From: Candidatus Hydrogenedentota bacterium
Lineage (GTDB): Bacteria; Hydrogenedentota; Hydrogenedentia; Hydrogenedentales; JAJRTN01
Assembly (NCBI GenBank): GCA_024278275.1
Contig: JAJRTN010000045.1
Coordinates: 14,560 to 78,559 of the forward strand
Direction: 5' to 3'
Length of the DNA stretch: 64,000 nt
Part shown: positions 1-64,000 of the stretch, one piece after another
Numbering within the stretch: position 1 is the stretch's first letter
How the letters are laid out: each line of letters opens with the position of its first letter
The notes under the pieces: generated by a model
What the model saw: the letters and a program-made list of their open reading frames with translations, nothing else
Told to the model about the DNA's origin: nothing
Databases searched by the model: none
Program-made: the position numbers and the translations under genes

Positions 1-55
1 GGGCGGGCGCAAGCCGGGCCAATCGAAGACGCCGCCGTCCGGCGCTTTGACACCG

Positions 56-259
56 CTACCGCAGCGCAGGGAGAAGGTCGCCTTCGTAAACGGGCGTATC
101 GGTGGGGATATCCGCCGTAAGCCGGCGGAGCGCGACCGACTCGGCGCGGCACGCGGGACACGCCGCGAGATGTTGGTTGAGGATTCTCGCCTCGTCGGGC
201 GGCAACGTCTCATAGAACGAGGCGGTCAGCATTCCCCGAACCTGCCTGCAACCTTTCAT
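56..259 (-). CDS. Putative small anti-sigma factor (ZAS-like zinc motif H-x3-C-x2-C), cognate to upstream ECF sigma
   Basis: 67-aa ORF immediately downstream (same strand) of the ECF sigma gene. Contains HLAACPACR (HxxxCxxC), typical of zinc-binding anti-sigma domains. No TM segment. Calling it an anti-sigma rests on position plus motif. Confidence 0.5.
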   Translation of the reverse strand: MKGCRQVRGMLTASFYETLPPDEARILNQHLAACPACRAESVALRRLTADIPTDTPVYEGDLLPALR

Positions 260-334
260 GATGAATCCTTTCCGGAAAAGGGGGAGGGACGCGTCTCTGA
301 GCGCGCCTGCTTTCCCTTGTGTTCATCTGTTTTC

Positions 335-934
335 CTAGACGGTATCGTAGAAGTCTTTGAGTTCCACGCGAAGTTTCTTGAGCGCCCGGAACAGGTGAAC
401 CTTCACGCTGCCCACGGTGCAGCCCATCTCCCCGGCAATCTCGGCCAGGGGAAAGCCTTCATAATGACGAAGGACAAACACCGTCCTCTGGGCCGGCGAG
501 AGGACGGACAGGGATTCTCGAACCTTGGCGTCAATCTCCCGCGCACGCACGGCCTCTTCCGTGGCCGCCGTCGCGGGGGTAATCGCGGCATCTTCCTGGC
601 CGGGCACGAAGGTCTCGTCCAACGACACATGACGGTTCCGCTTCCCACGCCGCAGGTGGTCGATGCCCTGGTTGACGGTCAGCCGGAGCAGCCAGGCCAA
701 AAACGGCCCGGTAGGCTGCCAACTGCCAATCTTCCGGTAGGCCTTCAGGAGTGCTTCCTGCGCCACGTCAAGAGCGTCCTCGCGATTGCCCGTTACCCGG
801 TAGGCCGTGGCATACACACGCCCCTGGTAGCGCCGGACAATCTCGTCGAAAGCGGCCTCATCGCCGCCCTTGAGCGCCAGGGCCAGTGCGGTGTCGCCCA
901 AAGCCTTCAAGTCTTTCCTTCCCTTGCTGGTCAC
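335..934 (-). CDS. ECF-type RNA polymerase sigma factor (sigma-70 family, regions 2 and 4)
   Basis: 199 aa. Region 2 (…EIVRRYQGRVYATAYRVTGNREDALDVAQEALLKAYRKI…) and a region 4 helix-turn-helix (…FPLAEIAGEMGCTVGSVKVHLFRALKKLR…) are recognisable. Size and architecture are typical of RpoE-like ECF sigmas. Confidence 0.85.
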   Translation of the reverse strand: MTSKGRKDLKALGDTALALALKGGDEAAFDEIVRRYQGRVYATAYRVTGNREDALDVAQEALLKAYRKIGSWQPTGPFLAWLLRLTVNQGIDHLRRGKRNRHVSLDETFVPGQEDAAITPATAATEEAVRAREIDAKVRESLSVLSPAQRTVFVLRHYEGFPLAEIAGEMGCTVGSVKVHLFRALKKLRVELKDFYDTV

Positions 935-1051
935 CGGTAATAACGCGCTCCATGGGTTAAAGGTTTACAGTACCGTTTTAGGGCCACGGATGCCAACAGG
1001 GGAACTCTCGGGAATATATTCGAGCCGGCAAGCGTGGGCTGTCCGATGGCA

Positions 1052-2071
1052 TCATACCAGGAAAAGGTAGTCCTCACCTTCACGGTAGCCCCGTGGGCCG
1101 AACCATTCCCGGATGGTTTGCCTTGCGCCGGGGGCGCCCACCATGACCAGTGTGAATACCGATCCGGGCGGGGGAAGTTCTTCGGGAGCGATGATGGGCA
1201 CGTCGTGGATGCGCCCGCCTATTTTCCGGGGATTGATGTCCACCGCCGCCAGGGGTTTCCGGCTCCTCCATTCCCGGAGCCATCGTTTTCCCACTTCACC
1301 CGCGCCCCACTGGTAGAACGGACGATCTCCCTGCAGGTACGAGGCAAAGAGGTAATGGCGTTTCAGCTTTCGGAATTGGCCCTCCCCATAGCGGGAGGAG
1401 GTCATGGAGAGACGTCCGGGGCGGTCGTGCCAATCGAGCAGGCACCGGGGCACCTTACCCAGGGGGCAGCCCGTGCGCCAAAAGCGCATGACCAGATCGT
1501 AGTCTTCGGCCCAGCCGTGGTCCTGGTAGCCGCCGATAGCCTGGTAGGCCTGGCGGCGCATCATGAAGGTGGGGTGGGGCAAGGGACATTCGATGAACAA
1601 ATCCCGCGCCAAATCCTCGGGACGGACCAGGTGGTTGATCCACGCTTCGTAACGCCTTCGGCCCGGACCAATAGCGGTACCGGTCATGCGAATGCGCGTG
1701 CCGCACAGGGCCATGGCCTCGTGTGCCTCCAGCAAGGCGACCTGCGCGGCGAGACGTTCGGGATAGGCCCGGTCGTCGGCGTCCATGCGGGCGATGTAAG
1801 TGCCTCCGGCCTCGGCGCAACCCCGCCGCAGGGCGTCCACGATGCCCACATGGGAGGAAGAAACGAGACGAATACGGGGGTCCTCCGACGCGGCCCGGGC
1901 GGCAATGGCCGCCGAACCATCCTCGGACCCGTCATCGAAGGCAATCAATTCCCAATCCGCGAAAGTCTGCTCCCGAATGGAGGCAATGGCTTGGCCGAGG
2001 GTGGAAGCGGCGTTGAAAAAAGGCAGCACCACCGATACCGTGGGCGCGGAATGCAGGGCGTCGTTACGCAA
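1052..2071 (-). CDS. Family 2 glycosyltransferase
   Basis: N-terminal VSVVLPFFNAASTLGQAIASIREQTF…FDDGSEDGS…ARMDADD is a GT2 (GT-A fold, DxD) signature. 339 aa. Confidence 0.8.
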   Translation of the reverse strand: MRNDALHSAPTVSVVLPFFNAASTLGQAIASIREQTFADWELIAFDDGSEDGSAAIAARAASEDPRIRLVSSSHVGIVDALRRGCAEAGGTYIARMDADDRAYPERLAAQVALLEAHEAMALCGTRIRMTGTAIGPGRRRYEAWINHLVRPEDLARDLFIECPLPHPTFMMRRQAYQAIGGYQDHGWAEDYDLVMRFWRTGCPLGKVPRCLLDWHDRPGRLSMTSSRYGEGQFRKLKRHYLFASYLQGDRPFYQWGAGEVGKRWLREWRSRKPLAAVDINPRKIGGRIHDVPIIAPEELPPPGSVFTLVMVGAPGARQTIREWFGPRGYREGEDYLFLV

Positions 2072-3557
2072 GGTTGATCGTCAGGGCCGTAAAGGAATGG
2101 GCCGGGAAAACATGGGTGAAGGTGCCGCCCTCGGCGTCCACCCTGACGCGTTTGGGCTTGACGGCGCCGGGGGTGTCGAAGTTGTTTCGCGCGCGCGGAT
2201 CATCGGCGTTCAACACGCGCCCGGAAACAGAGGCGATAGTGTGCTCCCGCAATTCCACCGTGGTCTCCACGTCCTCGTCAATACTCTGGTTGGATACGGT
2301 CAGCAGGATCTTGCGGCCTACGCCGGAAGCGCTGGCATCGAGGACGGCCACGGAACGTTTGGCGGAGCCGCCGACGCCGTGGGCTTCGTAGGTGGGCACG
2401 TCAAGCTCCCGGGTGAGGAGGCGTGCGCCCATGTGGGGCCGCATCATGTCGAAAACGTGGTACGTAGGCGTGAGAAACATGCGCGCGCCGTCGGTGACGG
2501 CCATGCACTGTAAAACGTTCACCGTTTGGGCGATATTGGCCATGCTCACCCGGTGGGACCACCGGTTGAAGAGGTTGAGCACGGAGCCCGCGAGGAGAGC
2601 GTCGCGGAGGGTGTGCTCCTGTTCGAGCCCGTTCTCGACGGTGGCCGAGGGGTGCCACATCCCCCACTCATCCACGGCGATGCCCACGTGCTTGTGGGGA
2701 TAGAAGTAACGCAGGACGGATTCCGTGAGTTCGAGGTCGTGTTCCAGGGAGAGCACGTCGGCAAACAAGGCATGGAAATCGCCGTCGGAAAACTTGACGC
2801 CGTCGCCACGCTTGAAATAGCGGTGCAGGGAGATGTGGTCGATGAGATCCGGGTAGGGCATCTCCTGGCAGAAGTCGTGGTTGAAGGTGTTGAACAAGGG
2901 ATTCTTGTAGTCGTCGAAGGTGGCACCGCAGGCAATGAGTTCCACGGAGGGATCCACGGCACGCAGGTACGTGGCGAAACGGGCATAGTCCCTGGCGTAA
3001 TCTCCGCCCCGGTAGCGGCCGCCGCATCCCCAGTTTTCGTTGCCCACGCCCCAGTACTTGACCCCGTAAGGCTCGGGGGAACCATTCGCCGCGCGCTGCC
3101 GGGTGAGGGTGGTATCGCCCCCGAAGTTGCAGTACTCCAGCCAGTCTCGTGCTTCCCAGGGCGACCCGGATCCCACGTTGCAGCAAACATAGGGAGCGCA
3201 GCCCACGGCCCGGCAGAAACGCATGAACTCGTCCGTGCCCACCTGGTTGGGCTCCCCCTGTTTCCACCACAGGTTCATGGTGGTAGGGCGCTCTTTCTTG
3301 GGGCCGATGCCGTCGCGCCAGTGATAGTCATCGGCGAAACATCCACCGGGCCAGCGCATCACGGGAGCGCGAAGGTGTTTGAGTGCCGCGAGAATGTCCA
3401 GGCGGAGCCCGTCTTCCTGCGGGACACGGCGTTGTCCGTCCACCCAGATGCCTTCATAAACGCAACGTCCCAGATGCTCGGCGAAGTGGCCGTAGATATT
3501 GGGGCTGATGCGCGACCGCCGCAAGGCGGGCCACAGCCGGATGACGCCCTTGCTCAT
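2064..3557 (-). CDS. abfA: Alpha-L-arabinofuranosidase, glycoside hydrolase family 51
   Basis: 497 aa with the hallmark GH51 motifs NIYGHFAEHLGRCVYEGIWV and YWGVGNENWGCGG (catalytic acid/base region). Overlaps the downstream GT2 by 8 nt, indicating translational coupling. Confidence 0.85.
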   Translation of the reverse strand: MSKGVIRLWPALRRSRISPNIYGHFAEHLGRCVYEGIWVDGQRRVPQEDGLRLDILAALKHLRAPVMRWPGGCFADDYHWRDGIGPKKERPTTMNLWWKQGEPNQVGTDEFMRFCRAVGCAPYVCCNVGSGSPWEARDWLEYCNFGGDTTLTRQRAANGSPEPYGVKYWGVGNENWGCGGRYRGGDYARDYARFATYLRAVDPSVELIACGATFDDYKNPLFNTFNHDFCQEMPYPDLIDHISLHRYFKRGDGVKFSDGDFHALFADVLSLEHDLELTESVLRYFYPHKHVGIAVDEWGMWHPSATVENGLEQEHTLRDALLAGSVLNLFNRWSHRVSMANIAQTVNVLQCMAVTDGARMFLTPTYHVFDMMRPHMGARLLTRELDVPTYEAHGVGGSAKRSVAVLDASASGVGRKILLTVSNQSIDEDVETTVELREHTIASVSGRVLNADDPRARNNFDTPGAVKPKRVRVDAEGGTFTHVFPAHSFTALTINLA

Positions 3558-4393
3558 GGGTCCATTTCCCCTTCGATGACATCGAACTGATTCAGGTAAC
3601 CGTAGACCGGACCGCTGATGAAGTCGCGTACCCGTTGCAGGTTATCAACCACGATGTCGAGGGCATCGGGTTTTACCGGTTGACGGCCAAAGACCCCCTT
3701 TACTTCCACGAAAACCTCGTTCAGACTGAAACGAAAGGACTCGATGGTAACGTGCAGTTCCCCGGGCGCTTCGTTGGTTTCGGGAAGCACGAAACGCAGA
3801 CCGCCCACGGCCAGGGGACGCTGAAAATGGAGTCCCACCCGGCCTTTCTGGGCACACAGGTGATCAATAAGGAACTCACGGGCATCCTCGAAATGGGTAA
3901 GGGCGAAGGTGGAGCGAACCGTTGCGGTATGGGCCATGAACACGGGTACCTGCCGCGCTTCCATGGCCCGCGAAGCGACCTCGCGCAAACGCACCAAAAA
4001 GTCCGAAAGTGCCGTGTCGGCCCATTCCTCCACCAGGAGCATGCGGTCGGGCAGGAAAATGGCCAGGGACTGGCTCTTCTTGCCACGACGGGAGTAAAAG
4101 CGGGATTGGACCGGATTGGTGAAATCGGTGCTGTCGTAGGCGGCATGTTTTGTCTGGGAAAGATCAAAATACAGCTTCTGCAGGGCCGGTACCTCGACGG
4201 GCGAGGGTCGATGAATGAGTTCGGTCGAAAAATGAATAATGCGATCTTCGGACTGCATGGGCGTGACTCCCTCGGGAAAGACGGGGCCTCCTGCCGGTTC
4301 CATTCCCCGTCTGAATGGTGCGTACCTTGAGTATAGGTATTGACCGTGGCCCTTTACAAACATGGAGGTGCCCTTGGGAATCATGGTGACCAT
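3554..4393 (-). CDS. Hypothetical protein (no recognisable domain), co-operonic with BlaI-like repressor and GH51
   Basis: 279-aa ORF. It overlaps the GH51 start by 4 nt and lies 28 nt downstream of the BlaI-like gene. No motif recognised. Start could be M1, M4 or M11. Confidence 0.5.
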   Translation of the reverse strand: MVTMIPKGTSMFVKGHGQYLYSRYAPFRRGMEPAGGPVFPEGVTPMQSEDRIIHFSTELIHRPSPVEVPALQKLYFDLSQTKHAAYDSTDFTNPVQSRFYSRRGKKSQSLAIFLPDRMLLVEEWADTALSDFLVRLREVASRAMEARQVPVFMAHTATVRSTFALTHFEDAREFLIDHLCAQKGRVGLHFQRPLAVGGLRFVLPETNEAPGELHVTIESFRFSLNEVFVEVKGVFGRQPVKPDALDIVVDNLQRVRDFISGPVYGYLNQFDVIEGEMDP

Positions 4394-4421
4394 GAGCCGC
4401 GCGGGGACGGGGCGGCCGGGA

Positions 4422-4817
4422 TCAGGTCCGTTTCTTGACCTGCTTGCGTACGCGCTTCAGTTCTCCCTTGGAAAGATTGCCATGCTTGATGATGGCGGAC
4501 ACCAATTCACCTTGCGAACCGTTCGTGAAAACTTCCGCCATGCGCAGGGCGGTCTGCCGGAGCAATTCATTCCGCGGCGCCACGGTCTGATAGTGGAACG
4601 CCTTACCACGCTTGACGCGGATGACGTAGCCCTGTCGCATAAGCACGCGGAGGACGGAGCGGAGGGTGGCGTTGTTCAACGACCAGGAGAAACGCGCTTG
4701 AATCTCGGCGGGCTTCAGGCCGGACTCATCCCACAGGATGCGGAGCGCTTCCAACTGGTTCCGATTGAGGTCGAGGGGTATGGCGGTATGGCCTTCCATC
4801 AGGGGTGAAGGTAGCAC
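4422..4817 (-). CDS. BlaI/MecI/CopY-family winged-helix transcriptional repressor
   Basis: 131 aa. The N-terminal …LNRNQLEALRILWDESGLKPAEIQARFS…ATLRSVLRVLMRQGYV… matches the penicillinase-repressor wHTH. No BlaR1/M56 sensor-protease gene is adjacent. Confidence 0.7.
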   Translation of the reverse strand: MLPSPLMEGHTAIPLDLNRNQLEALRILWDESGLKPAEIQARFSWSLNNATLRSVLRVLMRQGYVIRVKRGKAFHYQTVAPRNELLRQTALRMAEVFTNGSQGELVSAIIKHGNLSKGELKRVRKQVKKRT

Positions 4818-4889
4818 ATCACGGGGTACAATGCCAGCTTCCCGGGGCCGCCAACCTGGGTTTTCCGTGGCGAAGCGGTGGAAAACGGG

Positions 4890-5984
4890 CTAGCGGCACA
4901 GGGCCTCGACCACCCTGTCCCCGAACTCGCGGGTGGTGAGGACGGTACACTTGCCCTCGGGATCGCGCAGGTCCGCCGTGGTGACGCCCGCGCCGAAAAC
5001 GCTCCGCATGGCGTCCCACACGCGGCGGGCCTCGTCGGCCATATCAAAGCTCTTTTCCAGCATAAGGGCGACGGAACCAATCATGCTGTAGGGATTGGCG
5101 ATACCCTTTCCGGCGATATCGGGGGCGCTGCCGTGGGACGGTTCGTAGTACGATTTTTTCGTGCCCATGCAGGCCGACGGCATGAGGCCCAGGGAACCCA
5201 GAATACCCCCCGCCAGATCGCTGAGAATATCGCCGAACATGTTCTCCATGACCATCACGTCGAACTGACGGGGATCCAGGATCATGGCCGTGGCGGCGGC
5301 ATCGACGATGACATGCTTCACCTCGACGCCGGGGTAGTCCGCGGCCACTTCATCGACCACCTCGTTCCACAGCACACTGGACATGAGCACGTTGCTCTTA
5401 TGGATGCTGTGGAGGACTTTCTTTCGTTTTACGGCCTCCTCGAAGGCCACCACCAGGATGGAGCGAATCTCGTCTTCGTTATAGGAAAGCGTTTCGTTGA
5501 CGTAACGCAAGCCCTGGTCCGTGACTCCCTGTTCCTTGGCGCCGAAATAAAGTCCGCCCACCAGTTCACGAATGATGATGATATCCACGCCGCCGGCCAC
5601 GCGTTCGGGTTTGAGCGGCGAAAAATGAGCCAGTTCCGGCGGCAGGTAGACGGGCCGGAAGTTGGCGTAGGTGTTGTACCGCTTGCGCATCGGGAGAAGA
5701 CCGCCGCGCTCGGGCTGCTCTTCGGGAGGAATCTTTTTGGACGCCTCCGTACCGAGGCCGATGGGCCCCTTGAGGATGGCGTCGGAAGCGTCACAGATCG
5801 CCTTGGTCTCTTCGGGAAAGGCCGAGCCGGTCTCGAACCAGGCCGCCGCACCGAAGGGGGCGCGCCTCAGTTCAAAGGCCACGCCCGCCTGTTTGCCGAT
5901 GACTTCCAACACGCGGAGCGCTTCCGCGGTAATTTCCGGGCCGATGCCGTCGCCTTCCAAGACGGCGATACTGTACTGTTTCAT
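4890..5984 (-). CDS. leuB: 3-isopropylmalate dehydrogenase (isocitrate/isopropylmalate dehydrogenase family)
   Basis: MKQYSIAVLEGDGIGPEI…QPERGGLLPMRK…NMFGDILSDLAGG…HGSAPDIAGKGIANP aligns along its length to the LeuB family. True ATG is at 5984, with an RBS-like GGA upstream. The ORF-track extension to 6086 would run through a terminator hairpin and is rejected. Confidence 0.8.
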   Translation of the reverse strand: MKQYSIAVLEGDGIGPEITAEALRVLEVIGKQAGVAFELRRAPFGAAAWFETGSAFPEETKAICDASDAILKGPIGLGTEASKKIPPEEQPERGGLLPMRKRYNTYANFRPVYLPPELAHFSPLKPERVAGGVDIIIIRELVGGLYFGAKEQGVTDQGLRYVNETLSYNEDEIRSILVVAFEEAVKRKKVLHSIHKSNVLMSSVLWNEVVDEVAADYPGVEVKHVIVDAAATAMILDPRQFDVMVMENMFGDILSDLAGGILGSLGLMPSACMGTKKSYYEPSHGSAPDIAGKGIANPYSMIGSVALMLEKSFDMADEARRVWDAMRSVFGAGVTTADLRDPEGKCTVLTTREFGDRVVEALCR

Positions 5985-6009
5985 CCTATGCTCTTTTCCG
6001 GGAGTGGGC

Positions 6010-6050
6010 AAAAAAGAGGGGCGGCAACCACCTTGTTGCGCCCGTTTTTC
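6010..6050 (-). terminator. Rho-independent terminator-like hairpin, bidirectional (A-run / GC stem / T-run), downstream of 6221-7462 gene and 26 nt upstream of leuB start
   Basis: Plus strand reads aaaaaa-gaggggcggcaacc-acc-ttgttgcgccc-gttttt: a GC-rich 9-10 bp stem flanked by an A-tract and a T-tract. Confidence 0.5.
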
Positions 6051-6220
6051 GCGATGATCGCAATGGGAATACGAGGGGACTTTCATGGTAGCACCCCGCG
6101 CGGCCCGCGTTCAAAAAAGACGAAAGGGAGAAGCGTCCCTGGATTCATATACTTAAGTGCAACGGTTTGTCAGCGCAGGGGCCTAAGCCCTCTTCCGCCG
6201 GTGCCGTTCGTCGCGGGTTA

Positions 6221-7414
6221 TTATGGGGTGCGGTAATGACGGCGGATAGCCTCTTCAATCTCATCCATCGCTGCGGCATAGGGCTGTACGCGCTGGCGAA
6301 CGGCAAGCTGAAGGTCGTCCAGGGCGACGAGGTCAAGCGGGTTGGCCATGGCGACCGAAAGGACTTCCCGGTCGATGTGGAAGGGCAGGCAGGTGTGGCG
6401 TCGGGCCAATTGCGGCGTGACCACGCGGAGCGCCCGGGGATCGATATTGGATTCCCGCAGGTGAATAAAAGGCACTTCCGTCTGGGCCGCAAGGGCTTGG
6501 GCAATGCGGGTGTGGGAAGTGTAGCCCTTGTCCACGAGGATTTGTCCCAGGTGACGGTTACCTTGGGCCTGTTTGGCGATCAGGGCTTCATCGAGTTGAT
6601 CCTGGGAGATGACTTGGGCCTCCACCAGGATCTGCCCCATGCGACGCTTCTGGCCATGTTCGTCACGAACGCTGGCGATCATGCGACGGTAGGGATCCAC
6701 GGGTGCAGCGTTTGGGGCGGCGCCGGTGTCCCCGGTGGCGCCGGGTGATAGGGCTGTCGCATTGATCACACCACGCCGTGCCGAATCAAGTTCCCCCTGG
6801 AGCGCGTCGATCCGTTCACGCAACGCGGCGATTTCTTCCCGTGCCGTGGCAACGACTTCGGCTTCATGGTTTTTCGCGTTGGCATGGGCTTCCCGTGCCG
6901 CGGCAAGCTCCGTCCTTAACGCGCTGACACGGTCCTGCAAGTCGGCCTCGCGTTCGCTGGGCAAAGACACCGGCCCCGTACCGGTCTCATAGGCAATCAG
7001 CGCATCACTTTCGGCGGAAAGTACGGGGGATCCCTCGCCCCGTATGGCGAGAAGCCGTTCCATGAGTTGCTCCCCCGCGCGGACCGTGGTGTTGGCCTGC
7101 TCCAGCAAGCCTTCCAGGGCGCGCTCGAAGGTCCCCAGGTACATGCCGAGTTCCGCAACGGCTGAAACCGCCTCATCAACACATCGGCGCCGTTCTTCCG
7201 GGCTCTGCTCGACGGCGTCCAGGCCGATGCGGGCCGTAACCAGGGAGGGGTAAAGGGAACGCTGCACGTCCAGCATGCGCGCCACCGAATTCAGCCGTTC
7301 CCGGCCATCCGCGATGGCGCGAAGCACCCCATGATGGGCCTTTCCCGCGCGAGCGTTCCACGCGGCAACGGCTGCCTCCAACTCCGCGAAAATGTTTTCT
7401 ACTTCATCGCCCAT
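6221..7414 (-). CDS. Coiled-coil protein with C-terminal GspE-N (T2SSE_N / MshEN-type) domain; predicted c-di-GMP receptor
   Basis: The N-terminal ~280 aa is Ala/Glu/Arg-rich and heptad-like (coiled coil). The C-terminus carries tandem MshEN-like motifs: RRMGQILVEAQVISQDQLDEALIAKQ then HLGQILVDKGYTSHTRIAQALAAQ…VPFIHL…IDPRALRVV. This matches the N-terminal domain of GspE/MshE ATPases, but no ATPase domain follows. I prefer the ATG at 7414 (strong RBS GGAGGGAG 9 nt upstream). The ORF-track start at 7462 is a TTG. Confidence 0.7.
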   Translation of the reverse strand: MGDEVENIFAELEAAVAAWNARAGKAHHGVLRAIADGRERLNSVARMLDVQRSLYPSLVTARIGLDAVEQSPEERRRCVDEAVSAVAELGMYLGTFERALEGLLEQANTTVRAGEQLMERLLAIRGEGSPVLSAESDALIAYETGTGPVSLPSEREADLQDRVSALRTELAAAREAHANAKNHEAEVVATAREEIAALRERIDALQGELDSARRGVINATALSPGATGDTGAAPNAAPVDPYRRMIASVRDEHGQKRRMGQILVEAQVISQDQLDEALIAKQAQGNRHLGQILVDKGYTSHTRIAQALAAQTEVPFIHLRESNIDPRALRVVTPQLARRHTCLPFHIDREVLSVAMANPLDLVALDDLQLAVRQRVQPYAAAMDEIEEAIRRHYRTP

Positions 7415-7535
7415 GCGACACCACTCCCTCCAATGCCCCGCGGCTGCGATTTCCCCGCGCAAGTATTATAGGGTGGCGCTGTGGGCCCTGCAAGAAGGGT
7501 AATGGCATCGGTCAACCGAATACCAACCGCCGCAT

Positions 7536-8405
7536 TCAGGTCGGTAATTCCCCGGGAACCACCAGGTCGGTCACGTCAAGTCCCGCGGCATCGCGTTGCT
7601 TCAGGTCGCGAAGAAACTCGATGAAGCCGATGGCGGGTTGCCAGCCAAGAACTTTTTCCGCTTCGGAAAGATCGTGCTGCTCAACACGTTCGGGTATGTG
7701 TATTCCATATTTCTCGATGAGGCCGCGCGCGCCGGGAAGCTGCTCTTCGCACCAATCCGGACCCAGCGCTGAAAAACGGGCCACCACTTCGGCGGGCATG
7801 TGGTGGTTCGTGTGGACAATCGTATTGAAAAGCCCAATGTCCTTTTCCGTCACCCCGCGCAAGGCGGCGAGCGTTGCCGTCGCCACGTCCTGACGGTCCA
7901 CGCCGTTCCGCAGCAGGCGCGCGCCGAAATCCAGGTACGGACCGGGCACGAAAGCATGATAGCGCAACATGGCCACGGAAGCCCCGGTCATTTCATGGTA
8001 CGCGCGGCACAGTTCTTCTCCCAGAACCTTGGTTACGGAATAAACACCGCGCCAGCCATAGGCCATGGAAGAGGCATACACCACCGGCGGGCCACCGTTG
8101 CCCCGGCAGGTTTCGAGAAGGTTGAATGTGCCGTCCACATTGACCGCGAAGATGGTTCGGTCGCTCACCGGGGGAAAGTGCCCGCAATGCCACGCCGCAA
8201 GATGGATCACGGCATCCACGCCCGTCACCGCGGCCTCGACATCCGACGGCGTGCGCGTGTCGCATCGGACGAATTCGCCCAGCGCGCGAACATCATCGGG
8301 CGGGGTGGCCACATCGGCCAGCCTGAGTTCATAGCCTGCTTCGGCAAGCAGTCTGCTCACGGCGATGCCGGCGTTGCCCGCCGCGCCCGTAATCAATACT
8401 TTCAT
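7536..8405 (-). CDS. NAD-dependent epimerase/dehydratase (extended SDR family)
   Basis: MKVLITGAAGNAGIAVSRLL (Rossmann GxxGxxG) plus a YxxxK-type active-site region. 289 aa. Confidence 0.85.
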   Translation of the reverse strand: MKVLITGAAGNAGIAVSRLLAEAGYELRLADVATPPDDVRALGEFVRCDTRTPSDVEAAVTGVDAVIHLAAWHCGHFPPVSDRTIFAVNVDGTFNLLETCRGNGGPPVVYASSMAYGWRGVYSVTKVLGEELCRAYHEMTGASVAMLRYHAFVPGPYLDFGARLLRNGVDRQDVATATLAALRGVTEKDIGLFNTIVHTNHHMPAEVVARFSALGPDWCEEQLPGARGLIEKYGIHIPERVEQHDLSEAEKVLGWQPAIGFIEFLRDLKQRDAAGLDVTDLVVPGELPT

Positions 8406-8568
8406 AGCGTTTCCTTTGAATCCTATATGTTTTTTTAATTAATCACTAAACTAATGATAGAGGCCCGCATGGTCGAGTTCAAGTATCGAGCCGACACCGT
8501 TTGCGACGGGTGACGCGGGGTGATAGGCTTGCGAATCGAGTTGATGCCGAGAGGGGAGGAGTGAAGCC

Positions 8569-9627
8569 ATGTCTTACGATGACGGGTGGGCGGCGCTGAA
8601 CCTGGAGATGCCGGCGCGGGTGCCGCGCACGGAGTATTCCGCGGAAATGCACTGGCCCCTTATCCGGGCGGTGACGGGACGGGAAACCGATGCGTCCTCG
8701 TCGCCGGAAGAGCAACAGGCGGCCCGCGTGGCGTTCATGCGGGCCTGGCATTATGATTTCTGCTGGAATACATGTGTCTACCGCGATGCCTTCGACGGTT
8801 TTTTCACCCGGATGGGCCACGCCGAGTACCAGGCGGGCGGGGCGGATTTCAGCGAGGAGCGCGGCTCACCTTTCTCCACACCGGAGCAGGTACTGGCCTT
8901 CGACCCATGGGAGCAGTACGGAAAGCGCGACCACGCCACCCTGGTGCGCATGTTTCAGGATAACTACCAGGCGGCCTGCGCGAATTATCCCGACGCGGTC
9001 AACATGAGCGGCATTTACATCACCTGTATTTCGGGGCTGCTGGAGATTTTCGGGTGGGACAACCTGCTGATGGCCCTGGGCGCGGACCCGGCGGGATTCG
9101 GTGCGCTTACCAACCGCTACGCGTCGTGGATCCAACAGTATTTCGACGCCCTGGCCGACGCGCGTCTACCGGTGGTGATGGTCCATGACGACATCACCTG
9201 GACCTCGGGGCCGTTCTACCACCCGGATTGGTACCGGGAATACGTCTTTCCCAATTACCACAAGTTTTTCGATCCCCTGCGTGACGGGGGGAGCAGGATC
9301 CTTTTTACCAGCGACGGAAATTACACGGAATTCGTGGATGATATCGTGGCGGCGGGAGCCCATGGCCTGGTGCTGGAACCGGCGACGGACATGGCCTACA
9401 TTGCCGGGAAGTATGGCAAGACCCACGTGTTCATCGGCAATGGGGACACGCGGATTCTCTTGCAGGGGAGCCGCGCCGCCATCCGGGCGGAGGTGGCGCG
9501 GTGCATGGCCATTGGCAAGGAATGTCCCGGCTTTTTCATGGCCGTGGGGAATCATATTCCCGCCAACACGCCCGTCGAGAACGCCCTGTATTACAACGAG
9601 GTCTACGAGGAATTCAGCCGCCGTTGA
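8569..9627 (+). CDS. Uroporphyrinogen decarboxylase (URO-D) family protein (paralog 1)
   Basis: 352 aa. Overall similarity to the URO-D / MtaA-like methyltransferase fold, and clearly paralogous to ORF 26953-28023. RBS GAGGGGAGGAG precedes the ATG. Divergent from the epimerase gene across an AT-rich promoter region (8406-8568). Confidence 0.7.
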   Translation: MSYDDGWAALNLEMPARVPRTEYSAEMHWPLIRAVTGRETDASSSPEEQQAARVAFMRAWHYDFCWNTCVYRDAFDGFFTRMGHAEYQAGGADFSEERGSPFSTPEQVLAFDPWEQYGKRDHATLVRMFQDNYQAACANYPDAVNMSGIYITCISGLLEIFGWDNLLMALGADPAGFGALTNRYASWIQQYFDALADARLPVVMVHDDITWTSGPFYHPDWYREYVFPNYHKFFDPLRDGGSRILFTSDGNYTEFVDDIVAAGAHGLVLEPATDMAYIAGKYGKTHVFIGNGDTRILLQGSRAAIRAEVARCMAIGKECPGFFMAVGNHIPANTPVENALYYNEVYEEFSRR

Positions 9628-9696
9628 CCAATGCCCCATGGTATACTTTCGTGGAGGGCGTTCCCCTCCATGGCCCCGGTGGAATAGGGCGGTATA

Positions 9697-11202
9697 TTGA
9701 TCGAAAGTCACGAAAAGACCGGAGCGTGGCCGGGGCCGGACCGGCGTGTGCGGACGCGCGAGAAGACGAAACGTCGGGCCGTTTATTCCCGTCCCGGCGT
9801 GGCCGATGTTCTCGCCGACGGCATGGTGGTGGACATCAGCCCGAGCGGGCTTCAAATACGCACGGCCGTCCCGCTGGCCGAAGGGGATCCCATCGAAATA
9901 GAGGTGTACCCCCGAAGCGAATCGCCACGAAACAACATTATCCTGGTTCGCGGACGCGTTGTCCGCGTCTCCCCGGAGGGCGGTGAATACGCCATGGGCG
10001 TTCAACTCACCGGGCCGGCGGCCGGCGCCGGACCCGTTGCCGGCGCCGGCCCCGCGGCGCGCGTCGAGTTTTCCGCTCAAGCCCGCGCCATGATGGCCCG
10101 CCTGCCCGGACGAATCCAAAGCCGGGAACGGGGCGCGCCTTCCCTGCTGGCCTTCGCCGAGCACCAGGCCGGTGAGGCGGAAACGCCCGTGGTTTTCCGG
10201 AAAAGCCGTCCCATGCGCCGGCTTTGGCGGTCCCTGCTTCTGTTGCTCTTGTTGCTTTTGCTTGGAGGCGTGGGGTGGTGGCTTTCGCACGCCTTCCGAA
10301 CGCCGTCTCCGGCGCAAAGGGTGGCGTCCTACGGCCTCGCGACACGGAGCGCGGGCGAGACGCGAACCCTTTCCCCCGTGATCGAACCGGAGATACGCGA
10401 ACCGGTGGTGCGCCGTGCTCACGCGGATCGGCGTGGCGCGGCGCGGCTCGCCGCGGCGCAGGTCCTGCTCCTGGAGGGGGAGGTGGAATCGGCCCGCGCG
10501 GCTTTCCGGGACCTGGCGGAGGACGGGAATCACGATGCCCTTTCCCGTTTTGTTGCCCGTTTGGGCATGGCGTGGTCGTCCGTCATCCTGGGCAATACCG
10601 ACGATGCGGAGAAGGCCGTTGAAGCCGCCCTGGCGCGGGCCGCGACGGACCGGGGCGGCGCCATCCCGAAACCTTGGGCGGGCGTGGCGGAATCCATGGA
10701 GCGGGACCTTGAGCGGGGTGATCCGTCGTGGCCGGCGCTGGGGTTTCTCGTGGATGCCTTAGTGCTGGGTGAGATGCGCGCACCCGCCGATAATCCCGCC
10801 CCCGCGGATGAGGCGGGACGAATGCGTATCGAGGTGAGCACTTCCCAATACCTGCTTACCGTTCGGCGCGGGAACCTGGTGCTGGGCCGCTTTCCCGTGG
10901 GCCTTGGCAAGGACGGCGCCACGCCGGAAGGCCATTTTTCCCTGGTCAACAAGATTCGCGATCCCGCGTGGTACAACCGGGGCAACGTGGTGCCGCCGGG
11001 CGATCCAAAGAACCCCCTGGGCGCGTTTTGGATGGGCCTGGGTGACGACAAGGGCCCGACGCCCATCGGTATTCATCCCACCGGCGACTCGGCCTCCATT
11101 GGCGAAAACCAGAGCCGGGGTTGTATCCGAATGCGCCCCGAAGACGCGGAGCGCGTATTCCGCTGGTGTCCCTTGGGCACCCCCGTTCGGGTGGCGCCGT
11201 GA
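9697..11202 (+). CDS. PilZ domain / transmembrane / L,D-transpeptidase (YkuD) fusion protein
   Basis: N-terminus: RR…R then DISPSG (the PilZ RxxxR + DxSxxG c-di-GMP-binding signature) and a beta-barrel-like segment. Middle: poly-Leu TM helix LLLLLLLLLLGGVGWWL. C-terminus: GIHPTGDSASIGENQSRGCIRMRPEDAERVF, the L,D-transpeptidase catalytic H…S.GC(I/V)R motif. Confidence 0.75.
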   Translation: MIESHEKTGAWPGPDRRVRTREKTKRRAVYSRPGVADVLADGMVVDISPSGLQIRTAVPLAEGDPIEIEVYPRSESPRNNIILVRGRVVRVSPEGGEYAMGVQLTGPAAGAGPVAGAGPAARVEFSAQARAMMARLPGRIQSRERGAPSLLAFAEHQAGEAETPVVFRKSRPMRRLWRSLLLLLLLLLLGGVGWWLSHAFRTPSPAQRVASYGLATRSAGETRTLSPVIEPEIREPVVRRAHADRRGAARLAAAQVLLLEGEVESARAAFRDLAEDGNHDALSRFVARLGMAWSSVILGNTDDAEKAVEAALARAATDRGGAIPKPWAGVAESMERDLERGDPSWPALGFLVDALVLGEMRAPADNPAPADEAGRMRIEVSTSQYLLTVRRGNLVLGRFPVGLGKDGATPEGHFSLVNKIRDPAWYNRGNVVPPGDPKNPLGAFWMGLGDDKGPTPIGIHPTGDSASIGENQSRGCIRMRPEDAERVFRWCPLGTPVRVAP

Positions 11203-11337
11203 GGGCGGGGACTTAGTGGACCAAAGGAGTGCCGCCAGGGTGTTGGTCCGAGCCGACAGGAGGCATGCCCCGTCCACGGTGCCCACGAGGTCCGCCGGGG
11301 GTTGTACCCATGAATCTTGCCGTGTAGCATTAAGGCC

Positions 11338-12855
11338 ATGAACAAACTGCTGGAACGTATCCGGGAATCTTTTGGCCGGGGACGGCGCTTTGTCAAGCAT
11401 GATGCGTGGCGGATTGGCCTTCCCGGAGAAGACCTGCCTCACGGGTTCATCGCCAAGCAGGTGCGGGTGGCCTTTCTGTTGCTGCGCGGGCTGGGCGAGG
11501 AAACCGTGCTTCTCCGGGCCTCGGCGCTGACCTTCGCCACCATGCTTTTTATTGTGCCTTTCCTCACCTTCATGTTTTTCATCATCCAGACCTTCAACCT
11601 GGGCGACGAGGTATACCGTTCCCTTTCGGAAAAACTGGACACGAAGATCACCCATGTGGCTTCGGCGCTGCGGGGAATGCCTGAAGAGGAGGTGGTTGCG
11701 GAAACCCCCGAGACAAAACCGGATCATGAGACGGAGACGGACGCGTTGCGTCAGCAATTGATCGAACTGGTCTTTCCTCGCGCCATTTTCTCGGAGGATG
11801 GCGGTTTGGCCGACGGCACGAATCGTCAGGATCCGGTGCAGGAACTGGTCAACCTGGCGACCAGGGGGGCGAAAAGTCCCAAGACCATCGGGATCAGCGG
11901 GCTGCTGTTCATCCTCAGCACCGTTTTCGGTTTCATGCGCAACGTGGAGGTGGCCTTCAACAAGATCTGGGGGGTGCGCCGGACACGAAGCCCTTTCCGC
12001 GCCATCAGCGACTACATGATGGTGACCTTGGTGCTGCCCTTTGCCGCGGCGGGCGTGCTGGCGATTACGGCCGCCATGCAGAGCGACACCGTGGCCAATG
12101 CGCTTGGTCCGCTCGCCGTGGGGCTCCGGGGCGGACAGTTCGGCGTACTCTGGTTCATCTTCACCATTCTCTACTTTTTTGTCCCCAACACCCGCGTACG
12201 CCTTCGCTACGCGGTACTGGGTGGTTTCGTGGGCGCCCTGTTACTCACGCTGAGTTCGTCGGCCTTTGTGAAGTTCCAATTCGGTCTCAGTCGCTACGAC
12301 CTTTTCTTCTCCAGTTTCGCCCTGTTTCCGTTGCTCGTCATGTGGATCTTTGTGAGCTGGCTTATCCTGCTCTTTGGCGCGCTCGTGACCTTTGCCTACC
12401 AGAACGAAAAAACCTTTGCCATGGAACGCTGGGCCGAAGGCGCGAGCTATGCCTACCGCGAGGCCCTGGGGCTTCGCGCGGTGGTGGACATGGCGCGCCG
12501 CTTCAAGGAAGGACAGGATCCGCTTGGCGTTGAGGAGGCCGCCGCCGCCTGGAACGTGCCCACCCGCCTGCTCCACGAGACTATGACCTGCCTGGTAAAC
12601 GCCAAACTCGCAATGCCCTGCGCCACCGAACCGGTTACCTACCAGCCCGGCCGTTCGCCCGACGCCACCCGCATCCGCGACGTGGTGCGCGCCATCCGGG
12701 AATCGGGGCAGGATCCCTCGCTCCTGCGCGCGGAAGGGGCCTTTCGTCCGCTCTATGAAGGGGTGCAGCAGGGCGATGCCGCCTGCCTGGACGCCACCAT
12801 CGCCGACATGCTGGAGCGCACCTTCGCCGCCGCCACCGTAGAGACCGACGAGTGA
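11338..12855 (+). CDS. YihY/BrkB (virulence factor BrkB / RNase BN-like) family inner membrane protein
   Basis: …RASALTFATMLFIVPFLTFMF… and multiple TM segments are typical of the YihY family. Start chosen at MNKLLERIR (11338). Confidence 0.8.
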   Translation: MNKLLERIRESFGRGRRFVKHDAWRIGLPGEDLPHGFIAKQVRVAFLLLRGLGEETVLLRASALTFATMLFIVPFLTFMFFIIQTFNLGDEVYRSLSEKLDTKITHVASALRGMPEEEVVAETPETKPDHETETDALRQQLIELVFPRAIFSEDGGLADGTNRQDPVQELVNLATRGAKSPKTIGISGLLFILSTVFGFMRNVEVAFNKIWGVRRTRSPFRAISDYMMVTLVLPFAAAGVLAITAAMQSDTVANALGPLAVGLRGGQFGVLWFIFTILYFFVPNTRVRLRYAVLGGFVGALLLTLSSSAFVKFQFGLSRYDLFFSSFALFPLLVMWIFVSWLILLFGALVTFAYQNEKTFAMERWAEGASYAYREALGLRAVVDMARRFKEGQDPLGVEEAAAAWNVPTRLLHETMTCLVNAKLAMPCATEPVTYQPGRSPDATRIRDVVRAIRESGQDPSLLRAEGAFRPLYEGVQQGDAACLDATIADMLERTFAAATVETDE

Positions 12856-12884
12856 GCCGCCGCCGCGTTGTCTCGCAGGTTTCG

Positions 12885-12938
12885 CCTCCACCCACGCTCA
12901 TTCCCATGGCCCTCCATGGGAACGAGCGTGGGTGGAGG
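12885..12938. repeat. 25-bp near-perfect inverted repeat (1 mismatch) with 4-nt spacer, immediately 3' of YihY gene
   Basis: cctccacccacgctcattcccatgg-ccct-ccatgggaacgagcgtgggtggagg. No U-tract follows. Confidence 0.6.
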
Positions 12939-13053
12939 AACTGGGCGTGCCCAGGGTGTGCGTTGATTACCTTTGCACCTGGCGTGCTTGCTATCCTGTG
13001 ACGCATGGGATCGGGATGGTCCGGCGGCTCAAACCAACCATACGGGAAACACC

Positions 13054-13779
13054 ATGCAATTAAAGAACAAGAAGGCTCTCGTCACCGGGGCGGGGCGGGG
13101 GATTGGACGGGCCATTGCTTTGGCCCTGGCGGAGGCGGGGTGCGACGTGGCGGTGGCGGCGCGGACCGCCGCCGAGGTGGATGACACGGCGGTCGGGGCG
13201 CGGGCTTTGGGCCGGACGGCCTTCGCGTATACCTGCGACGTGGGGGATACGAAGGCGGTGGACACCATGGTGAAGGCGGCCCTGCGGGACCTGGGCCAGG
13301 TGGATATCCTGGTAAACAACGCGGGCTACACGGTGTTCAAGCCCTTTCACGAAATCACGCTGGAAGACTGGCGTCGAACGCTGGACGTAAACCTGACGAG
13401 CATGTTTGTCGCGATTCAGGCGGTGCTGCCGGGCATGAAAGCGCGGCGGTCCGGCCGGATTATCAATGTGTCCAGCGTAACGGGGATCAAGCCCATCGAA
13501 AACCAGGGCGCCTATTGCGCAGCGAAACACGGTGTAAACGGCCTGACCAAATCCCTGGCGCTGGAACTCCGCGATTATGGTATCGGCGTTCATGCCATTT
13601 GCCCCGGTGGCGTGCGTACGCGGCTGACCGAGGAGTCCATGCCGGACCGGGACAAGTCGAATTGGATGACACCGGAAGACATTGCCCACACGGCACTCTA
13701 CCTTGCCACGCTGAGCCCCCGCGCCGCCGTGGACATCCTCACGGTGCGTCGTTTTGGCAGTGTTCCACTGAACGTTTGA
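13054..13779 (+). CDS. SDR-family oxidoreductase (3-oxoacyl-ACP reductase-like)
   Basis: ALVTGAGRGIGRAIALALAEAG (TGxxxGxG), NNAG, and YCAAKHGVNGLTKSLALE (YxxxK). Confidence 0.85.
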   Translation: MQLKNKKALVTGAGRGIGRAIALALAEAGCDVAVAARTAAEVDDTAVGARALGRTAFAYTCDVGDTKAVDTMVKAALRDLGQVDILVNNAGYTVFKPFHEITLEDWRRTLDVNLTSMFVAIQAVLPGMKARRSGRIINVSSVTGIKPIENQGAYCAAKHGVNGLTKSLALELRDYGIGVHAICPGGVRTRLTEESMPDRDKSNWMTPEDIAHTALYLATLSPRAAVDILTVRRFGSVPLNV

Positions 13780-13789
13780 CGGAAAGCCC

Positions 13790-15958
13790 ATGACGGAACC
13801 CCTGCCACAGCAGACCGACGTTGTCCCCATCGTCACGATTGAGGGGGTGGTGGATCGTATAGTCTATGAGAACCCGGACAATGGTTTCTTCGTGGCGCGG
13901 CTGCAAGAGCGGGGCAAGTCGGACCTTACCACCTTCGTGGGCAATCTCATGGCGGTTTCGCCGGGGGAAACGGTGCGGGTTCGCGGGCGTTGGGTGGAGG
14001 ACAAGCGTTTCGGGCGGCAGTTGCGGGTCGAGTCCTACGAGACGATCCTGCCGGGCACGGTGGAGGGCATCGAGAAGTACCTGGGCAGCGGTCTCATCGA
14101 GGGCATCGGTCCGACCTACGCGAAGCGCCTGGTGGAAACTTTCGGCGCGGAGACCCTGCGCGTTATCGACGAACACCCCGCCAGGCTCCGCCAGGTGCCG
14201 GGCATCGGCGCGAAACGGGCCGCCCAGATTCGCGAGGCCTGGTCGAGGCAGAAGGCCATCCAGTCCATCATGATCTTTCTCCAGGGCCACGGCATCACCG
14301 CGTCACAGGCGGTGAAGATCTACAAGGCCTACGGCGACGGCGCGGTGGCCGTGTTGCGGAAGAATCCCTACCAGTTGGCCCGGGACATTACGGGCATCGC
14401 CTTCCAGGGGGCGGACAAGATCGCCCGTGAACTGGGCATCGACCGGGATGCCCCGGCGCGCATCGAGGCGGGTTTGCTTTATGTTCTCGGGCAAAGCGTC
14501 GGAGAGGGGCATGTCTATCTTTCGGATGAGGAACTGATGGAATCGGCCACGGAATTGCTGGGTGTGTCACCGGAGGCCGTGCGCCAGTCCCTCGTGCAAC
14601 TCATCGGCAAGGAGCAGGTTATCCGCGAAGGCGACGCCCTTTTCCTGCCCACGCTGCACGCCTCCGAGCGGGGCGTGTCGGAGTTGCTCAAGCGCATTCT
14701 CGGAACGCCCCACGACCCCATCCCCATCACGAGCATGGAGAACGCCCTGCGTTGGGCGGAGAAACGCTACAACATCGAGTTGTCTCCCGAACAGGGCGAG
14801 GCCATTCGCCGCGCGGTGGAAGCGAAGGTCATGGTCATCACCGGCGGCCCCGGCACGGGCAAAACGACCGTCATCAACAGCCTTCTCGCCATTCTCGAAA
14901 AAAAGAACGTGTCCTTCCTTCTTGCCGCGCCCACGGGCCGCGCGGCGAAACGGATGGAGGCTGCCACGGGCCACGACGCCCGCACCATTCACCGCCTGCT
15001 GGAGTACAGTCCGCAGAAAAAAGGCTTCACCCGCGACGAGAACAACCCCATCGTGACCGATATGCTGGTGGTGGACGAAGCCTCCATGATCGACTCGCTC
15101 CTCATGCACAGCCTACTCCGGGCGCTGCCGCCTTTTGCCCGTCTCGTGCTCGTGGGTGATGTGGACCAACTGCCCGCGGTCGGCGCGGGCAACGTGCTGC
15201 TCGATATCATTGCCAGCGGCGTCGTGCCGGTGGTCCGTCTCAAGACTGTCTTCCGCCAGGCCGCGCAAAGCGGCATCATCACCAACGCCCACCTCATCAA
15301 CCAGGGCAAGTACCCCGCCTTCAACGGGTCGGATTTCTTCCTCATCGAGCGCAACGATCCCGCGCGGGCCGTGGAGACCATTCGCGAGCTGGTGGTGTCG
15401 CGCATGCCCGCCAGGTTCGGCCTCGATCCCGTCCGCGAGATCCAGGTGCTTTCGCCCATGCGCCGCGGCGAGGCGGGGGTGAACCGGTTGAACGAAGTCT
15501 TGCAGGAATCGCTCAACCCCCACGGCACACCCGTGCCGCGCCGGGCCTTCCGCAAGGGCGACAAGGTGATGCAGCTTCGCAATAACTACGAGTTGGACGT
15601 GTACAACGGTGACGTGGGGATTATCACGCTATTGGAGGAAGAGGCGCGGGAGGTGGAGGTCACCTTCGACGATCAGCGCGTGGTGCTTTACGGCTTCGAC
15701 GATCTCGACGATCTCGGCCTCGCCTACGCCGCCACGGTCCACAAGAGCCAGGGCAGCGAATACCCCGCCGTGGTCATCCCCTTCCTGCCCCAGCACTACA
15801 TGATGCTCCAGCGCAATCTCTTCTACACCGCCATCACCCGCGGCAAGAAACTCGTTATCATCGTGGGCAACAGCAAGGCCGTGGGCATGGCCGTCCGCAA
15901 CACCAGCGTGGTTTCCCGGAACACCAGGCTGGTGGAGCGTCTGCGGAATACGCTGTGA
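13790..15958 (+). CDS. recD2: RecD-like ATP-dependent DNA helicase (RecD2 / SF1B)
   Basis: 722 aa. N-terminal OB/HhH region, Walker A VITGGPGTGKTT, …LVLVGDVDQLPAVGAGN…, and a C-terminal …ATVHKSQGSEYPAVVIP… match RecD2. Confidence 0.85.
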   Translation: MTEPLPQQTDVVPIVTIEGVVDRIVYENPDNGFFVARLQERGKSDLTTFVGNLMAVSPGETVRVRGRWVEDKRFGRQLRVESYETILPGTVEGIEKYLGSGLIEGIGPTYAKRLVETFGAETLRVIDEHPARLRQVPGIGAKRAAQIREAWSRQKAIQSIMIFLQGHGITASQAVKIYKAYGDGAVAVLRKNPYQLARDITGIAFQGADKIARELGIDRDAPARIEAGLLYVLGQSVGEGHVYLSDEELMESATELLGVSPEAVRQSLVQLIGKEQVIREGDALFLPTLHASERGVSELLKRILGTPHDPIPITSMENALRWAEKRYNIELSPEQGEAIRRAVEAKVMVITGGPGTGKTTVINSLLAILEKKNVSFLLAAPTGRAAKRMEAATGHDARTIHRLLEYSPQKKGFTRDENNPIVTDMLVVDEASMIDSLLMHSLLRALPPFARLVLVGDVDQLPAVGAGNVLLDIIASGVVPVVRLKTVFRQAAQSGIITNAHLINQGKYPAFNGSDFFLIERNDPARAVETIRELVVSRMPARFGLDPVREIQVLSPMRRGEAGVNRLNEVLQESLNPHGTPVPRRAFRKGDKVMQLRNNYELDVYNGDVGIITLLEEEAREVEVTFDDQRVVLYGFDDLDDLGLAYAATVHKSQGSEYPAVVIPFLPQHYMMLQRNLFYTAITRGKKLVIIVGNSKAVGMAVRNTSVVSRNTRLVERLRNTL

Positions 15959-16090
15959 ACGCCTGCCATCGCTTTTCCGTCACCGTTCATGCCCCCCAGA
16001 CCGTCTGCCGCGTTCAAAACGGCTGGAAGCCGCCTCTACATCGGGCACGCATCTCGTGAACGGTTACTGCCCTTCCAGGGGGTCAAAGGG

Positions 16091-17596
16091 TTATGCCCCG
16101 GCTTCATCCGCCGGCTTTTCGTTGCCACCCGTCAGTTCCTCCGCCTGGAGGGCGCGGGTGGTGGTGTCGAGGCCTTCGACCGTTCCGATTTCTTCCCCCG
16201 TGGCGGCACCCAGGTCGTTGAAACGGCGGGCCGTCACCAACACGCGCGTTTCCAGTGTTCCCACGGCCTTGTTGTAGGCGCTCGTGGCACGGTCGAGGCC
16301 CTTGCGAACGTTCTCAAAGTGACCCGCCAGCACGCGGATGCGGTCGTAGAGGTCACGGCCCAGCTTGCTGATGACCTCGGCGTTTTCCGCGAGTTCCTCC
16401 TGCTTCCAGCCATAGGCCACGGCCTTCAGCAAGGCGATGAGCGTGGTCGGCGTGGCCAATATGACTTTCTGGTTCACCCCCCCCTCGATCAGGCTCGGAT
16501 CCTGCTCCAGGGCCGCGCTGAAGAACATCTCGCCAGGCAGGAAAAGCACGACGAACTCGGGGGTCTGGTCGAACTGATCCCAATAGGCCTTGGCGCTCAG
16601 TTGCCCGATGTGCTCCCGCACATGCCGCGCGTGTCGCTTCAACTGGTTAAGCCGTTCCGTTTCGTCCGTGGCGTTGAGGGCGTCAATATAGCCTGCCAGG
16701 GGCGTCTTTGAATCCACCACGATGTTCTTGTTGTTCGGCAGCGTGATCACCATGTCCGGCCGCAGTCGTCCATCCTCGGTATTCACGCTTTCCTGCTGGA
16801 CGAAATCGCAATGGGCCACCATGCCGGCCATTTCAACGACGCGCTGCAACTGGATCTCGCCCCACCGCCCGCGCACCACGGGCGAACGCAATGCGGTCAC
16901 CAGGTGCGACGTTTCCGCCTGCAACTGGTTTTGGGTCGTGGCCAGGCTTTTCACCTGCTCCGTGAGGGTGGCGTAAGCGTTGGTGCGTTCCCTTTCCACC
17001 TCGCCGATCCGGGCGTTCACTTTCTCCAGGGATTCCTGCAAGGGTTTCACCAGGGCATCGATGGCCTTCTTCCGTGTTTCCAGGTCGCCTTTGGCCCCCT
17101 CCTGAAAGTGCTTCAGGTTTTCCTGCGCCAGTTCGAGAAACGATTGGTTGTTCTTTTGCAGCGCTTCCGCCGAAAGAGACTTGAAGGCATCGGAGAGGCG
17201 CGTTTGTGCTTCGTCCAGGAGGGACAACTGCTTTGCGGCCTGTGTTCGCTCCGCTTCGAGACGGGTTTCCAGTTCCGACACCCGCGCCTGTAACCGGGAG
17301 GCTTCTTCCCGCCGTTCCGCCAGTTCGGCCTCCATTTTCGGAATGGGGGCGTTACGTTCTTCCGCCGCCGCCCGAAGCGCCCCTTCCTGCTGCAACGCCT
17401 CGCGCAACCGGACGACTTCCGCCTCCGCCGCGGTCAACCGTGTTTCCAATGCTTCCGAGCGGGCCTCCGCGGCGCGCATCCGCTCCGCCGCCGTGACCAA
17501 GGCGGTGCCGCCCCGCGACCGCGCCACGATCCATGCCGCGCCACCGCCCACCATCAGCCCTGTCACAACGCCGAGAAACATCCATGTCCCATCCAT
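16091..17596 (-). CDS. rmuC: DNA recombination protein RmuC
   Basis: N-terminal TM, a long coiled coil, then the conserved RmuC nuclease-like C-terminal region (…[15 protein letters not shown]…[24 protein letters not shown]…). Start is probably M18 (MDGTWMFLG…). The ORF-track start at 17647 is upstream. Confidence 0.85.
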
Positions 17597-17750
17597 GTCC
17601 AACGTTCTCCGTGGTAAAAGCAGAAACCGCCCCGCTCCATCTTCCATGTCGTGGGGGGCTTAGTCAAGCCTCCCAATCCGGGCTTGCACCCATGCCATCC
17701 CGCCGGGATAATACGGTCCCTGAGGAAAAACCGGAAAGAAGGAAAGGGTA

Positions 17751-18482
17751 ATGCGGCGGGAATGGACGGGCCGGCTGGCGGCGAATGGCGAGGATGCGCC
17801 TTATGCGTGCCCCGTGTGTGGCGCCTCCATTCGCCGATGGGCGCGGTTCCGGCCCGGTCCGCGTGTGTTGCGGCTGTTCGGCGGCGGACCAAGGCGCTTG
17901 TGCCCGGCCTGCGGTTCCTATGAACGCACGCGCCACATGGTGATCTGGCTCCGGCAACAGGGGCTCCTTGAAGGGCGTCCCCGTTTCCTCCATTGCGCCC
18001 CAGAATATGGGCTCAAACAATATCTCCGTCAAACCCTCGGCGACGGTTATATCACCACCGATGTCGCCATGCGTGGCGTGGACGTGCATACGGATCTCAC
18101 GGCGATGCTTTTCCCCGACGCCTCCTTCGATATCGTCTATTGCAGCAACGTGCTCGAACATATCGGGGAAGATCGCCGGGCCATGGCCGAGATCTTCCGT
18201 GTTCTCGTTCCCGGCGGACACGCCATCATCCAGGTGCCCATTCGCGGGGACGTGACCCACGAAGACCCGGCCATAACCACGCCCAAGGCGCGCGCGGAAC
18301 ATTTCGGCCAGTCGGATCACGTCCGCTACTATGGCCGCGATATCATCGGCCGCCTGGAGAAGGCCGGTTTTCACGTCGAGGAGCTGCACATGCCCGACTG
18401 CCTTCGGTTGGACCGGGCAACCATCGCCCGCTACCATATGGCCAAGCGGGAGATCGTGCATTGGTGCGCCAAGCCGGCATGA
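17751..18482 (+). CDS. Class I SAM-dependent methyltransferase with N-terminal Cys4 zinc-ribbon-like motif
   Basis: CPVCG…CPACG N-terminal, then a Methyltransf_11-like core (…DIVYCSNVLEHIGEDRRAMAEIFRVLVPGGHAIIQVP…). Confidence 0.7.
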   Translation: MRREWTGRLAANGEDAPYACPVCGASIRRWARFRPGPRVLRLFGGGPRRLCPACGSYERTRHMVIWLRQQGLLEGRPRFLHCAPEYGLKQYLRQTLGDGYITTDVAMRGVDVHTDLTAMLFPDASFDIVYCSNVLEHIGEDRRAMAEIFRVLVPGGHAIIQVPIRGDVTHEDPAITTPKARAEHFGQSDHVRYYGRDIIGRLEKAGFHVEELHMPDCLRLDRATIARYHMAKREIVHWCAKPA

Positions 18483-18740
18483 ATCGCCAACCCATGCGCA
18501 CGCCTATCTCGGGCTATCGCAAGGACATGTCTTGTTCGGCGAACTCGACGCGTATCTACAGCTCTTGTCGCATAAACCTGGGCCTGTAAGTGGAGGTCAA
18601 GTGACGAATTGGTCTGTCGTTATTGGTTGAAATGATTCCCGGAGCCCGGCGCGAAGGGTTGGCTGGAATGCGCTTGTGGTGCGGTTCTCTTTTGCCGAGT
18701 GCATGACGCGCAAGGCGAGGCCCCCGGCACCCCGACCGTC

Positions 18741-18760
18741 ATTCCCGCGAACGCGGGAAT
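18741..18760. repeat. Perfect 9-2-9 palindrome ATTCCCGCG-AA-CGCGGGAAT in long convergent intergenic region
   Basis: Read directly from the sequence. A related motif (CCCGCG-TG-CGCGGGAAT) recurs at 30502-30518. Confidence 0.6.
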
Positions 18761-19003
18761 CCATGAAAAGGGCGAAGTCACGCCGTCAACCCATGGAGCC
18801 CCGAGTTCGTGGGGATGACGGTTCTCGGGGACACCAACGGCTGGCCGGTACCTTTATGCACAACATGGGGGTACACGCTGTCGCCCGCCTCCCTTTGCCA
18901 GGCGGCCCTTGACCTGCCCCATCCGCCCTGCTCGCGACGAAGTTGATGAAAGGTTCGGGCTTGGCCGGTGGCCGCGAAGGGGGAGGTCACCGGGTTCCAT
19001 GCA

Positions 19004-20266
19004 TTACTTCAGGAACAGCTCCACCACGGGGACGACGACATCCGGCTTTTTCACGGGCAGTTCCAGGGTGAGGTCTCCGTCGGTGTCGTGGAAGCGGATT
19101 TCGGAAGCGTCGTTGAGGAGTTGGGCGTAGGCCACCTTACCGGCGAGGCCGGGGAGATGGGCGTGAATGAAGGGCCAGGCAAAGAAATGGACGTAGAGGC
19201 GCTCACCCTTTTGCGTGTAGCGGCAGCCGTTGGGCGCTTCATGTTCACTCTGGGTCGCGCCATAAATCGCCCGGTCGTGGTCGTCCATCCACCGGGCGTA
19301 CACATCCAGGGCATCCAGGGCGCGCCGGTCGAGCGTACCCCGTGCCGTGGGGCCCACGTTCATGAGCAGGTTGCCGCCCATGCTGACGGAGTTGATGAGC
19401 ATCTGGATGAGTTGTTCGGGACTTTTCCAGGTGGCCTCGTCGCGGTGGTAGCCCCAGGAACCGCTGAAGGTCTGGCAGGTTTCCCAATAGACCGGCTTGC
19501 CGTCCACCCTTACCCATTCCCGCGGCTGGAATTGCTCCGGCGTGTGAATGTCGGCCTGTTCCGCGGGCAGGTCGAGGCGGTTGTCCACGATGATGCCCGG
19601 TTGCAGTTCCCGCACCATTTTGAGCAACGCTTCGCTGCCCCAGTCTTCGCGTCCCTTGCCGGGCATGCCCCGGTATTCATGGTTCGGGTAGGAAAAGTCG
19701 AACCACATGATGTCAATTTTGCCGTAGTGGGTGAGCAGTTCCCGCACCTGGTTGTGGAGGTATTCGCGGTAGCGGGCCATGTCCCGGCCTTCGTTCATTT
19801 TCAGGGCGTCGGGGTGGTTGCGCAGGGGGTGCATGCCGTCGATGGTGAAGTCGGGGTGATGCCAATCGATGATGGAGTAGTAGAAGCCGACCTTCAGGCC
19901 CTCCGCGCGGAAGGCCTCCACCACCTCGCGGATGAGGTCCCTGCCGCAGGGGGTGTTGGTGGCCTTGTAATCGGTGAATTGTGAATCGAAGAGACAGAAG
20001 CCCTCGTGGTGCTTGGTGGTGATGACAAAGTACTTCATGCCCGCCTCGCGGGCCTTGCGCGCCCACAGCTTCGGGTCGAAGCGGTCCGGGTCGAAGTAAC
20101 GGAAGTATTTGTCGTAGACCTCGTCGGGGATTTCCTCGATGTTCTTTACCCATTCGTGACGCGCGGCGAGGGCGTAGGTACCCCAATGAATGAACATGCC
20201 GAAGCGGTCCCGTACGAACCAGTCCATGTCTCCGGAAACCGGCGCGGGCTGTGGTATGGCGGTCAT
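19004..20266 (-). CDS. Alpha-L-fucosidase, glycoside hydrolase family 29
   Basis: …FGMFIHWGTYALAARHEWV…KYFVITTKHHEGFCLFDS…GFYYSIIDWHHPDF…IMWFDFSYP… is characteristic of GH29. Confidence 0.85.
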   Translation of the reverse strand: MTAIPQPAPVSGDMDWFVRDRFGMFIHWGTYALAARHEWVKNIEEIPDEVYDKYFRYFDPDRFDPKLWARKAREAGMKYFVITTKHHEGFCLFDSQFTDYKATNTPCGRDLIREVVEAFRAEGLKVGFYYSIIDWHHPDFTIDGMHPLRNHPDALKMNEGRDMARYREYLHNQVRELLTHYGKIDIMWFDFSYPNHEYRGMPGKGREDWGSEALLKMVRELQPGIIVDNRLDLPAEQADIHTPEQFQPREWVRVDGKPVYWETCQTFSGSWGYHRDEATWKSPEQLIQMLINSVSMGGNLLMNVGPTARGTLDRRALDALDVYARWMDDHDRAIYGATQSEHEAPNGCRYTQKGERLYVHFFAWPFIHAHLPGLAGKVAYAQLLNDASEIRFHDTDGDLTLELPVKKPDVVVPVVELFLK

Positions 20267-20299
20267 GACGTGTCTCCTGCTGGTGATTCAGTTCCTGTG

Positions 20300-21109
20300 T
20301 TATTTCGGGGCCCGCTCTTTGGGGGCGTCGAGTTCTTCGAGAACCCCTTGCTTCAGCGGAGTGAAAAGCACGGCCACCTGGTCATGGGCGGTTTTGGCGA
20401 GGTGTTTGCGATCCTCCCCGCTGAGGGGGGCTTCGGCATAGCGAATAATGGCGTCGAAATGGGGCAGGGGCAGCAAACGCTTGAGGTGATCGCCCAGGGG
20501 TTCGGAGCGCCACCAGGCGATGCAGTCGGCGGCGGCGGGATATCCCGCGGGTGTGGCGTAGCTGATGGCGGCGCAATGGATGGGAAAACCCTTTTCGGCG
20601 GCCACCTGGAACAGGGCGGGCTTGAAGGCGCATACCTCCGCGCCACGGGAACAGGTGGATTCCGGAAAGGCGTGGACGCCGTCCCCCTTGGCCAGCACAT
20701 CGGCGATGAGACCCATCACGCGGACGCTGTCGCGGGCCTGTTTTCGGTCGATGAATATCTGCTGGCTGGTGCGGGCGATACGGCCCAGGACGGGCCAGTT
20801 TTGCATGTTGGCGCGGGCAATGAAAACGCAGCCCAACTCCCGGGCCAGGAAGAAGACGTCCACGTAGCTCAGGTGATTGGAAACGATGAAGTAGGGAGGG
20901 GTGGGCGGCGTGCCTTCCCGCCGTACGCGCGCGCCCAGGATACGGAGCATTCCGGCGCCCCACAGGCGGATTACCACACGGCGCGGGGCGCGTGAGCGGG
21001 TGTCGGAGCAACCGGTGGCCAGGTAGGCCGACAGCCATACTCCCCAGCAAAAGAAGCTCCACCCGAAAAGCAGTGGCAGCTTGACGTAGTAGCGCATGGT
21101 TCCCATCAC
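20300..21109 (-). CDS. Lysophospholipid (1-acyl-sn-glycerol-3-phosphate) acyltransferase, PlsC/LPLAT family
   Basis: N-terminal TM helices. H-x4-D block FIVSNHLSYVDV and …FPESTCSRG (FPEGTRS-like block III). Confidence 0.8.
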   Translation of the reverse strand: MMGTMRYYVKLPLLFGWSFFCWGVWLSAYLATGCSDTRSRAPRRVVIRLWGAGMLRILGARVRREGTPPTPPYFIVSNHLSYVDVFFLARELGCVFIARANMQNWPVLGRIARTSQQIFIDRKQARDSVRVMGLIADVLAKGDGVHAFPESTCSRGAEVCAFKPALFQVAAEKGFPIHCAAISYATPAGYPAAADCIAWWRSEPLGDHLKRLLPLPHFDAIIRYAEAPLSGEDRKHLAKTAHDQVAVLFTPLKQGVLEELDAPKERAPK

Positions 21110-21142
21110 AGATCTCGCACGTGTCGTCGCTTCCCTGCACCG

Positions 21143-22015
21143 CTACGGCATGGGTTCGAACTTGGAGCGCACTGCCTCATGCAGCCGCCGCGCCAGTTCC
21201 TTTCGGTCGCTTTCCATGATCGGTTCTTCCCCAAAGCGCACGGTGGCGGTGAAACCCCGGTGGCGGAGCAACCGGCGGACATGGTACATCAACGGTTCGG
21301 GCCGCCACCAGCCGACGATCTCGGAGGCGGGTGGACAGCCCGCGTGGGTCCGGTAGGAAATGGCGGCGTAGTGGATCGGGATGCCCGCGCTCACGGCGGG
21401 TTGAATGAGGGAGGACTTGAAAGGTTCCACGTCGAGGCCGCGCGAGATGCCGCCCTCGGCGAAAACAACGAGTCCATCCCCCATTTCCATGGCGTGCCTG
21501 ATGAGTCCATTCACGCGGACCGTGTCGCGGCGGTTGCTTCGGTCGACGAAAATAGTGTGGAGGGCCTTCGAGAGGAAACCGAGTACCGGCCACTTCGACA
21601 CATCGCCCTTGGCGACGAAGGTGGCGCCCACGATCCCGTTGATGAGCCACGGATCGATATAGCTGACGTGGTTGCACACCAGGTAGAACGGATGCCTGGG
21701 CATGGGACCTTCCACCACGACCTTCGCGCCGAGAAAGGGAAAGAAGACGCGCCCCCATAGATAAACAATGGCCCGGCGCAAGCGGCGATCAAGCCGCTCA
21801 TTTACCAGCACCACGGGCCACACCGCAACCCGAAGCATAACAATGAATGCGGTCCAGAGAATGAGTACCGGAAACCGGATGAACAAACGCAGGTATGGCA
21901 TGACAATTCCCAACAACCTTTGCAGGCCCACAGTGTACCATGCGTGGAACGACGCAGGCACGCGATGCGGCAATACGGCATTTGGGTCCCGGCTATGCCA
22001 GGTTAGAAGGACCAT
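21143..22015 (-). CDS. Lysophospholipid acyltransferase, PlsC/LPLAT family (second paralog)
   Basis: YLVCNHVSYIDP (HxxxxD) and VFAEGGISRG (FPEGT-like). N-terminal TM. Confidence 0.8.
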   Translation of the reverse strand: MVLLTWHSRDPNAVLPHRVPASFHAWYTVGLQRLLGIVMPYLRLFIRFPVLILWTAFIVMLRVAVWPVVLVNERLDRRLRRAIVYLWGRVFFPFLGAKVVVEGPMPRHPFYLVCNHVSYIDPWLINGIVGATFVAKGDVSKWPVLGFLSKALHTIFVDRSNRRDTVRVNGLIRHAMEMGDGLVVFAEGGISRGLDVEPFKSSLIQPAVSAGIPIHYAAISYRTHAGCPPASEIVGWWRPEPLMYHVRRLLRHRGFTATVRFGEEPIMESDRKELARRLHEAVRSKFEPMP

Positions 22016-22211
22016 GAACCAAAAAGAGCAGTACGTAGGGTGACCCTACTTCGGAACCACGGTTCTCCGAGGAGATGATTCCGGCTATGCCGGGTTAGGT
22101 TCAAGCGGGTGAAGCCCACCTCTGTCCCGTAGAAGCCATGCCGCTTCGTCCCGTAAGGGACGATTGAACCTGTGCCCGAGCCTGGGGCTTTAGTGCATGG
22201 AAGGCTTTCAG

Positions 22212-24164
22212 TCAGGCGAGGACCCCCTGAAAGATCCTCAGCACGCTTTCCCGCTCTTTTTCGACGGTGTAGTGTTGGTGGATATAGTCGGCGGCACGTT
22301 GGGCCTGCCCTGCGGGGTCTTGCCGGAGGACCTGCTCGACGGCGCAGACATAGGCCACGATATCGCCGGTTTCGACGGGGTGGGCGTAGGGAGGGCGGAG
22401 GAACTCGCGGCCGCCGTTGCCGTGGTAGCCGATGACGACGCAGCCGCAGGCCATGGCCTCGGCGGGGGGGAGGCCGAAGCCTTCGGGATGGCCAAAGCTG
22501 AGGAAATAAGCGGACTCGCGAAGTATGCGTGCCGCGTCTTCTTCGGAAGCCCCGTCGATGGGGACGATGGGCAGGTCGAGTCCGCGGGCGCGGAGGATAT
22601 GAAGCACCTGGGTGGCGTCCTCGCGGTTTTTGCGGGGCATGTAGGCCAACTGGCGCTTTTTCACGGCGGGATCATAGTGGTAGCGGTCGGGGTCGATGGC
22701 GTAGACGATACGATGGACGGGCACGTCCGGAAAGGCCAGCCGCAGGTAGTTGGCGTTGTCTTCGGAGACCACGATGATACCCTTGGCCTCCTCATGGGCG
22801 TAGGGGCCGGTGTAGCTTTCCGGGTAGGGCACGAAGGTGTTGTAGGCGTTCTGGTTGAGGATGACGCGGGGCACGCCGGGGGAAAGGCGCATGGCGTGGG
22901 GTCCGAAAATCTCGGGGATCACGAGCAGGTCATGGTGACGCGGGGTCACTTCGCCCATGTACCGGATCATCGTGTCGTTGTCGAACCAATCGCAACGGAA
23001 AGGAGAGGCCTGGTGCAGCACGCACGCGGGCGTGCCCGCGGCGTTCAGGATATCCACGTATCGGTAGATCTTGCGGATGCCGCCCGCGGGCGGTGTGTAA
23101 TCGGGACAGAGGAAGTAAATGGTGGGAGCATCACCCAGCGACGCCAGGAAAGCGGCGGCATCCCGCGCGTTCCCCAGGGCTTCAGCGTAATCCGGGTCGC
23201 GGACCAGGGCCTGTTTGAAAAGCTCCAGGGCCAATTCGTATTGTCCCGCCTCCCATACTACCGCGCCCAGGTCGTTGTGATAGCGGGCCACCTCGGGGCA
23301 GGTCTCGACGGCTTGGCGCAGGAATCGCGTGGCCCTCGCAAGGTCGCCCTGTTTCATGGCCTCTTTGGCGCGTTCATGGAGGCGCGCGGCCCGTGCCTCG
23401 GGGGATTCGGGTTCGGGCAGGTTGATCGCCCACTTCTCCCGGTAACGCCGGCGGTTTTCCGCCATGATCGCTTTGAACGCTTCACCTTTCAGGCCCATGG
23501 CCGAGAAAGTTTTTCCGCCATGGTGGAAGACGAAGCTGTCCTCCGCGATGACGAGACGGTAGCCCGCCTGGCGCGCGCGCGTGCAATAGTCGTCGTCCTC
23601 GTAGTTGCCGATGGCGAAACGTTCATCGAAAAGTCCGATCTCCGCCAATGCTTTATCCCGGATCATGAGACAGAATCCGATCAGACGGGTGACATACCGG
23701 ACACGGCCCGCAAAGGCCCTCACCCGTTCCACCCCGTGGGCGGCGATGGCCTGTTCATTGGGGAAGTCGGGTCCCTCGATCTGCTGGGGGCCCGCGGCGT
23801 TGTTGCTGACCGGTCCCGCCAGGCCCGTGTCCGGGCTGGAAAGTAGGGCGTGTTCGAGGCGTGTGAGCCAGCCCTCGGTCACGAGGGTGTCGCTGTTGAG
23901 CAGCACCACATGGCCCGTCGCTTCCTTCAGTCCCAGGTTCACGCCCCCGGCAAACCCCAGGTTTTCGGGCGAATGAATCACCGTGGCGCCGGGTACGGTG
24001 TCGAAGTATTCCGACACGCCGTCGGTGCTGCCGTTGTCCACCAGGATCAGGCGGTGGGCGCGTCGGGTGTTACGGCGCAGCGCGCCGATGCAGGCGCGGC
24101 AGTAGTCCAGTTGGTTGAACGCGGGGATGATAATGGAAACGGGGTTTTCGTCGTGGTCGGCCAC
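22212..24164 (-). CDS. Multidomain glycosyltransferase: N-terminal GT2, central TPR repeats, C-terminal GT4 (group 1) domain
   Basis: VSIIIPAFNQ…LILVDNGSTDG (GT2). A TPR-like stretch (…YHNDLGAVVWEAGQYELALELFKQALVRDPDYAEAL…). C-terminal …HPEGFGLPPAEAMACGCVVIG… (GT4 EX7E motif). Confidence 0.8.
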   Translation of the reverse strand: MADHDENPVSIIIPAFNQLDYCRACIGALRRNTRRAHRLILVDNGSTDGVSEYFDTVPGATVIHSPENLGFAGGVNLGLKEATGHVVLLNSDTLVTEGWLTRLEHALLSSPDTGLAGPVSNNAAGPQQIEGPDFPNEQAIAAHGVERVRAFAGRVRYVTRLIGFCLMIRDKALAEIGLFDERFAIGNYEDDDYCTRARQAGYRLVIAEDSFVFHHGGKTFSAMGLKGEAFKAIMAENRRRYREKWAINLPEPESPEARAARLHERAKEAMKQGDLARATRFLRQAVETCPEVARYHNDLGAVVWEAGQYELALELFKQALVRDPDYAEALGNARDAAAFLASLGDAPTIYFLCPDYTPPAGGIRKIYRYVDILNAAGTPACVLHQASPFRCDWFDNDTMIRYMGEVTPRHHDLLVIPEIFGPHAMRLSPGVPRVILNQNAYNTFVPYPESYTGPYAHEEAKGIIVVSEDNANYLRLAFPDVPVHRIVYAIDPDRYHYDPAVKKRQLAYMPRKNREDATQVLHILRARGLDLPIVPIDGASEEDAARILRESAYFLSFGHPEGFGLPPAEAMACGCVVIGYHGNGGREFLRPPYAHPVETGDIVAYVCAVEQVLRQDPAGQAQRAADYIHQHYTVEKERESVLRIFQGVLA

Positions 24165-24173
24165 GTCGGGGGA

Positions 24174-25811
24174 TTATCCTTTCAGCAGGGTGTATAACGC
24201 GGGGTCGATGGCGGCGTAGACCTTGCGCAGTTCCACCATGAAGGCCTCGAAGCGCGCCGCGTCGGGGCCCGACAACGCCTCGGGAGGCCCCTCGTCGAGC
24301 ATGGGCGCCACGTCGCGGCGAACCCGGGCGCCCAGGCCGCCCTCCCGGGAGGCGTCGAGTTCCGTCAATGAGTCCAGCATGACCGCCTGAATATACCGCA
24401 CCGTCCCGGCCCCGATCAGTTTTTTTTCGAGGCAACAGGCCAGGTTCTGGAAGGTGCAGTGGAAGATGTAGAGGAAATCCAGGTAAAGGGCGGGGTGGCG
24501 TGATGGGGCGCCCGCGTCGTCGTTGATAAGGCGGACCGATTGGTTCAGGGTGGTGGGCATTTCCTCCAGGACGGCGGTCAGGCTGTTCAGTATGCCGTGG
24601 TCTTCCCGGTGGGCCCGGGCCCATCCCCACAGGGTTCGCAGGGCGCTGTCGTTGCTGTCCCGCCGCATGTGGAAGGCCCGGGCGTTGGGGGTGACCGTGC
24701 AGGTGTATCCCGCGGCATGGAGTTTTCGGGCAATGTCGCCGTCTTCGGAGTTGGTTCGGTAACGCTCGTCGTAACCGCCCACCTCCAACACCCGTTTCCG
24801 CACGTACAGGGTGTTTGATCCGTAGAGGAAACGGGGCGCGTGAATACGTGCCGGGCCCGGATCCTGGGAGAGGTGAAGGGCGCGCCAGAGGTCGGCGGGG
24901 GTCCGGGTGTGCAATTCGTGCAGCCGCCCCCCCACGCCCGCCACGTCCGGGGCGGCGTTTTCCAATTCCATCATGGCGTACTTGGCGTAACCGGGGTCGG
25001 GATAGGCATCGGTATCCAGCGCGCCCAGGTAGTCGGTCCGGGCGTTCCGGAAGGCCGTGTTGCGGGCCGCGGCGAGACCGCGATTGCGGTCATGGCGCAG
25101 CACGGTGACGGGAAAAGCCTCCGCGATGCGGATGCTGTCGTCCGGGGTGCCGTCGTCCACCACGTAGACCGCGTCCAGGGGATGGTTCAGCGCGAAAATC
25201 CCTTCGAGGGCGCGCCGGATGAACCGTTCCACCTTGTAGACGGGCAGGTAGAAGGCCAGGGTGCGGCGCCGGGGCATGGGGTCCAGGTACAGATCGAAGC
25301 GGCGCGGGCGGCCCGCAGCCAGGTCATCGCGCAAGACGATGAGATCGCCCTGTTCCGGGGCAAGGTCCAAGCTGACCCCGATGAGTTCTCCCGCCAGGCC
25401 GTGGATGCCGGCATGGGCCAGCCAGCGGATCACCAGGTTGAGCGTGGACACATCGCCACCGGCCCGGCGCAGCCCCGTCTCCATCACGTCGCAGGCATCC
25501 TGGAGGCGATGGGCACTAAGCAGCGCCTTGGCGACCGAGTAGAAGACCCAGGGGTCTTGGGCGCATTCCACCTCCGCCTTGAGTTCATCGCGGGACGCAC
25601 CCGTGAGAAGGCCCAGGACCAGGCGGTCCGCCGGGGAAGTCCGCGCCTGCGGCGCCAGGGCCCGAAGGGCCTTCCGGTCGCCCCGAAGGGCGTGAAAATA
25701 CAGCAGGTCCGCCACGGAACCGGTGGCCTCGGCCGCGCCGTGCAGCTGGCGTTCCTGGTATTGGGCGACGGTTTGTGTCACGCCGGCATCCATGGGTGCG
25801 GGGTGGCGCAA
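24174..25811 (-). CDS. Glycosyltransferase family 2 protein with N-terminal extension
   Basis: Central …LAFYLPVYKVERFIRRALEGIFALNH…VYVVDDGTPDDS…DTDAYPDPGY… is a GT2 core. ~180-aa N-terminal region of unknown function. Confidence 0.7.
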   Translation of the reverse strand: MRHPAPMDAGVTQTVAQYQERQLHGAAEATGSVADLLYFHALRGDRKALRALAPQARTSPADRLVLGLLTGASRDELKAEVECAQDPWVFYSVAKALLSAHRLQDACDVMETGLRRAGGDVSTLNLVIRWLAHAGIHGLAGELIGVSLDLAPEQGDLIVLRDDLAAGRPRRFDLYLDPMPRRRTLAFYLPVYKVERFIRRALEGIFALNHPLDAVYVVDDGTPDDSIRIAEAFPVTVLRHDRNRGLAAARNTAFRNARTDYLGALDTDAYPDPGYAKYAMMELENAAPDVAGVGGRLHELHTRTPADLWRALHLSQDPGPARIHAPRFLYGSNTLYVRKRVLEVGGYDERYRTNSEDGDIARKLHAAGYTCTVTPNARAFHMRRDSNDSALRTLWGWARAHREDHGILNSLTAVLEEMPTTLNQSVRLINDDAGAPSRHPALYLDFLYIFHCTFQNLACCLEKKLIGAGTVRYIQAVMLDSLTELDASREGGLGARVRRDVAPMLDEGPPEALSGPDAARFEAFMVELRKVYAAIDPALYTLLKG

Positions 25812-25937
25812 GGAGCGGTCTTCCGGCCCGAAATCCGGTCTTGGTCACCGGCGGGGACGGACAAGCCGCGCGTTGCGCTCGATCTCGTTTCCTTGCATCG
25901 GGCCCTTGGGAAAAACGGACGTTTCCCAGCCGTGCCG

Positions 25938-26936
25938 CTAATCCTCGTAATAGTACCGTTCGCCGGTGGACTTTATCTCCAGGGCGATGCCGTGGCGGCG
26001 GACGGCGATGAGCGTGGCCTCCGACCCGGCAATGCGCTCGCCCACGTAGACCTTCTCCATGTTGATAATCGCGTGGGCGTAGGGCCGGTCGGGGCTGGGC
26101 TCCTTGAGCATGTTGATGGTCATGTTCTCAAGCCCGTAGCGCCGCTTCTCCGTCTCCCGCAGGGGGGGCAACTTGCGGATGTCATCGGGGAGGGGGCGCT
26201 CCCGGGGTTTTTCTGGAACGGGACCAGGACGGGATGGTTTGGGCGCGGGGGGGGCCACACGGGCCACTCGCAGGGGGGCGGGCGTCGCGGACGCGGCGGA
26301 CGGCGCGGGTTCCACGTTTCGTGGTACCGGTGACGGCGCGGGCGTTACGACGGCCGGGGCCGCTCCGCCCGTGGTAAACTGCACCGTTACAACGGTGGGC
26401 GCGGCGGGTTGGGGGATTACGGCCTGCGGAACCGGCGATGGAGGCGCCGGTTGAGCCGACGGGGCGGCCGGGGCCGGCGTGGGCGCCGGACGCGGGAGGG
26501 GCGCGGGTGTCGTGGTCTCGGATACGGGGTGCGGCGCGACCGGAACCTCATGCGGTTGCACCGGCGTTGAGACGGGCGGCGGCTCCATGGGCGCGGGGGG
26601 GGATTTCGGGGCGGATACGGCGGCCAATGGCCCGCCGGGGGCCGGTGTTTGTTGCGCTTCGGCGCCATTGCCTGTTCCGGCCAGTTTCAGGGCCAGCACC
26701 GTGGAGACGGTCAACATGGCGGTAAGCAACACGGCACCGCTGGCGACATAGAGCCAGGGGGAAACCTGGCGTTTGCCTCGGCGGCGGCGTTCCAGGGCGG
26801 CTTCGGCGGTCTTTACGTCCATTCCCGCGGGCGGCGCGGATGACACGGGCGACAGGTCGGGCCGTGGGTCCGCGCCATTGTCTTGGGCGGCCCGCTCGGC
26901 TTCGACTTTTCGTAGTGCGTCGAGAATGGAACTCAT
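25938..26936 (-). CDS. Proline-rich bitopic membrane protein, GspB/ExeB-like candidate (partner of GspA)
   Basis: Short cytoplasmic N-terminus, one TM (WLYVASGAVLLTAMLTVSTVLAL), ~200-aa Pro/Ala-rich periplasmic linker and a ~70-aa C-terminal globular domain. Located in-operon 2 genes downstream of the GspA-like ATPase. The GspB assignment rests on position and architecture. Confidence 0.4.
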   Translation of the reverse strand: MSSILDALRKVEAERAAQDNGADPRPDLSPVSSAPPAGMDVKTAEAALERRRRGKRQVSPWLYVASGAVLLTAMLTVSTVLALKLAGTGNGAEAQQTPAPGGPLAAVSAPKSPPAPMEPPPVSTPVQPHEVPVAPHPVSETTTPAPLPRPAPTPAPAAPSAQPAPPSPVPQAVIPQPAAPTVVTVQFTTGGAAPAVVTPAPSPVPRNVEPAPSAASATPAPLRVARVAPPAPKPSRPGPVPEKPRERPLPDDIRKLPPLRETEKRRYGLENMTINMLKEPSPDRPYAHAIINMEKVYVGERIAGSEATLIAVRRHGIALEIKSTGERYYYED

Positions 26937-26952
26937 GGTCTACCTTGGTCCG

Positions 26953-28023
26953 CTATTGTTTTCCGTCAAACCAGTAGGTTTGAAACGCTTCGAAGGCGGA
27001 GGCCAGGGCCTCCACATTCTCCGGGGGGGTGGGCGGATAGATGCCCGCTACCAATTCCAGGCCGCCGGCGGGATCGCCGAGGGTCCGGACCTCCTCCTCG
27101 ACCAGTTCCCGGATCTCGGTGGGCGTGCCGTAGGGCACGGTGGTCTGCCGGTCCACGTCGAGGCTGATACAGATACGCCCCTTCAGTTCACGGCGCAGGT
27201 TCTCGATTCCGTTGCACAAGTCCTGCGGATTGATAATGGTCACGCCCGCCACGATAAGATCGTCCAGCAGATCCATGATATAGCCGTCACTGTGCAGGTA
27301 GACCTGCTTGCCCCGCGCGCGGCAGGGTGCGATAAGCCGCTCGTAGACGGGCTTGCAGTAGCGGCGAAACATGGCCGGGCTGATGATGGAAGCGTTCTGC
27401 GAACCCAAGTCTTCCGCCAGGCTGATCATGTCCACGTCCGCGTCGAGATACTCCTCGACAATCGTCTTGTTGTGTCCATACAGGGCTTCGACGAGTTCGT
27501 CCAGCCGGGGCTCCTCGGTGGCCATGTCGATCATCAGGTTCTCAAAGCCCCGCAGATAGGTAAGCCGCATGAAATGGAAGCCATGGGGCGGCCCGCCTGC
27601 CGCCAGTTGCCCGGCGGCCTTGCTCCGGGCCAGGTTTTCCCGGATCCACGCCCAGTCCACGGGGCCCCGATCGCCCGTCTCCAGGGGATCGGGCACACGG
27701 TAGTTGGACCACGCCTCCCAGGAGGCCAGGGGGTGGCGCGTCACCACGCCTTCAATACCGTTCATGGGGGTTTCCCACACGCAACCCCACGCATCGGTGA
27801 AGGGCTCGCCCACCTGGTGGGCGGGGCCGAAGCGGAAATGGTCATAGTCCCGCTTTCCGGGCACGAAGTCCGGCCATAAGCGGGGGTGGCGGGCCACGAC
27901 TTCCTCGAGGTCATGGCGCAACTGGTCCCAACTCGCGTTCGAGATATGAAGCCCCACCGGCATGTATTCCGGATGCTCAAACGATGCGTTCCGCAGGTAG
28001 TTCTCGCGTGGACTCAGCCCCAT
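26953..28023 (-). CDS. Uroporphyrinogen decarboxylase (URO-D) family protein (paralog 2), embedded between gspA-like and gspB-like genes
   Basis: 356 aa, URO-D/MtaA-like fold and paralogous to 8569-9627. Intergenic gaps to neighbours are only 2 nt and 16 nt, so it is predicted to be co-transcribed. Confidence 0.7.
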   Translation of the reverse strand: MGLSPRENYLRNASFEHPEYMPVGLHISNASWDQLRHDLEEVVARHPRLWPDFVPGKRDYDHFRFGPAHQVGEPFTDAWGCVWETPMNGIEGVVTRHPLASWEAWSNYRVPDPLETGDRGPVDWAWIRENLARSKAAGQLAAGGPPHGFHFMRLTYLRGFENLMIDMATEEPRLDELVEALYGHNKTIVEEYLDADVDMISLAEDLGSQNASIISPAMFRRYCKPVYERLIAPCRARGKQVYLHSDGYIMDLLDDLIVAGVTIINPQDLCNGIENLRRELKGRICISLDVDRQTTVPYGTPTEIRELVEEEVRTLGDPAGGLELVAGIYPPTPPENVEALASAFEAFQTYWFDGKQ

Positions 28024-28025
28024 GC

Positions 28026-30218
28026 TCAGTTTTCCTCGGGGGTTGGCGTGCCGTCGGCGCCGCCATCGTTCCCGGTTTGGCCGTCGGTCAAAGGTGGTAT
28101 GCCGGGGGCCGGTGCCGTACGCTCCTTGAGATCCAGGGGACTCAGCGGACCCAGGCCGGTGGGAAAAAAGGGTACGTCCAAGTCCTCAATCGAAAGCAGG
28201 TTCGTGTCGTCAGCAACAGGGAATCCGGATGCCTTTTCCGACTCCGTCGCGGGTGCTTTGGCGGTCTTCACCTTTTCCGAAGGTGTCGGTGTTGGCCCGG
28301 TCTTCACCTTTTCCGAAGGCGTCGGGGTTGGTCCGGTCTCCGGGGCTTTGGGTTTCGGCGGGACCGGCGACGACGGCGGATTCGCCCGGGCGATGGTTTC
28401 CAGCGCTTCGGGCCGGTCCTCGCCGGGCACCGCCCGCTTGAGCGTGGGCGAACCCGTTCCGGGCAACCAGCTATTGAGCACCATGCGCACCTGGCGTCCC
28501 GCGATCCCATCGACAATCAACCCGGTCTCCGCCTGGAGCTTGGATACGGCCCCGGCGGTGTGAGAGTCGTATCGGTCGTCTCGGGCTCCTTCTTCCAGGC
28601 GGTGCAGAAGGCGGAGGTTGGCCTTGAGAGCGGCCACGTAAGGCCCTTTACGGCCCAACATCATGTCGGGGGCCTTCGGGTCTTTATCACGCCACAGGAC
28701 AATGGCCTCATCGGCGTAGGCATCCAGAATCTCCCCCCGAGGCGCTTCCACCACCTTATCGCCCTCGGCGGTCAGCCACAGGCGATCATCGTCCGCGCCA
28801 ACCAGGGCGACCCAGTAATCCCGTGAAGCCGATCCGGTTTTGCCGGGCCGAAGACGGATCAGGGCGGGAAGATCCAGGGCTACCAGTTGACTCAACGCGG
28901 GCCGAATACGTTCGTGCTTGAGTCCCAGCTCCCCGGCCAACGTCACCAATTCCCTGTCGCTGGCGGGCAAAGCGCGATCCTCGGGAAGGGTAACATCCCA
29001 AATGCGCAGCAAGGTGCGGCTGGCGGAACGGCACGCGGTTTCCGGGTCCGTGGCCAACAGCGCTTCCCCCAGCGGGATCGTTTCGCCGGGCGCTTTCTCC
29101 GGCTCCTGCGCTTTTCGGGTTACGGACACTTCCGGGGTTTCCGGCGGATCAACCGTTTTTTCCGGCGACGTGTTGTCCCGGGTCTTGGCATCCGCAGCGG
29201 GCGTCACCGGATCGCCTGGACGCGCGACCGGTACCCCGAGGGTCGCCACATCGCGGAAAACGCGGACCCCATCCACGATCTCGCCCAGGACGGGGCCGAA
29301 CTGTTGGACGAGGAAATAGGCCAACACGAGCGCCAGCAATAAGGCGGGACTCGGCAGCCAGCGCCAACGGGAAAGGCCGGCACGTTTCTTTTTGCCCGTC
29401 CTTATCTTCTCACCGCGAATTTCGACGGCCGCCTTCTTCACGATGGCCGCCGTGATGATGTGGGCTTCCCGGGTATAACCGATGAGCAACGCGCGGTCGC
29501 AGATGGCGTTGATCATGCGGGGAGTTCCCCCCGAGTGCTTGTATATTTGCCGAATGGCGGACCGGTTGAATCGCACGCTCCGCCGTCCGCCGGCGGTATG
29601 AAGGCGGTACGCCACGTATTGCAGCGTTTCCTTCTCGCTCAGTTCCTTGAGGTGATACCGGGCCGTGATGCGCTGGTTGAGCTGGCGCAATTCATGGAGG
29701 GCAAGCATTTCGCCCAATTCCGGCTGACCCACCAGCACGATCTGGAGCAGTTTTTCCGTTTCGGTCTCCAGGTTCGAGAGGAGACGGATCTGTTCCAACA
29801 CCTGGGGCGAAAGATTCTGTGCCTCGTCGATAAGCAGCACGCAGTTCCGGCCCCGGGTCTTGGCTTCGAGCAGGTAAACGTTAAGCTCCTCGACCAGGTC
29901 GAGCACATTATCCCCCACGGGGGTCAGCCCGAATTCCGTCAGGATCTTGCGGATGAGCTCCACCGGCTTGAGCGAGGGATTAAAGATGAAAGCCAGTTCC
30001 GTGTCGCTGTCAAGCTGGCGCACCAGGTTACGGCAGATGGTCGTTTTGCCCGTGCCGATCTCGCCGGTGACCATGACGAAACCCGAACCGCTCTTGATGC
30101 CATAAAGCAGGTGGGCAAAGGCCTCCTTATGCTTCTCGCTCAAGAAGAGGTATTTGGGGTCGGGCGTGAGGTTGAACGGCTTTTCGCTCAGCCCATAGAA
30201 GGCCTCGTACATGACCAC
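28026..30218 (-). CDS. gspA: GspA/ExeA-like AAA+ ATPase with TM segment, periplasmic peptidoglycan-binding domain and Pro/Thr-rich repeat tail
   Basis: N-terminal …LSEKPFNLTPDPKYLFLSEKHKEAF…GFVMVTGEIGTGKTT…CVLLIDEAQNL… is the ExeA/MshM-type AAA. TM WRWLPSPALLLALVLAYFLV. PG_binding_1-like YDSHTAGAVSKLQAETGLIVDGIAGRQVRMVLNSW. ORF-track start 30218 is GTG. An ATG at 30212 has RBS GAGGTG. Confidence 0.8.
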   Translation of the reverse strand: MVMYEAFYGLSEKPFNLTPDPKYLFLSEKHKEAFAHLLYGIKSGSGFVMVTGEIGTGKTTICRNLVRQLDSDTELAFIFNPSLKPVELIRKILTEFGLTPVGDNVLDLVEELNVYLLEAKTRGRNCVLLIDEAQNLSPQVLEQIRLLSNLETETEKLLQIVLVGQPELGEMLALHELRQLNQRITARYHLKELSEKETLQYVAYRLHTAGGRRSVRFNRSAIRQIYKHSGGTPRMINAICDRALLIGYTREAHIITAAIVKKAAVEIRGEKIRTGKKKRAGLSRWRWLPSPALLLALVLAYFLVQQFGPVLGEIVDGVRVFRDVATLGVPVARPGDPVTPAADAKTRDNTSPEKTVDPPETPEVSVTRKAQEPEKAPGETIPLGEALLATDPETACRSASRTLLRIWDVTLPEDRALPASDRELVTLAGELGLKHERIRPALSQLVALDLPALIRLRPGKTGSASRDYWVALVGADDDRLWLTAEGDKVVEAPRGEILDAYADEAIVLWRDKDPKAPDMMLGRKGPYVAALKANLRLLHRLEEGARDDRYDSHTAGAVSKLQAETGLIVDGIAGRQVRMVLNSWLPGTGSPTLKRAVPGEDRPEALETIARANPPSSPVPPKPKAPETGPTPTPSEKVKTGPTPTPSEKVKTAKAPATESEKASGFPVADDTNLLSIEDLDVPFFPTGLGPLSPLDLKERTAPAPGIPPLTDGQTGNDGGADGTPTPEEN
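28263..28334. repeat. Tandem 2 x 36-nt direct repeat (33/36 identical) encoding TGPTPTPSEKVK x2 in GspA-like tail
   Basis: ggtcttcaccttttccgaaggtgtcggtgttggccc / ggtcttcaccttttccgaaggcgtcggggttggtcc. Confidence 0.7.
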
Positions 30219-30501
30219 CTCGCGAAGGGATCCTGCCAGTAATCTGTTGACTGATTAGCCTACCATCTTACGGTCCCGGAATCAACCAATGATCCGCACA
30301 ACCCTACCGGCGACGGGGGTTTAGCAAAGTTTCCGCCATGGCGGCGGAAGCGCCTTGTCACGGTTGTGCGATATAGTCCTTTACCCGTGAAGGCCTGTAC
30401 AAATGCTCATGAAATCGTGTTTGCCGCCGCGGCCCACCGTCATCCCCCGCGAAGGGGGGGCTCCATGGGTAGGGGAAACGCCCTGCCCGTTCCCGTGGAT
30501 G

Positions 30502-30518
30502 CCCGCGTGCGCGGGAAT
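30502..30518. repeat. Palindrome CCCGCG-TG-CGCGGG followed by AAT; second copy of the CGCGGGAAT-type motif
   Basis: Lies in the 354-bp gap between gspM and gspA-like. Compare 18741-18760. Confidence 0.45.
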
Positions 30519-30572
30519 AAGGGCAGGCATGGTGTATGTGAACGATGCCCGGTGGGTTTTTCAAACACCTTT

Positions 30573-31088
30573 CTACACCTTAAGCGTGGCAAAGGTCACC
30601 GAACAGAGGAGGCCTTTCTCACCTGACGCGGGGCGTATCCACATCTCGCGCATAACCACCAAGTCCTTGTGGTCATGCACCCGGTGCAGGAACTTCACGA
30701 CCTCCCCGAGTGATACGCCCTCCAGTGAGACCTTGACGGCAGGCTGGTTCTCGTTGCCCCGGCGGCGGCTGGTCACGTTGTCGATACGTGCGCGATCCTT
30801 CAGCCGCGATTCCGCCAGGGCCTTATCGAGGAAGGCGTAGAGGTCGAAAGAGGGACTGCGCCCCTGAAGCCGCTGCTTGAGCGCCTCCTGACTGCGCAGG
30901 CGGATCCGCTCCTCGTCTCGCGCGTCGCGGGTGAGTTGAAGCTCGTGCCGTTTCCGGGCCACTTCGCGCCGTGACCGTTCGTAGTCCTTGCGCGGTCCGG
31001 CGGGGATATAGGCCAGCAGGGCCAGCACCAGCAGAAAGGCCACCCCGCCAAAGAACAGGCCGGCCTTTTCACGACGGTCAAGATTCAT
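30573..31088 (-). CDS. gspM: Type II secretion system protein M (GspM)-like
   Basis: 171 aa, bitopic (TM GLFFGGVAFLLVLALLAYIP), last gene of the gspC-M series. Overlaps the gspL stop by 11 nt. Confidence 0.55.
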   Translation of the reverse strand: MNLDRREKAGLFFGGVAFLLVLALLAYIPAGPRKDYERSRREVARKRHELQLTRDARDEERIRLRSQEALKQRLQGRSPSFDLYAFLDKALAESRLKDRARIDNVTSRRRGNENQPAVKVSLEGVSLGEVVKFLHRVHDHKDLVVMREMWIRPASGEKGLLCSVTFATLKV

Positions 31089-32541
31089 GGTCCGCGCCCT
31101 CCTTCCTGTCTTCGGGGCGGAAAGCTATGATGGTGAATGCCGTCGTGTTCCCCTTGGTGCTTTTCCGGGGCTCATCCCGAATTGTAAAGTATGGCGAATT
31201 GGCCAGGTCCTGGAAAACCTGGTTGAACACGGCCACATCGTCGGTATTTCCCTCGATGGTAAGCCAGCCGGCCTTGGCACCGGGGGGAGAAAACTTGATG
31301 CTTGTAATATGTACTTTACGGTCGGGCATTTTGCGGCTGATCTCCGCCAGCAGATCCAGCGTCACGGGGGCGTTGAACATCTCGGTGTCCACGTCCACGC
31401 CGATACCTCGGGACTCCAAGTCCGCAATTTCATCGTTAATCGCCTGAATTTGCCCGTCAAGAGCGGCGATTTCCGCGTTATTCGAACGGATGCCCAGTTC
31501 GTAGTATCCCACCCAGCAGATCAAGGCCAACAATGCCAGGCACGAGGAAAACATGAGGTGGGCGATTACACCCCGCAAAGCGCCCTCGGCTCCCTGCTCG
31601 GCACGAATGAAATCCAGGGCGAAAGGCCCGCCCAGCGCGCCGGCGGCCGCCCCGCAGAGTCCCTCCCAAGTGTTTCCTTCCGCCGTGCCGGGGTCCTCTC
31701 CGAGCACTTTCACCGCCCCACGCAAGGCGGGCAACATCACTTCGGACTCGACCCGCATGTCGAGCGCCCGGGACAGGACGTCCGACTCGGCGGGGTCGAG
31801 CGCAACGCCCGTCACATGCAACGTATCCAGTTCCGCGTCGCCACGCCACCGTGCCAGAAAGGCGCGCAGGGTGTTCTGCACCTCGCGGGCAACCGCCCGG
31901 GGATCTTCCCGCAACGTATCAACCCCGCACGGGATATGTCGAAAGTAGGCCAGCCCGCCATGGTAGAGAATGACGAGGTTCGATCCCGTGGCCCCGGCGT
32001 GCAATACGGCCGCAAGCCCCTTCGGCATGCGACGACCCGCGGCCCACAGCCCGGTGAGGGCGGGCGCGTCAAGGGTCACCGCGTCGGCAACGACACCGGC
32101 GGCCTTGAGCCATTCCAACTGTTCATCCACCTGCTGACGGCGAACCCCCATGGCGAGCACTTCCGTCTCGCCATCGAACTCGGCCACGGGTTTGAAATCC
32201 AGCAACAGCTCGTCAATGGGAAAGGCGAGGTAGGGCTCCAGTTCGAACTGCACGGCCGCGGCCACGCGGCGGCGGCCACGAAAGGGAATGGTGAGGGCGC
32301 GCACGATGCCATATTGACTGCCCAAGCAAAGAACGAAAGCGGCGGGCCGGTGTTTCAGCCCGTCCAACAGCCGCTCGATGGCGGCCACCGTTGCCTCCGA
32401 ACGCTGCTCGGGGTCCCCGCCGTTGATGGGCTCGACCAGCAAATCAAGCACTTTGGGCCGCCTGCCGCCGGTCTTGACGACGGCCAGGCGTACAACGCTC
32501 TCGCCTATCTCGATGGCGGCCAGCTTTACGCTAAACAACAT
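31078..32541 (-). CDS. gspL: Type II secretion system protein L (GspL): cytoplasmic actin-like (PilM-like) domain + TM + periplasmic PilN-like domain
   Basis: N-terminal MLFSVKLAAIEIGESVVRLAVV… (actin-like ATPase fold start), TM HLMFSSCLALLALICWVGYY, periplasmic C-terminus. 487 aa. Confidence 0.7.
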   Translation of the reverse strand: MLFSVKLAAIEIGESVVRLAVVKTGGRRPKVLDLLVEPINGGDPEQRSEATVAAIERLLDGLKHRPAAFVLCLGSQYGIVRALTIPFRGRRRVAAAVQFELEPYLAFPIDELLLDFKPVAEFDGETEVLAMGVRRQQVDEQLEWLKAAGVVADAVTLDAPALTGLWAAGRRMPKGLAAVLHAGATGSNLVILYHGGLAYFRHIPCGVDTLREDPRAVAREVQNTLRAFLARWRGDAELDTLHVTGVALDPAESDVLSRALDMRVESEVMLPALRGAVKVLGEDPGTAEGNTWEGLCGAAAGALGGPFALDFIRAEQGAEGALRGVIAHLMFSSCLALLALICWVGYYELGIRSNNAEIAALDGQIQAINDEIADLESRGIGVDVDTEMFNAPVTLDLLAEISRKMPDRKVHITSIKFSPPGAKAGWLTIEGNTDDVAVFNQVFQDLANSPYFTIRDEPRKSTKGNTTAFTIIAFRPEDRKEGADHES

Positions 32542-32638
32542 TCAACCCGCTCCAGCTTCTTTGAAAAGACAGGGCACACACCCCCGTCCGGAAAACCGAT
32601 GCCCAGTATAGCGTTTTGTGACCAACGGCTTCGACCCT

Positions 32639-33787
32639 CTATCGGATGACACGCCATTCCAGGATGCGGAACGGCTCCGCGGGCGCTTCGGTACCCGCCG
32701 GAAAGTCCGGTACGGCCCCCCCTGTTTCCAGGGGCGTGCGCCACACATAGGCCTCGATGCGAACCATGTTTTCCCCGGCCAGTCCATCGCCGCGAATGCG
32801 AAACACATTGCTGTTCACCCGAAAGGCGCGTTGGGAGGGCGGCGGCGGGGCGTCTGGATCCCGGGCCCGGTTTCGGTTTCGCGTCCGGTCTTGATCCCGG
32901 CCCGGCCCCGGGCCCACGTAATCCGCCAATTCCCCCACATTCCCGAAAGGCTGCTCTTCGTGGGTACGAATGTAGATGTCTTCACCCGCCGTGAAATTGA
33001 ATCCAGACCCGTCGTAGGCGCCGACCACGGCGGCCAGCACCTCCTCCCGCGCGGTATTGGCGTTGACCCGTCCCTGCCAATCCCCATGGACCGTGAGATA
33101 CTCGCTAAGCGGCAGTTGATCCCGTTCCGGGTCGCCCCAATAGATGTCGGGGGTGATGCCTTTGATCAACAGGAGTTCTTCAATGGTGTCCATCTGGGCA
33201 TTCTTGCAGGGATAAGGGATTTCCGAAGCCTCGTAGAAATCGTTTTCCGCGCCGCCGGGTCGCTCGTCGTCCTCGTCGCCATAATCCAGCCAATCCAGGA
33301 TGGCGTCCACGGGATCCTCGGCATCGGGCGCGCGGTCGAGAAAGAAAGCGCGCAGGGCCTCAACCAATGCCTCCCGCTCGACGGGCGGACTCTGGCTGTA
33401 GTCAAGCAGGGCATTGAGGTTGATCTTGCCATACTCGTCGTCGATGGTGGCGCGCATGTACGCGTCTTCGTTGATGGGATCGAAAGGATGGCCCGCGTAC
33501 CACACATCCAGGGCCGTATCGAGGACGGTCAGGTCGTACTGAGGGTCCGAGTTATCCGGAAGCAGGTCAGCCGCGAGGAGGGCCAGGCCTTGGGCCACGG
33601 CGGACTTCGCGGCGAGGCGGGCCTGTAGGTCATTGCCCCGATTCTCAGCGAAAGAAGCCTCCAACTGGCCGTCGTAGCTGAAGTTTACGACCAACACGGA
33701 AAGGAGTACGATGAACAACAGGGCGAGAATGAGAGCCATGCCCTCGTCCCGTCGCGCCGGTCCATGTTCACGGTGATAACTGCTCAT
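32639..33787 (-). CDS. gspK: Type II secretion system minor pseudopilin K (GspK)
   Basis: GMALILALLFIVLLSVLVVNFSY (non-cleavable-type pseudopilin N-terminus), …YGKINLNALL… GspK signature, 382 aa. ATGA overlap with the gspJ stop. Confidence 0.7.
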   Translation of the reverse strand: MSSYHREHGPARRDEGMALILALLFIVLLSVLVVNFSYDGQLEASFAENRGNDLQARLAAKSAVAQGLALLAADLLPDNSDPQYDLTVLDTALDVWYAGHPFDPINEDAYMRATIDDEYGKINLNALLDYSQSPPVEREALVEALRAFFLDRAPDAEDPVDAILDWLDYGDEDDERPGGAENDFYEASEIPYPCKNAQMDTIEELLLIKGITPDIYWGDPERDQLPLSEYLTVHGDWQGRVNANTAREEVLAAVVGAYDGSGFNFTAGEDIYIRTHEEQPFGNVGELADYVGPGPGRDQDRTRNRNRARDPDAPPPPSQRAFRVNSNVFRIRGDGLAGENMVRIEAYVWRTPLETGGAVPDFPAGTEAPAEPFRILEWRVIR

Positions 33788-34617
33788 CGCTGTTCCCTGA
33801 ATATGCCGTCGGGATCGTCGATCAGATCGGTTCCCAAATGGTTCATATCGAGAAACCGGTCCACCACGCCCATCCCCGCGGCCAAGGGGATGGTCACGTC
33901 AAGGTCCGCCGTCTCGCCGAATTCAATGCCGGCCTCCAGGTCCCCCTGGTATTCGGCCTCGCTCCGGGGAAAATCGATCCGGATCCAGACGGCCCAGGGC
34001 AAGCGGTTGGTTTCCAACGAATCCCAGTCCTCGACCCAGTCCTCGCTTTCAATGTCGTAATACAGCACATCGAAAGACCGCACGGGAACCTGCCGGCTCG
34101 TGCCCAGCGCCTCATAGTCTCCGGAATCCCGTTCCTCATTCAGACTGGACAGCACCAGGGGCCGCTCGGTAATGGTGAGCATGACGGACGGCTTGCGGTC
34201 GAGGTAGTCCCGGTCCATGTCGTAAGCCAGGGAACCGTCTCCCCCATCCTCCTCCACCTCCCCCACTTCGTAACTTACCACCTTAAATATGCCGGGCAGC
34301 GCGTAGGGACCGCTCATGGGCTGGGAGGTACAGAAAGACACGCTATCCGCGGGGCCCAACATGGTCTCGCCGTTCTCCCCCAGAAACTGGTACTCCGTCA
34401 CGACGCACGCCGAATCAGCGTAAACCGTGCTGAAATTGGTGAAAAGGTTCTCTTGCAGAATCTGCCGGAAACGCAGCTCTCTCGACAAGTCCCGCATCAT
34501 CTCGGTGGCGCTGATCACCGAATTGAGACTGACGAAAACAACCATCACCAGGATGGTGAGCAGGGTGAGCGCGACCAGCATCTCGATGAGCGTAAAGCCC
34601 TGCCGCCGGGGGATCAT
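33784..34617 (-). CDS. gspJ: Type II secretion system minor pseudopilin J (GspJ)-like, extended (277 aa)
   Basis: Prepilin N-terminus MIPRRQG|FTLIEMLVALTLLTILV (G-1, F+1, E+5). Position between the I-like and K genes. Acidic C-terminal extension. Confidence 0.65.
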   Translation of the reverse strand: MIPRRQGFTLIEMLVALTLLTILVMVVFVSLNSVISATEMMRDLSRELRFRQILQENLFTNFSTVYADSACVVTEYQFLGENGETMLGPADSVSFCTSQPMSGPYALPGIFKVVSYEVGEVEEDGGDGSLAYDMDRDYLDRKPSVMLTITERPLVLSSLNEERDSGDYEALGTSRQVPVRSFDVLYYDIESEDWVEDWDSLETNRLPWAVWIRIDFPRSEAEYQGDLEAGIEFGETADLDVTIPLAAGMGVVDRFLDMNHLGTDLIDDPDGIFREQR

Positions 34618-35138
34618 CGCGCGCCTCCCCGCATACGCGAACGGGTGTTGCCGAAACCGCCGGGGCGGGAATTGCCATTGGACGACGCCCCGCTTCGTGA
34701 AAAAGAACGGCTTTTCCCCGAATTACCGCGGCCCGTGCCGCCATCCAAGTCCTCCGGCCCCGTGTTAAAACAAAGAAAGGTCACTTCCCGCGTATCCGTC
34801 GGGCCGGTCAGGCGCACGTCCACCGCATAGAGGGGGATCAATTCATCTTCATCGGCGGTGGCTTCGTAAGACCACTCGAACCCCGGGTACCGCGCGCCAA
34901 AATCACCGCCCCCCGCAAGCGCGCCGTTAATCACCTCCACTTCCGCGAAGGCCACGCTCCGCTCGAGAAGCAACCGCATGTTCACTTCCTCATCCACCAC
35001 CTGGTGAAGCTGCAGGGACTGGCTGTGCGCGGCCAGCAGGATAAACATGGCGGAACCCAGTATGGCCAGCGCCGCCAGAACTTCCATGAGGGTGAAACCG
35101 GCGATTGGGGTCCGCTGTGCAAAGGGGGCGCGTGTCAC
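34614..35138 (-). CDS. gspI: Type II secretion system minor pseudopilin I (GspI)-like with Gly/Ser/Arg-rich C-terminal tail
   Basis: …PIAG|FTLMEVLAALAILGSAMFILL prepilin motif. GTG start overlapping the gspH stop (GTGA). The C-terminal 40 aa is low-complexity (GRGNSGKSRSFSRSG…). Confidence 0.65.
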   Translation of the reverse strand: MTRAPFAQRTPIAGFTLMEVLAALAILGSAMFILLAAHSQSLQLHQVVDEEVNMRLLLERSVAFAEVEVINGALAGGGDFGARYPGFEWSYEATADEDELIPLYAVDVRLTGPTDTREVTFLCFNTGPEDLDGGTGRGNSGKSRSFSRSGASSNGNSRPGGFGNTRSRMRGGAR

Positions 35139-35959
35139 CGGTCCGGCCTCCCTTCAAAGGCTTCCGATTCACCCGTGACGGGATCCCAGATCACGGTGTA
35201 TTCATCGCCATCGCCGTTGGCCAGGAGGAAGACCGTCTCCGCAGGGAAACCCAGCGGCGTGATCTCGATCTCCACCACCCCCGAACGGTATTCCACGTTG
35301 TCCACATAAACCGCTTCTATCCACGCATCCTCGAGGGCCACGGGCATCAGCGTCAAGTCCTCAACCATCTCCTCGACGGGTTCCGCCTGATCCAGGTCGA
35401 GTTCCTCATCATCGAAGATGTCCACCTGGTCCAGAAACCCCTCCTCATGCACGACATTCCTGGCCCGCTCGTCGATGGCACGCCGGGCGAAATCGTTGAA
35501 ACGGTCCCCCATCTGTTCGTCGGCCAGTTCCGGGTCGAAATCCCCGTCCAAATCACCCAGGCTGCGAACCTTGTCGGTGCTGTTACCGCGGAGCAGACTC
35601 GACAAGTCATCCGCGGAAAGCCCCCCCTGCCGGAGATCCTTCAAACGCGACCACTGGTCTTCATCGGCCCCGGAACCGGGAACATCCTCCTCCGAATCGG
35701 GAATCACCCAATGTACGGTGTAGTACTCCTGCTTGTCCAGATCGATTCGAACCACGTGGCGTTCACGGGTAAACAGGGCCCGCCCATAAGCGCCGCGGCC
35801 ATAGCCCGCCAGGTGATTCGCCTCACGCTCAAGACCGCTGAAGGCGATGAGCGGCGCGAATTGCGGAAAGGCCACGGCGGCAATAAGACCGATAAGGAAG
35901 ATCACCACCATCAGTTCAATCAGCGTGAACCCGGCCTTTTCTCGAACGTAACCGTTCAC
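35135..35959 (-). CDS. gspH: Type II secretion system minor pseudopilin H (GspH)-like with long acidic C-terminal region
   Basis: Prepilin motif …VREKAG|FTLIELMVVIFLIGLIAAVAF. The real start is a GTG at 35959 preceded by AGGAAGG (5 nt spacer). The ORF-track start at 36076 would add a 39-aa unlikely leader. Confidence 0.65.
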   Translation of the reverse strand: MNGYVREKAGFTLIELMVVIFLIGLIAAVAFPQFAPLIAFSGLEREANHLAGYGRGAYGRALFTRERHVVRIDLDKQEYYTVHWVIPDSEEDVPGSGADEDQWSRLKDLRQGGLSADDLSSLLRGNSTDKVRSLGDLDGDFDPELADEQMGDRFNDFARRAIDERARNVVHEEGFLDQVDIFDDEELDLDQAEPVEEMVEDLTLMPVALEDAWIEAVYVDNVEYRSGVVEIEITPLGFPAETVFLLANGDGDEYTVIWDPVTGESEAFEGRPDR

Positions 35960-36010
35960 GGAACCTTCCTGTCTTGGCAACCGTTCACGGAGAACTCGCC
36001 CCTTTCGGTG

Positions 36011-36028
36011 CCGCTTGGATCCAAGCGG
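36011..36028. repeat. 18-bp perfect palindrome CCGCTTGGA|TCCAAGCGG, with a second hairpin (36038-36057) in the gspG-gspH intergenic region
   Basis: Read from the sequence. Lies 3' of the major pseudopilin gene on the transcribed strand. No U-tract. Confidence 0.5.
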
Positions 36029-36141
36029 ATGGAGTAGGGACAAGCTCCCACTTGTCCGTTGACCGGGCGTGGACAAGCCTCAAAAGGGACCTCTTGCCTG
36101 ACACAAAGCACTTGACGCCTACGGTCGCGCGGGTGCCCGCC

Positions 36142-36567
36142 TCAACTGTCTTGCTTCAGGTTATCGCTGCTGAGGTCGGCGTCATAGCCGGAACCGCCGG
36201 GCATGCCATCGGCGCCATAGGAGGTAATCACGAACTTGCTCGAACCTTCGACCTCGTATTGGTACGTGCCGCCCCAGGGGTCCAGGGGCACTTCATCGGA
36301 ATCAAGGAACTTGATGCCTTTGGGGTTGTTTATCAGCGCATCCAGGCTGTCCGGAAGCCTTTTGTAGCGCGTACGGTACATGACGACCGCATCCTTGAGT
36401 GAACGGATCTGGGCCTTGGCCGCCACCTGGTCGCCCTCATCGAGCCCTCCCATGACGTTCACGCCGACAATGGTCGCCAGCACGGCGATAATGGCGATCA
36501 CCACCATCAGCTCGACGAGGGTGAAGCCGCCATCCCCGCGCCGCACATGTCTCTTTTTACACTGCAT
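36142..36567 (-). CDS. gspG: Type II secretion system major pseudopilin G (GspG)
   Basis: MQCKKRHVRRGDGG|FTLVELMVVIAIIAVLATIV is the canonical type IV prepilin leader and N-methyl-Phe site. …PDSLDALI…PLDPWGGTYQY… are GspG motifs. 141 aa. Confidence 0.9.
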   Translation of the reverse strand: MQCKKRHVRRGDGGFTLVELMVVIAIIAVLATIVGVNVMGGLDEGDQVAAKAQIRSLKDAVVMYRTRYKRLPDSLDALINNPKGIKFLDSDEVPLDPWGGTYQYEVEGSSKFVITSYGADGMPGGSGYDADLSSDNLKQDS

Positions 36568-36820
36568 TACCCTGGATCTCCTTGTGCCGTGTCGTGAATC
36601 CGGGCCTTGGCGGCCCGGATGCCTGCTGTAAAAGCTGATTTCCTTTAACCACGAAAAAGTCGAAGCACACGCATTGGGATATCAAAAACACCGCCGACAA
36701 TGGTCGAAATCGCTTCCTTCTTTCGTATGTTTCGTGGTTCATCCCTTTTCCGGGGCGTGGGCATGGCTCACGCCAGTATAACGGATTCATCCTTCGGGTC
36801 GTTGACCACGGGCGTGGCTA

Positions 36821-38044
36821 TCACCCGATATTGCTGCTCATTTTCAAAATTGGCAACAAAATGGCCAATACGAGAAAACCCACGAAAAGGCCCATGACCA
36901 CGATGATGGCCGGCTCCAGGAGCCCCACCACGGCGTCGATGGTCAACCGCACATCGTCGTCGTAGGTGTCGGCCACGTGCATCAGCATGTCCTCGATCTC
37001 GCCGCTCCGCTGACCCAGGTCAACCATATGGAGGAGCATGGGCGGAAAAATCCCGGTCTCCCGCAGGGGTTCCGCGAGATCACGTCCACGGCGGACCCCC
37101 GCCTTCACGTCATCCATGTGCCCCTGTATATGGGCATTCTCAATGACTGATTTTACCACGTCGAGGGCGGGCAGCATGGTCAGGCCGCTTTGCAGCATGG
37201 TGCCCAGGGTGCGGGCGAAGCGCGCGCACACAAGCTTGAGATGCAGGTTGCCATAGATGGGAAAACGCAGCTTTACACGGTCCCACGTCTTGCGCCCCTT
37301 CTCCCGTGAAAGCCAAAAGCGCCACGACAGGTAACTTAGCAACACAGTCCCCAGGATAAGCCACCACCAATGTCCGATGAAGGCGCTGGTGCCCATGAGG
37401 ATTTTCGTCGCGAGTGGCAGTTCCGTGCCTTGCTTCTGAAAAATGCCGGTAATGCGCGGCACGATAACCATCATAAGGAAGATGATGACCCCCAGGGCGA
37501 AGATACACATGAAAACCGGGTAGGCCAGGCTCGACAGAATCTGCGACTTGAGCTTGGCCTGGTGTTCCAGGATGTCCGCCAAGCGCTTGAGCACGTCCTC
37601 CAGGGTGCCGCTCGCTTCGCCGGCGCGCACCATGTTCACGTAAAGGCTGGAAAAAACACGCGGATGCTCGGCCATGGCGTCGCCCAGATTTGAACCGCTG
37701 TTCACGCGGTCACGAATATCGTAGATGGTGGAACGGAGCCGGGGCTTGTTGGTCTGGTCGAGCAATGCCGCCAGCGCGCCCACCACGGGCATGCCCGCGC
37801 GGAGCAGGGTGGCGAGCTGGCGGGTCATCAACGCGAGATCCCGCGTGGAAATGCGCCCGCCCAGCCGTCGGCTCACGCCCTGCTCTTCCATCGCCGCGCC
37901 GGCGGTGGTCTCCCTGACGGAGGTGGGAAACAGCCCCTGGTCACGCAGCTTTTGGCGGGCCTGCACCGGACCGTCGGCATCCACCATGCCCTTGGTGGCT
38001 TTGCCCGTACCCTTTTCTATTGCTTTGTATTCGTAGACGGCCAT
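36821..38044 (-). CDS. gspF: Type II secretion system inner-membrane platform protein F (GspF)
   Basis: 407 aa. MAVYEYKAIEKGTGKATKGMVDADG… and a duplicated GspF/PilC domain organisation with 3 TM regions. Confidence 0.9.
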   Translation of the reverse strand: MAVYEYKAIEKGTGKATKGMVDADGPVQARQKLRDQGLFPTSVRETTAGAAMEEQGVSRRLGGRISTRDLALMTRQLATLLRAGMPVVGALAALLDQTNKPRLRSTIYDIRDRVNSGSNLGDAMAEHPRVFSSLYVNMVRAGEASGTLEDVLKRLADILEHQAKLKSQILSSLAYPVFMCIFALGVIIFLMMVIVPRITGIFQKQGTELPLATKILMGTSAFIGHWWWLILGTVLLSYLSWRFWLSREKGRKTWDRVKLRFPIYGNLHLKLVCARFARTLGTMLQSGLTMLPALDVVKSVIENAHIQGHMDDVKAGVRRGRDLAEPLRETGIFPPMLLHMVDLGQRSGEIEDMLMHVADTYDDDVRLTIDAVVGLLEPAIIVVMGLFVGFLVLAILLPILKMSSNIG

Positions 38045-38056
38045 GAGCGTGCGGCG

Positions 38057-39802
38057 CTACGCCTCCTCCACCACTTCCTCGACCGGATCGTCGCGGGTGA
38101 CGCGAACAATCTCCTCGAAGGTCGTCATGCCCCGCAGGGCCCGCTCCACGCCATCCTCGCGCAAGGTTCGCATACCGAGGCGCCGGGCCTCACGTTTGAT
38201 AACGTTGGAGTCCACATCGCGCAGGGCCAGGGCCTGGATACGCGGGCTCATGACCAGCAGTTCAAAGATGCCCGTCCGGCCCATGTACCCCCGTTGCGCG
38301 CACTGGTCGCATCCCACGGCGCGCCACAAACGGTGCGCGCGCGTGTCGTTGGCGTCAACGCCCAGCTCCGCCAGGTCCTCGGCGCGGGGCACGTATTCCT
38401 CGCGGCACTTCGGACAGATACGCCGCACCAGGCGCTGCGCCTGAATGGCGATGGTGGAGGACGTGACCAGGAAGGGCTCGATGCCCATGTTGACCAGGCG
38501 CGTCACCGCGCCCGCGCTGTCGTTGGTGTGAAGCGTCGAGAAGACGAGATGGCCCGTCAACGAGGCATGCACCGCCATATCCGCCGTCTCGTGGTCACGA
38601 ATCTCGCCGACCAGGATGATGTCAGGGTCCTGGCGCAAAATACTGCGCAGGCCCGATGCGAACGTGAGGCCTATCTTGGGCCGCACCTGGATCTGGCCGA
38701 TCCCGGCAATCTGGTATTCAATGGGGTCCTCTACGGTGATAATGTTCTTGTCGGGCGAGTTTACCTTCTGCAAGGCGGCGTAGAGCGTGGTGGATTTGCC
38801 GGAACCCGTGGGGCCGGTGACCAGGAAGATGCCGTGGGAGCTTTGCAGCAGTTTGTCCACGTGCGCGTGGACTTCTCCGTCCATGCCCAGCTTTTCGAGG
38901 GAGAAAAGGAAACTCCCTTTTTCAAGGATACGCATCACCACCCGTTCACCGTAGGCCGTGGGGATGATGGAAACGCGGATGTCGATCTCTTTGCCGCTCA
39001 GGCGAATCTTGATGCGACCGTCCTGGGGCAGGCGGTGTTCGGCGATATTCAGGTTCGCCATGATCTTCACGCGGGAAATGACGGCCGCCTGTTGACTGCG
39101 GGGCACGTCGAACTTCTCATAAAGCACACCGTCGATGCGGAAACGGATCCGGACCGTGTGCTCAAAAGGCTCGATGTGGATGTCGGAGGCGCGCTCCTTC
39201 ACCGCCCCGGTAATCAACAGGTTGATGAGCTTGATGATGGGCGCTTCGTTGGCCAGATCGAGAAGATCACGCTCGGATTCGATGTTCTCAAGCGTGTGAA
39301 TCGTCCCTTCATCGTCATCATCGGTCATGGTAATGCTGTCGATCATTTCGGCGGCATTCTCACCCTGCTGCTCGAAATAACTGTCAATGATCCGCTGGAT
39401 ATCGTCCTTCGGGCAGAGCACGGGAACCACCGGCCCGCCCAGCAGGAGGCGCAGGTCGTCAAGAGGCAGCAAGCTGACGGGGTCGTTCAACGCGACGTAG
39501 TAAGCGCTTCCGTTCTTGCGGAAAGGCACCATGTAGTATTCGCGAATGAAGTTGATGGGAACCTTGGTGGTGAGGGTCGGATCCACCTTATCTTCCAGGC
39601 TGGTCTCGACCGCGATGCTGAATTGCTCGCCCAACGCTTCGAGGATGTACATCTCATCCACATAGCCCAGCTCCATCAGCACCTCGCCCACGCGCTTGGG
39701 ACGAATCTTCTGCAATTCCAGGGCTTCCGTCACCTGCTCGGGATGGACATAGCCCTTCTCCAGCAGGATATCGCAAAGCTGTCGGTCCTGTGCCTTGGGC
39801 AT
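38057..39802 (-). CDS. gspE: Type II secretion system ATPase E (GspE)
   Basis: N-terminal GspE-N domain, Walker A GPTGSGKSTTLYAAL, Asp/His boxes, and the tetracysteine motif CPKC…CDQC. 581 aa. Confidence 0.95.
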   Translation of the reverse strand: MPKAQDRQLCDILLEKGYVHPEQVTEALELQKIRPKRVGEVLMELGYVDEMYILEALGEQFSIAVETSLEDKVDPTLTTKVPINFIREYYMVPFRKNGSAYYVALNDPVSLLPLDDLRLLLGGPVVPVLCPKDDIQRIIDSYFEQQGENAAEMIDSITMTDDDDEGTIHTLENIESERDLLDLANEAPIIKLINLLITGAVKERASDIHIEPFEHTVRIRFRIDGVLYEKFDVPRSQQAAVISRVKIMANLNIAEHRLPQDGRIKIRLSGKEIDIRVSIIPTAYGERVVMRILEKGSFLFSLEKLGMDGEVHAHVDKLLQSSHGIFLVTGPTGSGKSTTLYAALQKVNSPDKNIITVEDPIEYQIAGIGQIQVRPKIGLTFASGLRSILRQDPDIILVGEIRDHETADMAVHASLTGHLVFSTLHTNDSAGAVTRLVNMGIEPFLVTSSTIAIQAQRLVRRICPKCREEYVPRAEDLAELGVDANDTRAHRLWRAVGCDQCAQRGYMGRTGIFELLVMSPRIQALALRDVDSNVIKREARRLGMRTLREDGVERALRGMTTFEEIVRVTRDDPVEEVVEEA

Positions 39803-39804
39803 GC

Positions 39805-42336
39805 TTACCTCTTGATGTCGCCCTTGTGGAATCGGGTGTTGCCGCGCCGGCCCGTCAGTTCCTCCGACCGGGAAAGCGTGGGACGGCGCATGGTGCGATC
39901 CGCCTTTTTCTGCTTCACCCGTTTGAAGAAACCGCCCTGGAACATCTGCTCAAGGTTGTAGTCATGGTACTCGCCCACGGCGTGCTGGGTCAGGCGTTCA
40001 AGGTCGGTGCCTTCCTTGACAATGTGAGGGGTGACCAGAACCACCATGTTCTGACGAAGCCCGGACTTGCCCCGGCTGCCGAAAAGCCACCCGATGAGCG
40101 GAAGATCGCCGAGGATGGGCGCGGAGCTTTTGTTGCGGCTCACACTGTCTCGAATCAACCCCGCGATAACGGCGGTCTCTCCGTCCTTCACCCACACGAT
40201 GTTTTTCACGAGTGATTTGTTCGTGGTAGGCCCGAGAATGTTCGCGTCACCCACCGACTGCTCGGCATTGGCCACCTCCGAAACTTCCACGTTGAGATCA
40301 AGACGGACCTTCTCACCTTCGCTGATCTGGGGGGTCACGGTGAGCTGAATACCCACATCCTGGCGTTCCACGCGGGTGGTTCCAAAGTTCGAGCCGACCA
40401 GGTCGCCCGCATTGTTCACCGCCGGCCGGGAGGAACCCGTGACGAAAGGCACCTCCTGGCCCACGGAAATGGAGGCCTCCTCGTTATCAATAGTAACCAG
40501 GCTCGGCTGGGAGAGCACCTCCAGGTCGGTGAGTGTCTCCAGTGCCTGCATCAACACCGGCACATAGGGAACCTTTACGTCCTGGCCGTTTACGTTCAGC
40601 GTGATATCGTCGCGGACACCCACCGTCATGCCGCCGTTCGACCCCAATCCCAGAAGCCCCATGGCAAACTGTCCCCCCGCGGTGGCCAGGCTGGTGGCAT
40701 CCGCAAGCGGGCCATACAAGGAGGCAATGGTGGCGCTTCGTGTCAGGCCAAAGCCGTCGTTGCCGGTGACCCCCGCGGCGTTCACCTCGAGACTGAAACC
40801 GTCGGTAATGGTTACGCTCATCACCGTGGCCTCGACGTAAACCTGGCGGGGCGCCACGTCGAGGCGGGCGATAAAGGCTTCCAGCACGCGGTAATCCTGG
40901 GGAGAGGCCATGATGAGCAGAGAATTGGTCTGGTCGTAACGCGCGACGGAAACCTCCTGCTCGAAAGCCTGGATACCAGAGCCGGCCCCGCCGCCGGCAA
41001 CCTGCTGCACTCCACTGCGGGAGGCGGTCCCACCCCGGGACAGGGAGCTGCCCCGGCTGCTTCGGCGCCCGGCTCCACCCAGGATGGGCTGAAGAGCTTC
41101 CTCCACCTGCTCGGCATCGGCATTAAGCAGTTCGTAGATATGCAGGTTATTGGATTCAATGGGCGTGGGCGTATCGAGACGTTTGATGAGGTCGCGCACG
41201 CGCTCCATCATGCCTTCGCTTGCCACCACGATGAGGGCGTTGAGCCGCTCGTCCGGAACGATGCGCAAGGTCTCCTGGCGTTCACCTATAACCTGTGATG
41301 GCGCGGAACCGGGCACCGTGGGACGCACAGGACGCCGCGTCGTGCGCGTGGTCGGCGTGGGGCGCGGTCGGGATACGGCCGCGCCGGAGGCGGCGCCCGC
41401 TCCGTCATCCAGCAGCACCTGCTCGATCTGCATGGCCAGCGCATCGGCGCTGGCATACTTGATGATGAAAAACTCCATGTTCGTGTCGAGTCCGGGAATG
41501 TCCACCTCTTTCAGGAAGGCACGCACCCGCCGCAACCCATCGGCCGTATCCGTGATGAGAAGCATGTTGGTCGGCGCATAGGTGTCGATGCGGGAATTGG
41601 TCGAGGCCACCAGCTTGAGCGCACTCGACAGCTCCGCCGCGTCGGCGTATTGCACTTGCACCAGGTGGGTCGAATAGCCGTCAAAACTTTCCGGGATAAA
41701 GTCCAATCCCTTGTAGAGTTCGAGCTTGACTGAGCTGGTGGCATCCGCCGTGGCAACCACTTCGATAATGCGGCCATCCAGATTCTCGACCAGCGCGTAA
41801 CCGCGCCGGGCCAGAAGCGCTTCAAGCACCTCGTAAGCCATCTCCGGTGGAATCGCATCGTGCGTAATGAGGGTCACCGTGATCTGCTGCGCGCTGGGAT
41901 CCACGTCGAAGTTGCGCCCCGTAAGCATACCGATGCGCTTGATCACATCGTAGAGCGGAACGTCGGTGAAATCGAAATTGCTGGGCTCGCCCGGGGTACG
42001 GCCGTCCTTCTCGCCGTTAAAGGGTACCGAAATCCGCGGAGACGTGGACACGGGGGCGGCAGGCTTCGCGCCGGGAAGGGGGCGCCGCGTGGGCTTGGCG
42101 GCCGGACGTGGCCGGGGCGGCAGGGGCCGGGGCGACACCGGGGCGGGTTCCGCCTCCGCTTCGGCGTGGGCGTTGCCCCCGCTATTCTTCGCGGGAGCCA
42201 CGCTTTTCCCGGCTGGAGCCTCTTCCCGCGGCCAGGCGTGGGGCGCGCACAAAACGCCCCCTCCCAACACCAAGGCCAGACAAAGCAGTGTTTGTTTCAG
42301 CACGGCTAATCCTTCCAGCATGTGCCGCGTCACCAC
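39805..42336 (-). CDS. gspD: Type II secretion system secretin D (GspD) with Pro-rich N-terminal linker and C-terminal basic extension
   Basis: Signal peptide, N0-N3 domains, and the secretin domain …VPVLGDLPLIGWLFGSRGKSGLRQNMVVLVTPHIV…. 843 aa. Confidence 0.9.
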   Translation of the reverse strand: MVTRHMLEGLAVLKQTLLCLALVLGGGVLCAPHAWPREEAPAGKSVAPAKNSGGNAHAEAEAEPAPVSPRPLPPRPRPAAKPTRRPLPGAKPAAPVSTSPRISVPFNGEKDGRTPGEPSNFDFTDVPLYDVIKRIGMLTGRNFDVDPSAQQITVTLITHDAIPPEMAYEVLEALLARRGYALVENLDGRIIEVVATADATSSVKLELYKGLDFIPESFDGYSTHLVQVQYADAAELSSALKLVASTNSRIDTYAPTNMLLITDTADGLRRVRAFLKEVDIPGLDTNMEFFIIKYASADALAMQIEQVLLDDGAGAASGAAVSRPRPTPTTRTTRRPVRPTVPGSAPSQVIGERQETLRIVPDERLNALIVVASEGMMERVRDLIKRLDTPTPIESNNLHIYELLNADAEQVEEALQPILGGAGRRSSRGSSLSRGGTASRSGVQQVAGGGAGSGIQAFEQEVSVARYDQTNSLLIMASPQDYRVLEAFIARLDVAPRQVYVEATVMSVTITDGFSLEVNAAGVTGNDGFGLTRSATIASLYGPLADATSLATAGGQFAMGLLGLGSNGGMTVGVRDDITLNVNGQDVKVPYVPVLMQALETLTDLEVLSQPSLVTIDNEEASISVGQEVPFVTGSSRPAVNNAGDLVGSNFGTTRVERQDVGIQLTVTPQISEGEKVRLDLNVEVSEVANAEQSVGDANILGPTTNKSLVKNIVWVKDGETAVIAGLIRDSVSRNKSSAPILGDLPLIGWLFGSRGKSGLRQNMVVLVTPHIVKEGTDLERLTQHAVGEYHDYNLEQMFQGGFFKRVKQKKADRTMRRPTLSRSEELTGRRGNTRFHKGDIKR

Positions 42337-42380
42337 GCGGCGTATCGGCGCCGGTCCAGGACGTCTTGACGGTCCAAAAC

Positions 42381-43295
42381 CTAGCGCAGGTTGTAGGTGA
42401 TTATCCTCGGCTTGCCATTGCGAAGAATACCTATCCGGAACGACGACGCGTTCTGGTGCTTCTGTATAAGCTCCATGATCTTCGCTTGACTGTCGATTCG
42501 CTCATTGTTGACGGTCTGCAGAATGTCCCCGTCCTGAAGGCCGAGCTTCTTGGCCAAGGGATACCTGCCGATGTTGGCCGCCGTGACACCGGTCACGTTG
42601 CCCCGTGCGTCGCGCTTAATCACCGGCTTGATCTTGAGAAGTTCCGAGTAGTTGTTCACCAGCTCATCAGTAATCTCGGCCTTGCTGAGTTGGACTCGCT
42701 GCGTACTCCGGGTCGATGTTGAACTCGGCGGCTTGACCTTCGGCGCGGATGCAAAGCTTTCGCCATCGTCCATGCGCAACCGCTCCTGAACGGGCGGAGT
42801 TTTACGCTTGTTCAACAAGATAACCTGCCGCTTGTGAACTTCCGCCAAAACCACCTTGTCCACGACTTCCTCGCCCAGAAGAAAACTTTCCGGGTTGCCC
42901 CGGCGATCAAGATCCTGGATGAAGGCGCTCGCAAACAAATCGTCCTTGGAAAGGGCGATGGTGCCCATGAGGCGAAGGTTCAAATCCGTGTCGGGCAAAT
43001 CCTCCTGGACCGCCTGCACGGGCGGCGGAGGCGGCGCCTTGGACGGATCGAAGCGCCCGGCATCCCCGAACAGGCCATACTTGGTGATCACATCATAACT
43101 GGCCAGGGGACCCACCTCGGGCAAACGCATACCGCCGGCATCGGCGGGCGGCTCCGAACGTTCCTCCTGGGGCAAGGCGGCCTGGACAGGGTGCAAAAAC
43201 CGCATGACGAGTATACCGCCCATGGCCACGGCCGCCGCGGCCAAAGCCAAGTCCAACAGGATGAAGAATCGGCGTATCGCCAGGCCTCGAACCAT
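42381..43295 (-). CDS. gspC: Type II secretion system protein C (GspC)-like: TM + HR region + C-terminal PDZ domain
   Basis: TM FFILLDLALAAAAVAMGGILV. PDZ-like …GNVTGVTAANIGRYPLAKKLGLQDGDILQTVNNERIDSQAKIMELI…. First gene of the block. I prefer M65 of the ORF-track ORF (start about 43295). Alternative upstream starts are 43373 and 43487. Confidence 0.7.
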   Translation of the reverse strand: MVRGLAIRRFFILLDLALAAAAVAMGGILVMRFLHPVQAALPQEERSEPPADAGGMRLPEVGPLASYDVITKYGLFGDAGRFDPSKAPPPPPVQAVQEDLPDTDLNLRLMGTIALSKDDLFASAFIQDLDRRGNPESFLLGEEVVDKVVLAEVHKRQVILLNKRKTPPVQERLRMDDGESFASAPKVKPPSSTSTRSTQRVQLSKAEITDELVNNYSELLKIKPVIKRDARGNVTGVTAANIGRYPLAKKLGLQDGDILQTVNNERIDSQAKIMELIQKHQNASSFRIGILRNGKPRIITYNLR

Positions 43296-43654
43296 TGTTC
43301 TCTCTACTTCCGTAACGCGGCGCCGCTTGAAGTCAGGGTAACGCCGAAATATGGCGCACGAGTCATCGCCCATGGCCCTCGCCCCCGCACAAACCGTTCC
43401 ATGGCAACACGTTTGGGGTCTTCGTATGAACGTGTTGCCGCGGGATGAAGTTGACACAGGCAGGGGGCGTGCCCGCGTGGAACCCATCGCCCCGGCACTC
43501 CACCCCCGGACTGCCTTGGATTCAGGGGTCCGCCGCGGCCCACGGAGGACGGTTGCCGGGCCGACGCAAGTCTAGCGGATTACCACCCGGCAACGCAATG
43601 CCAAGCAAAACCGCGGCCCCTCTCCCCCGCCTCTTTGGAAGGGAATAGCAGAGG

Positions 43655-43700
43655 AAAAAAGTCCATCGACAAATAAATGCCGGGAGCACAGGCTCCCGGC
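43655..43700 (-). terminator. Rho-independent terminator after metzincin gene (9-bp GC stem, ACAG loop, U-rich tail on minus strand)
   Basis: Plus strand reads gaggaaaaaagtcc…gccgggagc-acag-gctcccggc. On the minus strand the hairpin is followed by auuuauuugucgauggacuuuuuu. Confidence 0.55.
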
Positions 43701-43729
43701 AAAGGCAGATCGGGATGAGATTGAGGGGG

Positions 43730-46153
43730 TCAACGCCGGGCGCGACGTTGCTCCCGGGCGATATGGCGGAGATAAGCCATGTATTCGCTGACCGTGACAG
43801 GCGTGGCGGCATCCACTTTGCCCGTGCCGGCTTTGCCGACAGCCGCTTCGGCCCGCTTCGCCTTGATTTTGGCGGCATCCTGTTTAAGGGCCATCGCACC
43901 GGTCTCGGTCCCCGCGCGCAGCACCTTATTACCCGTTTCGACATCGACGCTCACACGAAACACCCCGCGGGCGCCACCCAAAAGCCGCAGGGTCCCGTCG
44001 TCGGTTTCGCGAAGAAACAGGATCAATTCCTGGCCATCCTTGAGTGGAGCGGGCGCCGTGCTTACCCGCATTTCAAGGATACCGTACTTGCCGCCAAGGT
44101 AACTGAACTGGGTAAGACCCTCTTTATTGAGACGGCCCTTGGCCGTGTCCGTCACGCGAAGCGACACGTCGGTGTAGATGCGATTCTGATCAGTTCGGTG
44201 CGTGCTGACGGCCTCGACCACCCCGGAGACAATATGGGTCGCCTGCTGCGTGAGTTCCTCGCTGCTGATGTAGGCAAACGCGGCATGGGCCGCGGGCATG
44301 ACGCCGCCTGATGCGAGAAGGAACAGCAAGGCGGCCGTGGTGGCCACGAAACGGCGGCGAAGCCCCAGCATCAGGAGCAGAAGCGTACTCAGCGTGGCGA
44401 GGATGGTCAAACTGATCATGGTGATATGCTCCAGCACCCAGGCAACCCCCTGAACGCAGGTCCTGGCCGCTTCGAAGGCCCAGGCATGGCGCAGCAGGAA
44501 ACGCGCCATGGCGGGCGACATGCGGTAATAGGTATCCGCCACCATCGCCCCGGCCGCGGAGCTCAGGAGATAGCGGTCGCGGAAACCACGCAGGTTCTTC
44601 GACACGATCATCCCAACCGTGCCGCCGGTGTCCGTCCCCGTGCCGCCCGTGCCCTGGGTGATAACATTCAGGGGGCACACGTCATTGGGGTCGCCAAACA
44701 TGGGGGCATCGGGACGGATAATGGATTCAAGGGCCTTTCCGCTCGTGTAACTCACCAGCTTATTCCTGGAAAAATCCCAATACACGGGGGTTCCCGCGTC
44801 ATGATTCTCCACGTCTATGATATTGCCGCTCTCGTGGAATGTGGAAGAGAAGAAATCGATGTTGTAGGGCCCGCCGGTTCCGGTGTGCAAGGTGTCATGA
44901 TCCGCGGGAGTCCGGCCCTCGGGTGCCTGCCGGTCCAACCCCAACTGGTTCAGCGGATTACAGGTGAAGGTATAGGTCGGCGTGTAATGCTGCTGGGGTA
45001 TGCTCGAACCGGGCCGCTCAAACTGTTTCCACAGCCCCTTCAGTTCAAAGTTGCCGTTCTGCTCGGGAGAGGTCTGCGTTTCGTAGAGTCCCGTCATGGT
45101 GCTGAACATGGCCACGCGCTGGGCCTGCCGGGGATCGTCCCGATCTTCAATATCGGCCCATGCCACAATGTGCGCGCCCAGCAGCGGTTCGCTGGGGAAG
45201 TTGGTCCGCGTTTCCGTCCGCGCACGCTGATTCACATCGAACATGTTCGCCCAACCGCCCTCGCGGGGATAGAGATAGGTGAGTCCGGAGATGTCGTCGG
45301 GCGCCAGATCCGTCCCCCCGTCCCTCCGCTCGCCATGCTGATCCTCCACGTCAAAGGCGATGGGATACATGGTAGGGGTGACCCCGACCCAGTCCGCCAC
45401 GCCCTGCGGATTGGTGAACCAGAAAACTTCGCTTTCCACGAGCCCCGTTATACTGGTGGGATCGTTGGGATCGGCCAGCGTGGGCCGAAGGTTGTTGTTC
45501 GGCGGATGACCCAAGCCAAGAAAGTGGCCAATTTCGTGAACCAGGGTGGCCTTAAGGTCGATCAGCGGCTCCAGGCTGCCCGGCAACGGACGGTGGGCCA
45601 GTGCATCGACAACAATATCGATATCGATGATTTCGCCGGCGGTAACCCAGATAGCTTGCCCGTTGTTACCAACCAGCTCGCCCTCGGCCGTGGCCTGCAA
45701 GATGATGGTAACGCCCAGGATCCCCCCCCCCACGGAGCCCGCTTCAGGGTCGCCGGCACCCGCCATGAAAACACTCGGCAGAAAATCGACCGTGGGAGAC
45801 ACCGGAATGGGGTCCGAGAAAACGCGGCCGTCCTGGAAGGCCGCATAGGAGGTGGGGACATCCTCCCAAACCTGGAAAGATTCGTTGACGACATCGATCT
45901 CGTCATCCGTGAACCCAAAATCACCGCCCTCGATGAAAATCTCGATGCCTTCATCAGGACCCACTTCGCCATCGTTGTTGGTGTCGAACTGGCCGAAATC
46001 CCACTGCTGCAAGCGCAGGATGCCAAAATCGTCGAAGAAACCCAGCGGGTAAAAGGCCCACGCCGAGGGCGCCAGCGCCAGCACCAAAACCACGGCAATA
46101 ACCCCCACTCCCGTTTGACGTATGGTCGCGCTCACGTGTTGCTTTCCTTTCAT
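43730..46153 (-). CDS. Secreted metzincin-type zinc metalloprotease (HExxHxxGxxH + Met-turn), composite with two TM helices and a ~200-aa C-terminal domain
   Basis: Signal peptide MKGKQHVSATIRQTGVGVIAVVLVLALAPSAWA (ATG 46153). HEIGHFLGLGH…TMYP. Later ISLTILATLSTLLLLMLGLRRRF and VATTAALLFLLASGGVMPAAHA hydrophobic segments, then a C-terminal domain of unknown function. Confidence 0.75.
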   Translation of the reverse strand: MKGKQHVSATIRQTGVGVIAVVLVLALAPSAWAFYPLGFFDDFGILRLQQWDFGQFDTNNDGEVGPDEGIEIFIEGGDFGFTDDEIDVVNESFQVWEDVPTSYAAFQDGRVFSDPIPVSPTVDFLPSVFMAGAGDPEAGSVGGGILGVTIILQATAEGELVGNNGQAIWVTAGEIIDIDIVVDALAHRPLPGSLEPLIDLKATLVHEIGHFLGLGHPPNNNLRPTLADPNDPTSITGLVESEVFWFTNPQGVADWVGVTPTMYPIAFDVEDQHGERRDGGTDLAPDDISGLTYLYPREGGWANMFDVNQRARTETRTNFPSEPLLGAHIVAWADIEDRDDPRQAQRVAMFSTMTGLYETQTSPEQNGNFELKGLWKQFERPGSSIPQQHYTPTYTFTCNPLNQLGLDRQAPEGRTPADHDTLHTGTGGPYNIDFFSSTFHESGNIIDVENHDAGTPVYWDFSRNKLVSYTSGKALESIIRPDAPMFGDPNDVCPLNVITQGTGGTGTDTGGTVGMIVSKNLRGFRDRYLLSSAAGAMVADTYYRMSPAMARFLLRHAWAFEAARTCVQGVAWVLEHITMISLTILATLSTLLLLMLGLRRRFVATTAALLFLLASGGVMPAAHAAFAYISSEELTQQATHIVSGVVEAVSTHRTDQNRIYTDVSLRVTDTAKGRLNKEGLTQFSYLGGKYGILEMRVSTAPAPLKDGQELILFLRETDDGTLRLLGGARGVFRVSVDVETGNKVLRAGTETGAMALKQDAAKIKAKRAEAAVGKAGTGKVDAATPVTVSEYMAYLRHIAREQRRARR

Positions 46154-46252
46154 GGCACCCGGTCCTTCCGCCGGCCGGTCAGGCTGGTCTTGTCGCGAAG
46201 ATCCGCCCACGGACCGCCGAACGGCCCGCGGGCGAAGATCCACTATATCCGT

Positions 46253-49200
46253 TTACGCTTTGTTTCGCATTTTAGCGCGGCACGCGCCCAGCAGCAAGGC
46301 CAAAACCGCCATCAAGGCGATCAGATCGCCGCCGGCACCCGACTCCGCGGAACCCGCCGCACACCCGATTCCAGGAATGTCGGGCGAGTTGAGATACTCG
46401 AATCCGTTCACCAAAACATCTTCCTTGCCTTTGCTCTCGTCGCGCACGGTCACATCCAGGGGACCGGTCTTCGAGATACCACCGGCGGGGAAGCCCACAT
46501 TCACCCAACTGCCGTCGCCGGCAACATTGAGAACCTGCATTTCCGTATCACCAAAGTACACGGACAAGCTGCCCTCACCACCGAAGTTGGCACCATGTAC
46601 CACCACGGGGAAGACCGCCTGCGTACCCCGGTCCGGCTCTACGCGGATCACCTTCGGGCCATCCTGCGTGGAGCCGCCCACCAGGCTGAAGAGATCGGAA
46701 CGAACGGTTTCCTCCCGGGTCGCCGGATTCTTCACGATCAGAATGATCGGTTCCACGGGCGGCTCGTCGATGCGGGAACTGATGGTAACATCAATGGTGT
46801 TATCGGTCGCCGCAGTGATCACCACGTCGTAACCACTCAACAGCACCTCCGGGTCGGAGCCGAAGCCACGCCCACGGATAACGAACTCGAAGGGCTCGCC
46901 GGGCAACGTCTGGGCGGGCAAGGCCGTCTCGCTGACACCGTCAATCACCACGGAAACGGGCGAAAGCGGCTTCTTGCGCGCCTCGATAACTCCCGAACGC
47001 TGTTTCTTCGCGGAGTGACTGCGCACCCAGTTGATACCGCTGGTATCGGGCCGTTGCCTGGCTTCATTCCCATCCATGAAGTACCGCGTGGGCGGCTCCT
47101 TGAAGAAGCTGATAAAGCCCAAGCCGCGGCTGCCCCAGTTGAATTCCTCGAACTGCTTGTAGCCGTCCCGGTCACCACCGGACAGGCGCGCCCATGTGTC
47201 GGGATCGGGTTCCGACGGGGTGTTGGGACCCCAGGAAACAATACCGACACGGAAATCATCGTTCTCTTCCATGGTATCACTCGCGCGAATTACCAGGAAG
47301 AATTCCGCGCCGTGGTCCGGATCCGTGGTCCGTCGTCCAAAGCTGTCGGGAATCCACTGGCGGTGATTCGTCTGCTGCGCCATGGGCACGGGGACATCGT
47401 CCGTACCGGGGGTGGAGAAGACGAACTTGACCTGTGTCGACTCGCCGGAAACGCCGGAGAAGAAGGGGGCCACATCCAATTCGACCGGGAGGTCGATATC
47501 GGCATCGAAGATCCCGTTCCGGTTCCGCGGGTCGTTGTCATTATCACGGTAAAGCGCCAGACCGCTAATCCGCGGATCAATACTCAGGGGCAACAGGTCG
47601 GTGACGGGATTGAAGTTTCCGTTCGCACCCTGATCATAAAGCTCCACGATAAGCTGTTCGAGGAAGGTGGGATCGCGAACGATGCGCCACGGTCCCTCGG
47701 CCGGCGTGCCAAAGCGGAGTGAAAGCTGGTCCACCGTGTTCGACACGATCTCGAAGGCATGGTACTCCTTGTCCACGAGCCAATCTCCGGCGAACTCATC
47801 TTCCGCCCAAGCCGCGCCCACCGCGGTAAACCCGGCGGGAAGCCCCACGCCCGCGTCCCCCGTGGCCAGCGTGGCATCGGGGCGATTCGTGGATGCATCC
47901 ACCCCCATAACCGCCATGGCCGCGCCGCCAATGGTCAGCTTCTGCGTCGCATTGGTGAGGTTCAGGATGTGATGCGGCACATTGACTTCCATCATGTCAT
48001 GACCATAGAAGTCCTGTACCGGATCCTCATCGGGGCTGGTCTTGGTGTAGGCCGACGGACTGGTATTTATCTCGGGGAAGAACTGAATACCAGCCTGCCG
48101 TTCTTCGGGGCGTCGCGACGGCAAGGTGGCGGGCACCAGCACGCGGAATTGCTCGAAACGCCGGGCCTTGTCCGAGGTCTTCACCGTGATGAAGAGGTCG
48201 TCACCACCTTGGTCAACGGCCGGATCAAGGGCCTTTTCGTCCGGTCCGCCGGACTGGAGGATTTCCGCTTCTATCGTTGAAAGCTGCTTCTGAAGCGCCT
48301 CCGCCTCTTTCGTTCCGCCGAAGAAATTGGCGCCGACGCACCAACGCAGAATGAAATTAAAGGCGATACCGGTGGTCAGGTTGTCGTTGTGCGGCAACGG
48401 CCAAACCTCGCCCGGTTCGATTTCGACAACCCAGGCCAAGTCATTGCTATCCGCCACGCCATCGCCATTGAGGTCGTCCGGCGCGCCATCACCGTCCAGG
48501 TCGATGGGTTCAGGACTGGACGCCCACTGCAGATTGCGCAGGGGCACCACGTCATCAAAAGCATCGAAAACCGGCAGGGCATCCGCGTAATCGGCAATGG
48601 GGCCCGGCGTGAAGAACACACCGTTCTGATCCGCGTCCTCCCACAGGAGAATGCCCGAATCCAGATCGCTGCCGTCGGGGTCCAGGGGCGCCAGGTCATC
48701 CGGCGTGAAGTCGGGCCCCCAGAACGCCAGGGTAATCTTCGCCAGGCTGGGTTCCTGGCGGCCATTGACAATAATGTCATCCACGCCGGCGAGGTTGATA
48801 CCCAGCATGGCGGTCTGATTGCTGTCAACATCGATCTTCTGGGTCAGCAACCGGGCCTGTGTTTCCTCCAGGGGCCAGTCGCTCGCACGGGGATACTCAC
48901 CGGGGGCAAGCAGGGCGGGCCAGGTCGCATAAGCCGGCATGTTCGGCTGGAACGGGGGCGTCGCGTAGGCCGATGAACGATTGTCACCATCCAGCGAATT
49001 GAGGAATGGCACGGTCTCATAGGCGTACTGCCAGCTTTCATCATAGGTGAAGTTGATACCGTTTCCGATCCCCGCGTCTCCCGCACTCAGCGGAATGGAC
49101 AAACTGCCGAAGACGGACCAGTAGGTGACTCCCACACTGTGAAGATTGAGGAATTGGCTGCGAAGGAGACCGAAAGGATCCATCCAGCGGTCGAAATCCG

Positions 49201-52200
49201 TGGGGTCGTCCAACCCGTCGGCAAAGCCGTAACAGACCGAGCCGAAGGACGATCTCGAACCCCTTCCGAAGAAAATATCGGCTCTGAAGGCATACTCCGA
49301 ATCCGACTCATAGGTCAGGGTCAGATCGTGGACGTCCACCGTGCTGCGAAGCGGCTTGGCCGCGCTCGCGTTATGGGTCCGCTGGGGCCACCAAGGCTCC
49401 ACCGCCCCCCACTGCGGGTAGTCCTGCCAGGGCGCCCCGAAGAAATCGGGGTAGGCCAGGGAACCCTGCGCGGGGATCATACTGCTCAGATAGATTCCAC
49501 CGTCCTCGTGGCCAAAGCGGGCGTTGAAGCGCCGCGGCTCGATGAACACGCGGAAGTCCGCGCCGGCGGTAATGCCTCCCCCCGTGTTGGGTCCCATGGA
49601 GATATCCTGATAACCACTGTCGGTGCGGATAACCAGGAAGTAGTCAAATGTCCACGAACTGATGGGATCGGTGAAAACATTATCCGGCGTCGGCTCGAGG
49701 AAACCCGCCACGTTGGTTTCGTCCTCGGTCTCGGCGAGGGGCCGCCGCTCGCCGAAGATGAATTTCATTTTGAGTTTCCACCACGGATCACCACCGCCCG
49801 GAGGATTGGCGATATATTCCCAGCCCTGATCCTGGAAGAAGCTGCTCCCCATGCCAGGGAACATGGGCCGGTCGGTAAAGGTGATGCCGCCGCCGGGCAC
49901 CTGGGTGGGCGGATCGAAGATCCCGTTGTTGTTTGTATCGGACCACACCCAAACGCCGTTGAACGAGAAGTCATGTTCCAGGACCGGCTCGTACGTGGGA
50001 TACTCGTCGTAAGTGATCTCGTTCATACCGGTGATGGGATTGAAACCACCGTTGCCGGGCGGCCCCAGGGGATCCGCGCCGATGTCGGTCATGATCACGT
50101 TCACCTCGCGCAGCTCCGCCGCGGGACGATCCGCGAAAATAGTCCGGAAGCCCACATCGGGATCATATTGGTCGAAGTGGAGCGATTTGGTGGAGTGGAT
50201 GTTCAGGCCCAAAACGGGGAACCATGCTTCCATGGGCACCAACTGACGGATACGCAGGAACTCACCCGAGAAGCTGTCCAGCAACTGGTCGAAAGCGTTC
50301 CAGCGTGGCCGTGTAAACTCGGCCACCGGCGTGTACATGTAGTGCGGGGCCGTCCAGGTATTCACCATCCCCAGGCCATCCTGGATCAACGGCGTACCAC
50401 GCATCTCGAAAACGGAAAAGCTGGAAGCGTAAGCGTCGGTGTTCTCCAGGATTTCACCCGTCAGGAAATCCGGCGTGTAGCTGTCCAACGGTGCGCCGTC
50501 ATCACCCAGGGGGAAGTTGCCGTTAAGCGTCACCATTTGGGCGAAGAGGGCATCGGCGCTCATGGTAAGCTGACTGCGCCACGTGGCGGATGTCCGCACC
50601 GCGAGGACGTAAGACGCACCGTCCACCGTGTTGTCCACGTCCGGAGCGGCCGTGATATTCACCAGCGGCGTCCCCGTGTCATCGAGGAAATTGAGATCAT
50701 AGCTGATGAATCCGTCGTTCCCCGTGGCCACGCCGTAAGGCGCGCCGTCGTTGGCCCAACGGGCAATGAGCACGTCGAAGTCACTTAACACACCATTGTT
50801 GGCATCATCGCCACCGTCAAAGACTTCCCGGAACAGGCCGAATTCAAGCAGATCGCTCTGGTCCGGACCACCGGCGTTCAGGTAACCCAAATCCCTGCTG
50901 CTGTCATCATCACCATGAATGATGTACCGCAGGCGGGCCAGGTTGCGCGGCGCGGGCGCATCCACGCCATAGTTCATGGTGAAACGAAGCAGGGGCACCC
51001 AGTCACACAGGGGCACCAGCGCTTCACGGTCGCGAACGGCGGATTCGATGGTGAAGTTGGCCGGATCGGTCGCGATCTCGCCCTCGCCCTCACCCTCGGC
51101 GCCTCCCGCGAGAATCACCTGCACGTAGTCCTGGCGAACACGCTCGTTACGAACCAACTCGCCCGTACCGCTCTCGCGGAAGGTCACCTCCAAGGTCACC
51201 GTGTAGAAGCCGGGAGCGGTATAGAGGTGAGTCGGGTTGGCCTGGGAAGATTCGTCACCCGTGGACTGATCACCAAAGTCCCAGAAATAGGACTCGATGG
51301 CATGGTTCGGCCCGGGGTCGGTCTCGGCGCTGCTGAAACTGACCGCGGCGACACCGTTGGCCAGGGTCACCACCAGGGGTTGCGCGCTGAAATCGGCAAA
51401 GGGCGTCTCGATGATCTCGATATAATCATCCTTGAAAAGGGTGATCTCCGTCCCGAAGCGATCCACGATGGTCACGCTGACCGAATAGACCCCGGTCTGC
51501 CCGTAGACATGGGTGGGACTCTGCTCGAAACGGTCGTCGCCCGTGCTGCCATCGCCAAAGTCCCACGTCACGGTACTGATATTCTGGGGCTGGTTGCTGA
51601 GGATCTGGAAGGCCACCTCCTCGCCGAGGGCCTGCCGCACCGGCGTGGCCTCGAAATCGAAGGTCGGCGTTTCAAGCGCTGTAATCGGGGCGGTACGGGC
51701 AAACTTGTTCGGGTTGGTGCGCACCCAGTAACGGATGTTCGGATCCCGGTCGTCCTGGCTGTGATCCACTTCCTCGGCGGGCACGAAACGCTGTGCCTCG
51801 TAACTGTAGGTCCAGTTATAGACCGGGGGCGGATCCTGGAAGAAAGAGATCAGACCGATCCCGCGCGCGCCCCAGGGGAATTCGGAGAAGATATCGAACT
51901 CGTCTTCGCGCTGCTGCCGAAGATCGCCCGGCTCCAGGGTGACCGAGAAATTATCCGGGTCGGGTTCGGTCGGCGTGTTGGGTCCCCACGAGACGATGGC
52001 CGCGGCGAAATCATCACCTTGGCTCATCAACAACGAGGGACGTACCACGACGAAGAAATCGGGGCCGTAGGCATCCTCGGAGATGGTCCGCCCGAAGGTC
52101 TGGGGAATCACCTGGCGGAGCCTCGGCTGGGTCTCGTAGGGCACTACCGGTTCGGGACGGCCCACGATGTTGTCGGTGCCGGGCGAGGAGAAGACCATCT

Positions 52201-55200
52201 TGACCTGGTACTGGGGCTCCCCGGCGCGCCCGATGCGGATGGGCGGATCGTCGAGCCGCACGGGCAAGTCGATATACTCCACCACCGCGCCCGTATCGGG
52301 ATCCAGCACGGGCGGATCAAAGACACCGTTGGTGTTCAGGGGATGGAGATCGTTGTCACGATAGAGCGACACACCGCTCCGGAAACCCCGAACCGGGTCC
52401 TCGTAGTTCAGTTCGAGGAAGTCCACCGGCAGGCGGAACTGGCCGTCCCGGCCCACGTCATAGAATTCGACAATAACCTGCTCCAGGAAGGTCGGGTCCT
52501 TCACCACATACCACTCGCTGCCCGCGCGGGGCGCGCCGGCGAGGAGGGTCAACGTATTACCGGCAACACCCGTGATCTGGAAGGCCTCCACGGCATCCAC
52601 CGCGTTGAGATCATAGGCCGCTTGCTTGCCCGTGTCCCCCGTCACCTGGTTCAGGCCGACAAGCCACAACCCCACCCAACCGTCGGGCGTGCCGTGCGGA
52701 TCAGCCGGATCGGTAATACCGGTCTCGTAATCGGTGATCTCGAACGTGTTGACCCCGGCGATGGTCCCCACCCCGGAGCCCCGGGCAATCAGGTTGTCCG
52801 GACGATTGTTGGACAGGTCAAGGCCCAACACGGCCACGGGCGGACCGCCCGGGGCCACGGCCGGCGTACCGGCGGGAGTGACCTCGAGGGAACCTGTCAG
52901 ATCCAGAATGCGGGTCGGAACATTGGCCTGCGCCATGTCATGGCTGTAGAAGTCCTGCACCGCGCCCTCGTCGGGATTGCTCTTCTGGTAACTATTCACC
53001 ACGGTGTAGGCAAACGGGGCCAGTTGAATGCCGCCATGACCGCTTACCACGGGGTTGGGCGGCACACTGCGCTCCGGCAGGCGTGCCGGGACAACACAAC
53101 GGAACTGCTCGAACGCGGCGATATCACCGGAGGTGCGCACCACGACGAAAAGATCGTCGCCTTCCGAACCGCCGGCCGCCAACGCCTTGGTGTTCGTGAC
53201 GGAATCCGGCACGGAAGCCAGGTCATACAGGCTGGGCTGGGCCGTCGAATAGAACGGACTGGCCAGCGCCTTCTCGGCGGGGCTCGCCCCGGCGATGGGC
53301 GGCGCGGCACCCGGCGGCGTCGATATGGGCGCGCCGGTCCGGCGGTCGGACTGGGGCAGGTTCCACGTTCCACGGGGCTGCAAGCGCAACACCCACGCCA
53401 AGTCGCTCAGGCCGTCCCAGCGGGCGGCCTCCGCGCCGGTAATCTCCCCGTTCGCAATCGCGGTTTGCACGAGGGCATCAATCTCGGAAGGCGTCAGCCC
53501 CGCCACCTCGTGGAGGAAGACCACGCCGTCACCGCTCATGTCGTCGGCAACATCGTCCCCGTCCAGATCGATGGCCTCGGGGCTTTGCGCCCACTGAAGC
53601 GTACCCGGCTCCAACGGTACAATCGCGTCGGTAAGGGCGGGTACCGGCGAGAAATCAAAGAACACCGGCGGGTTATACACGCCGCTGGCATTGGAATCCT
53701 CGTAAAGCAACACACCGGAAGTCACCTGCGTGCCATTGGGATCGAGGGCCGCTAAATCACGCCGGTCGAAATCCGGTCCCCAGAAGGCGATGGTGATGCT
53801 GTCGAGGGACACGCTGTTGTTCTGGTTCACGATGAAGTCATCCGTGCCCGCCAGGTTGATACCCAGCATGGCCATGGGCTCGGACTCGGCTTCAACATGC
53901 TGTTTCAGCAGACGCGCGGCACGGGCGCCCTGGTCCTCGGGCTTCACCGGGAAGTTCGGCTCATGCAGCGGGAGCGCACCACCGATGCGCGGGCTCAACC
54001 CCGCCTTCCAGTCAGTGGCATGGGGATAGGTGCCGCGCGGCTTGGCCACGTCGGTCACGGCCCAACGACCGCGGGAAATGGCGAAATCCTCGCCTTCCGG
54101 CACACCAAAGGGCCAATCCGGCAGGTTCAGCACGCCGTCGGGGTAGACGGCCAGCGTGGCCGGACGGTCCGGGAAGCGCGCGAACTTGTCCATGTAGGCA
54201 TTGTGCCCGCGCATCAGGAAGAGGGTGTTCCCATTGTTCCCGGTGATCTTGTAGCGGTTGCCCGCGCGATCCACGAGCCACTTGCCCGCGAGGGTATCCA
54301 CCCCCGAAAAAGCGCCGTCCTCGAGAACAAAGGCATACACGTCATCCGAATAGGTGGATTCGGAATCGGGCGAGGTCGGGATGGCATAGGGTTCGTTGGT
54401 CACGCCTTCGTCGTAGAGGTAACAGTAACTCTCCTCGCCCCAGGCCAGGGCAATCGTGTTCAGCGGCCAGGACGTATCAAAGGCCAGGTAGTCCCGCGTA
54501 TCACGGAAGCGCGGCAGGGTCGGCTGTTCGGCGGGTTCGGGGTAGAAACTCGACCGGGGGTAGGTGGCCTGGCCGTCGATGGCGTCCGCGGTCAGGTCAA
54601 AGGGCACCGTCTCGTAAGCGTACTGGATCGCTGTAAGCGCGTCGTCGCCCGTCAGGTTCTCGGAGACATCCCGTTCCACGCCCACGGAAGCCGGGGGCGT
54701 AAAGCGGCTTTGCAGCATACCGTATTTGATCAACGTCGGCGGAACGTCCGGACCGAGGGTGTCGAGAATCGGCGGATCAACCCACAGCGAAAAGAGCGTT
54801 CGCCCAACAGACAAATCGGTATTGGGCACGGGAGTCGGCGGATTCTGGGCGATATTGATATAGGTTTCCTTGGCAAACACGTTGTTCGTGCTGTAGGTCA
54901 GCACCAAGTCGTGAATCTCGATCCCCCCCTGCTGTATCTTCGCGTTGTCCCGGTTCAGCGAACGCTCGGTCCACCACGGCTGGGGCGCCATGAAGACGGG
55001 CACGCAATTGTCCGGCGTGCTGCAATCCATGGTGATGCTGGTTTCGTCGCGGGCAGGGTTATCCTGTCCAATCACCCCCACGGGCGCAGGAATGTCGGAA
55101 CTGAAAAGGATGCCGCCGTCGTTATGGCCGCCATGAAGCGGGTTCCACCGGCGCGGCTCGATGAAGGCCCGGAAATCCGCGCCCACGGGCAGCCCCGTAC

Positions 55201-57538
55201 CATCCCCCTGCAACCCGGAAATATCCCGGAAACCGCTGTCGGGACGAAGCGTCACGAAATAGTCGGCCTGGGGCTGGTTCCCACGCAAGCCGGGGGGAAA
55301 GAAATCCGGGAGCGATTCCAGGCCGCCCGTGCAGCCCTGGCCGGACTGCAGATGACCACCGCCCGAGAAACGAAGACGGATCTTCCACCACGGGTCGCCG
55401 CCACCCGGCGGGAAGGGAATGTATTCCCACTCGAAAAAGGTGCCATCCACGAAATCCGATCCCGTACCCTGATCCAATATGCCGCCCGGACGCATGGGGA
55501 AATCGTTGAAATCGACACCCACGCCCGTGGGACTGGGCGGGTTGAAAATGCCGTTACCGGGACAATTAGACGGATTGCCCGCGGCGTCCGGGCAGTTTGA
55601 ACCACCGTCATTGTCATAGAACATCCAGGCACCGTTAAAGGAGTAATCGTTTCCGACGGCATGTCCCTGTCCCCCGTCCGCGGCCGTGGTCATCTTCTCG
55701 AGGCCCTCGGTCGGCTCAAAGCCCCCGTTACCCGGCACCGCGAAAGGATCGCCGCCTACGTCGGTAACGATGAGGTTCACTTCCGTCGGCCCCGTGTAAC
55801 AATCGCCGTGGGCGTTAATGGCGATCACGGGCACCCACGTCTCGACGGAGAAAATGCGCCGAATGTCCAGGAACTCCCCGGTCAGCGCCTGCACCATGGT
55901 GTTCGAAATATCCCAGCGCGGGCGAAAATGCTCCCGCCGGGGAGTGTACATGCGGATCGGCCAATTCCACGTGTTGCGGTCAAAGCCCGGACGATAACTG
56001 AAATCGCCCGTGTTGTTCCCGGATACATCCCATAGGCCGAAATTGGAGGTATAGCCCACATCCTCGGAAAGGGGAAAATCAGGATAGTCGTCGATGGGAG
56101 CCAAGTCGTCCGGGTTGATGGGAAAGTTGCCGACGGTCACGGGATCGTTCGCTTCGGGCCCCTCCCCGCCCAAGTCCGCGGGCGGATCGGGGGCGAAGGG
56201 CAGCATGGTGGCGCCAAGCACGGTGTAGGAAATGCCGGTGCCCGAGGTCCAACTGGAGGAGGTCCGAAAGGCCAGTATGTACGAATTATTGGGGGCGGGC
56301 CCCGCGGTCATCCAGCTTCGCGTCCGGGTCGGCACCCCGGTGACCTCGTCAATGTGGGTCCGGTAAAACGGCAGTTGGGGATTGTTCAGGTCCAGCGGAA
56401 CCGCCGCGTTGAAGGTGGGGTCGTGGGGGTTGAAAACAAAGGACAGGTTGTAGTCCAAGTCCCCGTAACTGAACGCACCCGTCGCGTCGGGCGTATCGTA
56501 GGGGTAGCCATGACCGTTGAAAACGACGACCGGCACCCGTGAATCAAAAAAACTTGTCGGAAGGCGAATATCGAGCAGGTCATCCGGCTCACCCTGGGGA
56601 CCGCTGTTCCGGAAGATGGCGAACTCCAGGATATCGGATTCCTGGGGCCCCACCAAACTGGATGAATTGCCACGGACGACATGGTCGCCGTCGATCCTGA
56701 AGTGCAGGTTGGCCAAGGCCCGGGGAGCCGGGGGGTTGTCGGGGTTGTAGGTCATGTCAAAGCGAAAAAGGGGCGTCCAGTCATTGAAGGGCAGCAGGGC
56801 CGCACCGTCCCGCGCGCCAATAAGGTCGGTAACGGCGAAGGTCGCCGGCTCCGGGGCCTCGCCTTCCCCCTCTCCCTCGGCCGCTTCGGTGACCGTAAGC
56901 GTGCCTACGCTGACCGGGCCGTCGGGCGGGCACACGAGCTCCACGTCCGGGTTCTCGGCGTGAACAATCAGCACCTGCATGGCCACATCGTAGTCACCCA
57001 CGATATCCAGGGAGAGATCCAGGCCAACGAGATCCTGGGGAAGAATGGTCAGGGTCGCGTCGTCAAAGAGAACCGTCTCGTACACCGTGGCGTTACCGTT
57101 GGGATCGGTGATGGTCCACTCGATGCCGGCCACGTTGGCGGGAATGCCCGCGGGAATGTCCTGCACATCGCCATACAGGGTGACGTTAAAGACGGTAGGC
57201 CCCGTGGTGTCCGGGTCGGCGGCGAAACCCAGTTGATACATATCGCAGGTAATCACCTGGCTCAGCAGGGCGGACTGAACCATGAGCCCCGCCAGGGCGC
57301 TGCCGGGGGCGGCGGCCAGTTGCAGGGGCGCTTCCGCGGCCGGAGGCGCCTCGGGCAGCAGTTCCAACATGGCCTCCGTCACGGACGCCGTGCGTGTCTC
57401 TGGGGCGGGCGCCCCATCCTGTCCCCCCCGTTCCGCGGCAATGGTCCGCGCTTGTTGCCCGGGGAGAACCCCGATCATCCCGATCGTCACGATGGCCGCC
57501 AGGGCCACGCTCACGAAGGCACCGTGTTTCATGCTCAC
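46253..57538 (-). CDS. Giant (3,761 aa) secreted repetitive protein: signal peptide, two ~1,600-aa diverged tandem duplications, 2 PKD domains, 2 IPT/TIG-like domains, C-terminal sorting-signal-like tail
   Basis: N-terminal signal peptide. AEGEGEGE-initiated units share colinear motifs: PPGGGDPWWK(I/L)…, AMLGINLAG(T/V)DD…AFWGPDF, IDLDGD…DD…GDGV, FEQFR…VPA(R/T)LP, PTFLEQ(V/L)IVE(F/L)YD, GIVSWGPNTP(T/S)EPDPD. PKD signatures WDFGDGS…PTHVYG…GVYSVSV and WDFGDQS…PTHLYT…GFYTVTL. C-terminus …GIGCAAGSAESGAGGDLIALMAVLALLLGACRAKMRNKA. Confidence 0.8.
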   Translation of the reverse strand: MSMKHGAFVSVALAAIVTIGMIGVLPGQQARTIAAERGGQDGAPAPETRTASVTEAMLELLPEAPPAAEAPLQLAAAPGSALAGLMVQSALLSQVITCDMYQLGFAADPDTTGPTVFNVTLYGDVQDIPAGIPANVAGIEWTITDPNGNATVYETVLFDDATLTILPQDLVGLDLSLDIVGDYDVAMQVLIVHAENPDVELVCPPDGPVSVGTLTVTEAAEGEGEGEAPEPATFAVTDLIGARDGAALLPFNDWTPLFRFDMTYNPDNPPAPRALANLHFRIDGDHVVRGNSSSLVGPQESDILEFAIFRNSGPQGEPDDLLDIRLPTSFFDSRVPVVVFNGHGYPYDTPDATGAFSYGDLDYNLSFVFNPHDPTFNAAVPLDLNNPQLPFYRTHIDEVTGVPTRTRSWMTAGPAPNNSYILAFRTSSSWTSGTGISYTVLGATMLPFAPDPPADLGGEGPEANDPVTVGNFPINPDDLAPIDDYPDFPLSEDVGYTSNFGLWDVSGNNTGDFSYRPGFDRNTWNWPIRMYTPRREHFRPRWDISNTMVQALTGEFLDIRRIFSVETWVPVIAINAHGDCYTGPTEVNLIVTDVGGDPFAVPGNGGFEPTEGLEKMTTAADGGQGHAVGNDYSFNGAWMFYDNDGGSNCPDAAGNPSNCPGNGIFNPPSPTGVGVDFNDFPMRPGGILDQGTGSDFVDGTFFEWEYIPFPPGGGDPWWKIRLRFSGGGHLQSGQGCTGGLESLPDFFPPGLRGNQPQADYFVTLRPDSGFRDISGLQGDGTGLPVGADFRAFIEPRRWNPLHGGHNDGGILFSSDIPAPVGVIGQDNPARDETSITMDCSTPDNCVPVFMAPQPWWTERSLNRDNAKIQQGGIEIHDLVLTYSTNNVFAKETYINIAQNPPTPVPNTDLSVGRTLFSLWVDPPILDTLGPDVPPTLIKYGMLQSRFTPPASVGVERDVSENLTGDDALTAIQYAYETVPFDLTADAIDGQATYPRSSFYPEPAEQPTLPRFRDTRDYLAFDTSWPLNTIALAWGEESYCYLYDEGVTNEPYAIPTSPDSESTYSDDVYAFVLEDGAFSGVDTLAGKWLVDRAGNRYKITGNNGNTLFLMRGHNAYMDKFARFPDRPATLAVYPDGVLNLPDWPFGVPEGEDFAISRGRWAVTDVAKPRGTYPHATDWKAGLSPRIGGALPLHEPNFPVKPEDQGARAARLLKQHVEAESEPMAMLGINLAGTDDFIVNQNNSVSLDSITIAFWGPDFDRRDLAALDPNGTQVTSGVLLYEDSNASGVYNPPVFFDFSPVPALTDAIVPLEPGTLQWAQSPEAIDLDGDDVADDMSGDGVVFLHEVAGLTPSEIDALVQTAIANGEITGAEAARWDGLSDLAWVLRLQPRGTWNLPQSDRRTGAPISTPPGAAPPIAGASPAEKALASPFYSTAQPSLYDLASVPDSVTNTKALAAGGSEGDDLFVVVRTSGDIAAFEQFRCVVPARLPERSVPPNPVVSGHGGIQLAPFAYTVVNSYQKSNPDEGAVQDFYSHDMAQANVPTRILDLTGSLEVTPAGTPAVAPGGPPVAVLGLDLSNNRPDNLIARGSGVGTIAGVNTFEITDYETGITDPADPHGTPDGWVGLWLVGLNQVTGDTGKQAAYDLNAVDAVEAFQITGVAGNTLTLLAGAPRAGSEWYVVKDPTFLEQVIVEFYDVGRDGQFRLPVDFLELNYEDPVRGFRSGVSLYRDNDLHPLNTNGVFDPPVLDPDTGAVVEYIDLPVRLDDPPIRIGRAGEPQYQVKMVFSSPGTDNIVGRPEPVVPYETQPRLRQVIPQTFGRTISEDAYGPDFFVVVRPSLLMSQGDDFAAAIVSWGPNTPTEPDPDNFSVTLEPGDLRQQREDEFDIFSEFPWGARGIGLISFFQDPPPVYNWTYSYEAQRFVPAEEVDHSQDDRDPNIRYWVRTNPNKFARTAPITALETPTFDFEATPVRQALGEEVAFQILSNQPQNISTVTWDFGDGSTGDDRFEQSPTHVYGQTGVYSVSVTIVDRFGTEITLFKDDYIEIIETPFADFSAQPLVVTLANGVAAVSFSSAETDPGPNHAIESYFWDFGDQSTGDESSQANPTHLYTAPGFYTVTLEVTFRESGTGELVRNERVRQDYVQVILAGGAEGEGEGEIATDPANFTIESAVRDREALVPLCDWVPLLRFTMNYGVDAPAPRNLARLRYIIHGDDDSSRDLGYLNAGGPDQSDLLEFGLFREVFDGGDDANNGVLSDFDVLIARWANDGAPYGVATGNDGFISYDLNFLDDTGTPLVNITAAPDVDNTVDGASYVLAVRTSATWRSQLTMSADALFAQMVTLNGNFPLGDDGAPLDSYTPDFLTGEILENTDAYASSFSVFEMRGTPLIQDGLGMVNTWTAPHYMYTPVAEFTRPRWNAFDQLLDSFSGEFLRIRQLVPMEAWFPVLGLNIHSTKSLHFDQYDPDVGFRTIFADRPAAELREVNVIMTDIGADPLGPPGNGGFNPITGMNEITYDEYPTYEPVLEHDFSFNGVWVWSDTNNNGIFDPPTQVPGGGITFTDRPMFPGMGSSFFQDQGWEYIANPPGGGDPWWKLKMKFIFGERRPLAETEDETNVAGFLEPTPDNVFTDPISSWTFDYFLVIRTDSGYQDISMGPNTGGGITAGADFRVFIEPRRFNARFGHEDGGIYLSSMIPAQGSLAYPDFFGAPWQDYPQWGAVEPWWPQRTHNASAAKPLRSTVDVHDLTLTYESDSEYAFRADIFFGRGSRSSFGSVCYGFADGLDDPTDFDRWMDPFGLLRSQFLNLHSVGVTYWSVFGSLSIPLSAGDAGIGNGINFTYDESWQYAYETVPFLNSLDGDNRSSAYATPPFQPNMPAYATWPALLAPGEYPRASDWPLEETQARLLTQKIDVDSNQTAMLGINLAGVDDIIVNGRQEPSLAKITLAFWGPDFTPDDLAPLDPDGSDLDSGILLWEDADQNGVFFTPGPIADYADALPVFDAFDDVVPLRNLQWASSPEPIDLDGDGAPDDLNGDGVADSNDLAWVVEIEPGEVWPLPHNDNLTTGIAFNFILRWCVGANFFGGTKEAEALQKQLSTIEAEILQSGGPDEKALDPAVDQGGDDLFITVKTSDKARRFEQFRVLVPATLPSRRPEERQAGIQFFPEINTSPSAYTKTSPDEDPVQDFYGHDMMEVNVPHHILNLTNATQKLTIGGAAMAVMGVDASTNRPDATLATGDAGVGLPAGFTAVGAAWAEDEFAGDWLVDKEYHAFEIVSNTVDQLSLRFGTPAEGPWRIVRDPTFLEQLIVELYDQGANGNFNPVTDLLPLSIDPRISGLALYRDNDNDPRNRNGIFDADIDLPVELDVAPFFSGVSGESTQVKFVFSTPGTDDVPVPMAQQTNHRQWIPDSFGRRTTDPDHGAEFFLVIRASDTMEENDDFRVGIVSWGPNTPSEPDPDTWARLSGGDRDGYKQFEEFNWGSRGLGFISFFKEPPTRYFMDGNEARQRPDTSGINWVRSHSAKKQRSGVIEARKKPLSPVSVVIDGVSETALPAQTLPGEPFEFVIRGRGFGSDPEVLLSGYDVVITAATDNTIDVTISSRIDEPPVEPIILIVKNPATREETVRSDLFSLVGGSTQDGPKVIRVEPDRGTQAVFPVVVHGANFGGEGSLSVYFGDTEMQVLNVAGDGSWVNVGFPAGGISKTGPLDVTVRDESKGKEDVLVNGFEYLNSPDIPGIGCAAGSAESGAGGDLIALMAVLALLLGACRAKMRNKA

Positions 57539-57793
57539 TGTCAGACTCTCCTCGGGCGGAAAAGCGTAAAGAACCCCTAAGCCAACGGGCTTCAGGAGCG
57601 TTCATTCACCTCGACTATACGGCGTGCCTCGATGGCCCGGCCCCGTGCGGATCTGTCCGCCCCCGCAAGGAAACCGTTGACCGAGAGACCAATCCGCTTA
57701 TTGACCGGAAGCACCGAACCCCGCACGTCATGTTCGGTGCAGCTTGCCAAACGCGTCACGATCATACACTACCCCATTTCATTGGTACCGTTT

Positions 57794-57822
57794 TTTATAA
57801 CACAGGCCAAGTCAAGTGTCAA
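57794..57822 (-). promoter_or_regulatory. Sigma70-type promoter candidate for the giant gene: -35 TTGACA, 17-bp spacer, -10 TATAAA, inside an AT-rich island
   Basis: Minus strand reads …tcTaTTGACActtgacttggcctgtgtTATAAAaaacgg…. Located ~250 nt upstream of the start codon at 57538. The surrounding 57740-57940 is markedly AT-rich versus the window. Confidence 0.35.
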
Positions 57823-57986
57823 TAGAGAAAGCCGTTGCAATCCCCGTAAATTCATAAGGTTAAGTGGAAATCACCCACTACGCAGTATATAGTTTTCACC
57901 TTTTTTGTAAATTATCTACCTGCACCCCGCTTGGGCACCATCCGGTTCAACCATCCCGTTCGTCCCGCCTCCTGGAAATCCACCCT

Positions 57987-59834
57987 TCACGAGTCCACAA
58001 CCCCGAGCACTATCTCGCGCAACGAGTCTATCAGATCCTGGGGTAGCTGGAAAAGCCCGTCGCGACCCTTTGCGCGGGCATAGCGCCGGGCAAGGTCGTC
58101 TTCGGTGAGCGACCCCACTTCGACCGGACCCAGCACGGTCGATTCCGCGGGGTTGGCGGGGTTGCGAACCAGCACCTCGAAACGAAAGACCGGGTCATCC
58201 AAGCCGTACACCGCCGGATCATCCTTCCATTCGAGCAGGGCGCCACGGGCGCGAAGCGGACTCATGAGTTCGAGCAGTTTCGTGGCGTCGCTCTGGTTCG
58301 CCAGCACCTTGCCTTCCGGCTTCCGCACCAGCCACCGTCCGTGGACCTTCTCGAAAACGTACTGAACGCCATCAAGGGTAAAGTCCATGCGCTCCGCCAT
58401 TTCACGGGTAAAAGCCAGCAGGGTTTTAGAACGGAAATCGGCGGCTTTCGCGAAGGCGCGTTGGGCCATGTTTTTATGAACCAGCGTCACGCCGCCGCCA
58501 TCCTGTAGGGCGGCGTAGTAGTCGGGGTTGTCCGGCGCGGGCGCCATGAGAATAACCCTCGGCGTCTCTTCCCCCTCGGTAAAGACGTTGATGGTGATTT
58601 GCGGCGCGTCCAGGTTGTAGTCCCCGGGCTTGGCATCATCGAGAAAATGGGAAATGGTGATGGTCTTCAGGGAGGCGATGAAAGAAGATATGGCCAATTG
58701 GTCCACGTCCTCGATGGCCGGTTCCACGACCTGCCAGCCCCGGTCGGAATCCAGTTCCAGGATGAACGCATCATCGCCGTTCCGGTATTCGATGCGGTGA
58801 ATGGGATTCTCCTGGGCCGTGAGCACATGCTTTTCACGCCAACTGTCGGGCTTACCGGGAAGCAGGGTCAGGAGGTGGGCGGGTGTAACGAAAAGGTCGG
58901 GCCGGTCGTCGCGCATGGTATAGATGCCGCCCTTCTCACTCAACACATCGATGTTGCCGTAAAAGATGGTCTGCGGTTCGCCCCTGTCATCGTCGGTGAC
59001 GGTGATCATGAAGCGTACGGGCGCCAGGCCATAATCCGCCAGGTCCTCCGGTTCGTCGATAAAGTTTGAGCCCATGGTGTTCTGAAGCTCGACGGCCAGT
59101 TCATTGAGCACCTTCTGATTGGCCGGCATATCCCTGGGCTCCAGAATGCGCCAGGGCTTGCCCGCCGCCTCGCGCTCGACCACGACCCGCTGCCCGAGCG
59201 TGCCGATTTCGGGCGCCTTGCCCTGGAAAGCCTCGCTGCCTTCCCCCGTGTAGATGGGCGAAAACTCGATACGCAGAAGGCTCGCCTTGTGGTTGTCCAT
59301 GAGAAAGCGCATCCGCAAGTCGTCCAACGACCGGTTCAGTTCGAAATACTGCGTGCTGTCCACCAGGATCACCGGGCCGCCATCCACTTGGGCGTAACGG
59401 AAACGTTCGGTAGGTTCCGTATCACCGAAAATAACTTCCACCGGCGCATGCCCCGACAAATCGGCCGCCACGCGCAGCGCGGGTTCAGCCAAACCAAAAC
59501 GGGCCAGGCCTTCGGGCGCCTCGGCGATGGTCCGGTGGTTCTTTAATTGGCTGAGGTGGTGAGCGACGCGGTTCCACATGAGGTCGAGCGGCGGAATACC
59601 CGGGCGGGGCTCCTGGATGGTCCAGGTGCCGTCTTCCTTGCGCATGGCGGTCACAGCGGGCCGGCCCACCTGCTCGACCGTGAGACGCTGCACCGTGTCC
59701 GGGTCAAAATCGTAGACGCGCATGGCCTCCTGCCTGCGCACCTCTTCGCGCTTGCCGGCCTGGATAAACCAGGCATAGCCGGCGCAAAGAACCAGCAACA
59801 CGGCCATCAGCATCAGCGTCGTTCTCGGCTTCAT
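57987..59834 (-). CDS. DUF4340-like periplasmic protein (fourth gene of GldG-type ABC operon)
   Basis: Start at MKPRTTLMLMAVLLVLCAGYAWF (signal/TM). Positioned immediately after the GldG-like gene (stop/start 3 nt apart), which is the architecture typical of DUF4340 partners. Confidence 0.65.
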   Translation of the reverse strand: MKPRTTLMLMAVLLVLCAGYAWFIQAGKREEVRRQEAMRVYDFDPDTVQRLTVEQVGRPAVTAMRKEDGTWTIQEPRPGIPPLDLMWNRVAHHLSQLKNHRTIAEAPEGLARFGLAEPALRVAADLSGHAPVEVIFGDTEPTERFRYAQVDGGPVILVDSTQYFELNRSLDDLRMRFLMDNHKASLLRIEFSPIYTGEGSEAFQGKAPEIGTLGQRVVVEREAAGKPWRILEPRDMPANQKVLNELAVELQNTMGSNFIDEPEDLADYGLAPVRFMITVTDDDRGEPQTIFYGNIDVLSEKGGIYTMRDDRPDLFVTPAHLLTLLPGKPDSWREKHVLTAQENPIHRIEYRNGDDAFILELDSDRGWQVVEPAIEDVDQLAISSFIASLKTITISHFLDDAKPGDYNLDAPQITINVFTEGEETPRVILMAPAPDNPDYYAALQDGGGVTLVHKNMAQRAFAKAADFRSKTLLAFTREMAERMDFTLDGVQYVFEKVHGRWLVRKPEGKVLANQSDATKLLELMSPLRARGALLEWKDDPAVYGLDDPVFRFEVLVRNPANPAESTVLGPVEVGSLTEDDLARRYARAKGRDGLFQLPQDLIDSLREIVLGVVDS

Positions 59835-61537
59835 TGGCTCCGCCTCCGAAGCATGTAGGCGAGAACCCCCGCGAGTACGACCAGTTGCGTGGTCAGGAGG
59901 GTCGAAAACCAGACAATGCCGCGCTCTTCCATGGGGGTGAGGATCACCGGGGGATCTTCCGTACCCGTGGCACGAATGGCAATCAGGTCCTCCGTGCCGC
60001 TCAGCCAATTCATGGCGTTAAGGATGAAATTCAGATGTCCGGGTATACCACCGTCACCCGCGAGCATGCCGTTGGCCAGGAACTCGGAATTACCCACCAC
60101 CACGATGCGGGACCGCGCGGGCTTTCCCCCGTCGGGCCGGGCGTCGGCGGTGCTCGCCGTGACGGCCACCGCCAGGGGAAGCGGTCCCTCGGGATCGCCC
60201 GCATCCTTGCGGGTCTGGCCCTTCTCCATGAGCCGCCTTATGTCGGTCTCGGCCCAGTAATCGGGAGTGGTTCGGAGCAACGCGGACCCCAAGAGACCGC
60301 GGTCCGGAGCCTCGGTGAAGCGGACCGTTCGCGCCCATCGCAGCAGCATAACCTGGTCGAACCGCTCCGTAATGAGCTGATCCGCGCGAAAGCAGCCGCG
60401 CCACGTACCGGGGTCATCGTCCACATCCTGAAAAGGCGCCGTGTCGGCACGAAGCTGCACGTCGATGGGACTGGACTTCGCGCCGTAGTGATCCGTAATG
60501 GCCACGTTATCACCCAGATCGATGTTGTAGCGTTCCTTCAACCACGGTCGGAGCACCTCCGCCTGCTCGAAGCCCTGACGGGCCGAACGGCGCGGTCCCA
60601 TGAGCAGAAGCATGCGCCCGCCCCGGTCCAGGTAGCGCCCGATGGCCTTGGCCTCTTCCGGAGTCAGATCATCCTTGGGCTCATTGATAAGCAATACGTC
60701 CACGTCGGCCGGGATCACCGGCGCGGCCAGGGGGATGGCAATACGCTCGACTTCATACGATTCCGCCCGCAACAGGTTACCCAGGCCCGACGCCCCCCTG
60801 GCGGGATCCTGGTCGATAATGTCCCGCTCGCGGTGCCCGGTAAGATAACCCACCTTGGGGTTGGCGCTGCGCAACACACTGATGAGGGCGCGGGTGAAGT
60901 CCCGTTCCTCAAGACGCGGGCTGCCCCCGGAAAGGGTGATGACCCGCTTGTCTTTCCTGTTGCCCGCCACGCGGATGACCACCGTACCCTGGGTGGACAC
61001 GTGGGTCTTCAGGTCCAGGTCCATCAACTGGGGCACGTCCACCTGCGGGTCCAGGAACTTCACCTTGAGCAGATCCGTATGCTCCCGGCACTGTTCCAGG
61101 AAACGCCGCGTTTTGTCCCGGGCGATAAGCACCAGGTCGTCATCGACATTCAGGAAGAAGCAAAAAACTTCCACTTCCTCGGTCATGGTCTGGAGTACCT
61201 GCACCGTCTGGTCGGCCAAGTCACGGCGGCCCTCCGCCGTAAGATCCCAGGAGGCGTTCCATTGCTTGAAGAAAGCGAAAATCACCACGCAAATCATGAG
61301 GAAGAGAAAGGATGCGGCGAAAGCGTTCAGGCCGCCCACGGCACGACCCCGGCGCGCGGCCTGGTGCGCCGCGGCGTCAATGCCCAGCATGATCAGCCAC
61401 ACCACCGCCAGCAGCAGGGCCAGGGAGAGCGGGGCCAGGGTGGCCGCGTTGAAAAGCCCGCCCCGCCACACCAGCAGGTTCAGCGACAGGGCCAGGAAGA
61501 AAAGGGCGGACAGGCCGATAAGGGTGCGTGCTTTCAT
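59831..61537 (-). CDS. GldG-like ABC-transporter-associated membrane protein (ABC-type uncharacterised transport system)
   Basis: 568 aa with N- and C-terminal TM helices flanking a large periplasmic domain. Conserved context downstream of an ABC-2 permease. Confidence 0.75.
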   Translation of the reverse strand: MKARTLIGLSALFFLALSLNLLVWRGGLFNAATLAPLSLALLLAVVWLIMLGIDAAAHQAARRGRAVGGLNAFAASFLFLMICVVIFAFFKQWNASWDLTAEGRRDLADQTVQVLQTMTEEVEVFCFFLNVDDDLVLIARDKTRRFLEQCREHTDLLKVKFLDPQVDVPQLMDLDLKTHVSTQGTVVIRVAGNRKDKRVITLSGGSPRLEERDFTRALISVLRSANPKVGYLTGHRERDIIDQDPARGASGLGNLLRAESYEVERIAIPLAAPVIPADVDVLLINEPKDDLTPEEAKAIGRYLDRGGRMLLLMGPRRSARQGFEQAEVLRPWLKERYNIDLGDNVAITDHYGAKSSPIDVQLRADTAPFQDVDDDPGTWRGCFRADQLITERFDQVMLLRWARTVRFTEAPDRGLLGSALLRTTPDYWAETDIRRLMEKGQTRKDAGDPEGPLPLAVAVTASTADARPDGGKPARSRIVVVGNSEFLANGMLAGDGGIPGHLNFILNAMNWLSGTEDLIAIRATGTEDPPVILTPMEERGIVWFSTLLTTQLVVLAGVLAYMLRRRSQ

Positions 61538-61541
61538 CGCC

Positions 61542-62372
61542 CTATCCCCTCCACTTTCGGCTCTCGAGAGCGCGGAAGGTCAAAAACAGGAAAAACACAC
61601 TGACCAGAACATAATAGGCAATATCCACGGGCTCCACGATGCCCAGGGCCATGTTCTTGGCGTGGGCGTCCATGGGCAGTTCCAGCACCACCCCCCGGAA
61701 CAGGCCATAGACAAAACCGAAGACGGTCCGAACCCCTTCCGCCAGCCCCTCGGGCGCCGGGTTGCCCGAGGGCAGGTCTTCGCCGAGGGTGCCCAGGATA
61801 AAAAGCAGCAGACACACGCCGAAGGTAATGGTGCCCGCGGTAATCTGGTTCCGCGTCATGGCGGAGACAAAGAGCCCCAGGCTGATGAAGGCCGCGCCCA
61901 TGAGAAAGACTGTCAACAAACCGAACCACAACACCGCCGGCTCCACCTCCACGAAACGATGCAGCACCAGCAGGTCCACCCCGATAAGCAGCATGATGAC
62001 CAGCAACATGCCCAGGGCGGCAAGATACTTGCCGAAAATGATCTCCCGGTCCCGCAGGGGGTAGGTGAGCAACAACTCCATGGTTCCCCGGTTGCGTTCC
62101 TCGGCCAACAGGCGCATGGTAATGAGAGGCGTGAGGAACATGAACAAGGTGCCACAGAACACGAGGAAGGGGCTTAACAGGGTTTCCTCGAAATCGGGCA
62201 CACCGGTCATGGCGTACTCGGAGGGCGCCTGCGACATCTTGGCATAGTAGGTGAAGCTGATGGTAAAGGCCAGTCCCGTGACCAGGGCCAGCACACCTAC
62301 CACCACGTAGCCGATGGGCGTCTGAAAATAACTGGCAAACTCGCGGCGGCACACCGCCCAGGTGTTACGCAT
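61542..62372 (-). CDS. ABC-2 family transporter permease (GldF-like)
   Basis: Six predicted TM segments (…IGYVVVGVLALVTGLAF…, …LLSPFLVFCGTLFMFLTPLI…). Start MRNTWAV at 62372 overlaps the ATPase stop by 8 nt. Confidence 0.75.
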   Translation of the reverse strand: MRNTWAVCRREFASYFQTPIGYVVVGVLALVTGLAFTISFTYYAKMSQAPSEYAMTGVPDFEETLLSPFLVFCGTLFMFLTPLITMRLLAEERNRGTMELLLTYPLRDREIIFGKYLAALGMLLVIMLLIGVDLLVLHRFVEVEPAVLWFGLLTVFLMGAAFISLGLFVSAMTRNQITAGTITFGVCLLLFILGTLGEDLPSGNPAPEGLAEGVRTVFGFVYGLFRGVVLELPMDAHAKNMALGIVEPVDIAYYVLVSVFFLFLTFRALESRKWRG

Positions 62373-63324
62373 CGCCCGCGTCCTCCCCGCCGCTCTCGAC
62401 TGCGCCAGGCACCTCAACGGAAACCGCTTCCATGAACACATCCTCCAGGGAACGGGAGCGCGGCTGTAATCGCCGGAGCCGCAAACCTTTCGATACGACA
62501 TGGCGCGCCAGCTCCGGGCCCGCGTCCGAATCCGCCATCTCGGCGATAAACTCCCCCGGCCCGGTGCGCCAGGCACGGCGAACATCCCGCGCGCCCCGAA
62601 GCGCGGCGAGGGCTTCGCTTTCCGGCGCGTCAATCTCCAGCAGAAAGGCGGAAGAGGCGCCGCCCCGGGTCAGATTGGCCATGGAATCTTCGGCCACCAG
62701 CCGGCCCTGGTTGATAATGATAACCCGTTCGCAAAGCATGGTCACTTCCGGGAGAATGTGCGTGCTGATAATAATCGTATGCTCCGATCCCAGGTCCTTG
62801 ATGAGCTGCCGGATCTCGATAATCTGCCGGGGATCCAGCCCCACGGTTGGCTCGTCGAGAATCAGAACCGCCGGGTTGCCGATCAGAGCCTGGGCCAGGC
62901 CGACACGCTGGCGAAAGCCCTTGGAGAGGTTGCCGATGATCCGCCGGCGCATGTCCCCCAAGCCGCACGCATCCGCCACCCGATCCACTTCCGAACGCAG
63001 TGAACGGCGGGGAATACCCTTCACCCGAGCCACGTAGAGCAGAAAAGAACGCACCACCATCTCATCATAAAGCGGCACCCGCTCGGGAAGGTACCCGACC
63101 CGGCGTTTCACCTCGATGGGCGCCGTTTCCACGTTGAAGCCATCAATACTGGCCGTGCCGCCGGAAGCAGGGGTAAACCCGGTCAGCACCCGCATGGTGG
63201 TGCTTTTCCCCGCCCCATTGGGGCCCAGGAAACCGATAATCTCCCCCTTGCCCACCTGGAAACTGATATCACGAACCGCGGCAATGGGGCCGTAGTACTT
63301 GGTGAGATGCTCGACCTGGATCAT
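62365..63324 (-). CDS. ABC transporter ATP-binding protein
   Basis: MIQVEHLTKYYG…, Walker A GPNGAGKSTT, signature LSKGFRQRVGLAQAL, Walker B LILDEPTVGLD, H-loop. RBS GGAGAGG sits before the ATG at 63324. Confidence 0.9.
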   Translation of the reverse strand: MIQVEHLTKYYGPIAAVRDISFQVGKGEIIGFLGPNGAGKSTTMRVLTGFTPASGGTASIDGFNVETAPIEVKRRVGYLPERVPLYDEMVVRSFLLYVARVKGIPRRSLRSEVDRVADACGLGDMRRRIIGNLSKGFRQRVGLAQALIGNPAVLILDEPTVGLDPRQIIEIRQLIKDLGSEHTIIISTHILPEVTMLCERVIIINQGRLVAEDSMANLTRGGASSAFLLEIDAPESEALAALRGARDVRRAWRTGPGEFIAEMADSDAGPELARHVVSKGLRLRRLQPRSRSLEDVFMEAVSVEVPGAVESGGEDAGDA

Positions 63325-63571
63325 GGTGGCCTCTCCGGCGGACTGACCGAATACTGACAGTGTGACAGCCCAATGACAGCTTGCCAAGGCGGTTCCTGCC
63401 CGGAAACTCAGCAAATTAACGATGCCGAGGGACAAAAATGGCCACCCGGGTGGATAGAATCTGCCGCCAGGCAAGTTCCATAATGGCACACACTTGTCAA
63501 TCAATTCCCTCAGCGTGCTGTTTAGTGTAGGGTTTGCACCCTTTTCAAGTCAAGCACCCCGAAAAACACGC

Positions 63572-63588
63572 TTGGCACGGAATATGCT
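63572..63588 (+). promoter_or_regulatory. Sigma54 (RpoN)-type promoter candidate: TGGCACG-N4-ATGCT with canonical GG(-24)/GC(-12) spacing
   Basis: tTGGCACGgaatATGCt. The GG and GC are exactly 12 nt apart. Located ~45 nt upstream of the small ORF at 63633. Confidence 0.35.
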
Positions 63589-63632
63589 CCATTCCAGGTG
63601 CCGCTTACAGCGGCTGGAAAGGCAGGTGCAGT

Positions 63633-63821
63633 ATGGTTATTCAGTGTTGTGTATGCAAAAAGGTCCGCGTCAAAGGTTATTGGCGAGACGTGCCGGTCCG
63701 GCACGGCAAGGCCCCGGTGAGCCACGGCTACTGTCCCCGGTGTGCCGAGGCCGCCTTCGCGGAGATCCGCGCCCTTCGCGCCAACACCTCTCTCAACTCC
63801 GTGCAATCACTCACCGCCTGA
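63633..63821 (+). CDS. Small (62 aa) Cys-rich zinc-ribbon-like protein
   Basis: MVIQCCVCKKVRVKGYWRDVPVRHGKAPVSHGYCPRCAEAAFAEIR… has two CxxC pairs. It is followed within 15 nt by a clean intrinsic terminator. A GGAAAGG lies 12 nt upstream. Confidence 0.45.
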   Translation: MVIQCCVCKKVRVKGYWRDVPVRHGKAPVSHGYCPRCAEAAFAEIRALRANTSLNSVQSLTA

Positions 63822-63835
63822 TCCCTTCCCTGCCG

Positions 63836-63875
63836 GCGGCCCGTTCAAAACATTGGACGGGCCGCCTTTTTTTTG
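63836..63875 (+). terminator. Rho-independent terminator (GGCGGCCCG stem, 8-T tract)
   Basis: ggcggcccg-ttcaaaacattgga-cgggccgcc-tttttttt. Confidence 0.7.
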
Positions 63876-64000
63876 GGTAACCATGACGCATTGCCGCCGG
63901 GGGAGGCTCCGTACATGAAAACACCATGGAATAAGCCGTGTGGTCCCCCTGTTTTTTTTGATCATTTGGTTAGTTGGGCCGACTTTGAGCGGCGCCTCTC

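Follow-up and report, generated by a model that had tools for sequence, protein, structure and literature searches.

A conserved PilZ-L,D-transpeptidase fusion in Hydrogenedentota suggests a link between c-di-GMP and cell-wall chemistry

The window (the whole stretch of DNA analysed here, 64 kb in length) carries on its forward strand a gene that joins an N-terminal PilZ domain, a single trans-membrane (TM) helix, a TPR-like module and a C-terminal YkuD domain in one chain (Table 1). The initial annotation had described this open reading frame as a PilZ-TM-L,D-transpeptidase fusion; its coordinates proved exact, and both Pfam domains and the one TM helix are present. GC3 equals 0.75 in all four segments of the frame, as fits a coding sequence. 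Since a TAG lies at 9685-9687, the TTG at 9697 is the sole start that retains the RRxxxR motif of the PilZ domain. The NCBI gene call (P0001, 484 aa) begins instead at GTG 9748 (V18) and drops R16 and R17. Residues ahead of V18 are kept in a 64%-identical homolog (P0002, GAWPGP-[DE]RR-RTRE), and this conservation at the protein level favours the TTG start; the V18 start, which also loses two invariant arginines, was ruled out. A 455-aa antisense ORF, 9166-10533(-), overlaps the gene in the ORF list and was set aside as a shadow ORF of GC-rich DNA. Scans of the forward strand for sigma-70 promoters and terminators yielded nothing useful.

Table 1. Features of the PilZ-L,D-transpeptidase gene and of two neighbouring genes (positions in the window)
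Feature	Residues	Position	Strand	Remarks
Whole gene, PilZ - TM - TPR-like - YkuD	501 aa	9697..11202	+	TTG start; ORF list
PilZ domain, predicted cytoplasmic	15-106	9739..10014	+	
RRxxxR, putative c-di-GMP-binding motif	R16 R17 V R T R21	9742..9759	+	homolog alignment
DxSxxG motif	D46 I S48 P S G51	9832..9849	+	homolog alignment
Cytoplasmic linker	107-172	10015..10212	+	APSLLAFAEHQ (~146-156) and polybasic stretch before TM
Single TM helix, signal-anchor, N-in/C-out	173-199	10213..10293	+	hydrophobicity, AF2
Periplasmic five-helix TPR-like module	245-340	10429..10716	+	
YkuD L,D-transpeptidase domain	376-500	10822..11196	+	Pfam YkuD
Catalytic His	H460	11074-11076	+	
Catalytic Cys	C476	11122-11124	+	
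YihY/BrkB-family polytopic membrane protein, Rrf2-like C-terminal domain		11317..12855	+	likely start ATG 11338
Coiled-coil and MshEN-domain protein, candidate second c-di-GMP receptor		6221..7462	-	divergent to the PilZ-YkuD gene

By sequence and prediction the first 106 residues form a canonical cytoplasmic PilZ barrel. The Pfam model PF07238 matches residues 39-106 with 38.4 bits (E 1.7e-9; cutoff 22.5), the fold is a six-stranded beta-barrel, and structure comparison matches it to a c-di-GMP-bound PilZ structure. The Pfam alignment begins at profile position 22, outside RRxxxR, so that the assignment of this motif rests on homolog alignment. There the initial annotation needs correcting: RRAVYSR (26-32), which it took for the RxxxR signature, has the wrong spacing, and the true motif conserved in the family is RRVRTR (16-21), preceded by D15. 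Its reading of DISPSG (46-51) as the DxSxxG signature stands, and the alignments show the c-di-GMP-binding residues to be kept throughout a large family. The arginines of RRxxxR are invariant in the PilZ alignment A2 (22 sequences), in alignment A1 S48 and G51 do not vary and D46 reaches at least 90% conservation, and the motif columns (R, R, R, S, G) are five of the seven invariant columns of A2. The two motifs stand 24 residues apart in the window protein, a spacing shared by 19 of the 21 species loci with intact motifs and by 70 of the 95 representatives with strict motifs; the canonical ligand-contact residues are complete and at fixed spacing in the window protein and in 20 other species loci. 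A pattern search with RR...R(18-32)[DN].S..G picks up one shadow ORF of the window as well, and for this reason the support lies in the HMM scores and the cross-species conservation rather than in the motif itself. The ligand-motif residues appear to be under selection in the family, and we infer that the domain binds c-di-GMP through R16/R17/R21 and D46/S48/G51. In PilZ structures, a double arginine before xxxR tends to accompany binding of an intercalated c-di-GMP dimer.

The TM helix is the only candidate membrane span of the protein: the 19-residue Kyte-Doolittle mean exceeds 1.6 solely at window starts 175-182 (best elsewhere 1.12), AF2 models the helix at a pLDDT of 70-91, and there is no N-terminal signal peptide. 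Five Lys/Arg lie in the 15 residues before its core and two after it. This bias recurs in the family, where a TM segment separates PilZ from YkuD in 141 of the 143 cluster representatives, with a mean of 4.7 flanking Lys/Arg on the N side versus 2.0 on the C side (N above C in 126 of the 141, below it in six). The predicted topology is therefore that of a signal-anchor by the positive-inside rule, N-in/C-out with an extracytoplasmic YkuD domain, and agrees with the earlier assignment of the two domains to opposite sides of the membrane, the N-terminal one cytoplasmic and the C-terminal one periplasmic. Both linkers flanking the helix (ca. 45 to 65 residues on each side) are probably flexible, with an AF2 pLDDT below 50 over most of residues 107-172 and over residues 200-244; the cytoplasmic linker motif APSLLAFAEHQ is conserved in a subset of homologs. 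Given these values and a whole-model pTM of 0.37, the AF2 model gives no inter-domain geometry.

Sequence and prediction place the TPR-like module and the YkuD domain, with its His460/Cys476 pair, in the periplasm. Pfam YkuD (PF03734) matches residues 377-499 over profile positions 3-146 of 146 (82.4 bits, E 6.2e-23; cutoff 23.4), so that both domains named in the initial annotation score above their curated cutoffs. The H...S.GCIRM motif that it reported is in register with Bacillus subtilis YkuD (H460...S473-R-G-C476-I-R-M against GIHGT...SKGCIRM), H460 being invariant and C476 conserved to at least 90% in A1. Every method gives genuine transpeptidases as the best YkuD matches, namely B. subtilis LdtBs, LdtMt2, and Ldtfm. 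NCBIfam subtype models (LdtE and others) match partially and far under their cutoffs (37.5 versus 480). Relative to B. subtilis YkuD the family carries a conserved insert of 14 residues of its own, AWYNRGNVVPPGDPKN, and Pfam finds neither a LysM nor a PG_binding_1 domain in the protein.

Two neighbouring genes recur beside homologs. The first encodes a YihY/BrkB-family protein (Pfam BrkB PF03631, 132.7 bits, cutoff 33.7; TIGR00765, 98.1 bits, cutoff 73.15) and follows the PilZ-YkuD gene directly, in the same orientation, in 22 of 28 loci; three of the six loci without it have less than 900 bp of downstream sequence. The terminator scan found no terminator-like site between the two genes. The C-terminal domain of this partner has many invariant residues, and in a PDB profile search it matches the Rrf2 regulator CymR (2y75, E 0.0019) as well as 7zpn and 4cic. 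A structural resemblance of YihY to the CysZ/AAC carriers has been proposed (preprint 10.64898/2026.03.31.715626). The second gene, encoding the MshEN protein, had already been pointed out as a possible c-di-GMP receptor nearby; it is real (MshEN PF05157, 71.3 bits, cutoff 23.1; c-di-GMP motif NF053729, 54.2 bits at residues 274-327, cutoff 38), and its divergent placement beside the family is conserved, not coincidental. Its homologs lie divergently upstream in 11 of the 18 motif-intact loci that have upstream sequence, nine of them directly abutting, and in none of the seven loci with degenerate or variant PilZ motifs. In the window two genes separate it from the PilZ-YkuD gene, an epimerase (7536-8405) and a URO-D/MtaA-like gene (8569-9627); neither is conserved beside homologs, and we treat both as probable insertions. 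A GspE in the window passes the NCBI c-di-GMP-motif model as the MshEN protein does, and because of these two the organism probably uses c-di-GMP. Genes for diguanylate cyclases (GG[DE]EF motif) or phosphodiesterases were found neither in the window nor in 30 related loci, which are short and cover the same neighbourhood, so that their absence there is uninformative rather than negative.

The fusion occurs in 28 species genomes, of which 21 carry the label Hydrogenedentota and none has a reliable assignment to another group. It occurs also in 143 cluster representatives (50% identity) that nearly all match end to end; both Pfam domains, PilZ and YkuD, are found in 19 database homologs. Ten of the representatives, looked up by cluster, bear generic names and hardly any taxonomy. 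The phylum is known here from metagenome-assembled genomes only. Such a distribution marks the fusion as a conserved family that is, to judge from its sequences, ancient and selected. Neither c-di-GMP motif is present in 26 of the 143 representatives, and one subclade of the species loci (L013, L015, L017, L018, L020, and L021) has lost both. That subclade retains the TM helix, the catalytic Cys, the YihY partner, and the fold signal of PilZ (local PilZ HMM, E 1e-4 to 1e-6). Since it keeps the enzyme, the latter can function without c-di-GMP binding.

Several known systems share parts of this design. The periplasmic part of Alg44, the alginate co-polymerase of Pseudomonas aeruginosa, is a non-enzymatic domain resembling membrane-fusion proteins. 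Alg44 has an N-terminal PilZ domain (R17xxxR21), one TM helix and a periplasmic domain, and it works together with a polytopic partner in the membrane (PMC4436075). The window protein shares this order, down to an RxxxR at R17 and R21, but adjoins a YihY/BrkB protein in place of the GT-2 glycosyltransferase, and its periplasmic part is a TPR-like module with a catalytic YkuD domain, the output of which would be cell-wall chemistry and not exopolysaccharide. The resemblance to Alg44 is one of layout only, and the protein does not belong to the Alg44-type co-polymerases. Among solved structures, the PilZ domain of the cellulose synthase BcsA is the best sequence match of the family PilZ profile, at a weak E of about 0.1; RRxxxR and DxSxxG line up in register with RRAAPR and DASTSG, which contact c-di-GMP in the BcsA co-crystal entries. 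The BcsA PilZ domain gates an adjoining cytoplasmic catalytic site, whereas here the catalytic domain lies across the membrane. The single-domain PilZ receptor PA0012 is soluble and free-standing, 85 residues long, and shows 19% sequence identity. The known paradigm for control of a periplasmic enzymatic event by cytoplasmic c-di-GMP binding is the LapD-LapG system of Pseudomonas fluorescens, in which LapD, with its degenerate EAL domain, HAMP relay and two TM helices, sequesters a protease that is a separate protein of the periplasm. The window protein differs in having a PilZ domain, one TM helix, flexible linkers and the enzyme in the same chain, and a Pfam search with E values up to 1 detected no EAL, GGDEF, or HAMP domain in it.

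The characterised L,D-transpeptidases (B. subtilis YkuD/LdtBs, LdtMt2, Ldtfm, and Escherichia coli LdtA-E) are lipoproteins, secreted, or simply anchored; they usually carry LysM, PG-binding, or Ig-like domains, and none is known to have a cytoplasmic sensor domain. The PilZ-YkuD family is set apart from them also by its insert and TPR-like module. Its closest YkuD relatives outside the family in a motif-seeded genome scan are TM-anchored LysM-YkuD proteins of Planctomycetota/Kuenenia (L029-L034), which are 41 to 43% identical to the window protein over residues 380-499. Like the latter they are anchored by an N-terminal signal-anchor helix, and their periplasmic linker is long; unlike it they have about 25 cytoplasmic residues, no PilZ domain, and a LysM domain before YkuD. 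This comparison suggests that the Hydrogenedentota family arose when an anchored L,D-transpeptidase gained a PilZ domain.

From these data we consider c-di-GMP control of the transpeptidase activity plausible. Our preferred reading, which we hold with even confidence for and against, is that the gene product is a bitopic L,D-transpeptidase of the inner membrane whose action is set by the c-di-GMP-bound PilZ domain via assembly or docking. The R16/R17/R21 and D46/S48/G51 residues would bind c-di-GMP; as the linkers are long and flexible, the signal most likely would not be relayed as a rigid conformational change. Binding might instead promote self-association, or docking of the PilZ domain on a membrane or cytoplasmic partner, and so determine the place, time, or assembly in which the tethered enzyme works in the periplasm. 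From synteny, the co-conserved YihY-family protein would be the first candidate partner, followed by the coiled-coil MshEN protein of the divergent gene. The enzyme would either form 3-3 cross-links or attach envelope proteins covalently to meso-DAP, and the net effect would be a coupling of the sessile/motile messenger to the rigidity or tethering of the cell envelope. The more ambitious form of this proposal, that c-di-GMP directly controls periplasmic L,D-transpeptidation across the inner membrane and that the PilZ-transpeptidase assembles with both YihY and the MshEN receptor, we put forward tentatively and think rather unlikely in full. The flexible linkers and the motif-less sister subclade also complicate the simple notion that c-di-GMP switches the enzyme.

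A division of labour as in Alg44 is an alternative that we think rather unlikely: the c-di-GMP-bound PilZ domain would act on the cytoplasmic face of YihY, a putative transporter with an Rrf2-like domain, and not on its own enzyme, and the TPR-YkuD part would mainly couple the complex to peptidoglycan. This would agree with YihY being linked more consistently than any other gene (on the same strand in 22 of 28 loci, with no terminator-like site in between) and with the high conservation of its cytoplasmic C-terminal domain, as well as with Alg44, in which PilZ is needed for polymerisation by Alg8 and not for the periplasmic interactions (PMC4436075); the flexible linkers, moreover, make cis-regulation across the membrane awkward. 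The YihY pairing persists, however, in the subclade whose PilZ domain lacks the c-di-GMP motifs, which makes it independent of nucleotide binding, and what has been proposed for YihY is only its structural resemblance to CysZ/AAC carriers (preprint 10.64898/2026.03.31.715626). The same subclade, which keeps fold signal and architecture with clearly degenerate motifs, speaks for PilZ as a nucleotide-independent scaffold or localisation module in a membrane-anchored transpeptidase placed by protein-protein contacts, and so do the 26 of 143 representatives with neither motif and the NCBI model of the window protein, from which R16 and R17 are missing. PilZ domains that do not bind the nucleotide have precedents in Pseudomonas PilZ itself and in other PilZ relatives. 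Yet the ligand-contact residues are complete in the window protein and 20 other species loci and no positions of the domain are more strongly conserved, conservation ahead of V18 in P0002 backs the TTG start, and the fold matches a c-di-GMP-bound PilZ structure; we regard a pure scaffold as improbable.

The chemistry of the output is a separate question, compatible with any regulatory model. The YkuD domain might serve not as a 3-3 cross-linker but as an L,D-carboxypeptidase (Csd6/Pgp2-like), in attaching outer-membrane proteins to peptidoglycan, or as a DpaA-like amidase detaching them. The partial, far sub-cutoff matches to the NCBIfam subfamily models, the family's own insert, and the lack of the LysM or PG_binding_1 domains, in which it departs from its nearest Planctomycetota relatives, would fit such a function, but the catalytic His and Cys are intact and the closest matches by all methods are true transpeptidases, and we consider it possible without expecting it. 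As to whether the fusion is artificial (through misassembly, a frameshift that merges two genes, or a spurious ORF), the overlapping antisense ORF is indeed typical of GC-rich sequence; against this stand an identical, continuous architecture in all the independent species genomes and cluster representatives, a GC3 that holds throughout the frame, and strong HMM scores at both ends of the protein. Cross-species conservation refutes a misassembly or chimera, and the chance of an artefact of any kind is negligible.

c-di-GMP is the main bacterial switch between the motile and the sessile state, and it is known to act directly for the most part on flagella, pili, adhesins, exopolysaccharide synthases, and transcription. 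L,D-transpeptidases are involved in peptidoglycan remodelling under stress, beta-lactam tolerance, and tethering of the outer membrane. To our knowledge, and in agreement with the literature searched, their regulation is transcriptional, through envelope-stress systems, rather than through a second messenger that acts directly on the enzyme. Neither a PilZ-L,D-transpeptidase fusion nor direct c-di-GMP control of such an enzyme was described in the full-text literature searched, nor in what a search by terms retrieved from a preprint surveying PilZ domains, in line with the initial annotation, which knew of no experimental demonstration of the link. Conserved across an uncultured phylum, the fusion suggests an unstudied direct connection between c-di-GMP and cell-wall chemistry, and, with a canonical c-di-GMP receptor joined to the transpeptidase, one that is testable with a single recombinant protein. 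If the more ambitious proposal is true, this would be the first peptidoglycan cross-linking enzyme gated by a second messenger, and the widespread, uncharacterised YihY/BrkB family would gain its first functional context; the conserved pairing offers a handle on these very widespread membrane proteins.

Automatic annotation names the members of the family only 'L,D-transpeptidase family protein' or 'ErfK/SrfK'. The NCBI start at V18 deletes the ligand-binding arginines, and the sensor is therefore hidden in the databases.

An ORF of 501 codons, opening with TTG, occupies exactly 9697-11202 (+) in the ORF list of the window, and its third-position GC (0.75 overall; 0.72-0.78 in each of four segments) fits a real gene in a sequence of 62% GC. 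A 455-aa antisense ORF over it was rejected as a shadow ORF by comparing third-position GC. The initial annotation described the product as a PilZ domain joined through a transmembrane helix to an L,D-transpeptidase, and this fusion is borne out: Pfam places PilZ at residues 39-106 (38.4 bits, E 1.7e-9, cutoff 22.5) and YkuD at residues 377-499 (82.4 bits, E 6.2e-23, cutoff 23.4), with one hydrophobic segment and sub-threshold TPR matches (residues 241-314) between them. The RxxxR motif had been placed wrongly, at RRAVYSR (residues 26-32), where the arginines lack the four-residue spacing. The Pfam PilZ alignment begins at profile position 22 and leaves the RxxxR arm uncovered; alignment with 20 database homologs gives (E/D)RRxxxR as the conserved motif, here D15-R-R-V-R-T-R21, and D46-I-S-P-S-G51 follows 24 residues later. 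From sequence and prediction, the protein thus comprises a canonical cytoplasmic PilZ domain, one transmembrane helix, and a periplasmic TPR-like module with a catalytically intact YkuD domain.

The choice of start codon determines whether this motif is seen at all. The identical NCBI protein (P0001) has 484 aa, 17 fewer than the ORF, implying a start at GTG 9748 (V18) and the loss of R16 and R17. Downstream of an in-frame TAG (9685-9687), TTG 9697 and GTG 9748 are the only start codons ahead of R21, and the residues before V18 are kept in a 64%-identical homolog (P0002) as GAWPGP-[DE]RR-RTRE; for these reasons TTG 9697, the start used in the initial annotation, is the better one, and the NCBI gene model hides the predicted ligand site. 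Since 17 of 143 family proteins likewise have an apparently shortened N-terminus with DxSxxG present, the data point to a systematic start-codon miscall that conceals the putative c-di-GMP site. Databases annotate such proteins as L,D-transpeptidases only.

An AlphaFold2 model from a 21-sequence alignment (mean pLDDT 69, pTM 0.37) contains four confident modules (see table) separated by linkers of pLDDT below 50 (residues 107-171, 203-242 and 353-373). The PilZ-module profile reaches the BcsA PilZ domain (c-di-GMP co-crystal entries) in a weak match (E about 0.1) that sets RRAAPR opposite RRxxxR and DASTSG opposite DxSxxG. Foldseek and phmmer agree that His460 and S473-R-G-C476-I-R-M correspond to the YkuD GIHGT...SKGCIRM, and both delimit a family-specific 14-residue insert in the catalytic domain, AWYNRGNVVPPGDPKN. 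Kyte-Doolittle hydropathy, averaged over 19 residues, rises above 1.6 only in segments that start at 175-182 and peaks at 1.12 elsewhere; the highly charged N-terminus has no signal peptide. With five K/R in the 15 residues before the helix and two after, the positive-inside rule predicts a cytoplasmic PilZ end and a periplasmic TPR-YkuD end, the only layout that gives each of the two domains access to its ligand; the initial annotation likewise put PilZ in the cytoplasm and the transpeptidase domain in the periplasm. The low-confidence cytoplasmic linker includes APSLLAFAEHQ (residues about 146-156; 10132-10164), preserved in a subset of homologs as PSPLA[FY]xE[HQ], a possible docking element.

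Features of the PilZ-YkuD protein (by residue) and of other genes in the window (by nucleotide)
Feature	Position	Strand	Remarks
Six-stranded barrel	strands within residues 26-104		pLDDT 66-89
Transmembrane helix	residues 173-199		pLDDT 70-91
Five-helix bundle	residues 245-340		pLDDT 74-94
YkuD domain	residues 376-500		pLDDT 82-92
Coiled-coil + MshEN protein	6221-7462	-	
Epimerase	7536-8405		
URO-D/MtaA-like (methylcobamide methyltransferase-like) paralogs	8569-9627; 26956-28023	+; -	
YihY/BrkB-family membrane protein	11317-12855 (likely start 11338)	+	Pfam 132.7 bits; TIGR00765 98 bits, cutoff 73
AAA_22 ATPase + PG_binding_1 protein (ExeA/GspA-like), 730 aa	28029-30218	-	adjoins secretion cluster
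Complete type II secretion-like cluster	30576-43571	-	GspC, secretin GspD, GspE, GspF, GspG, more pseudopilins, GspK, PilM/GspL-like
GspE	38060-39949	-	candidate c-di-GMP receptor
840-aa protein	43733-46252	-	CFI-box-CTERM NF041770 41.8 bits, cutoff 40
Giant ORF, 3,782 codons	46256-57601	-	codon-position GC 0.63/0.46/0.77, coding-like

A pattern-plus-tblastn scan of 185,579 species, one genome each, gave 73 loci; local HMMs built from the alignment found PilZ and YkuD within one ORF in 28, and outside these the YkuD part alone matches. The labels of 21 carriers read Hydrogenedentes, Hydrogenedentota or Hydrogenedentales, a phylum known here from metagenome-assembled genomes only. Four (L004, L012, L020, L025), third-party co-assembly MAGs, are labelled 'uncultured Nitrospiraceae/Nitrospirales' and are either mislabelled bins or true occurrences beyond the phylum; every carrier with any other name label is Hydrogenedentota. 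Judged from these sequences, the fusion is a conserved, phylum-level architecture. In the nearest outsiders (Planctomycetota, Kuenenia) a short cytoplasmic tail is followed by a transmembrane anchor, LysM and YkuD, and PilZ is absent, which suggests that PilZ was added to an anchored transpeptidase in the Hydrogenedentota lineage. When 1.84 billion cluster representatives were searched with a profile, 1,298 matched below 1e-30, the best 150 almost all end-to-end. Among 143 two-domain proteins (out of 159 retrieved), 141 have a transmembrane segment between PilZ and YkuD, its N-side flank being the more basic in 126 and the less basic in six (means 4.7 vs 2.0 K/R), and 133 keep His...GC(I/V)R(M/L). 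The strict RRxxxR...(D/N)xSxxG occurs in 95, with exactly 24 residues between in 70 of them. As five of the seven invariant columns in a 22-sequence PilZ alignment are motif residues, conservation within the domain is strongest at the predicted ligand site.

RRxxxR and DxSxxG are both gone in six species of the scan (loci L013, L015, L017, L018, L020 and L021), and L014 has the variant ExSxxG; all these loci still have the downstream partner, and their proteins retain a PilZ-like fold signal, the transmembrane helix and the catalytic Cys, so nucleotide binding is not required for maintenance of the enzyme. PilZ would seem to be a regulatory accessory able to decay to a structural module. Two of the motif-less loci carry a small separate canonical PilZ gene (ERRRHIR...DLSASG; L013 8071-8421(-), L018 11599-11946(-)) about 3 kb downstream of the transpeptidase-YihY pair.

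In 22 of the 28 loci the partner, a YihY/BrkB gene, follows directly 3' of the fusion gene in the same orientation, and three of the six loci lacking it have less than 900 bp of downstream sequence. Scanning the window found no terminator-like site between the two genes. The partner's strongly conserved C-terminal domain (about 130 aa, residues about 365-500) resembles Rrf2-family winged-helix regulators (CymR 2y75, E 0.0019; also 7zpn, 4cic), so that a polytopic membrane protein is joined to an Rrf2-like domain. What a 2026 preprint (10.64898/2026.03.31.715626) proposes for YihY goes no further than structural kinship with CysZ and mitochondrial carriers. The MshEN protein, already noted as a nearby putative c-di-GMP receptor, passes both Pfam MshEN and the NCBI c-di-GMP-motif model. 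Of 18 motif-intact loci that extend far enough upstream, 11 have a homolog of it in divergent orientation upstream of the fusion gene (abutting in nine of the 11, all other species), as against none of seven loci with degenerate or variant PilZ motifs; in the window two non-conserved genes, for an epimerase and a URO-D/MtaA-like protein, are inserted between the two.

We infer that the PilZ domain binds c-di-GMP. Long, probably flexible linkers flank the single helix on both sides, and we therefore consider a rigid allosteric relay through it unlikely. We favour c-di-GMP-dependent self-association of PilZ, or its docking onto a partner protein (YihY the first candidate, the MshEN protein the second); either would determine the location and the complex in which the tethered enzyme works on peptidoglycan. 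The main rival is that PilZ regulates YihY, the enzyme part mainly coupling the complex to the cell wall. It is motivated by the closest architectural precedent, Alg44, which combines an N-terminal PilZ (R17xxxR21) with one transmembrane helix and a periplasmic domain, and whose polytopic partner requires c-di-GMP binding for activity (PMC4436075). The target was tested for defining features of the Alg44 and LapD families, lacks some of them in each case and belongs to neither; its PilZ and YkuD domains are ordinary family members showing every testable defining feature. No description of a PilZ-YkuD protein, and none of an L,D-transpeptidase as a direct target of c-di-GMP, was found by full-text search or in a PilZ-domain survey preprint, in literature that covers few subscription journals, in line with the gap noted initially. 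The architecture renders a direct link from c-di-GMP to the cell wall testable.

The organism very probably uses c-di-GMP, since besides the MshEN protein the GspE of the secretion cluster (TIGR02533, 680 bits vs 630) also exceeds the cutoff of NF053729, the MshE-type c-di-GMP-motif model (50.8 bits vs 38), making it the third candidate receptor in the window. No diguanylate cyclase or phosphodiesterase is encoded within these 64 kb. The neighbouring ExeA/GspA-like protein, which scores slightly below cutoff with TIGR03015, 'PEP-CTERM system-associated ATPase' (304.8 bits, cutoff 324.5), shows that the organism possesses peptidoglycan-interacting envelope machinery. The 840-aa protein has no Pfam match, and its CFI-box-CTERM is a C-terminal signal of the protein-sorting type.

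Follow-up and report, generated by a model that had tools for sequence, protein, structure and literature searches.

A giant surface-protein candidate and a bipartite metzincin-NTR membrane protein form a conserved gene pair near type II secretion genes in Hydrogenedentota

In a 64,000-nucleotide stretch of DNA from a Candidatus Hydrogenedentota bacterium (the whole of which we call the window), 16 minus-strand open reading frames (ORFs) with coding-type GC3 occupy positions 25938-57538. We found that this block consists of three juxtaposed modules and is not one system. The first module, at 57.9-43.7 kb, is a two-gene cassette encoding a giant protein and a metzincin-NTR protein, with its own promoter-like site and a strong terminator before gspC. 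The second is a canonical type II secretion system (T2SS) running from gspC to gspM (43.3-30.6 kb), and the third, at 30.2-25.9 kb, comprises an ExeA-like gspA and a gspB-like gene with a gene of the URO-D family between them. All features described below lie on the minus strand. The analysis shows directly which genes are present, which folds their domains have, how far synteny and the signal and anchor motifs are conserved, and where the terminator lies. The explanation that we favor, and to which we give an even chance of being right as a whole, is that these are three separate modules in which the giant is a surface protein delivered by the T2SS, with the metzincin-NTR protein as its membrane partner.

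A first-pass annotation of this DNA had placed all 16 genes on one strand and located the gaps longer than 120 nt, and we recovered both: the gaps lie at 30219-30572, at 36568-36820, at about 43296-43729 (measured from the probable gspC start at M65) and in the region 5' of the giant gene. Co-orientation does not set the limits of the 16-gene block. Indeed, five further minus-strand genes follow on its 3' side down to position 19004 (two GT2, two acyltransferases, and a fucosidase), and four more precede it on the 5' side up to position 63504 (DUF4340, GldG-like, ABC-2 permease, and ATPase).

The T2SS, annotated from the start as complete, is real and essentially complete. The gspD secretin gene (39805..42336; TIGR02517, 434.3 bits against a cut-off of 351; Pfam Secretin, Secretin_N, and N0), the gspE ATPase gene (38057..39802; TIGR02533, 680.7 bits, cut-off 630), gspF (36821..38044; TIGR02120, 464.5 bits, cut-off 424), and gspG for the major pseudopilin (36142..36567; TIGR01710, 89.7 bits, cut-off 88.85) all pass equivalog cut-offs, and gspC and gspL pass those of Pfam. 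The gspC gene (42381..43295, probable start MVRGLAIRRFF) encodes an HR region and a C-terminal PDZ domain (T2SSC, 41.6 bits, cut-off 27) and scores 89 bits against GspC_delta, under the 150-bit cut-off of that model. GspL (31078-32541) has a PilM-like N terminus, a transmembrane (TM) segment, and a PilN-like C terminus (T2SSL, 26.8 bits, cut-off 25.5), and GspE carries an N-terminal MshEN c-di-GMP-binding motif (NF053729, 50.9 bits, cut-off 38). Three minor pseudopilin genes with prepilin N_methyl motifs stand at the gspH, gspI, and gspJ positions (35135-36076, 34614-35138, and 33784-34617, respectively); because their family HMM matches are all below cut-off, their naming rests on gene order and on this motif. 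The gspK gene (32639..33787) matches T2SSK_1st with 56.6 bits and NF037980 with 126.3 bits against a cut-off of 130, and gspM (30573-31088) was named from a weak match (T2SSM, 23.7 bits, under the cut-off of 27.8) together with gene order. No gene for the prepilin peptidase GspO (an A24 peptidase) was found among the scanned ORFs of the 64-kb window; this gene often sits elsewhere in the genome. We also asked whether the cluster could instead encode a type IV pilus and rejected this, as the GspD, GspE, GspF, and GspG equivalogs outscore PilQ, PilB, and PilC and the cluster includes a PDZ-containing GspC. A literature search combining Hydrogenedentes and type II secretion returned a passing mention only.

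Upstream of gspC, the position of the giant and metzincin genes and the signal peptides on both products were as first annotated. The giant gene (46253..57538) encodes a Sec-exported protein of 3761 amino acids (~400 kDa). From its signal-peptide-like N terminus, the protein continues with a first repeat unit (amino acids 220-1958; 51665..56881) that holds acidic motifs of the DLDGDGxADDxxGDG type, two PKD domains joining the repeat units (amino acids 1964-2145; 51104..51649; PKD_4, 88.6 bits; PKD, 61.9 bits), a second repeat unit (amino acids 2147-3524; 46967..51100), two IPT/TIG domains, and a cysteine-containing tail. The two repeat units are 33-38% identical across ~1650 aligned columns, and a PDB sequence search with both halves of the repeat unit gave nothing at an E value of ≤1. 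Orthologues with complete N termini have cleavable signal peptides with conserved AxA sites. Homologue searches with a 790-amino-acid segment and searches with a HMMER profile built from trimmed sequences brought the homologues of the giant to roughly 100 and indicated that the family is essentially limited to Hydrogenedentota.

The C-terminal tail of the giant (46256..46393) consists of GIGC, a 12-residue Gly/Ser/acidic spacer, the TM segment LIALMAVLALLLGA, and the sequence CRAKMRNKA. It thus has the tripartite layout of sorting tails, in which a motif is followed by a TM helix and, at the very C terminus, by a cluster of basic residues. The tails of ~34 orthologues share this layout, with an invariant cysteine, while 22 others harbor at the same position a full CFI-box-CTERM domain instead (in the L002 orthologue, for example, with 81.8 bits against a cut-off of 40). 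The initial description of the giant as CTERM tagged is supported by this conserved tail and by the 22 CFI-box-CTERM orthologues, but the tail of the window protein itself matched no curated CTERM HMM at an E value of ≤10; the L003 orthologue reached 20.2 bits for PVV_CTERM, under the 27-bit cut-off. Furthermore, none of the sorting enzymes searched for (CPBP/myxosortase, rhombosortase, and exosortase) is encoded within the 64-kb window. For lack of a matching named CTERM model and of a sorting enzyme in the window, the GlyGly-CTERM precedent that had been invoked for this locus is an analogy only. A literature search on "CFI-box-CTERM" found no paper.

To examine conservation of gene order, we compared 69 Hydrogenedentota loci, 60 of which were assessable for the giant and 65 for the gsp neighborhood. 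Each of the 60 assessable loci has a giant homologue immediately 5' of the metzincin-NTR gene, with 30-54% protein identity. In 45 of the 65 loci, gspC-D-E-F-G-H-I-J(-K) directly follows the pair in the same orientation; 19 have the pair without an adjoining gsp gene, and in one the gsp genes are inverted. The pair-then-gspC order also recurs in ~20 independent metagenome contigs found through gspC, and some gspC loci of the Hydrogenedentota type (L086, L113) have no pair within 10 kb upstream. Since 19 of the 65 loci are unlinked and some gspC loci lack the pair, the linkage between pair and T2SS is frequent but dispensable. The first-pass expectation that these genes would keep their place beside the gsp genes in relatives was thus borne out in most loci and failed in a minority.

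These unlinked loci and the gspC loci without a pair are what one would expect if the gene order were inherited without functional coupling, the giant and its partner forming a T2SS-independent envelope structure (a periplasmic or cell-wall scaffold anchored in the inner membrane, or one that uses another export route) and the T2SS secreting unrelated proteins, such as the glycoside hydrolases that these genomes commonly encode. The inner-membrane anchors on both proteins, the terminator separating the two units, and the lack of a nearby sorting enzyme fit this explanation as well, and we regard it as possible though doubtful. Indeed, order and orientation are kept phylum-wide down to ~30% protein identity, which is beyond usual neutral survival. 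Tails of this Cys/TM/basic type mark proteins that are later detached from the inner membrane for display, and at least two examples use a T2SS. Moreover, the giants with a CFI-box tail are adjacent to a T2SS in 21 of 22 loci. We thus continue to favor delivery of the giant to the surface by the T2SS: judging from sequence, it is plausible that the giant is the dedicated cargo of the adjacent T2SS, although ~400 kDa is unusually large for a T2SS substrate.

The partner gene (43730..46153) encodes a bipartite MMP-like/TIMP-like membrane protein that was previously undescribed. Its ORF spans 837 codons, and the real start is probably MKGKQ at position 46153, which gives a protein of 807 amino acids. 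A signal peptide with a conserved AxA site is followed by an MMP-like metzincin domain, a beta-rich middle domain, a CFI-box-CTERM-like helical region, a first TM segment (TM1), an RRR loop, a second TM segment (TM2), and an NTR/TIMP-fold domain. A Foldseek search with the full-length model returned MMP catalytic domains and NTR/TIMP domains as the top matches; for MMP-7, -12, and -13, E values ranged from 4e-3 to 5e-2 and target TM-scores from 0.5 to 0.58, the query being an AF2 model of moderate confidence (pLDDT, 66.5).

The annotation of this protein as a metzincin protease holds in part. The zinc-binding motif VHEIGHFLGLGH (45506..45541), an HExxHxxGxxH motif containing HEIGHFLGLGH, is intact in the window protein, and the Met-turn TPTM, which reads TPTMYP here, is invariant among the bipartite homologues. 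However, the domain scores 20.2 bits against Pfam Peptidase_M10 (PF00413), under the 24-bit cut-off, and of the 69 orthologous loci, 30 retain the zinc motif intact and 39 have a degenerate version (about 40% and 60% of species, respectively). Nineteen of the degenerate loci adjoin a T2SS, as do 26 loci with an intact motif; away from the T2SS, one locus is intact and 18 are degenerate, in raw counts subject to shared ancestry. This widespread loss of the catalytic motif argues that proteolysis is not the conserved role of the family.

Downstream of the metzincin and middle domains, a segment resembling CFI-box-CTERM (44450..44596; LRGFRDRYLL...YYRMSPAMARFLLRH) scores 41.8 to 45.4 bits against a cut-off of 40 and covers profile positions 18-66 only; an invariant cysteine (in NDVCPLN) lies upstream of it, across a variable Thr/Gly-rich linker. 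The TM hairpin that follows (44282..44416) is formed by TM1, the cytoplasmic RRR loop, and TM2, which ends in AHA. The TM1-RRR-TM2 arrangement is conserved together with an A-x-A signal-peptidase-type site, with small residues at -3 and -1 in all ~80 homologues, and TM2 thus looks like an internal signal peptide ahead of the NTR domain. The C-terminal 183 residues (amino acids 625-807; 43733..44281) comprise an OB domain of the NTR/TIMP fold and two C-terminal helices, and the predicted structure has the OB-barrel-plus-helices arrangement of the NTR fold. This domain contains no cysteine, so that the N-terminal Cys1 of TIMPs and the disulfides used for zinc chelation are absent. A free N terminus of the NTR domain after cleavage at AxA, comparable to that of TIMPs, whose alpha-amino group chelates zinc, is plausible from the conserved site. 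We compared the N-terminal sequence of the domain with the state of the protease motif by eye and found no clean relation, in a comparison subject to phylogenetic confounding. The TIMP-like domain is kept where the protease motif is dead, which argues that inhibition is not a conserved role either. Overall, the protein has the appearance of two secreted proteins that fused long ago, namely, an MMP-like metzincin with a CFI-box-CTERM-type anchor and a TIMP/NTR-fold domain with its own signal peptide.

The architecture of this protein bears directly on the model proposed by the first-pass annotation, in which the 16 genes form one operon, the giant and an active, soluble metzincin are both T2SS cargo, and GspA and GspB insert this secretin through the peptidoglycan. 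The common strand, the short gaps, the position of the pair beside gspC in most loci, the signal peptides of both proteins, the intact HEIGHFLGLGH in this genome, and the peptidoglycan-binding domain of GspA are all in agreement with such a model. In addition, the metzincin half, once cut at AxA, would end in a CFI-box-CTERM-type anchor as many giant orthologues do, and it could therefore be sorted as the giant is. We nevertheless consider this model unlikely. Because of its TM hairpin and NTR domain, the metzincin protein is membrane anchored and not the simple soluble substrate that had been proposed, and its catalytic motif is lost in many relatives, including those that adjoin a T2SS.

The transcription signals and the third module also speak against a single operon. 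An intrinsic-terminator-like hairpin of 10 pairs (8 of them G-C) with a loop of 4, followed by TTTATTTGT, lies at 43678..43701, 29 nt 3' of the stop codon of the metzincin-NTR gene; equivalent hairpins are found 20-40 nt 3' of this stop in roughly 20 orthologous loci. As the hairpin and its T-run separate the metzincin-NTR gene from gspC, the block is not one transcription unit, and coexpression of the cassette with the T2SS is therefore not guaranteed. At 57884..57911, ~350 nt 5' of the giant gene, the sequence TTTACA-16-TATACT agrees with the promoter consensus at 10 of 12 positions; this is no more than a consensus match, in a region where such sites are no commoner than in shuffled sequence.

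In the third module, the ExeA/GspA-like gene (28026..30218) encodes an AAA_22 ATPase domain (100.6 bits), a TM segment, and a PG_binding_1 domain (31.5 bits). More than 100 homologues share this architecture of P-loop ATPase, TM segment, and peptidoglycan-binding domain, and the best NCBIfam match is the XrtA/PEP-CTERM-associated ATPase, with 304.8 bits against a cut-off of 324.5. The GspB-like protein (25938..26936) has the N terminus MSSILDALRK, a TM segment, a Pro/Ala-rich linker, and a conserved C-terminal domain of ~80 amino acids. Its ORF matched nothing in Pfam (T2SSB included) or NCBIfam at E values of ≤1 to 10, and its name is provisional, given from this architecture and from its conserved adjacency to gspA: in L072-L074, homologues with a C-terminal domain 46-51% identical lie directly downstream of gspA-like genes. 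A GspA/B-like module had been annotated here, and GspA and the conserved pairing support it, whereas the GspB-like protein has no HMM match and a URO-D/MtaA-family gene (26953..28023), which is no secretion gene, lies between the two. This insertion is shared with the closest relative (L075) and missing in L072-L074. Furthermore, the GspA/GspB-like pair is not beside a T2SS in five other genomes (L072-L076), the closest relative included, and in OW818658.1 it lies ~1.8 Mb from the T2SS. Its position beside the T2SS here is thus lineage specific, and the proposed link between ExeAB and this T2SS secretin was not sustained; that ExeAB aids insertion of this secretin is a plausible inference. With a recurrent terminator before gspC, a URO-D-family gene among the 16, and a GspA/B pair that is unlinked elsewhere, a single dedicated secretion and processing operon is not supported.

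We therefore return to three modules with the giant as a T2SS-delivered surface protein, for which the following course of events seems most likely. The giant would cross the inner membrane via Sec, be held there by its C-terminal TM segment, and be processed or lipid modified at the cysteine motif. The adjacent T2SS would then carry it over the outer membrane, and it would stay on the cell surface, as MYXO-CTERM and GlyGly-CTERM proteins do. The metzincin-NTR protein would be the obligate membrane-bound partner of the giant and no free cargo. Signal peptidase probably cuts it after the conserved AxA, here at AHA|AF, which would yield an anchored periplasmic MMP-like ectodomain spanning amino acids 34 to ~480 and a freed, soluble TIMP-like domain with a new N terminus. 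Where HExxHxxGxxH is intact, the two halves could act as protease and regulator in trimming or releasing the giant; in lineages with a decayed motif, the protein would have to work noncatalytically, for example, as an anchor, a chaperone, or a docking factor. T2SS dependence, AxA cleavage, cysteine processing, and the protease-inhibitor relation are all steps that we infer. A dedicated sorting protease, analogous to a sortase and cutting the Cys/CFI-box anchor of the giant before secretion, would suit a membrane-anchored protein that is paired with the giant gene in every assessable locus, whose active-site domain is predicted to be periplasmic, and whose own CFI-box-like segment could recognize the same feature, but we rank this role as very improbable because the catalytic His/Glu residues are so widely lost, also in most loci with a full CFI-box-CTERM giant, and the enzymes known to act on such tags belong to the polytopic intramembrane proteases.

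With the metzincin-NTR protein taken as the membrane partner of a T2SS-delivered giant, a more specific version can be put forward tentatively: one polypeptide would give rise, via its internal signal peptide, to an MMP/TIMP-like protease-regulator pair that controls maturation, anchoring, or shedding of the giant, which itself bears a new Cys/CFI-box sorting tag. If true, this would add a fourth type to the C-terminal sorting systems coupled to a T2SS and provide a prokaryotic case of the NTR module, which is known mainly from animals. Predicting T2SS substrates from sequence is difficult, and a putative cargo gene tied to gspC across most of a phylum provides a rare case of a substrate assignment that can be tested, in a lineage without a cultured model. 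The alternation of a short cysteine tail with CFI-box-CTERM at one homologous position ties an uncharacterized NCBIfam sorting domain to a concrete client and a secretion system. An MMP-like and an NTR/TIMP-fold domain in one polypeptide, with an internal signal peptide between them, suggest either an old origin or a convergent reinvention of the protease/NTR pairing. Since its motif is intact in some species and dead in others, the metzincin-NTR family represents a natural experiment.

Among known systems, the third module resembles ExeA-ExeB of Aeromonas and Vibrio. As there, GspA combines an AAA-type ATPase, a TM segment, and a periplasmic PG_binding_1 domain. In its partner, a short cytoplasmic N terminus leads into a TM segment, which a Pro-rich linker connects to a small C-terminal domain, and the two genes are neighbors throughout the phylum. 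Unlike ExeA-ExeB, the partner has no GspB/T2SSB match, a URO-D gene stands between the genes here, and other Hydrogenedentota carry the pair away from the T2SS.

The closest counterpart of the bipartite protein is Mtz/Tim of Listeria monocytogenes, a gene pair for a secreted metzincin and a TIMP-like lipoprotein (PMC8235301). Its authors found no earlier record of bacterial TIMP-like proteins, and they assigned the fold of Tim by Phyre2 with ~60% confidence (PMC8235301). In both cases, a metzincin and a TIMP-like fold are linked genetically in a bacterium, with one export signal per moiety. However, Mtz and Tim are encoded by two genes on a phage-derived element of a Gram-positive bacterium, whereas the Hydrogenedentota form is one ORF in which a TM hairpin contains the internal signal peptide; it is chromosomal and phylum-wide, it always lies beside the giant gene, and its protease motif is often dead. 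In comparison with metazoan MMP/TIMP and NTR modules (agrin NtA, PCOLCE, complement C345C, and meteorin), identity is 4-17%, that is, undetectable similarity, and the Hydrogenedentota NTR domain differs from the metazoan modules in lacking the TIMP Cys1 and disulfides and in having two long helices after it.

Finally, T2SS-dependent surface display has been described for proteins tagged C-terminally with Cys or GlyGly motifs (bioRxiv 10.1101/2023.06.07.544157; PMC11980579). As in the MYXO-CTERM/myxosortase and GlyGly-CTERM/rhombosortase systems, the candidate cargo is a Sec-exported, large, Ig-like-rich putative surface protein with a tripartite tail, and its gene lies beside a T2SS on which the protein may depend. 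Unlike in those systems, the tail in the window matches no MYXO-, GlyGly-, PEP-, JDVT-, Synerg-, or CGP-CTERM model, a spacer of 12-20 amino acids separates the cysteine from the TM segment, and no CPBP or rhomboid sorting enzyme is encoded near the giant gene. The giant tail also differs in alternating, among orthologues, with the much longer CFI-box-CTERM domain.

All 16 co-oriented ORFs that the first-pass annotation had joined into one secretion and processing block (25938-57538) were found in an ORF listing, with the intergenic gaps it had claimed, and its observation was as a whole essentially right. When the listing was filtered by GC3, minus-strand genes with coding-type composition ran from 19004 to at least 63504, past that interval both ways: downstream with two GT2 glycosyltransferases, two acyltransferases, and an alpha-L-fucosidase, and upstream with DUF4340, a GldG-like ABC auxiliary protein, an ABC-2 permease, and an ABC ATPase. 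Because the same-strand run continues on both flanks, the block is not defined by co-orientation. The four upstream genes form a gliding-motility-type ABC transporter module (57987-63504, -) directly 5' of the giant gene, and the same module was seen 5' of the giant gene in at least two other loci (L029 1-4036 and L047 8-2661), where shorter giant genes make this flank visible.

A single operon for all 16 genes was also unsupported, since a recurrent hairpin separates the metzincin gene from gspC. In the window, it consists of 10 pairs (8 G-C) and a T-run at 43701-43678 (-), 29 nt past the metzincin stop codon, and a sequence scan of the orthologous loci found comparable hairpins 20 to 40 nt past the stop in roughly 20 of them, with or without gspC next. 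A promoter-like site (10/12 matches) lies 5' of the giant gene, and the giant/metzincin cassette looks, from these signals, like an operon of its own.

The secretion genes themselves encode a real T2SS, as had been claimed. GspD, GspE, GspF, and GspG score over NCBIfam equivalog cut-offs and GspC (T2SSC plus PDZ) and GspL over Pfam cut-offs, GspK falls 4 bits short, GspM gives a weak match, and prepilin N-methylation motifs, with weak family matches, mark the ORFs at the GspH, GspI, and GspJ positions. No prepilin peptidase gene was found in the window. The cluster is a canonical, essentially complete T2SS and in itself ordinary. At the start of the GspD ORF (39805-42336, -), ahead of the N0 domain, lies a long low-complexity extension of ~115 aa rich in Pro, Ala, and Lys, which may reflect an uncertain start codon or an unusual periplasmic linker. 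At its N terminus, GspE (38057-39802, -) has a c-di-GMP-binding motif of the MshEN type (NF053729, 50.9 bits; cut-off, 38). Because this motif shares the window with a 413-aa protein with a C-terminal MshEN domain (6221-7462, -) and a PilZ-YkuD (L,D-transpeptidase) fusion (9697-11202, +), secretion and envelope remodelling may here be under c-di-GMP control.

The 730-aa GspA-like protein has the ExeA architecture (AAA_22, TM segment, PG_binding_1), and the 332-aa GspB-like ORF had no HMM support of any kind. In three other genomes of Hydrogenedentota, homologues of the latter lie directly 3' of gspA-like genes; they have in common an MSSILDAL(K/R)K N terminus, a TM segment, a linker rich in Pro and Ala, and a C-terminal domain (~80 aa) that is conserved. 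In none of the three is the pair close to a T2SS; in OW818658.1, about 1.8 Mb separate gspA (4.7 Mb) from the T2SS/giant locus (6.5 Mb). In a fourth genome (L076), no gsp genes lie close to the gspA-like gene, and no gspB-like partner was called 3' of it. Between gspA and the gspB-like gene of the window lies a URO-D/MtaA family gene (26953-28023, -), separated from them by 2 and 16 nt; a second paralogue is at 8569-9627 (+). The insertion is also present in the closest relative (GspA 67% identical; L075 9015-10085), not in three more distant genomes, and upstream of the module, this relative has genes for a GH172 enzyme and a sigma factor where the window has gspM. Since the pair is unlinked elsewhere and the closest relative has other upstream neighbors, its position next to the T2SS is specific to this genome, and the proposed GspA/B linkage is unsupported. 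In two distant T2SS loci of non-Hydrogenedentota type (L116 7255-8916 and L150 7275-8084; their gspC, 23 to 25% identical), a GspA-like gene (34 to 46% identity) lies ~1-2 kb 5' of gspC, so that GspA-T2SS linkage, not conserved within Hydrogenedentota, does occur in other lineages. A GT2 glycosyltransferase gene lies just 3' of the gspB-like gene (24174-25811, -) and has a full-length homologue (27% identical) two genes 3' of the pair in OW818658.1 (L072 14649-16238). This neighbor in OW818658.1, together with the best NCBIfam match of GspA, an XrtA/PEP-CTERM-associated ATPase, hints that the pair may be connected with exopolysaccharide functions instead of the T2SS.

The 837-aa ORF directly 3' of the giant gene has its probable start at MKGKQ, which leaves 807 aa (43730-46153, -). 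Its product, metzincin-NTR, has 83 homologues, nearly all full-length (30 to 54% identity), and every named one is from Candidatus Hydrogenedentes/Hydrogenedentota. Among 1.84 billion representative proteins, a profile of the giant repeat unit had 99 matches below 1e-30, full-length only in about 60 clusters; one sub-domain is also found in other giant TIG-rich proteins. Many MAG records with this Hydrogenedentota-specific cassette are titled "uncultured Nitrospirales/Nitrospiraceae bacterium" (L006, L007, L013, L016, L018, L023, and others) and one (L026) "Candidatus Bathyarchaeia archaeon," titles that probably reflect placeholder names, mis-assigned taxonomy, or mis-binned contigs.

We collected 68 loci by a pattern scan of species-representative genomes and 3 by exact-protein matches, dropped one duplicate and one spurious match, and searched the remaining 69 with all window proteins by tblastn. 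A giant homologue was directly 5' of the metzincin gene in 60/60 assessable loci. Directly 3' of the pair, gspC-D-E-F-G-H-I-J(-K) followed in the same orientation in 45 loci and an inverted T2SS in 1, while 19 had no gsp gene 3' and 4 were not assessable for T2SS position. In the inverted case (L033 11607-21337), gspM to gspD converge on the metzincin-NTR gene, and no gspC was detected between them. Conversely, a GspC profile scan of metagenome contigs returned about 20 Hydrogenedentota-type gspC loci with the metzincin gene upstream and several without, including L086/L087 and L113, which had no ORF of >720 aa in 10 kb of upstream sequence; at more distant gspC loci, the pair was never present. 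These counts, and the gspC loci without the pair, indicate that the tight unit is the giant/metzincin pair, its T2SS linkage being frequent, old, and dispensable. By this comparative test, which the first-pass annotation had proposed, the candidate cargo is syntenic with gsp genes in most relatives, but not in all. Under the main rival explanation, which appears to us rather unlikely, the adjacency is a matter of history and the T2SS has no role in handling the giant.

We favor, by analogy, reading the giant (3761 aa; 46253-57538, -) as a T2SS substrate that is retained at the cell surface and has a Cys-type anchor at its C terminus. It consists of a signal-peptide-like N terminus, a repeat, two PKD domains, a repeat, two IPT/TIG domains, and a tail, the two repeat units (1400 to 1750 aa) being 33 to 38% identical. 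Orthologues (L001-L070) have about 3300 to 4300 aa (two units) or 1700 to 2800 aa (one unit) and, where N termini are complete, ordinary cleavable signal peptides. As the window giant is the two-repeat form with PKD linkers, the whole 1.4- to 1.75-kaa unit has been tandemly duplicated. The predicted anchor is present: the tail comprises GIGC, a 12-aa spacer, a TM segment, and RAKMRNKA, and matched no curated CTERM model. At this position, about 34 orthologues have a short (F/L)-G-C tail and 22 a full CFI-box-CTERM domain (CFIATAAYG...; 81.8 bits in the L002 giant), the Cys being kept in all of them. The CFI-box loci are T2SS adjacent in 21/22 cases; our literature search found no paper mentioning CFI-box-CTERM.

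An alignment of 29 metzincin-NTR family members revealed a conserved signal peptide, Met-turn TPTM, the motif DLAPDDISG, an invariant Cys in NDVCPLN, TM1, an Arg-rich loop, TM2, and a C-terminal domain of ~180 aa; LRxFRD...YY..P matches CFI-box-CTERM model positions 18-66 (41.8 to 45.4 bits; cut-off, 40). Because a signal-peptidase-type A-x-A (AHA, AQA, ASA, AFA, and similar) closes TM2 in all of about 80 homologues, the C-terminal domain behaves like another secreted protein joined to the end of the first. Foldseek against the PDB with an AlphaFold2 model built on the full alignment (pLDDT 66.5) gave two match classes, NTR/TIMP modules and MMP catalytic domains. The NTR/TIMP-like domain has zero cysteines, so the TIMP zinc-chelating N terminus is not conserved. 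The alignment, TM hairpin, and Foldseek matches describe a bipartite, membrane-bound protein rather than the metzincin first annotated. HExxHxxGxxH is intact in the window and in 30/69 orthologous loci and degenerate in 39/69 (e.g., AHSVGHLLGLAY and VQSVGSLLGLGY); in raw counts ignoring kinship, it is intact in 26 and degenerate in 19 T2SS-adjacent loci, versus 1 and 18 without an adjacent T2SS. As full length is kept despite catalytic-residue loss, proteolysis is not the core role of the family. This conservation also argues against a universal sorting protease.

Overall, the T2SS, the synteny in most relatives, and the C-terminal anchor stand from the earlier interpretation, and operon unity, the "metzincin" nature, and the GspA/B linkage do not. 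The real point of interest is a conserved giant-protein/MMP-TIMP-like cassette, undescribed before, in which metzincin-NTR is most likely the obligate inner-membrane partner of the giant. We infer secretion and Cys processing of the giant, as well as metzincin-NTR cleavage and any inhibitor function; signal peptidase would probably cut metzincin-NTR in two, leaving the MMP-like ectodomain anchored and the TIMP-fold domain soluble. The proposed handling of the giant works the same way as that of MYXO-CTERM and GlyGly-CTERM proteins, whose T2SS dependence was shown experimentally (bioRxiv 10.1101/2023.06.07.544157; PMC11980579). For bacterial metzincin/TIMP-like coupling, the nearest precedent is Listeria Mtz/Tim, a metzincin and a TIMP-like protein that are there encoded by two genes (PMC8235301).

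Follow-up and report, generated by a model that had tools for sequence, protein, structure and literature searches.

A conserved fusion of a metzincin protease and an NTR/TIMP-like domain in Candidatus Hydrogenedentes, with a predicted internal signal-peptidase site

TIMP-type control of metzincins is regarded as an animal feature. Both MMPs and serralysins are blocked by inhibitors with a free N-terminus, as in the TIMP-MMP and AprI-AprA complexes, and in the AprA/AprI (Inh) pair the inhibitor N-terminus that enters the serralysin active site is freed by signal peptidase. Other NTR modules, such as those of agrin and PCOLCE, are simply binding domains. Some polyproteins carry, behind a TM helix, an internal signal-peptide-like segment at which signal peptidase separates the parts, among them Bradyrhizobium japonicum FbcH, the source of cytochrome b and cytochrome c1, and the flavivirus polyproteins. 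To our knowledge, no internal-signal-peptide polyprotein pairs a protease with an inhibitor-like domain, and a search of the literature for bacterial polyproteins with internal signal peptides gave no relevant paper.

The closest described bacterial system is that of Listeria monocytogenes, in which a secreted metzincin (Mtz) and a predicted TIMP-like protein (Tim) are encoded as an adjacent pair (Boichis et al., 2021; PMC8235301). Tim is a lipoprotein that is known as a substrate of Mtz rather than as its inhibitor, being cut by it about 50 residues in and released (PMC8235301). The authors state that they found no earlier record of a bacterial TIMP-like protein (PMC8235301), and the Listeria Tim lipoprotein (2021) is the only one that our own literature search found.

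The window (the whole 64,000-nucleotide stretch of DNA that was analysed, from a Candidatus Hydrogenedentota bacterium) contains a long ORF that the initial annotation had read as a composite of a secreted metzincin, a CTERM-like tail with a TM helix and RRR, a signal-peptide-like segment and an extra C-terminal domain. All of the features listed there were recovered in the sequence at their positions. The parts of the ORF are arranged in the order signal peptide, metzincin, CFI-box-CTERM-like tail, TM helix with RRR, hydrophobic segment ending in AHA and 183-aa domain:

43730..46243, minus strand: whole ORF, 837 aa from GTG 46243, with the stop codon at 43730-43732
46055..46153, minus strand: probable true start (ATG 46153) and N-terminal Sec signal peptide, aa 31-63, MKGKQHV...ALAPSAWA, followed by FYP
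45254..46054, minus strand: metzincin catalytic domain, about aa 64-330
45506..45538, minus strand: zinc-binding consensus HEIGHFLGLGH, aa 236-246
45362..45379, minus strand: Met-turn TPTMYP, aa 289-294, including Met292
44687..45253, minus strand: beta-rich middle region, about aa 331-519
44420..44686, minus strand: CFI-box-CTERM-like tail, aa 520-608
44360..44419, minus strand: TM helix (TM1), MISLTILATLSTLLLLMLGL, aa 609-628, its first codon being the internal ATG 44419
44351..44359, minus strand: Arg cluster RRR, aa 629-631
44282..44350, minus strand: internal signal-peptide-like segment, FVATTAALLFLLASGGVMPAAHA, aa 632-654, then AFAYISS...
43733..44281, minus strand: NTR/TIMP-like domain, aa 655-837
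43678..43701, minus strand: terminator-like hairpin with a 10-bp stem, 8 G-C pairs and a T-rich tail

A public copy of the identical protein (P0001) has 807 aa and starts at Met31 (ATG 46153), and there is an SD-like GGAAGGA upstream of this ATG. At the N-terminal signal-peptide site of the 80 complete orthologues described below, position -3 is Ala in 62, Ser in 14, Gly in two and Thr in two, and position -1 is Ala in 68 and Gly in 12, with Phe or Tyr at +1 and Pro at +3.

The homologue search gave 83 proteins, all of them from Candidatus Hydrogenedentes. Eighty are complete (738-869 aa); these cover 83-97% of the query, with an identity of 33-55%. Each of these encodes a single polypeptide in which the order of the parts is identical, and the layout of TM1, basic loop, hydrophobic segment and AxA is present in 80/80, which is more than expected by chance. 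The initial annotation had left three explanations for the composite ORF: a natural fusion, a lost stop codon and a nested product from an internal start. The orthologue comparison that it had proposed supports the first of these, and the fusion is ancient and conserved. Under the second, two genes would have been joined in this assembly by the loss of a stop codon or by an indel. Nothing speaks for such an artefact beyond the appearance of two precursors, and it is refuted by the same uninterrupted frame in 80 orthologues from independent assemblies (NCBI, JGI, ENA and Logan); in addition, the homologue search gave this protease only in its fused form. We regard its probability as negligible.

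The third explanation needs an extra start at the internal ATG (44419-44417, Met609), from which a separate product made up of TM1, RRR, signal peptide and NTR domain would be translated. This ATG does have a GGAG 9 nt upstream and there is a Met at this column in 20/80 orthologues, but the other 60 have a different residue. SD-like tetramers precede two of the 17 in-frame ATGs, against about 1.7 expected, and one of the two belongs to the real start, so that the match is at chance level. Two short database proteins that start at TM1 (P0085 and P0105) were considered as split genes and rejected, being truncated gene calls at contig edges. When the gene (43730-46243) was scanned, no convincing promoter was found inside it, and the only strong terminator-like site is the hairpin that begins 29 nt past the ORF stop codon. 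A nested gene is very improbable on this evidence.

The protease half has the metzincin catalytic fold (clan MA(M)) and is closest to MMPs and serralysins. The extended zinc motif HExxHxxGxxH is present as HEIGHFLGLGH, and the Met of the Met-turn TPTM(Y/F)P is invariant (80/80 orthologues). The match to the Matrixin family (Pfam PF00413, MEROPS M10A) is below the cut-off (20.2 bits against 24) and only the zinc helix aligns. Serralysin NF035945, which is defined by its family score and by C-terminal RTX repeats, does not fit either (14.4 bits against a cut-off of 500). The zinc motif is intact in the window protein and in 55 of the 80 orthologues; the remaining 25 have lost one or more ligands, in at least 6-7 independent events. 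We found no matrixin-type propeptide with a cysteine switch, and there is no conserved Cys upstream of the zinc site. Indeed nothing in the sequence looks like a propeptide: the signal peptide is directly followed by the conserved mature N-terminus (F-x-P-x-G). In the full-length model the beta-rich middle region (about aa 331-519) has secondary structure with pLDDT values around 90 or higher; it gave no match in Pfam or NCBIfam.

In the tail that follows (aa 520-608), Cys523 lies within NDVCPLN, and a variable linker rich in G/T leads to a three-helix region (LRGFRD...YYRMSP...). This tail had been called CTERM-like, and the NCBIfam model NF041770 (CFI_box_CTERM) agrees with that name: the score is 41.8 bits with the whole protein and 45.8 bits with the fragment, against a cut-off of 40, and aa 550-598 align with positions 18-66 of the 69 in the model, just upstream of TM1. 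The eponymous Cys-Phe-Ile motif is absent and model positions 1-17 are unaligned; in its place there is a Cys, invariant among the orthologues, in NDVCP(L/M)N, and the variable linker comes next. Our literature search found no paper that names CFI-box-CTERM. The initial annotation had further pointed out that a TM helix and Arg cluster normally end a sorting-tail protein, and the neighbouring giant protein of locus L052 is built in just this way, with a canonical CFI-box-CTERM (80.8 bits; motif PCFIATAAYG), a TM helix, RRRRR, two residues and the stop codon. In the window protein the tail is not C-terminal, and about 206 residues (aa 632-837) come after RRR. The uncharged run of TM1 is 12-22 residues long in the 80 orthologues and the net charge of the loop behind it is +3 to +8 in every one of them. 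RRR is predicted to serve as the cytoplasmic loop of a hairpin and as the n-region of an internal signal peptide.

The second hydrophobic segment has the composition of a Sec signal peptide, with a basic n-region, a short h-region and a c-region. Small residues are found before the C-terminal domain in all 80 orthologues, both at -3 (Ala in 71, Val in four, Ser in four and Gly in one) and at -1 (Ala in 71, Gly in five and Ser in four), while -2 is variable and is Ala in only two. The N-terminal signal-peptide site of the same proteins has the same signature, and all 25 orthologues without zinc ligands have Ala at -1 of the internal site. The pattern suggests that these residues are a conserved signal-peptidase-I site, at which the predicted cut would fall after Ala654 (AHA), between bases 44282 and 44281. 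The initial annotation's view of a signal-peptide-like segment with an AXA site stands. In one respect the segment departs from an ordinary Sec signal peptide, which is N-terminal in its precursor: it is internal (aa 629-654) and follows a TM helix.

It is also conceivable that there is no cut, that both segments are permanent TM helices, and that the protein is a bitopic hairpin in which the NTR domain is a tethered binding module without a free N-terminus. Two segments with a positively charged loop between them fit a helical hairpin, and in PCOLCE, complement C3/4/5 and agrin the NTR modules function in binding from an internal or C-terminal position. The pTM of the full-length model (807-aa chain) is 0.83, which suggests that the domains are confidently placed relative to each other and might also suggest packing within a single chain. 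However, a plain TM helix does not need A/V/S/G at -3 and A/G/S at -1 in 80/80 orthologues with -2 left free, and the uncharged run of the second segment is only 16-25 residues long with the polar Pro/Gly c-region included. Moreover, the signal peptide of the stand-alone homologues is a genuine N-terminal one and its spacing matches: in fused and stand-alone forms alike, 10-11 residues separate the predicted cleavage site from the conserved L/M of helix 1. We consider the uncleaved hairpin rather improbable. In the full-length model the second segment is a low-confidence linker (pLDDT below 50). The initial annotation had named, as evidence against its composite reading, orthologues that uniformly encode the same fused polypeptide with both segments as ordinary TM helices; the uniform fusion is indeed what the orthologues have, but the second segment does not resemble an ordinary TM helix.

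The C-terminal domain had been described as a 200-aa domain of unknown function. The domain is there, but it is 183 aa long (aa 655-837) and it can now be named as an NTR/TIMP-like fold. A 6-residue segment at the N-terminus leads into helix 1 and an OB barrel, which extends to about aa 779 and is followed by two long C-terminal helices; an OB barrel with an N-terminal segment and helices is the NTR fold. There was no usable match in Pfam or NCBIfam, and PRK00809 and DUF4131 were rejected with matches far below their cut-offs. When the PDB sequences were searched with a profile of the domain, none of an NTR or TIMP protein came up; the sole match (8fjg_A 'H12', E 0.19) is not significant. The hhalign comparison with the verified N-TIMP-3 sequence is not significant either (probability 0.4%), and its only local match places columns 10-24 of the domain consensus on N-TIMP-3 residues 10-24. 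Cys1, Cys3 and the conserved disulfides of TIMPs (Cys1-Cys70 and Cys3-Cys99) are absent and no Cys is conserved in the domain, with R/G/L/S/A/Q at position +1 across the orthologues.

The NTR domain is equally conserved in the 25 of 80 orthologues that are without zinc ligands, and these also keep the AxA site. Blocking catalysis therefore cannot be the only role of the domain. A coupling of the NTR N-terminus to the status of the active site was also considered: the large inactive clade has G-Q-x-P-I, and the smaller independent losses have mostly kept the hydrophobic pattern. We did not adopt it because the correlation may reflect a single event.

Relatives of the C-terminal domain are numerous (16,644 representatives with E <= 1e-3), and the stand-alone ones number in the thousands. 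Among the matches listed, the stand-alone relatives are about 160-240 aa long and look like ordinary secreted proteins, in which an N-terminal signal peptide leads straight into the domain, starting at about residue 22-62. One of them (P0124) has in-frame stops upstream. Gene neighbourhoods were taken from a narrower alignment (A4) that samples only Bacteroidota and Rhodothermales, and in 44 loci from these groups the stand-alone gene is located directly upstream of a gene for a giant protein. Two of these giants were scanned and have Pfam Peptidase_M10 matches of 38.9 and 34.9 bits (cut-off 24), and HExxHxxGxxH is present in the giant at 26 of the 44 loci, counted within the sequence fetched. 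In the Bacteroidota loci the stand-alone gene always follows a gene for a TPR+CHAT protease. At locus L007 a CHAT end and an FG-GAP-like giant adjoin, in agreement with this cassette, and there is no protease motif in the visible part; the contigs of P0201, P0191 and P0215 are too short for their neighbours to be seen. A giant gene also lies next to the fusion:

46253..57538, minus strand: conserved upstream partner gene; its product is a PKD-containing giant of 3761 aa that ends in a GC...TM...basic tail

A giant gene is immediately upstream of the fusion in 6/6 genomes examined, and a type II secretion system adjoins the locus. The window giant has no blastp match to the Bacteroidota giants, and its C-terminal tail has no match to an NCBIfam sorting domain.

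The data show that the two parts are fused and that this arrangement is conserved, and they also show the fold, the conservation of the AxA site and the neighbouring genes; cleavage is inferred from a sequence pattern, and binding and inhibition are inferred as well. We favour, with moderate confidence, a secretory polyprotein from which a metzincin anchored in the membrane and a TIMP-like partner in the periplasm, probably an inhibitor, would arise. The ORF would be two complete secretory precursors fused together, a metzincin with a CFI-type tail and then a signal peptide with an NTR/TIMP-like domain. The N-terminal signal peptide would export the protease domain, TM1 would stop transfer, the Arg cluster would be left in the cytoplasm, and the second hydrophobic segment would restart export as an internal signal peptide. 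Signal peptidase I would then cut behind AHA (Ala654), so that each round of translation would yield one metzincin anchored in the inner membrane and one free periplasmic TIMP-like protein. The new N-terminus (AFAYIS...) would have the same spacing to the first beta-strand as Cys1 has in TIMPs. The TIMP-like product would most likely bind the protease domain made with it and keep the propeptide-less enzyme latent, and the pair may act on, or with, the upstream giant surface protein and the adjacent type II secretion system.

The cut may take place and yet release something other than an inhibitor. The NTR product could serve as a substrate or effector, or it could assist the giant or the type II secretion system as adaptor or chaperone, with the protease-like domain perhaps mainly a scaffold. 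Such a role would suit the equal constraint on the NTR domain in the 25 orthologues without zinc ligands, the giant gene upstream of the fusion and the position of the Bacteroidota stand-alone gene behind the TPR+CHAT protease gene, and in Listeria, Tim acts on the cell wall after Mtz has cut it free (PMC8235301). On the other hand, the active site is intact and without a propeptide in the window protein and 55 of the 80 orthologues, and the fold, the N-terminal register and the repeated pairing with matrixin-type domains fit the TIMP mode. We think a non-inhibitory product unlikely, though it deserves to be kept in mind. Returning to the inhibitor, a more specific form of the proposal is that the one product is split by signal peptidase I into a membrane-anchored matrixin-like protease and a stoichiometric TIMP-like inhibitor that plugs the active site with its new N-terminus, and that this is the tip of a very large, unannotated bacterial TIMP-like family (over 16,000 clusters) whose members partner matrixin-domain proteins. 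This we put forward tentatively; if it holds, the regulatory logic of MMPs and TIMPs would not be an animal invention.

What is new here is a fold-level TIMP/NTR domain fused to a matrixin-like protease across a whole phylum, a processing logic that is rare in bacteria, with a conserved predicted signal-peptidase site inside the protein, and a family of secreted bacterial relatives, unnamed and very large, whose members lie repeatedly beside matrixin-domain giants. If the cut occurs, it would fix the ratio of protease to partner at 1:1 and provide the free N-terminus that TIMPs need. Confirmation would give a testable model for the latency of propeptide-less bacterial metzincins and a natural case in which Sec and signal peptidase process a polyprotein. 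It would also provide a new family for annotation and tie the CFI-box-CTERM tail to a type II secretion locus.

The locus shares features with several known systems. With the CFI-box-CTERM proteins (NF041770) it has in common the helical region LRxFRD...YY..SP, the TM helix and the Arg cluster, but it has VCP(L/M)N for C-F-I and a G/T-rich linker after the motif, and the tail is not terminal. As in FbcH and the flavivirus polyproteins, an internal signal-peptide-like segment follows a TM helix, and a cut is predicted there; the products of those polyproteins, in contrast, are respiratory or viral structural subunits. Like AprA with AprI or Inh, the pair would consist of a bacterial metzincin and a co-encoded periplasmic protein, for which inhibition is known in the serralysin system and proposed here. 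AprI and Inh, however, are eight-stranded beta-barrels of another fold, encoded by a separate gene and with no membrane hairpin.

In the Listeria Mtz/Tim pair the TIMP-like part is likewise first tethered to the membrane and then freed by proteolysis, a release that is predicted for the protein described here. There the two proteins are encoded by separate genes and the TIMP-like one has a lipobox, whereas here there is a single ORF with no Cys at +1, a TM hairpin and a predicted release by signal peptidase I, in a diderm host and with linkage to a type II secretion system and a giant protein. Finally, in the animal TIMPs (NTR module, MEROPS I35; N-TIMP-3 in 3cki, TIMP-1 and TIMP-2) the domain also starts right at the signal-peptide site, as is predicted here, and the distance from the N-terminus to strand A is the same, a register that is taken from the hhalign match (probability 0.4%). 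They too are paired with a metzincin, the partner here being matrixin/serralysin-like. In contrast with the animal proteins, the domain described here has no detectable sequence similarity to TIMPs, no Cys1, Cys3 or disulfides, and two long C-terminal helices instead of the TIMP C-domain; it is bacterial, and it is encoded in the polypeptide of the protease itself.

The fused metzincin and NTR/TIMP-like gene is read from a single uninterrupted frame, and every segment quoted from it in the initial annotation was found at the coordinates assigned. The additional C-terminal domain described there is present, with a measured length of 183 aa rather than 200 aa. The features of the region are as follows:

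43730..46243, minus strand: uninterrupted ORF, 837 aa counted from GTG
aa 236-246, minus strand: zinc motif, sequence HEIGHFLGLGH
window protein, minus strand: Met-turn, sequence TPTMYP
aa 609-631, minus strand: first hydrophobic segment (TM1) and Arg cluster, MISLTILATLSTLLLLMLGL-RRR
aa 632-654, minus strand: second hydrophobic segment, FVATTAALLFLLASGGVMPAAHA
aa 655-837, minus strand: C-terminal domain (C-domain), 183 aa
44419, minus strand: internal ATG with GGAG nine bases upstream
43701..43678, minus strand: strong terminator-like hairpin (10-bp stem, 8 G-C pairs, T-rich tail), 29 nt past the stop codon
46253-57538, minus strand: gene for a giant protein of 3761 aa with two PKD domains, lying upstream, 9 nt from the listed ORF start and ~99 nt from the likely ATG
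36821-43487, minus strand: type II secretion genes gspC (T2SSC+PDZ), gspD (secretin), gspE and gspF, directly after the protease gene

The identical public protein (P0001) has 807 aa and starts at Met31 (ATG 46153), with GGAAGGA upstream.

A search of 5.8 billion proteins gave 83 homologues, the source of which, where named, is always Candidatus Hydrogenedentes. Nearly all are 33-55% identical to the query over 83-97% of its length, and the 80 that are complete are 738-869 aa long. Alignment shows an identical order of parts in all 80. The signal peptide at the N-terminus is followed by the protease and a middle region rich in beta-strands; then come NDVCP(L/M)N, whose Cys is invariant, a linker that varies and is G/T-rich or acidic, and the helices LRxFRD...YY..P; next are two uncharged runs, the first of 12-22 and the second of 16-25 residues, separated by a basic loop with a net charge of +3 to +8; the C-domain is last. 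No unfused form of the Hydrogenedentes protease was found among the 83 homologues. A natural fusion, a lost stop codon or indel and a nested product from an internal start had all been proposed for the open frame, and orthologues had been suggested as the means of seeing whether the two halves are separate genes. Because the order of parts is the same in 80/80 orthologues, a lost stop or indel in the assembly is excluded, and the gene is almost certainly a conserved natural fusion.

The nested product from ATG 44419 is also unsupported. The GGAG reported upstream of this codon is there, and the match is at chance level: SD-like tetramers precede 2 of the 17 in-frame ATGs (~1.7 expected by chance), one being that of Met609 and the other the real start. 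Met occupies the Met609 column in only 20 of the 80 orthologues. Two proteins that seem to begin at TM1 (P0085 and P0105) were rejected as stand-alone forms because they start no more than 25 nt from the edge of a contig and their frame is open up to it.

The first tail of the window protein is, as judged from its sequence, a genuine sorting-type tail. The NCBIfam model CFI_box_CTERM, which has a cut-off of 40 bits, matches aa 550-598 at 41.8 bits in the whole protein and 45.8 bits in the fragment, over model positions 18-66 only, so that the eponymous C-F-I motif is unmatched. A giant protein from the same phylum (L052), encoded just upstream of an orthologue, served as the control for a canonical tail. 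It ends ...GPCFIATAAYGT...FRAFRDEALL...YYAASP..., TM helix, RRRRR, TL, stop, and the full length of the model aligns to this tail (80.8 bits). As this canonical tail stops there, a TM helix plus Arg cluster is the usual end of such a protein, in agreement with the initial annotation. No mention of the CFI-box-CTERM domain was found in a literature search. The linker between the invariant Cys (aa 523) and LRGFRD (aa 558-563) is highly variable among orthologues, ranging from fewer than 20 G/T-rich residues to long Asp/Glu/Thr/Gly-rich insertions (P0014, P0020, P0064-P0072), and has low confidence in the structure model.

The second hydrophobic segment had been described as signal-peptide-like with an AXA site, and the orthologues bear this out. 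Before the C-domain, position -3 is Ala in 71 of the 80 (Val 4, Ser 4, Gly 1) and -1 is Ala in 71 (Gly 5, Ser 4). Position -2 is variable (H, S, F, Q, G, N, D and others), with Ala in only 2/80, and Pro is frequent at -4. The N-terminal signal peptides of the same proteins share this -3/-1 pattern (-3, A62/S14/G2/T2; -1, A68/G12). The n-region of the internal signal peptide is predicted to be supplied by the basic loop. Since the AxA box is conserved and a permanent TM helix would have no reason to keep one, signal peptidase I probably cuts after Ala654 (between bases 44282 and 44281). Along the chain, confidence in the full-length model is lowest in the loop and the c-region, at residues 592-606 and 615-623 of P0001 (+30 gives ORF numbering).

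The fold of the C-domain was predicted from a 40-sequence alignment (pLDDT 94.9, pTM 0.89). In the model, a six-residue segment at the N-terminus and a short helix lead into a beta barrel, which is followed by two long helices at the C-terminus; the Foldseek matches of the model are NtA (E 6.7e-5), TIMP-2 (9e-4) and TIMP-1. Similarity to NTR/TIMP families was not detectable at the sequence level. Comparison with N-TIMP-3 (sequence checked as identical to 3cki_B) by hhalign gave a probability of 0.4%, and the sole local match placed consensus columns 10-24 on TIMP-3 residues 10-24, and thus in equal register from the N-terminus. The Cys1/Cys3 disulfide system of TIMPs is absent. The C-domain is therefore very probably NTR/TIMP-like by its modelled fold, and on sequence criteria it does not belong to the TIMP sequence family.

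We propose that the gene represents two complete secretory precursors fused. The protease domain would be exported first, followed by stop-transfer at TM1 with the Arg cluster remaining inside; the second segment would then re-initiate export and signal peptidase I would cut after AHA, leaving, in a 1:1 ratio, a metzincin anchored by its hairpin and a TIMP-like protein free in the periplasm. In matrixin/serralysin-type enzymes, both known classes of protein inhibitor (TIMPs and AprI/Inh) act through an N-terminus that is freed by signal-peptide removal and enters the active site. The mature protease begins with a conserved F-x-P-x-G directly after its signal peptide, and no propeptide is apparent in the orthologue alignment. 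Given this mode of inhibition and an enzyme without a propeptide, the role we judge most likely, if tentatively, is that the released domain might bind and silence its own protease in catalytically intact members. A serious alternative is that it is a substrate, effector or adaptor, as has been reported for the Listeria TIMP-like protein Tim (PMC8235301).

The window protein and 55 of the 80 orthologues have an intact zinc motif. The remaining 25 (P0010, P0023, P0035-38, P0045, P0050-52, P0057-59, P0061-68, P0070, P0072, P0080 and P0082) have lost at least one zinc ligand or the catalytic Glu (for example QSVGSLLGLGY and HHVGQLLGLAY), and a neighbour-joining tree places the ligand losses on at least 6-7 separate branches. 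All 25 retain the hairpin and the AxA site, with Ala at -1 (25/25), and conservation of the NTR domain relative to the rest of the protein is alike in zinc-less and active members (identity ratios 0.79 and 0.75). It follows from these zinc-less orthologues that, besides any inhibition, binding or another partner function matters. In the largest zinc-less clade the predicted mature N-terminus reads G-Q-x-P-I in place of x-I-A-Y/F-L.

A giant protein of 2,411-3,819 aa is encoded immediately upstream in all six genomes examined, with PKD domains on record in four. The type II secretion operon gspCDEFG... lies immediately downstream in four of the six, and the other two are members of the large zinc-less clade. 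Among the giants compared (window, L001, L002, L052 and L053), four end in a GC...TM...basic tail and that of L052 in a canonical CFI-box-CTERM; the window giant has the first kind of tail, which gives no family match. The hairpin after the protease stop codon suggests that the giant and protease genes share a transcription unit that does not include gspC and the genes after it. Upstream of the giant gene, 57987-63504 on the minus strand holds a set of gliding-type ABC transporter genes. It comprises an ABC ATPase, a GldG-like ABC_transp_aux protein, a DUF4340 protein and an ORF of 272 aa that lacks a Pfam match and may be the permease.

A C-domain profile search of 1.84 billion representatives gave 16,644 matches at E <= 1e-3, 5,812 at <= 1e-10 and 104 at <= 1e-30. 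Among the matches listed, stand-alone relatives are ~160-240 aa long. They begin with a normal signal peptide, which the domain follows directly from about residue 22-62, and helix 1 is as far from the cleavage site as in the fused form. No Pfam or NCBIfam model covers them. One of them, P0124 (E 1.6e-41), scores within the range of the fused family and is stand-alone, with in-frame stops upstream and a neighbouring gene on the opposite strand. At 44 loci from Bacteroidales and Rhodothermales (L008-L051; proteins P0185-P0221) the stand-alone gene belongs to a conserved cassette that encodes a ~329-aa secreted TPR protein, a ~1,000-aa TPR+CHAT protein, the TIMP-like protein and then a giant protein with Peptidase_M10. 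The Pfam Peptidase_M10 scores of the two giants scanned were 38.9 and 34.9 bits (cut-off 24), and the 6 kb fetched contain HExxHxxGxxH at 26 of the 44 loci. As these giants adjoin the stand-alone gene, the pairing of a TIMP-like with a matrixin-type domain recurs as neighbouring genes in another phylum. Such a pairing is a classic signature of functionally linked partners.

We know of no description of a protease fused to a TIMP-like domain via a cleavable hairpin, of the internal use of a CFI-type tail, of the large unannotated stand-alone family or of the Bacteroidota cassette. Serralysin/Inh pairs are classical, and Bradyrhizobium FbcH and viruses provide known cases of polyproteins that signal peptidase splits at an internal signal peptide. 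The authors who described the Listeria metzincin Mtz and its TIMP-like partner Tim state that they found no earlier bacterial TIMP-like protein (PMC8235301), and theirs is the one bacterial gene pair of this kind known to have been described.
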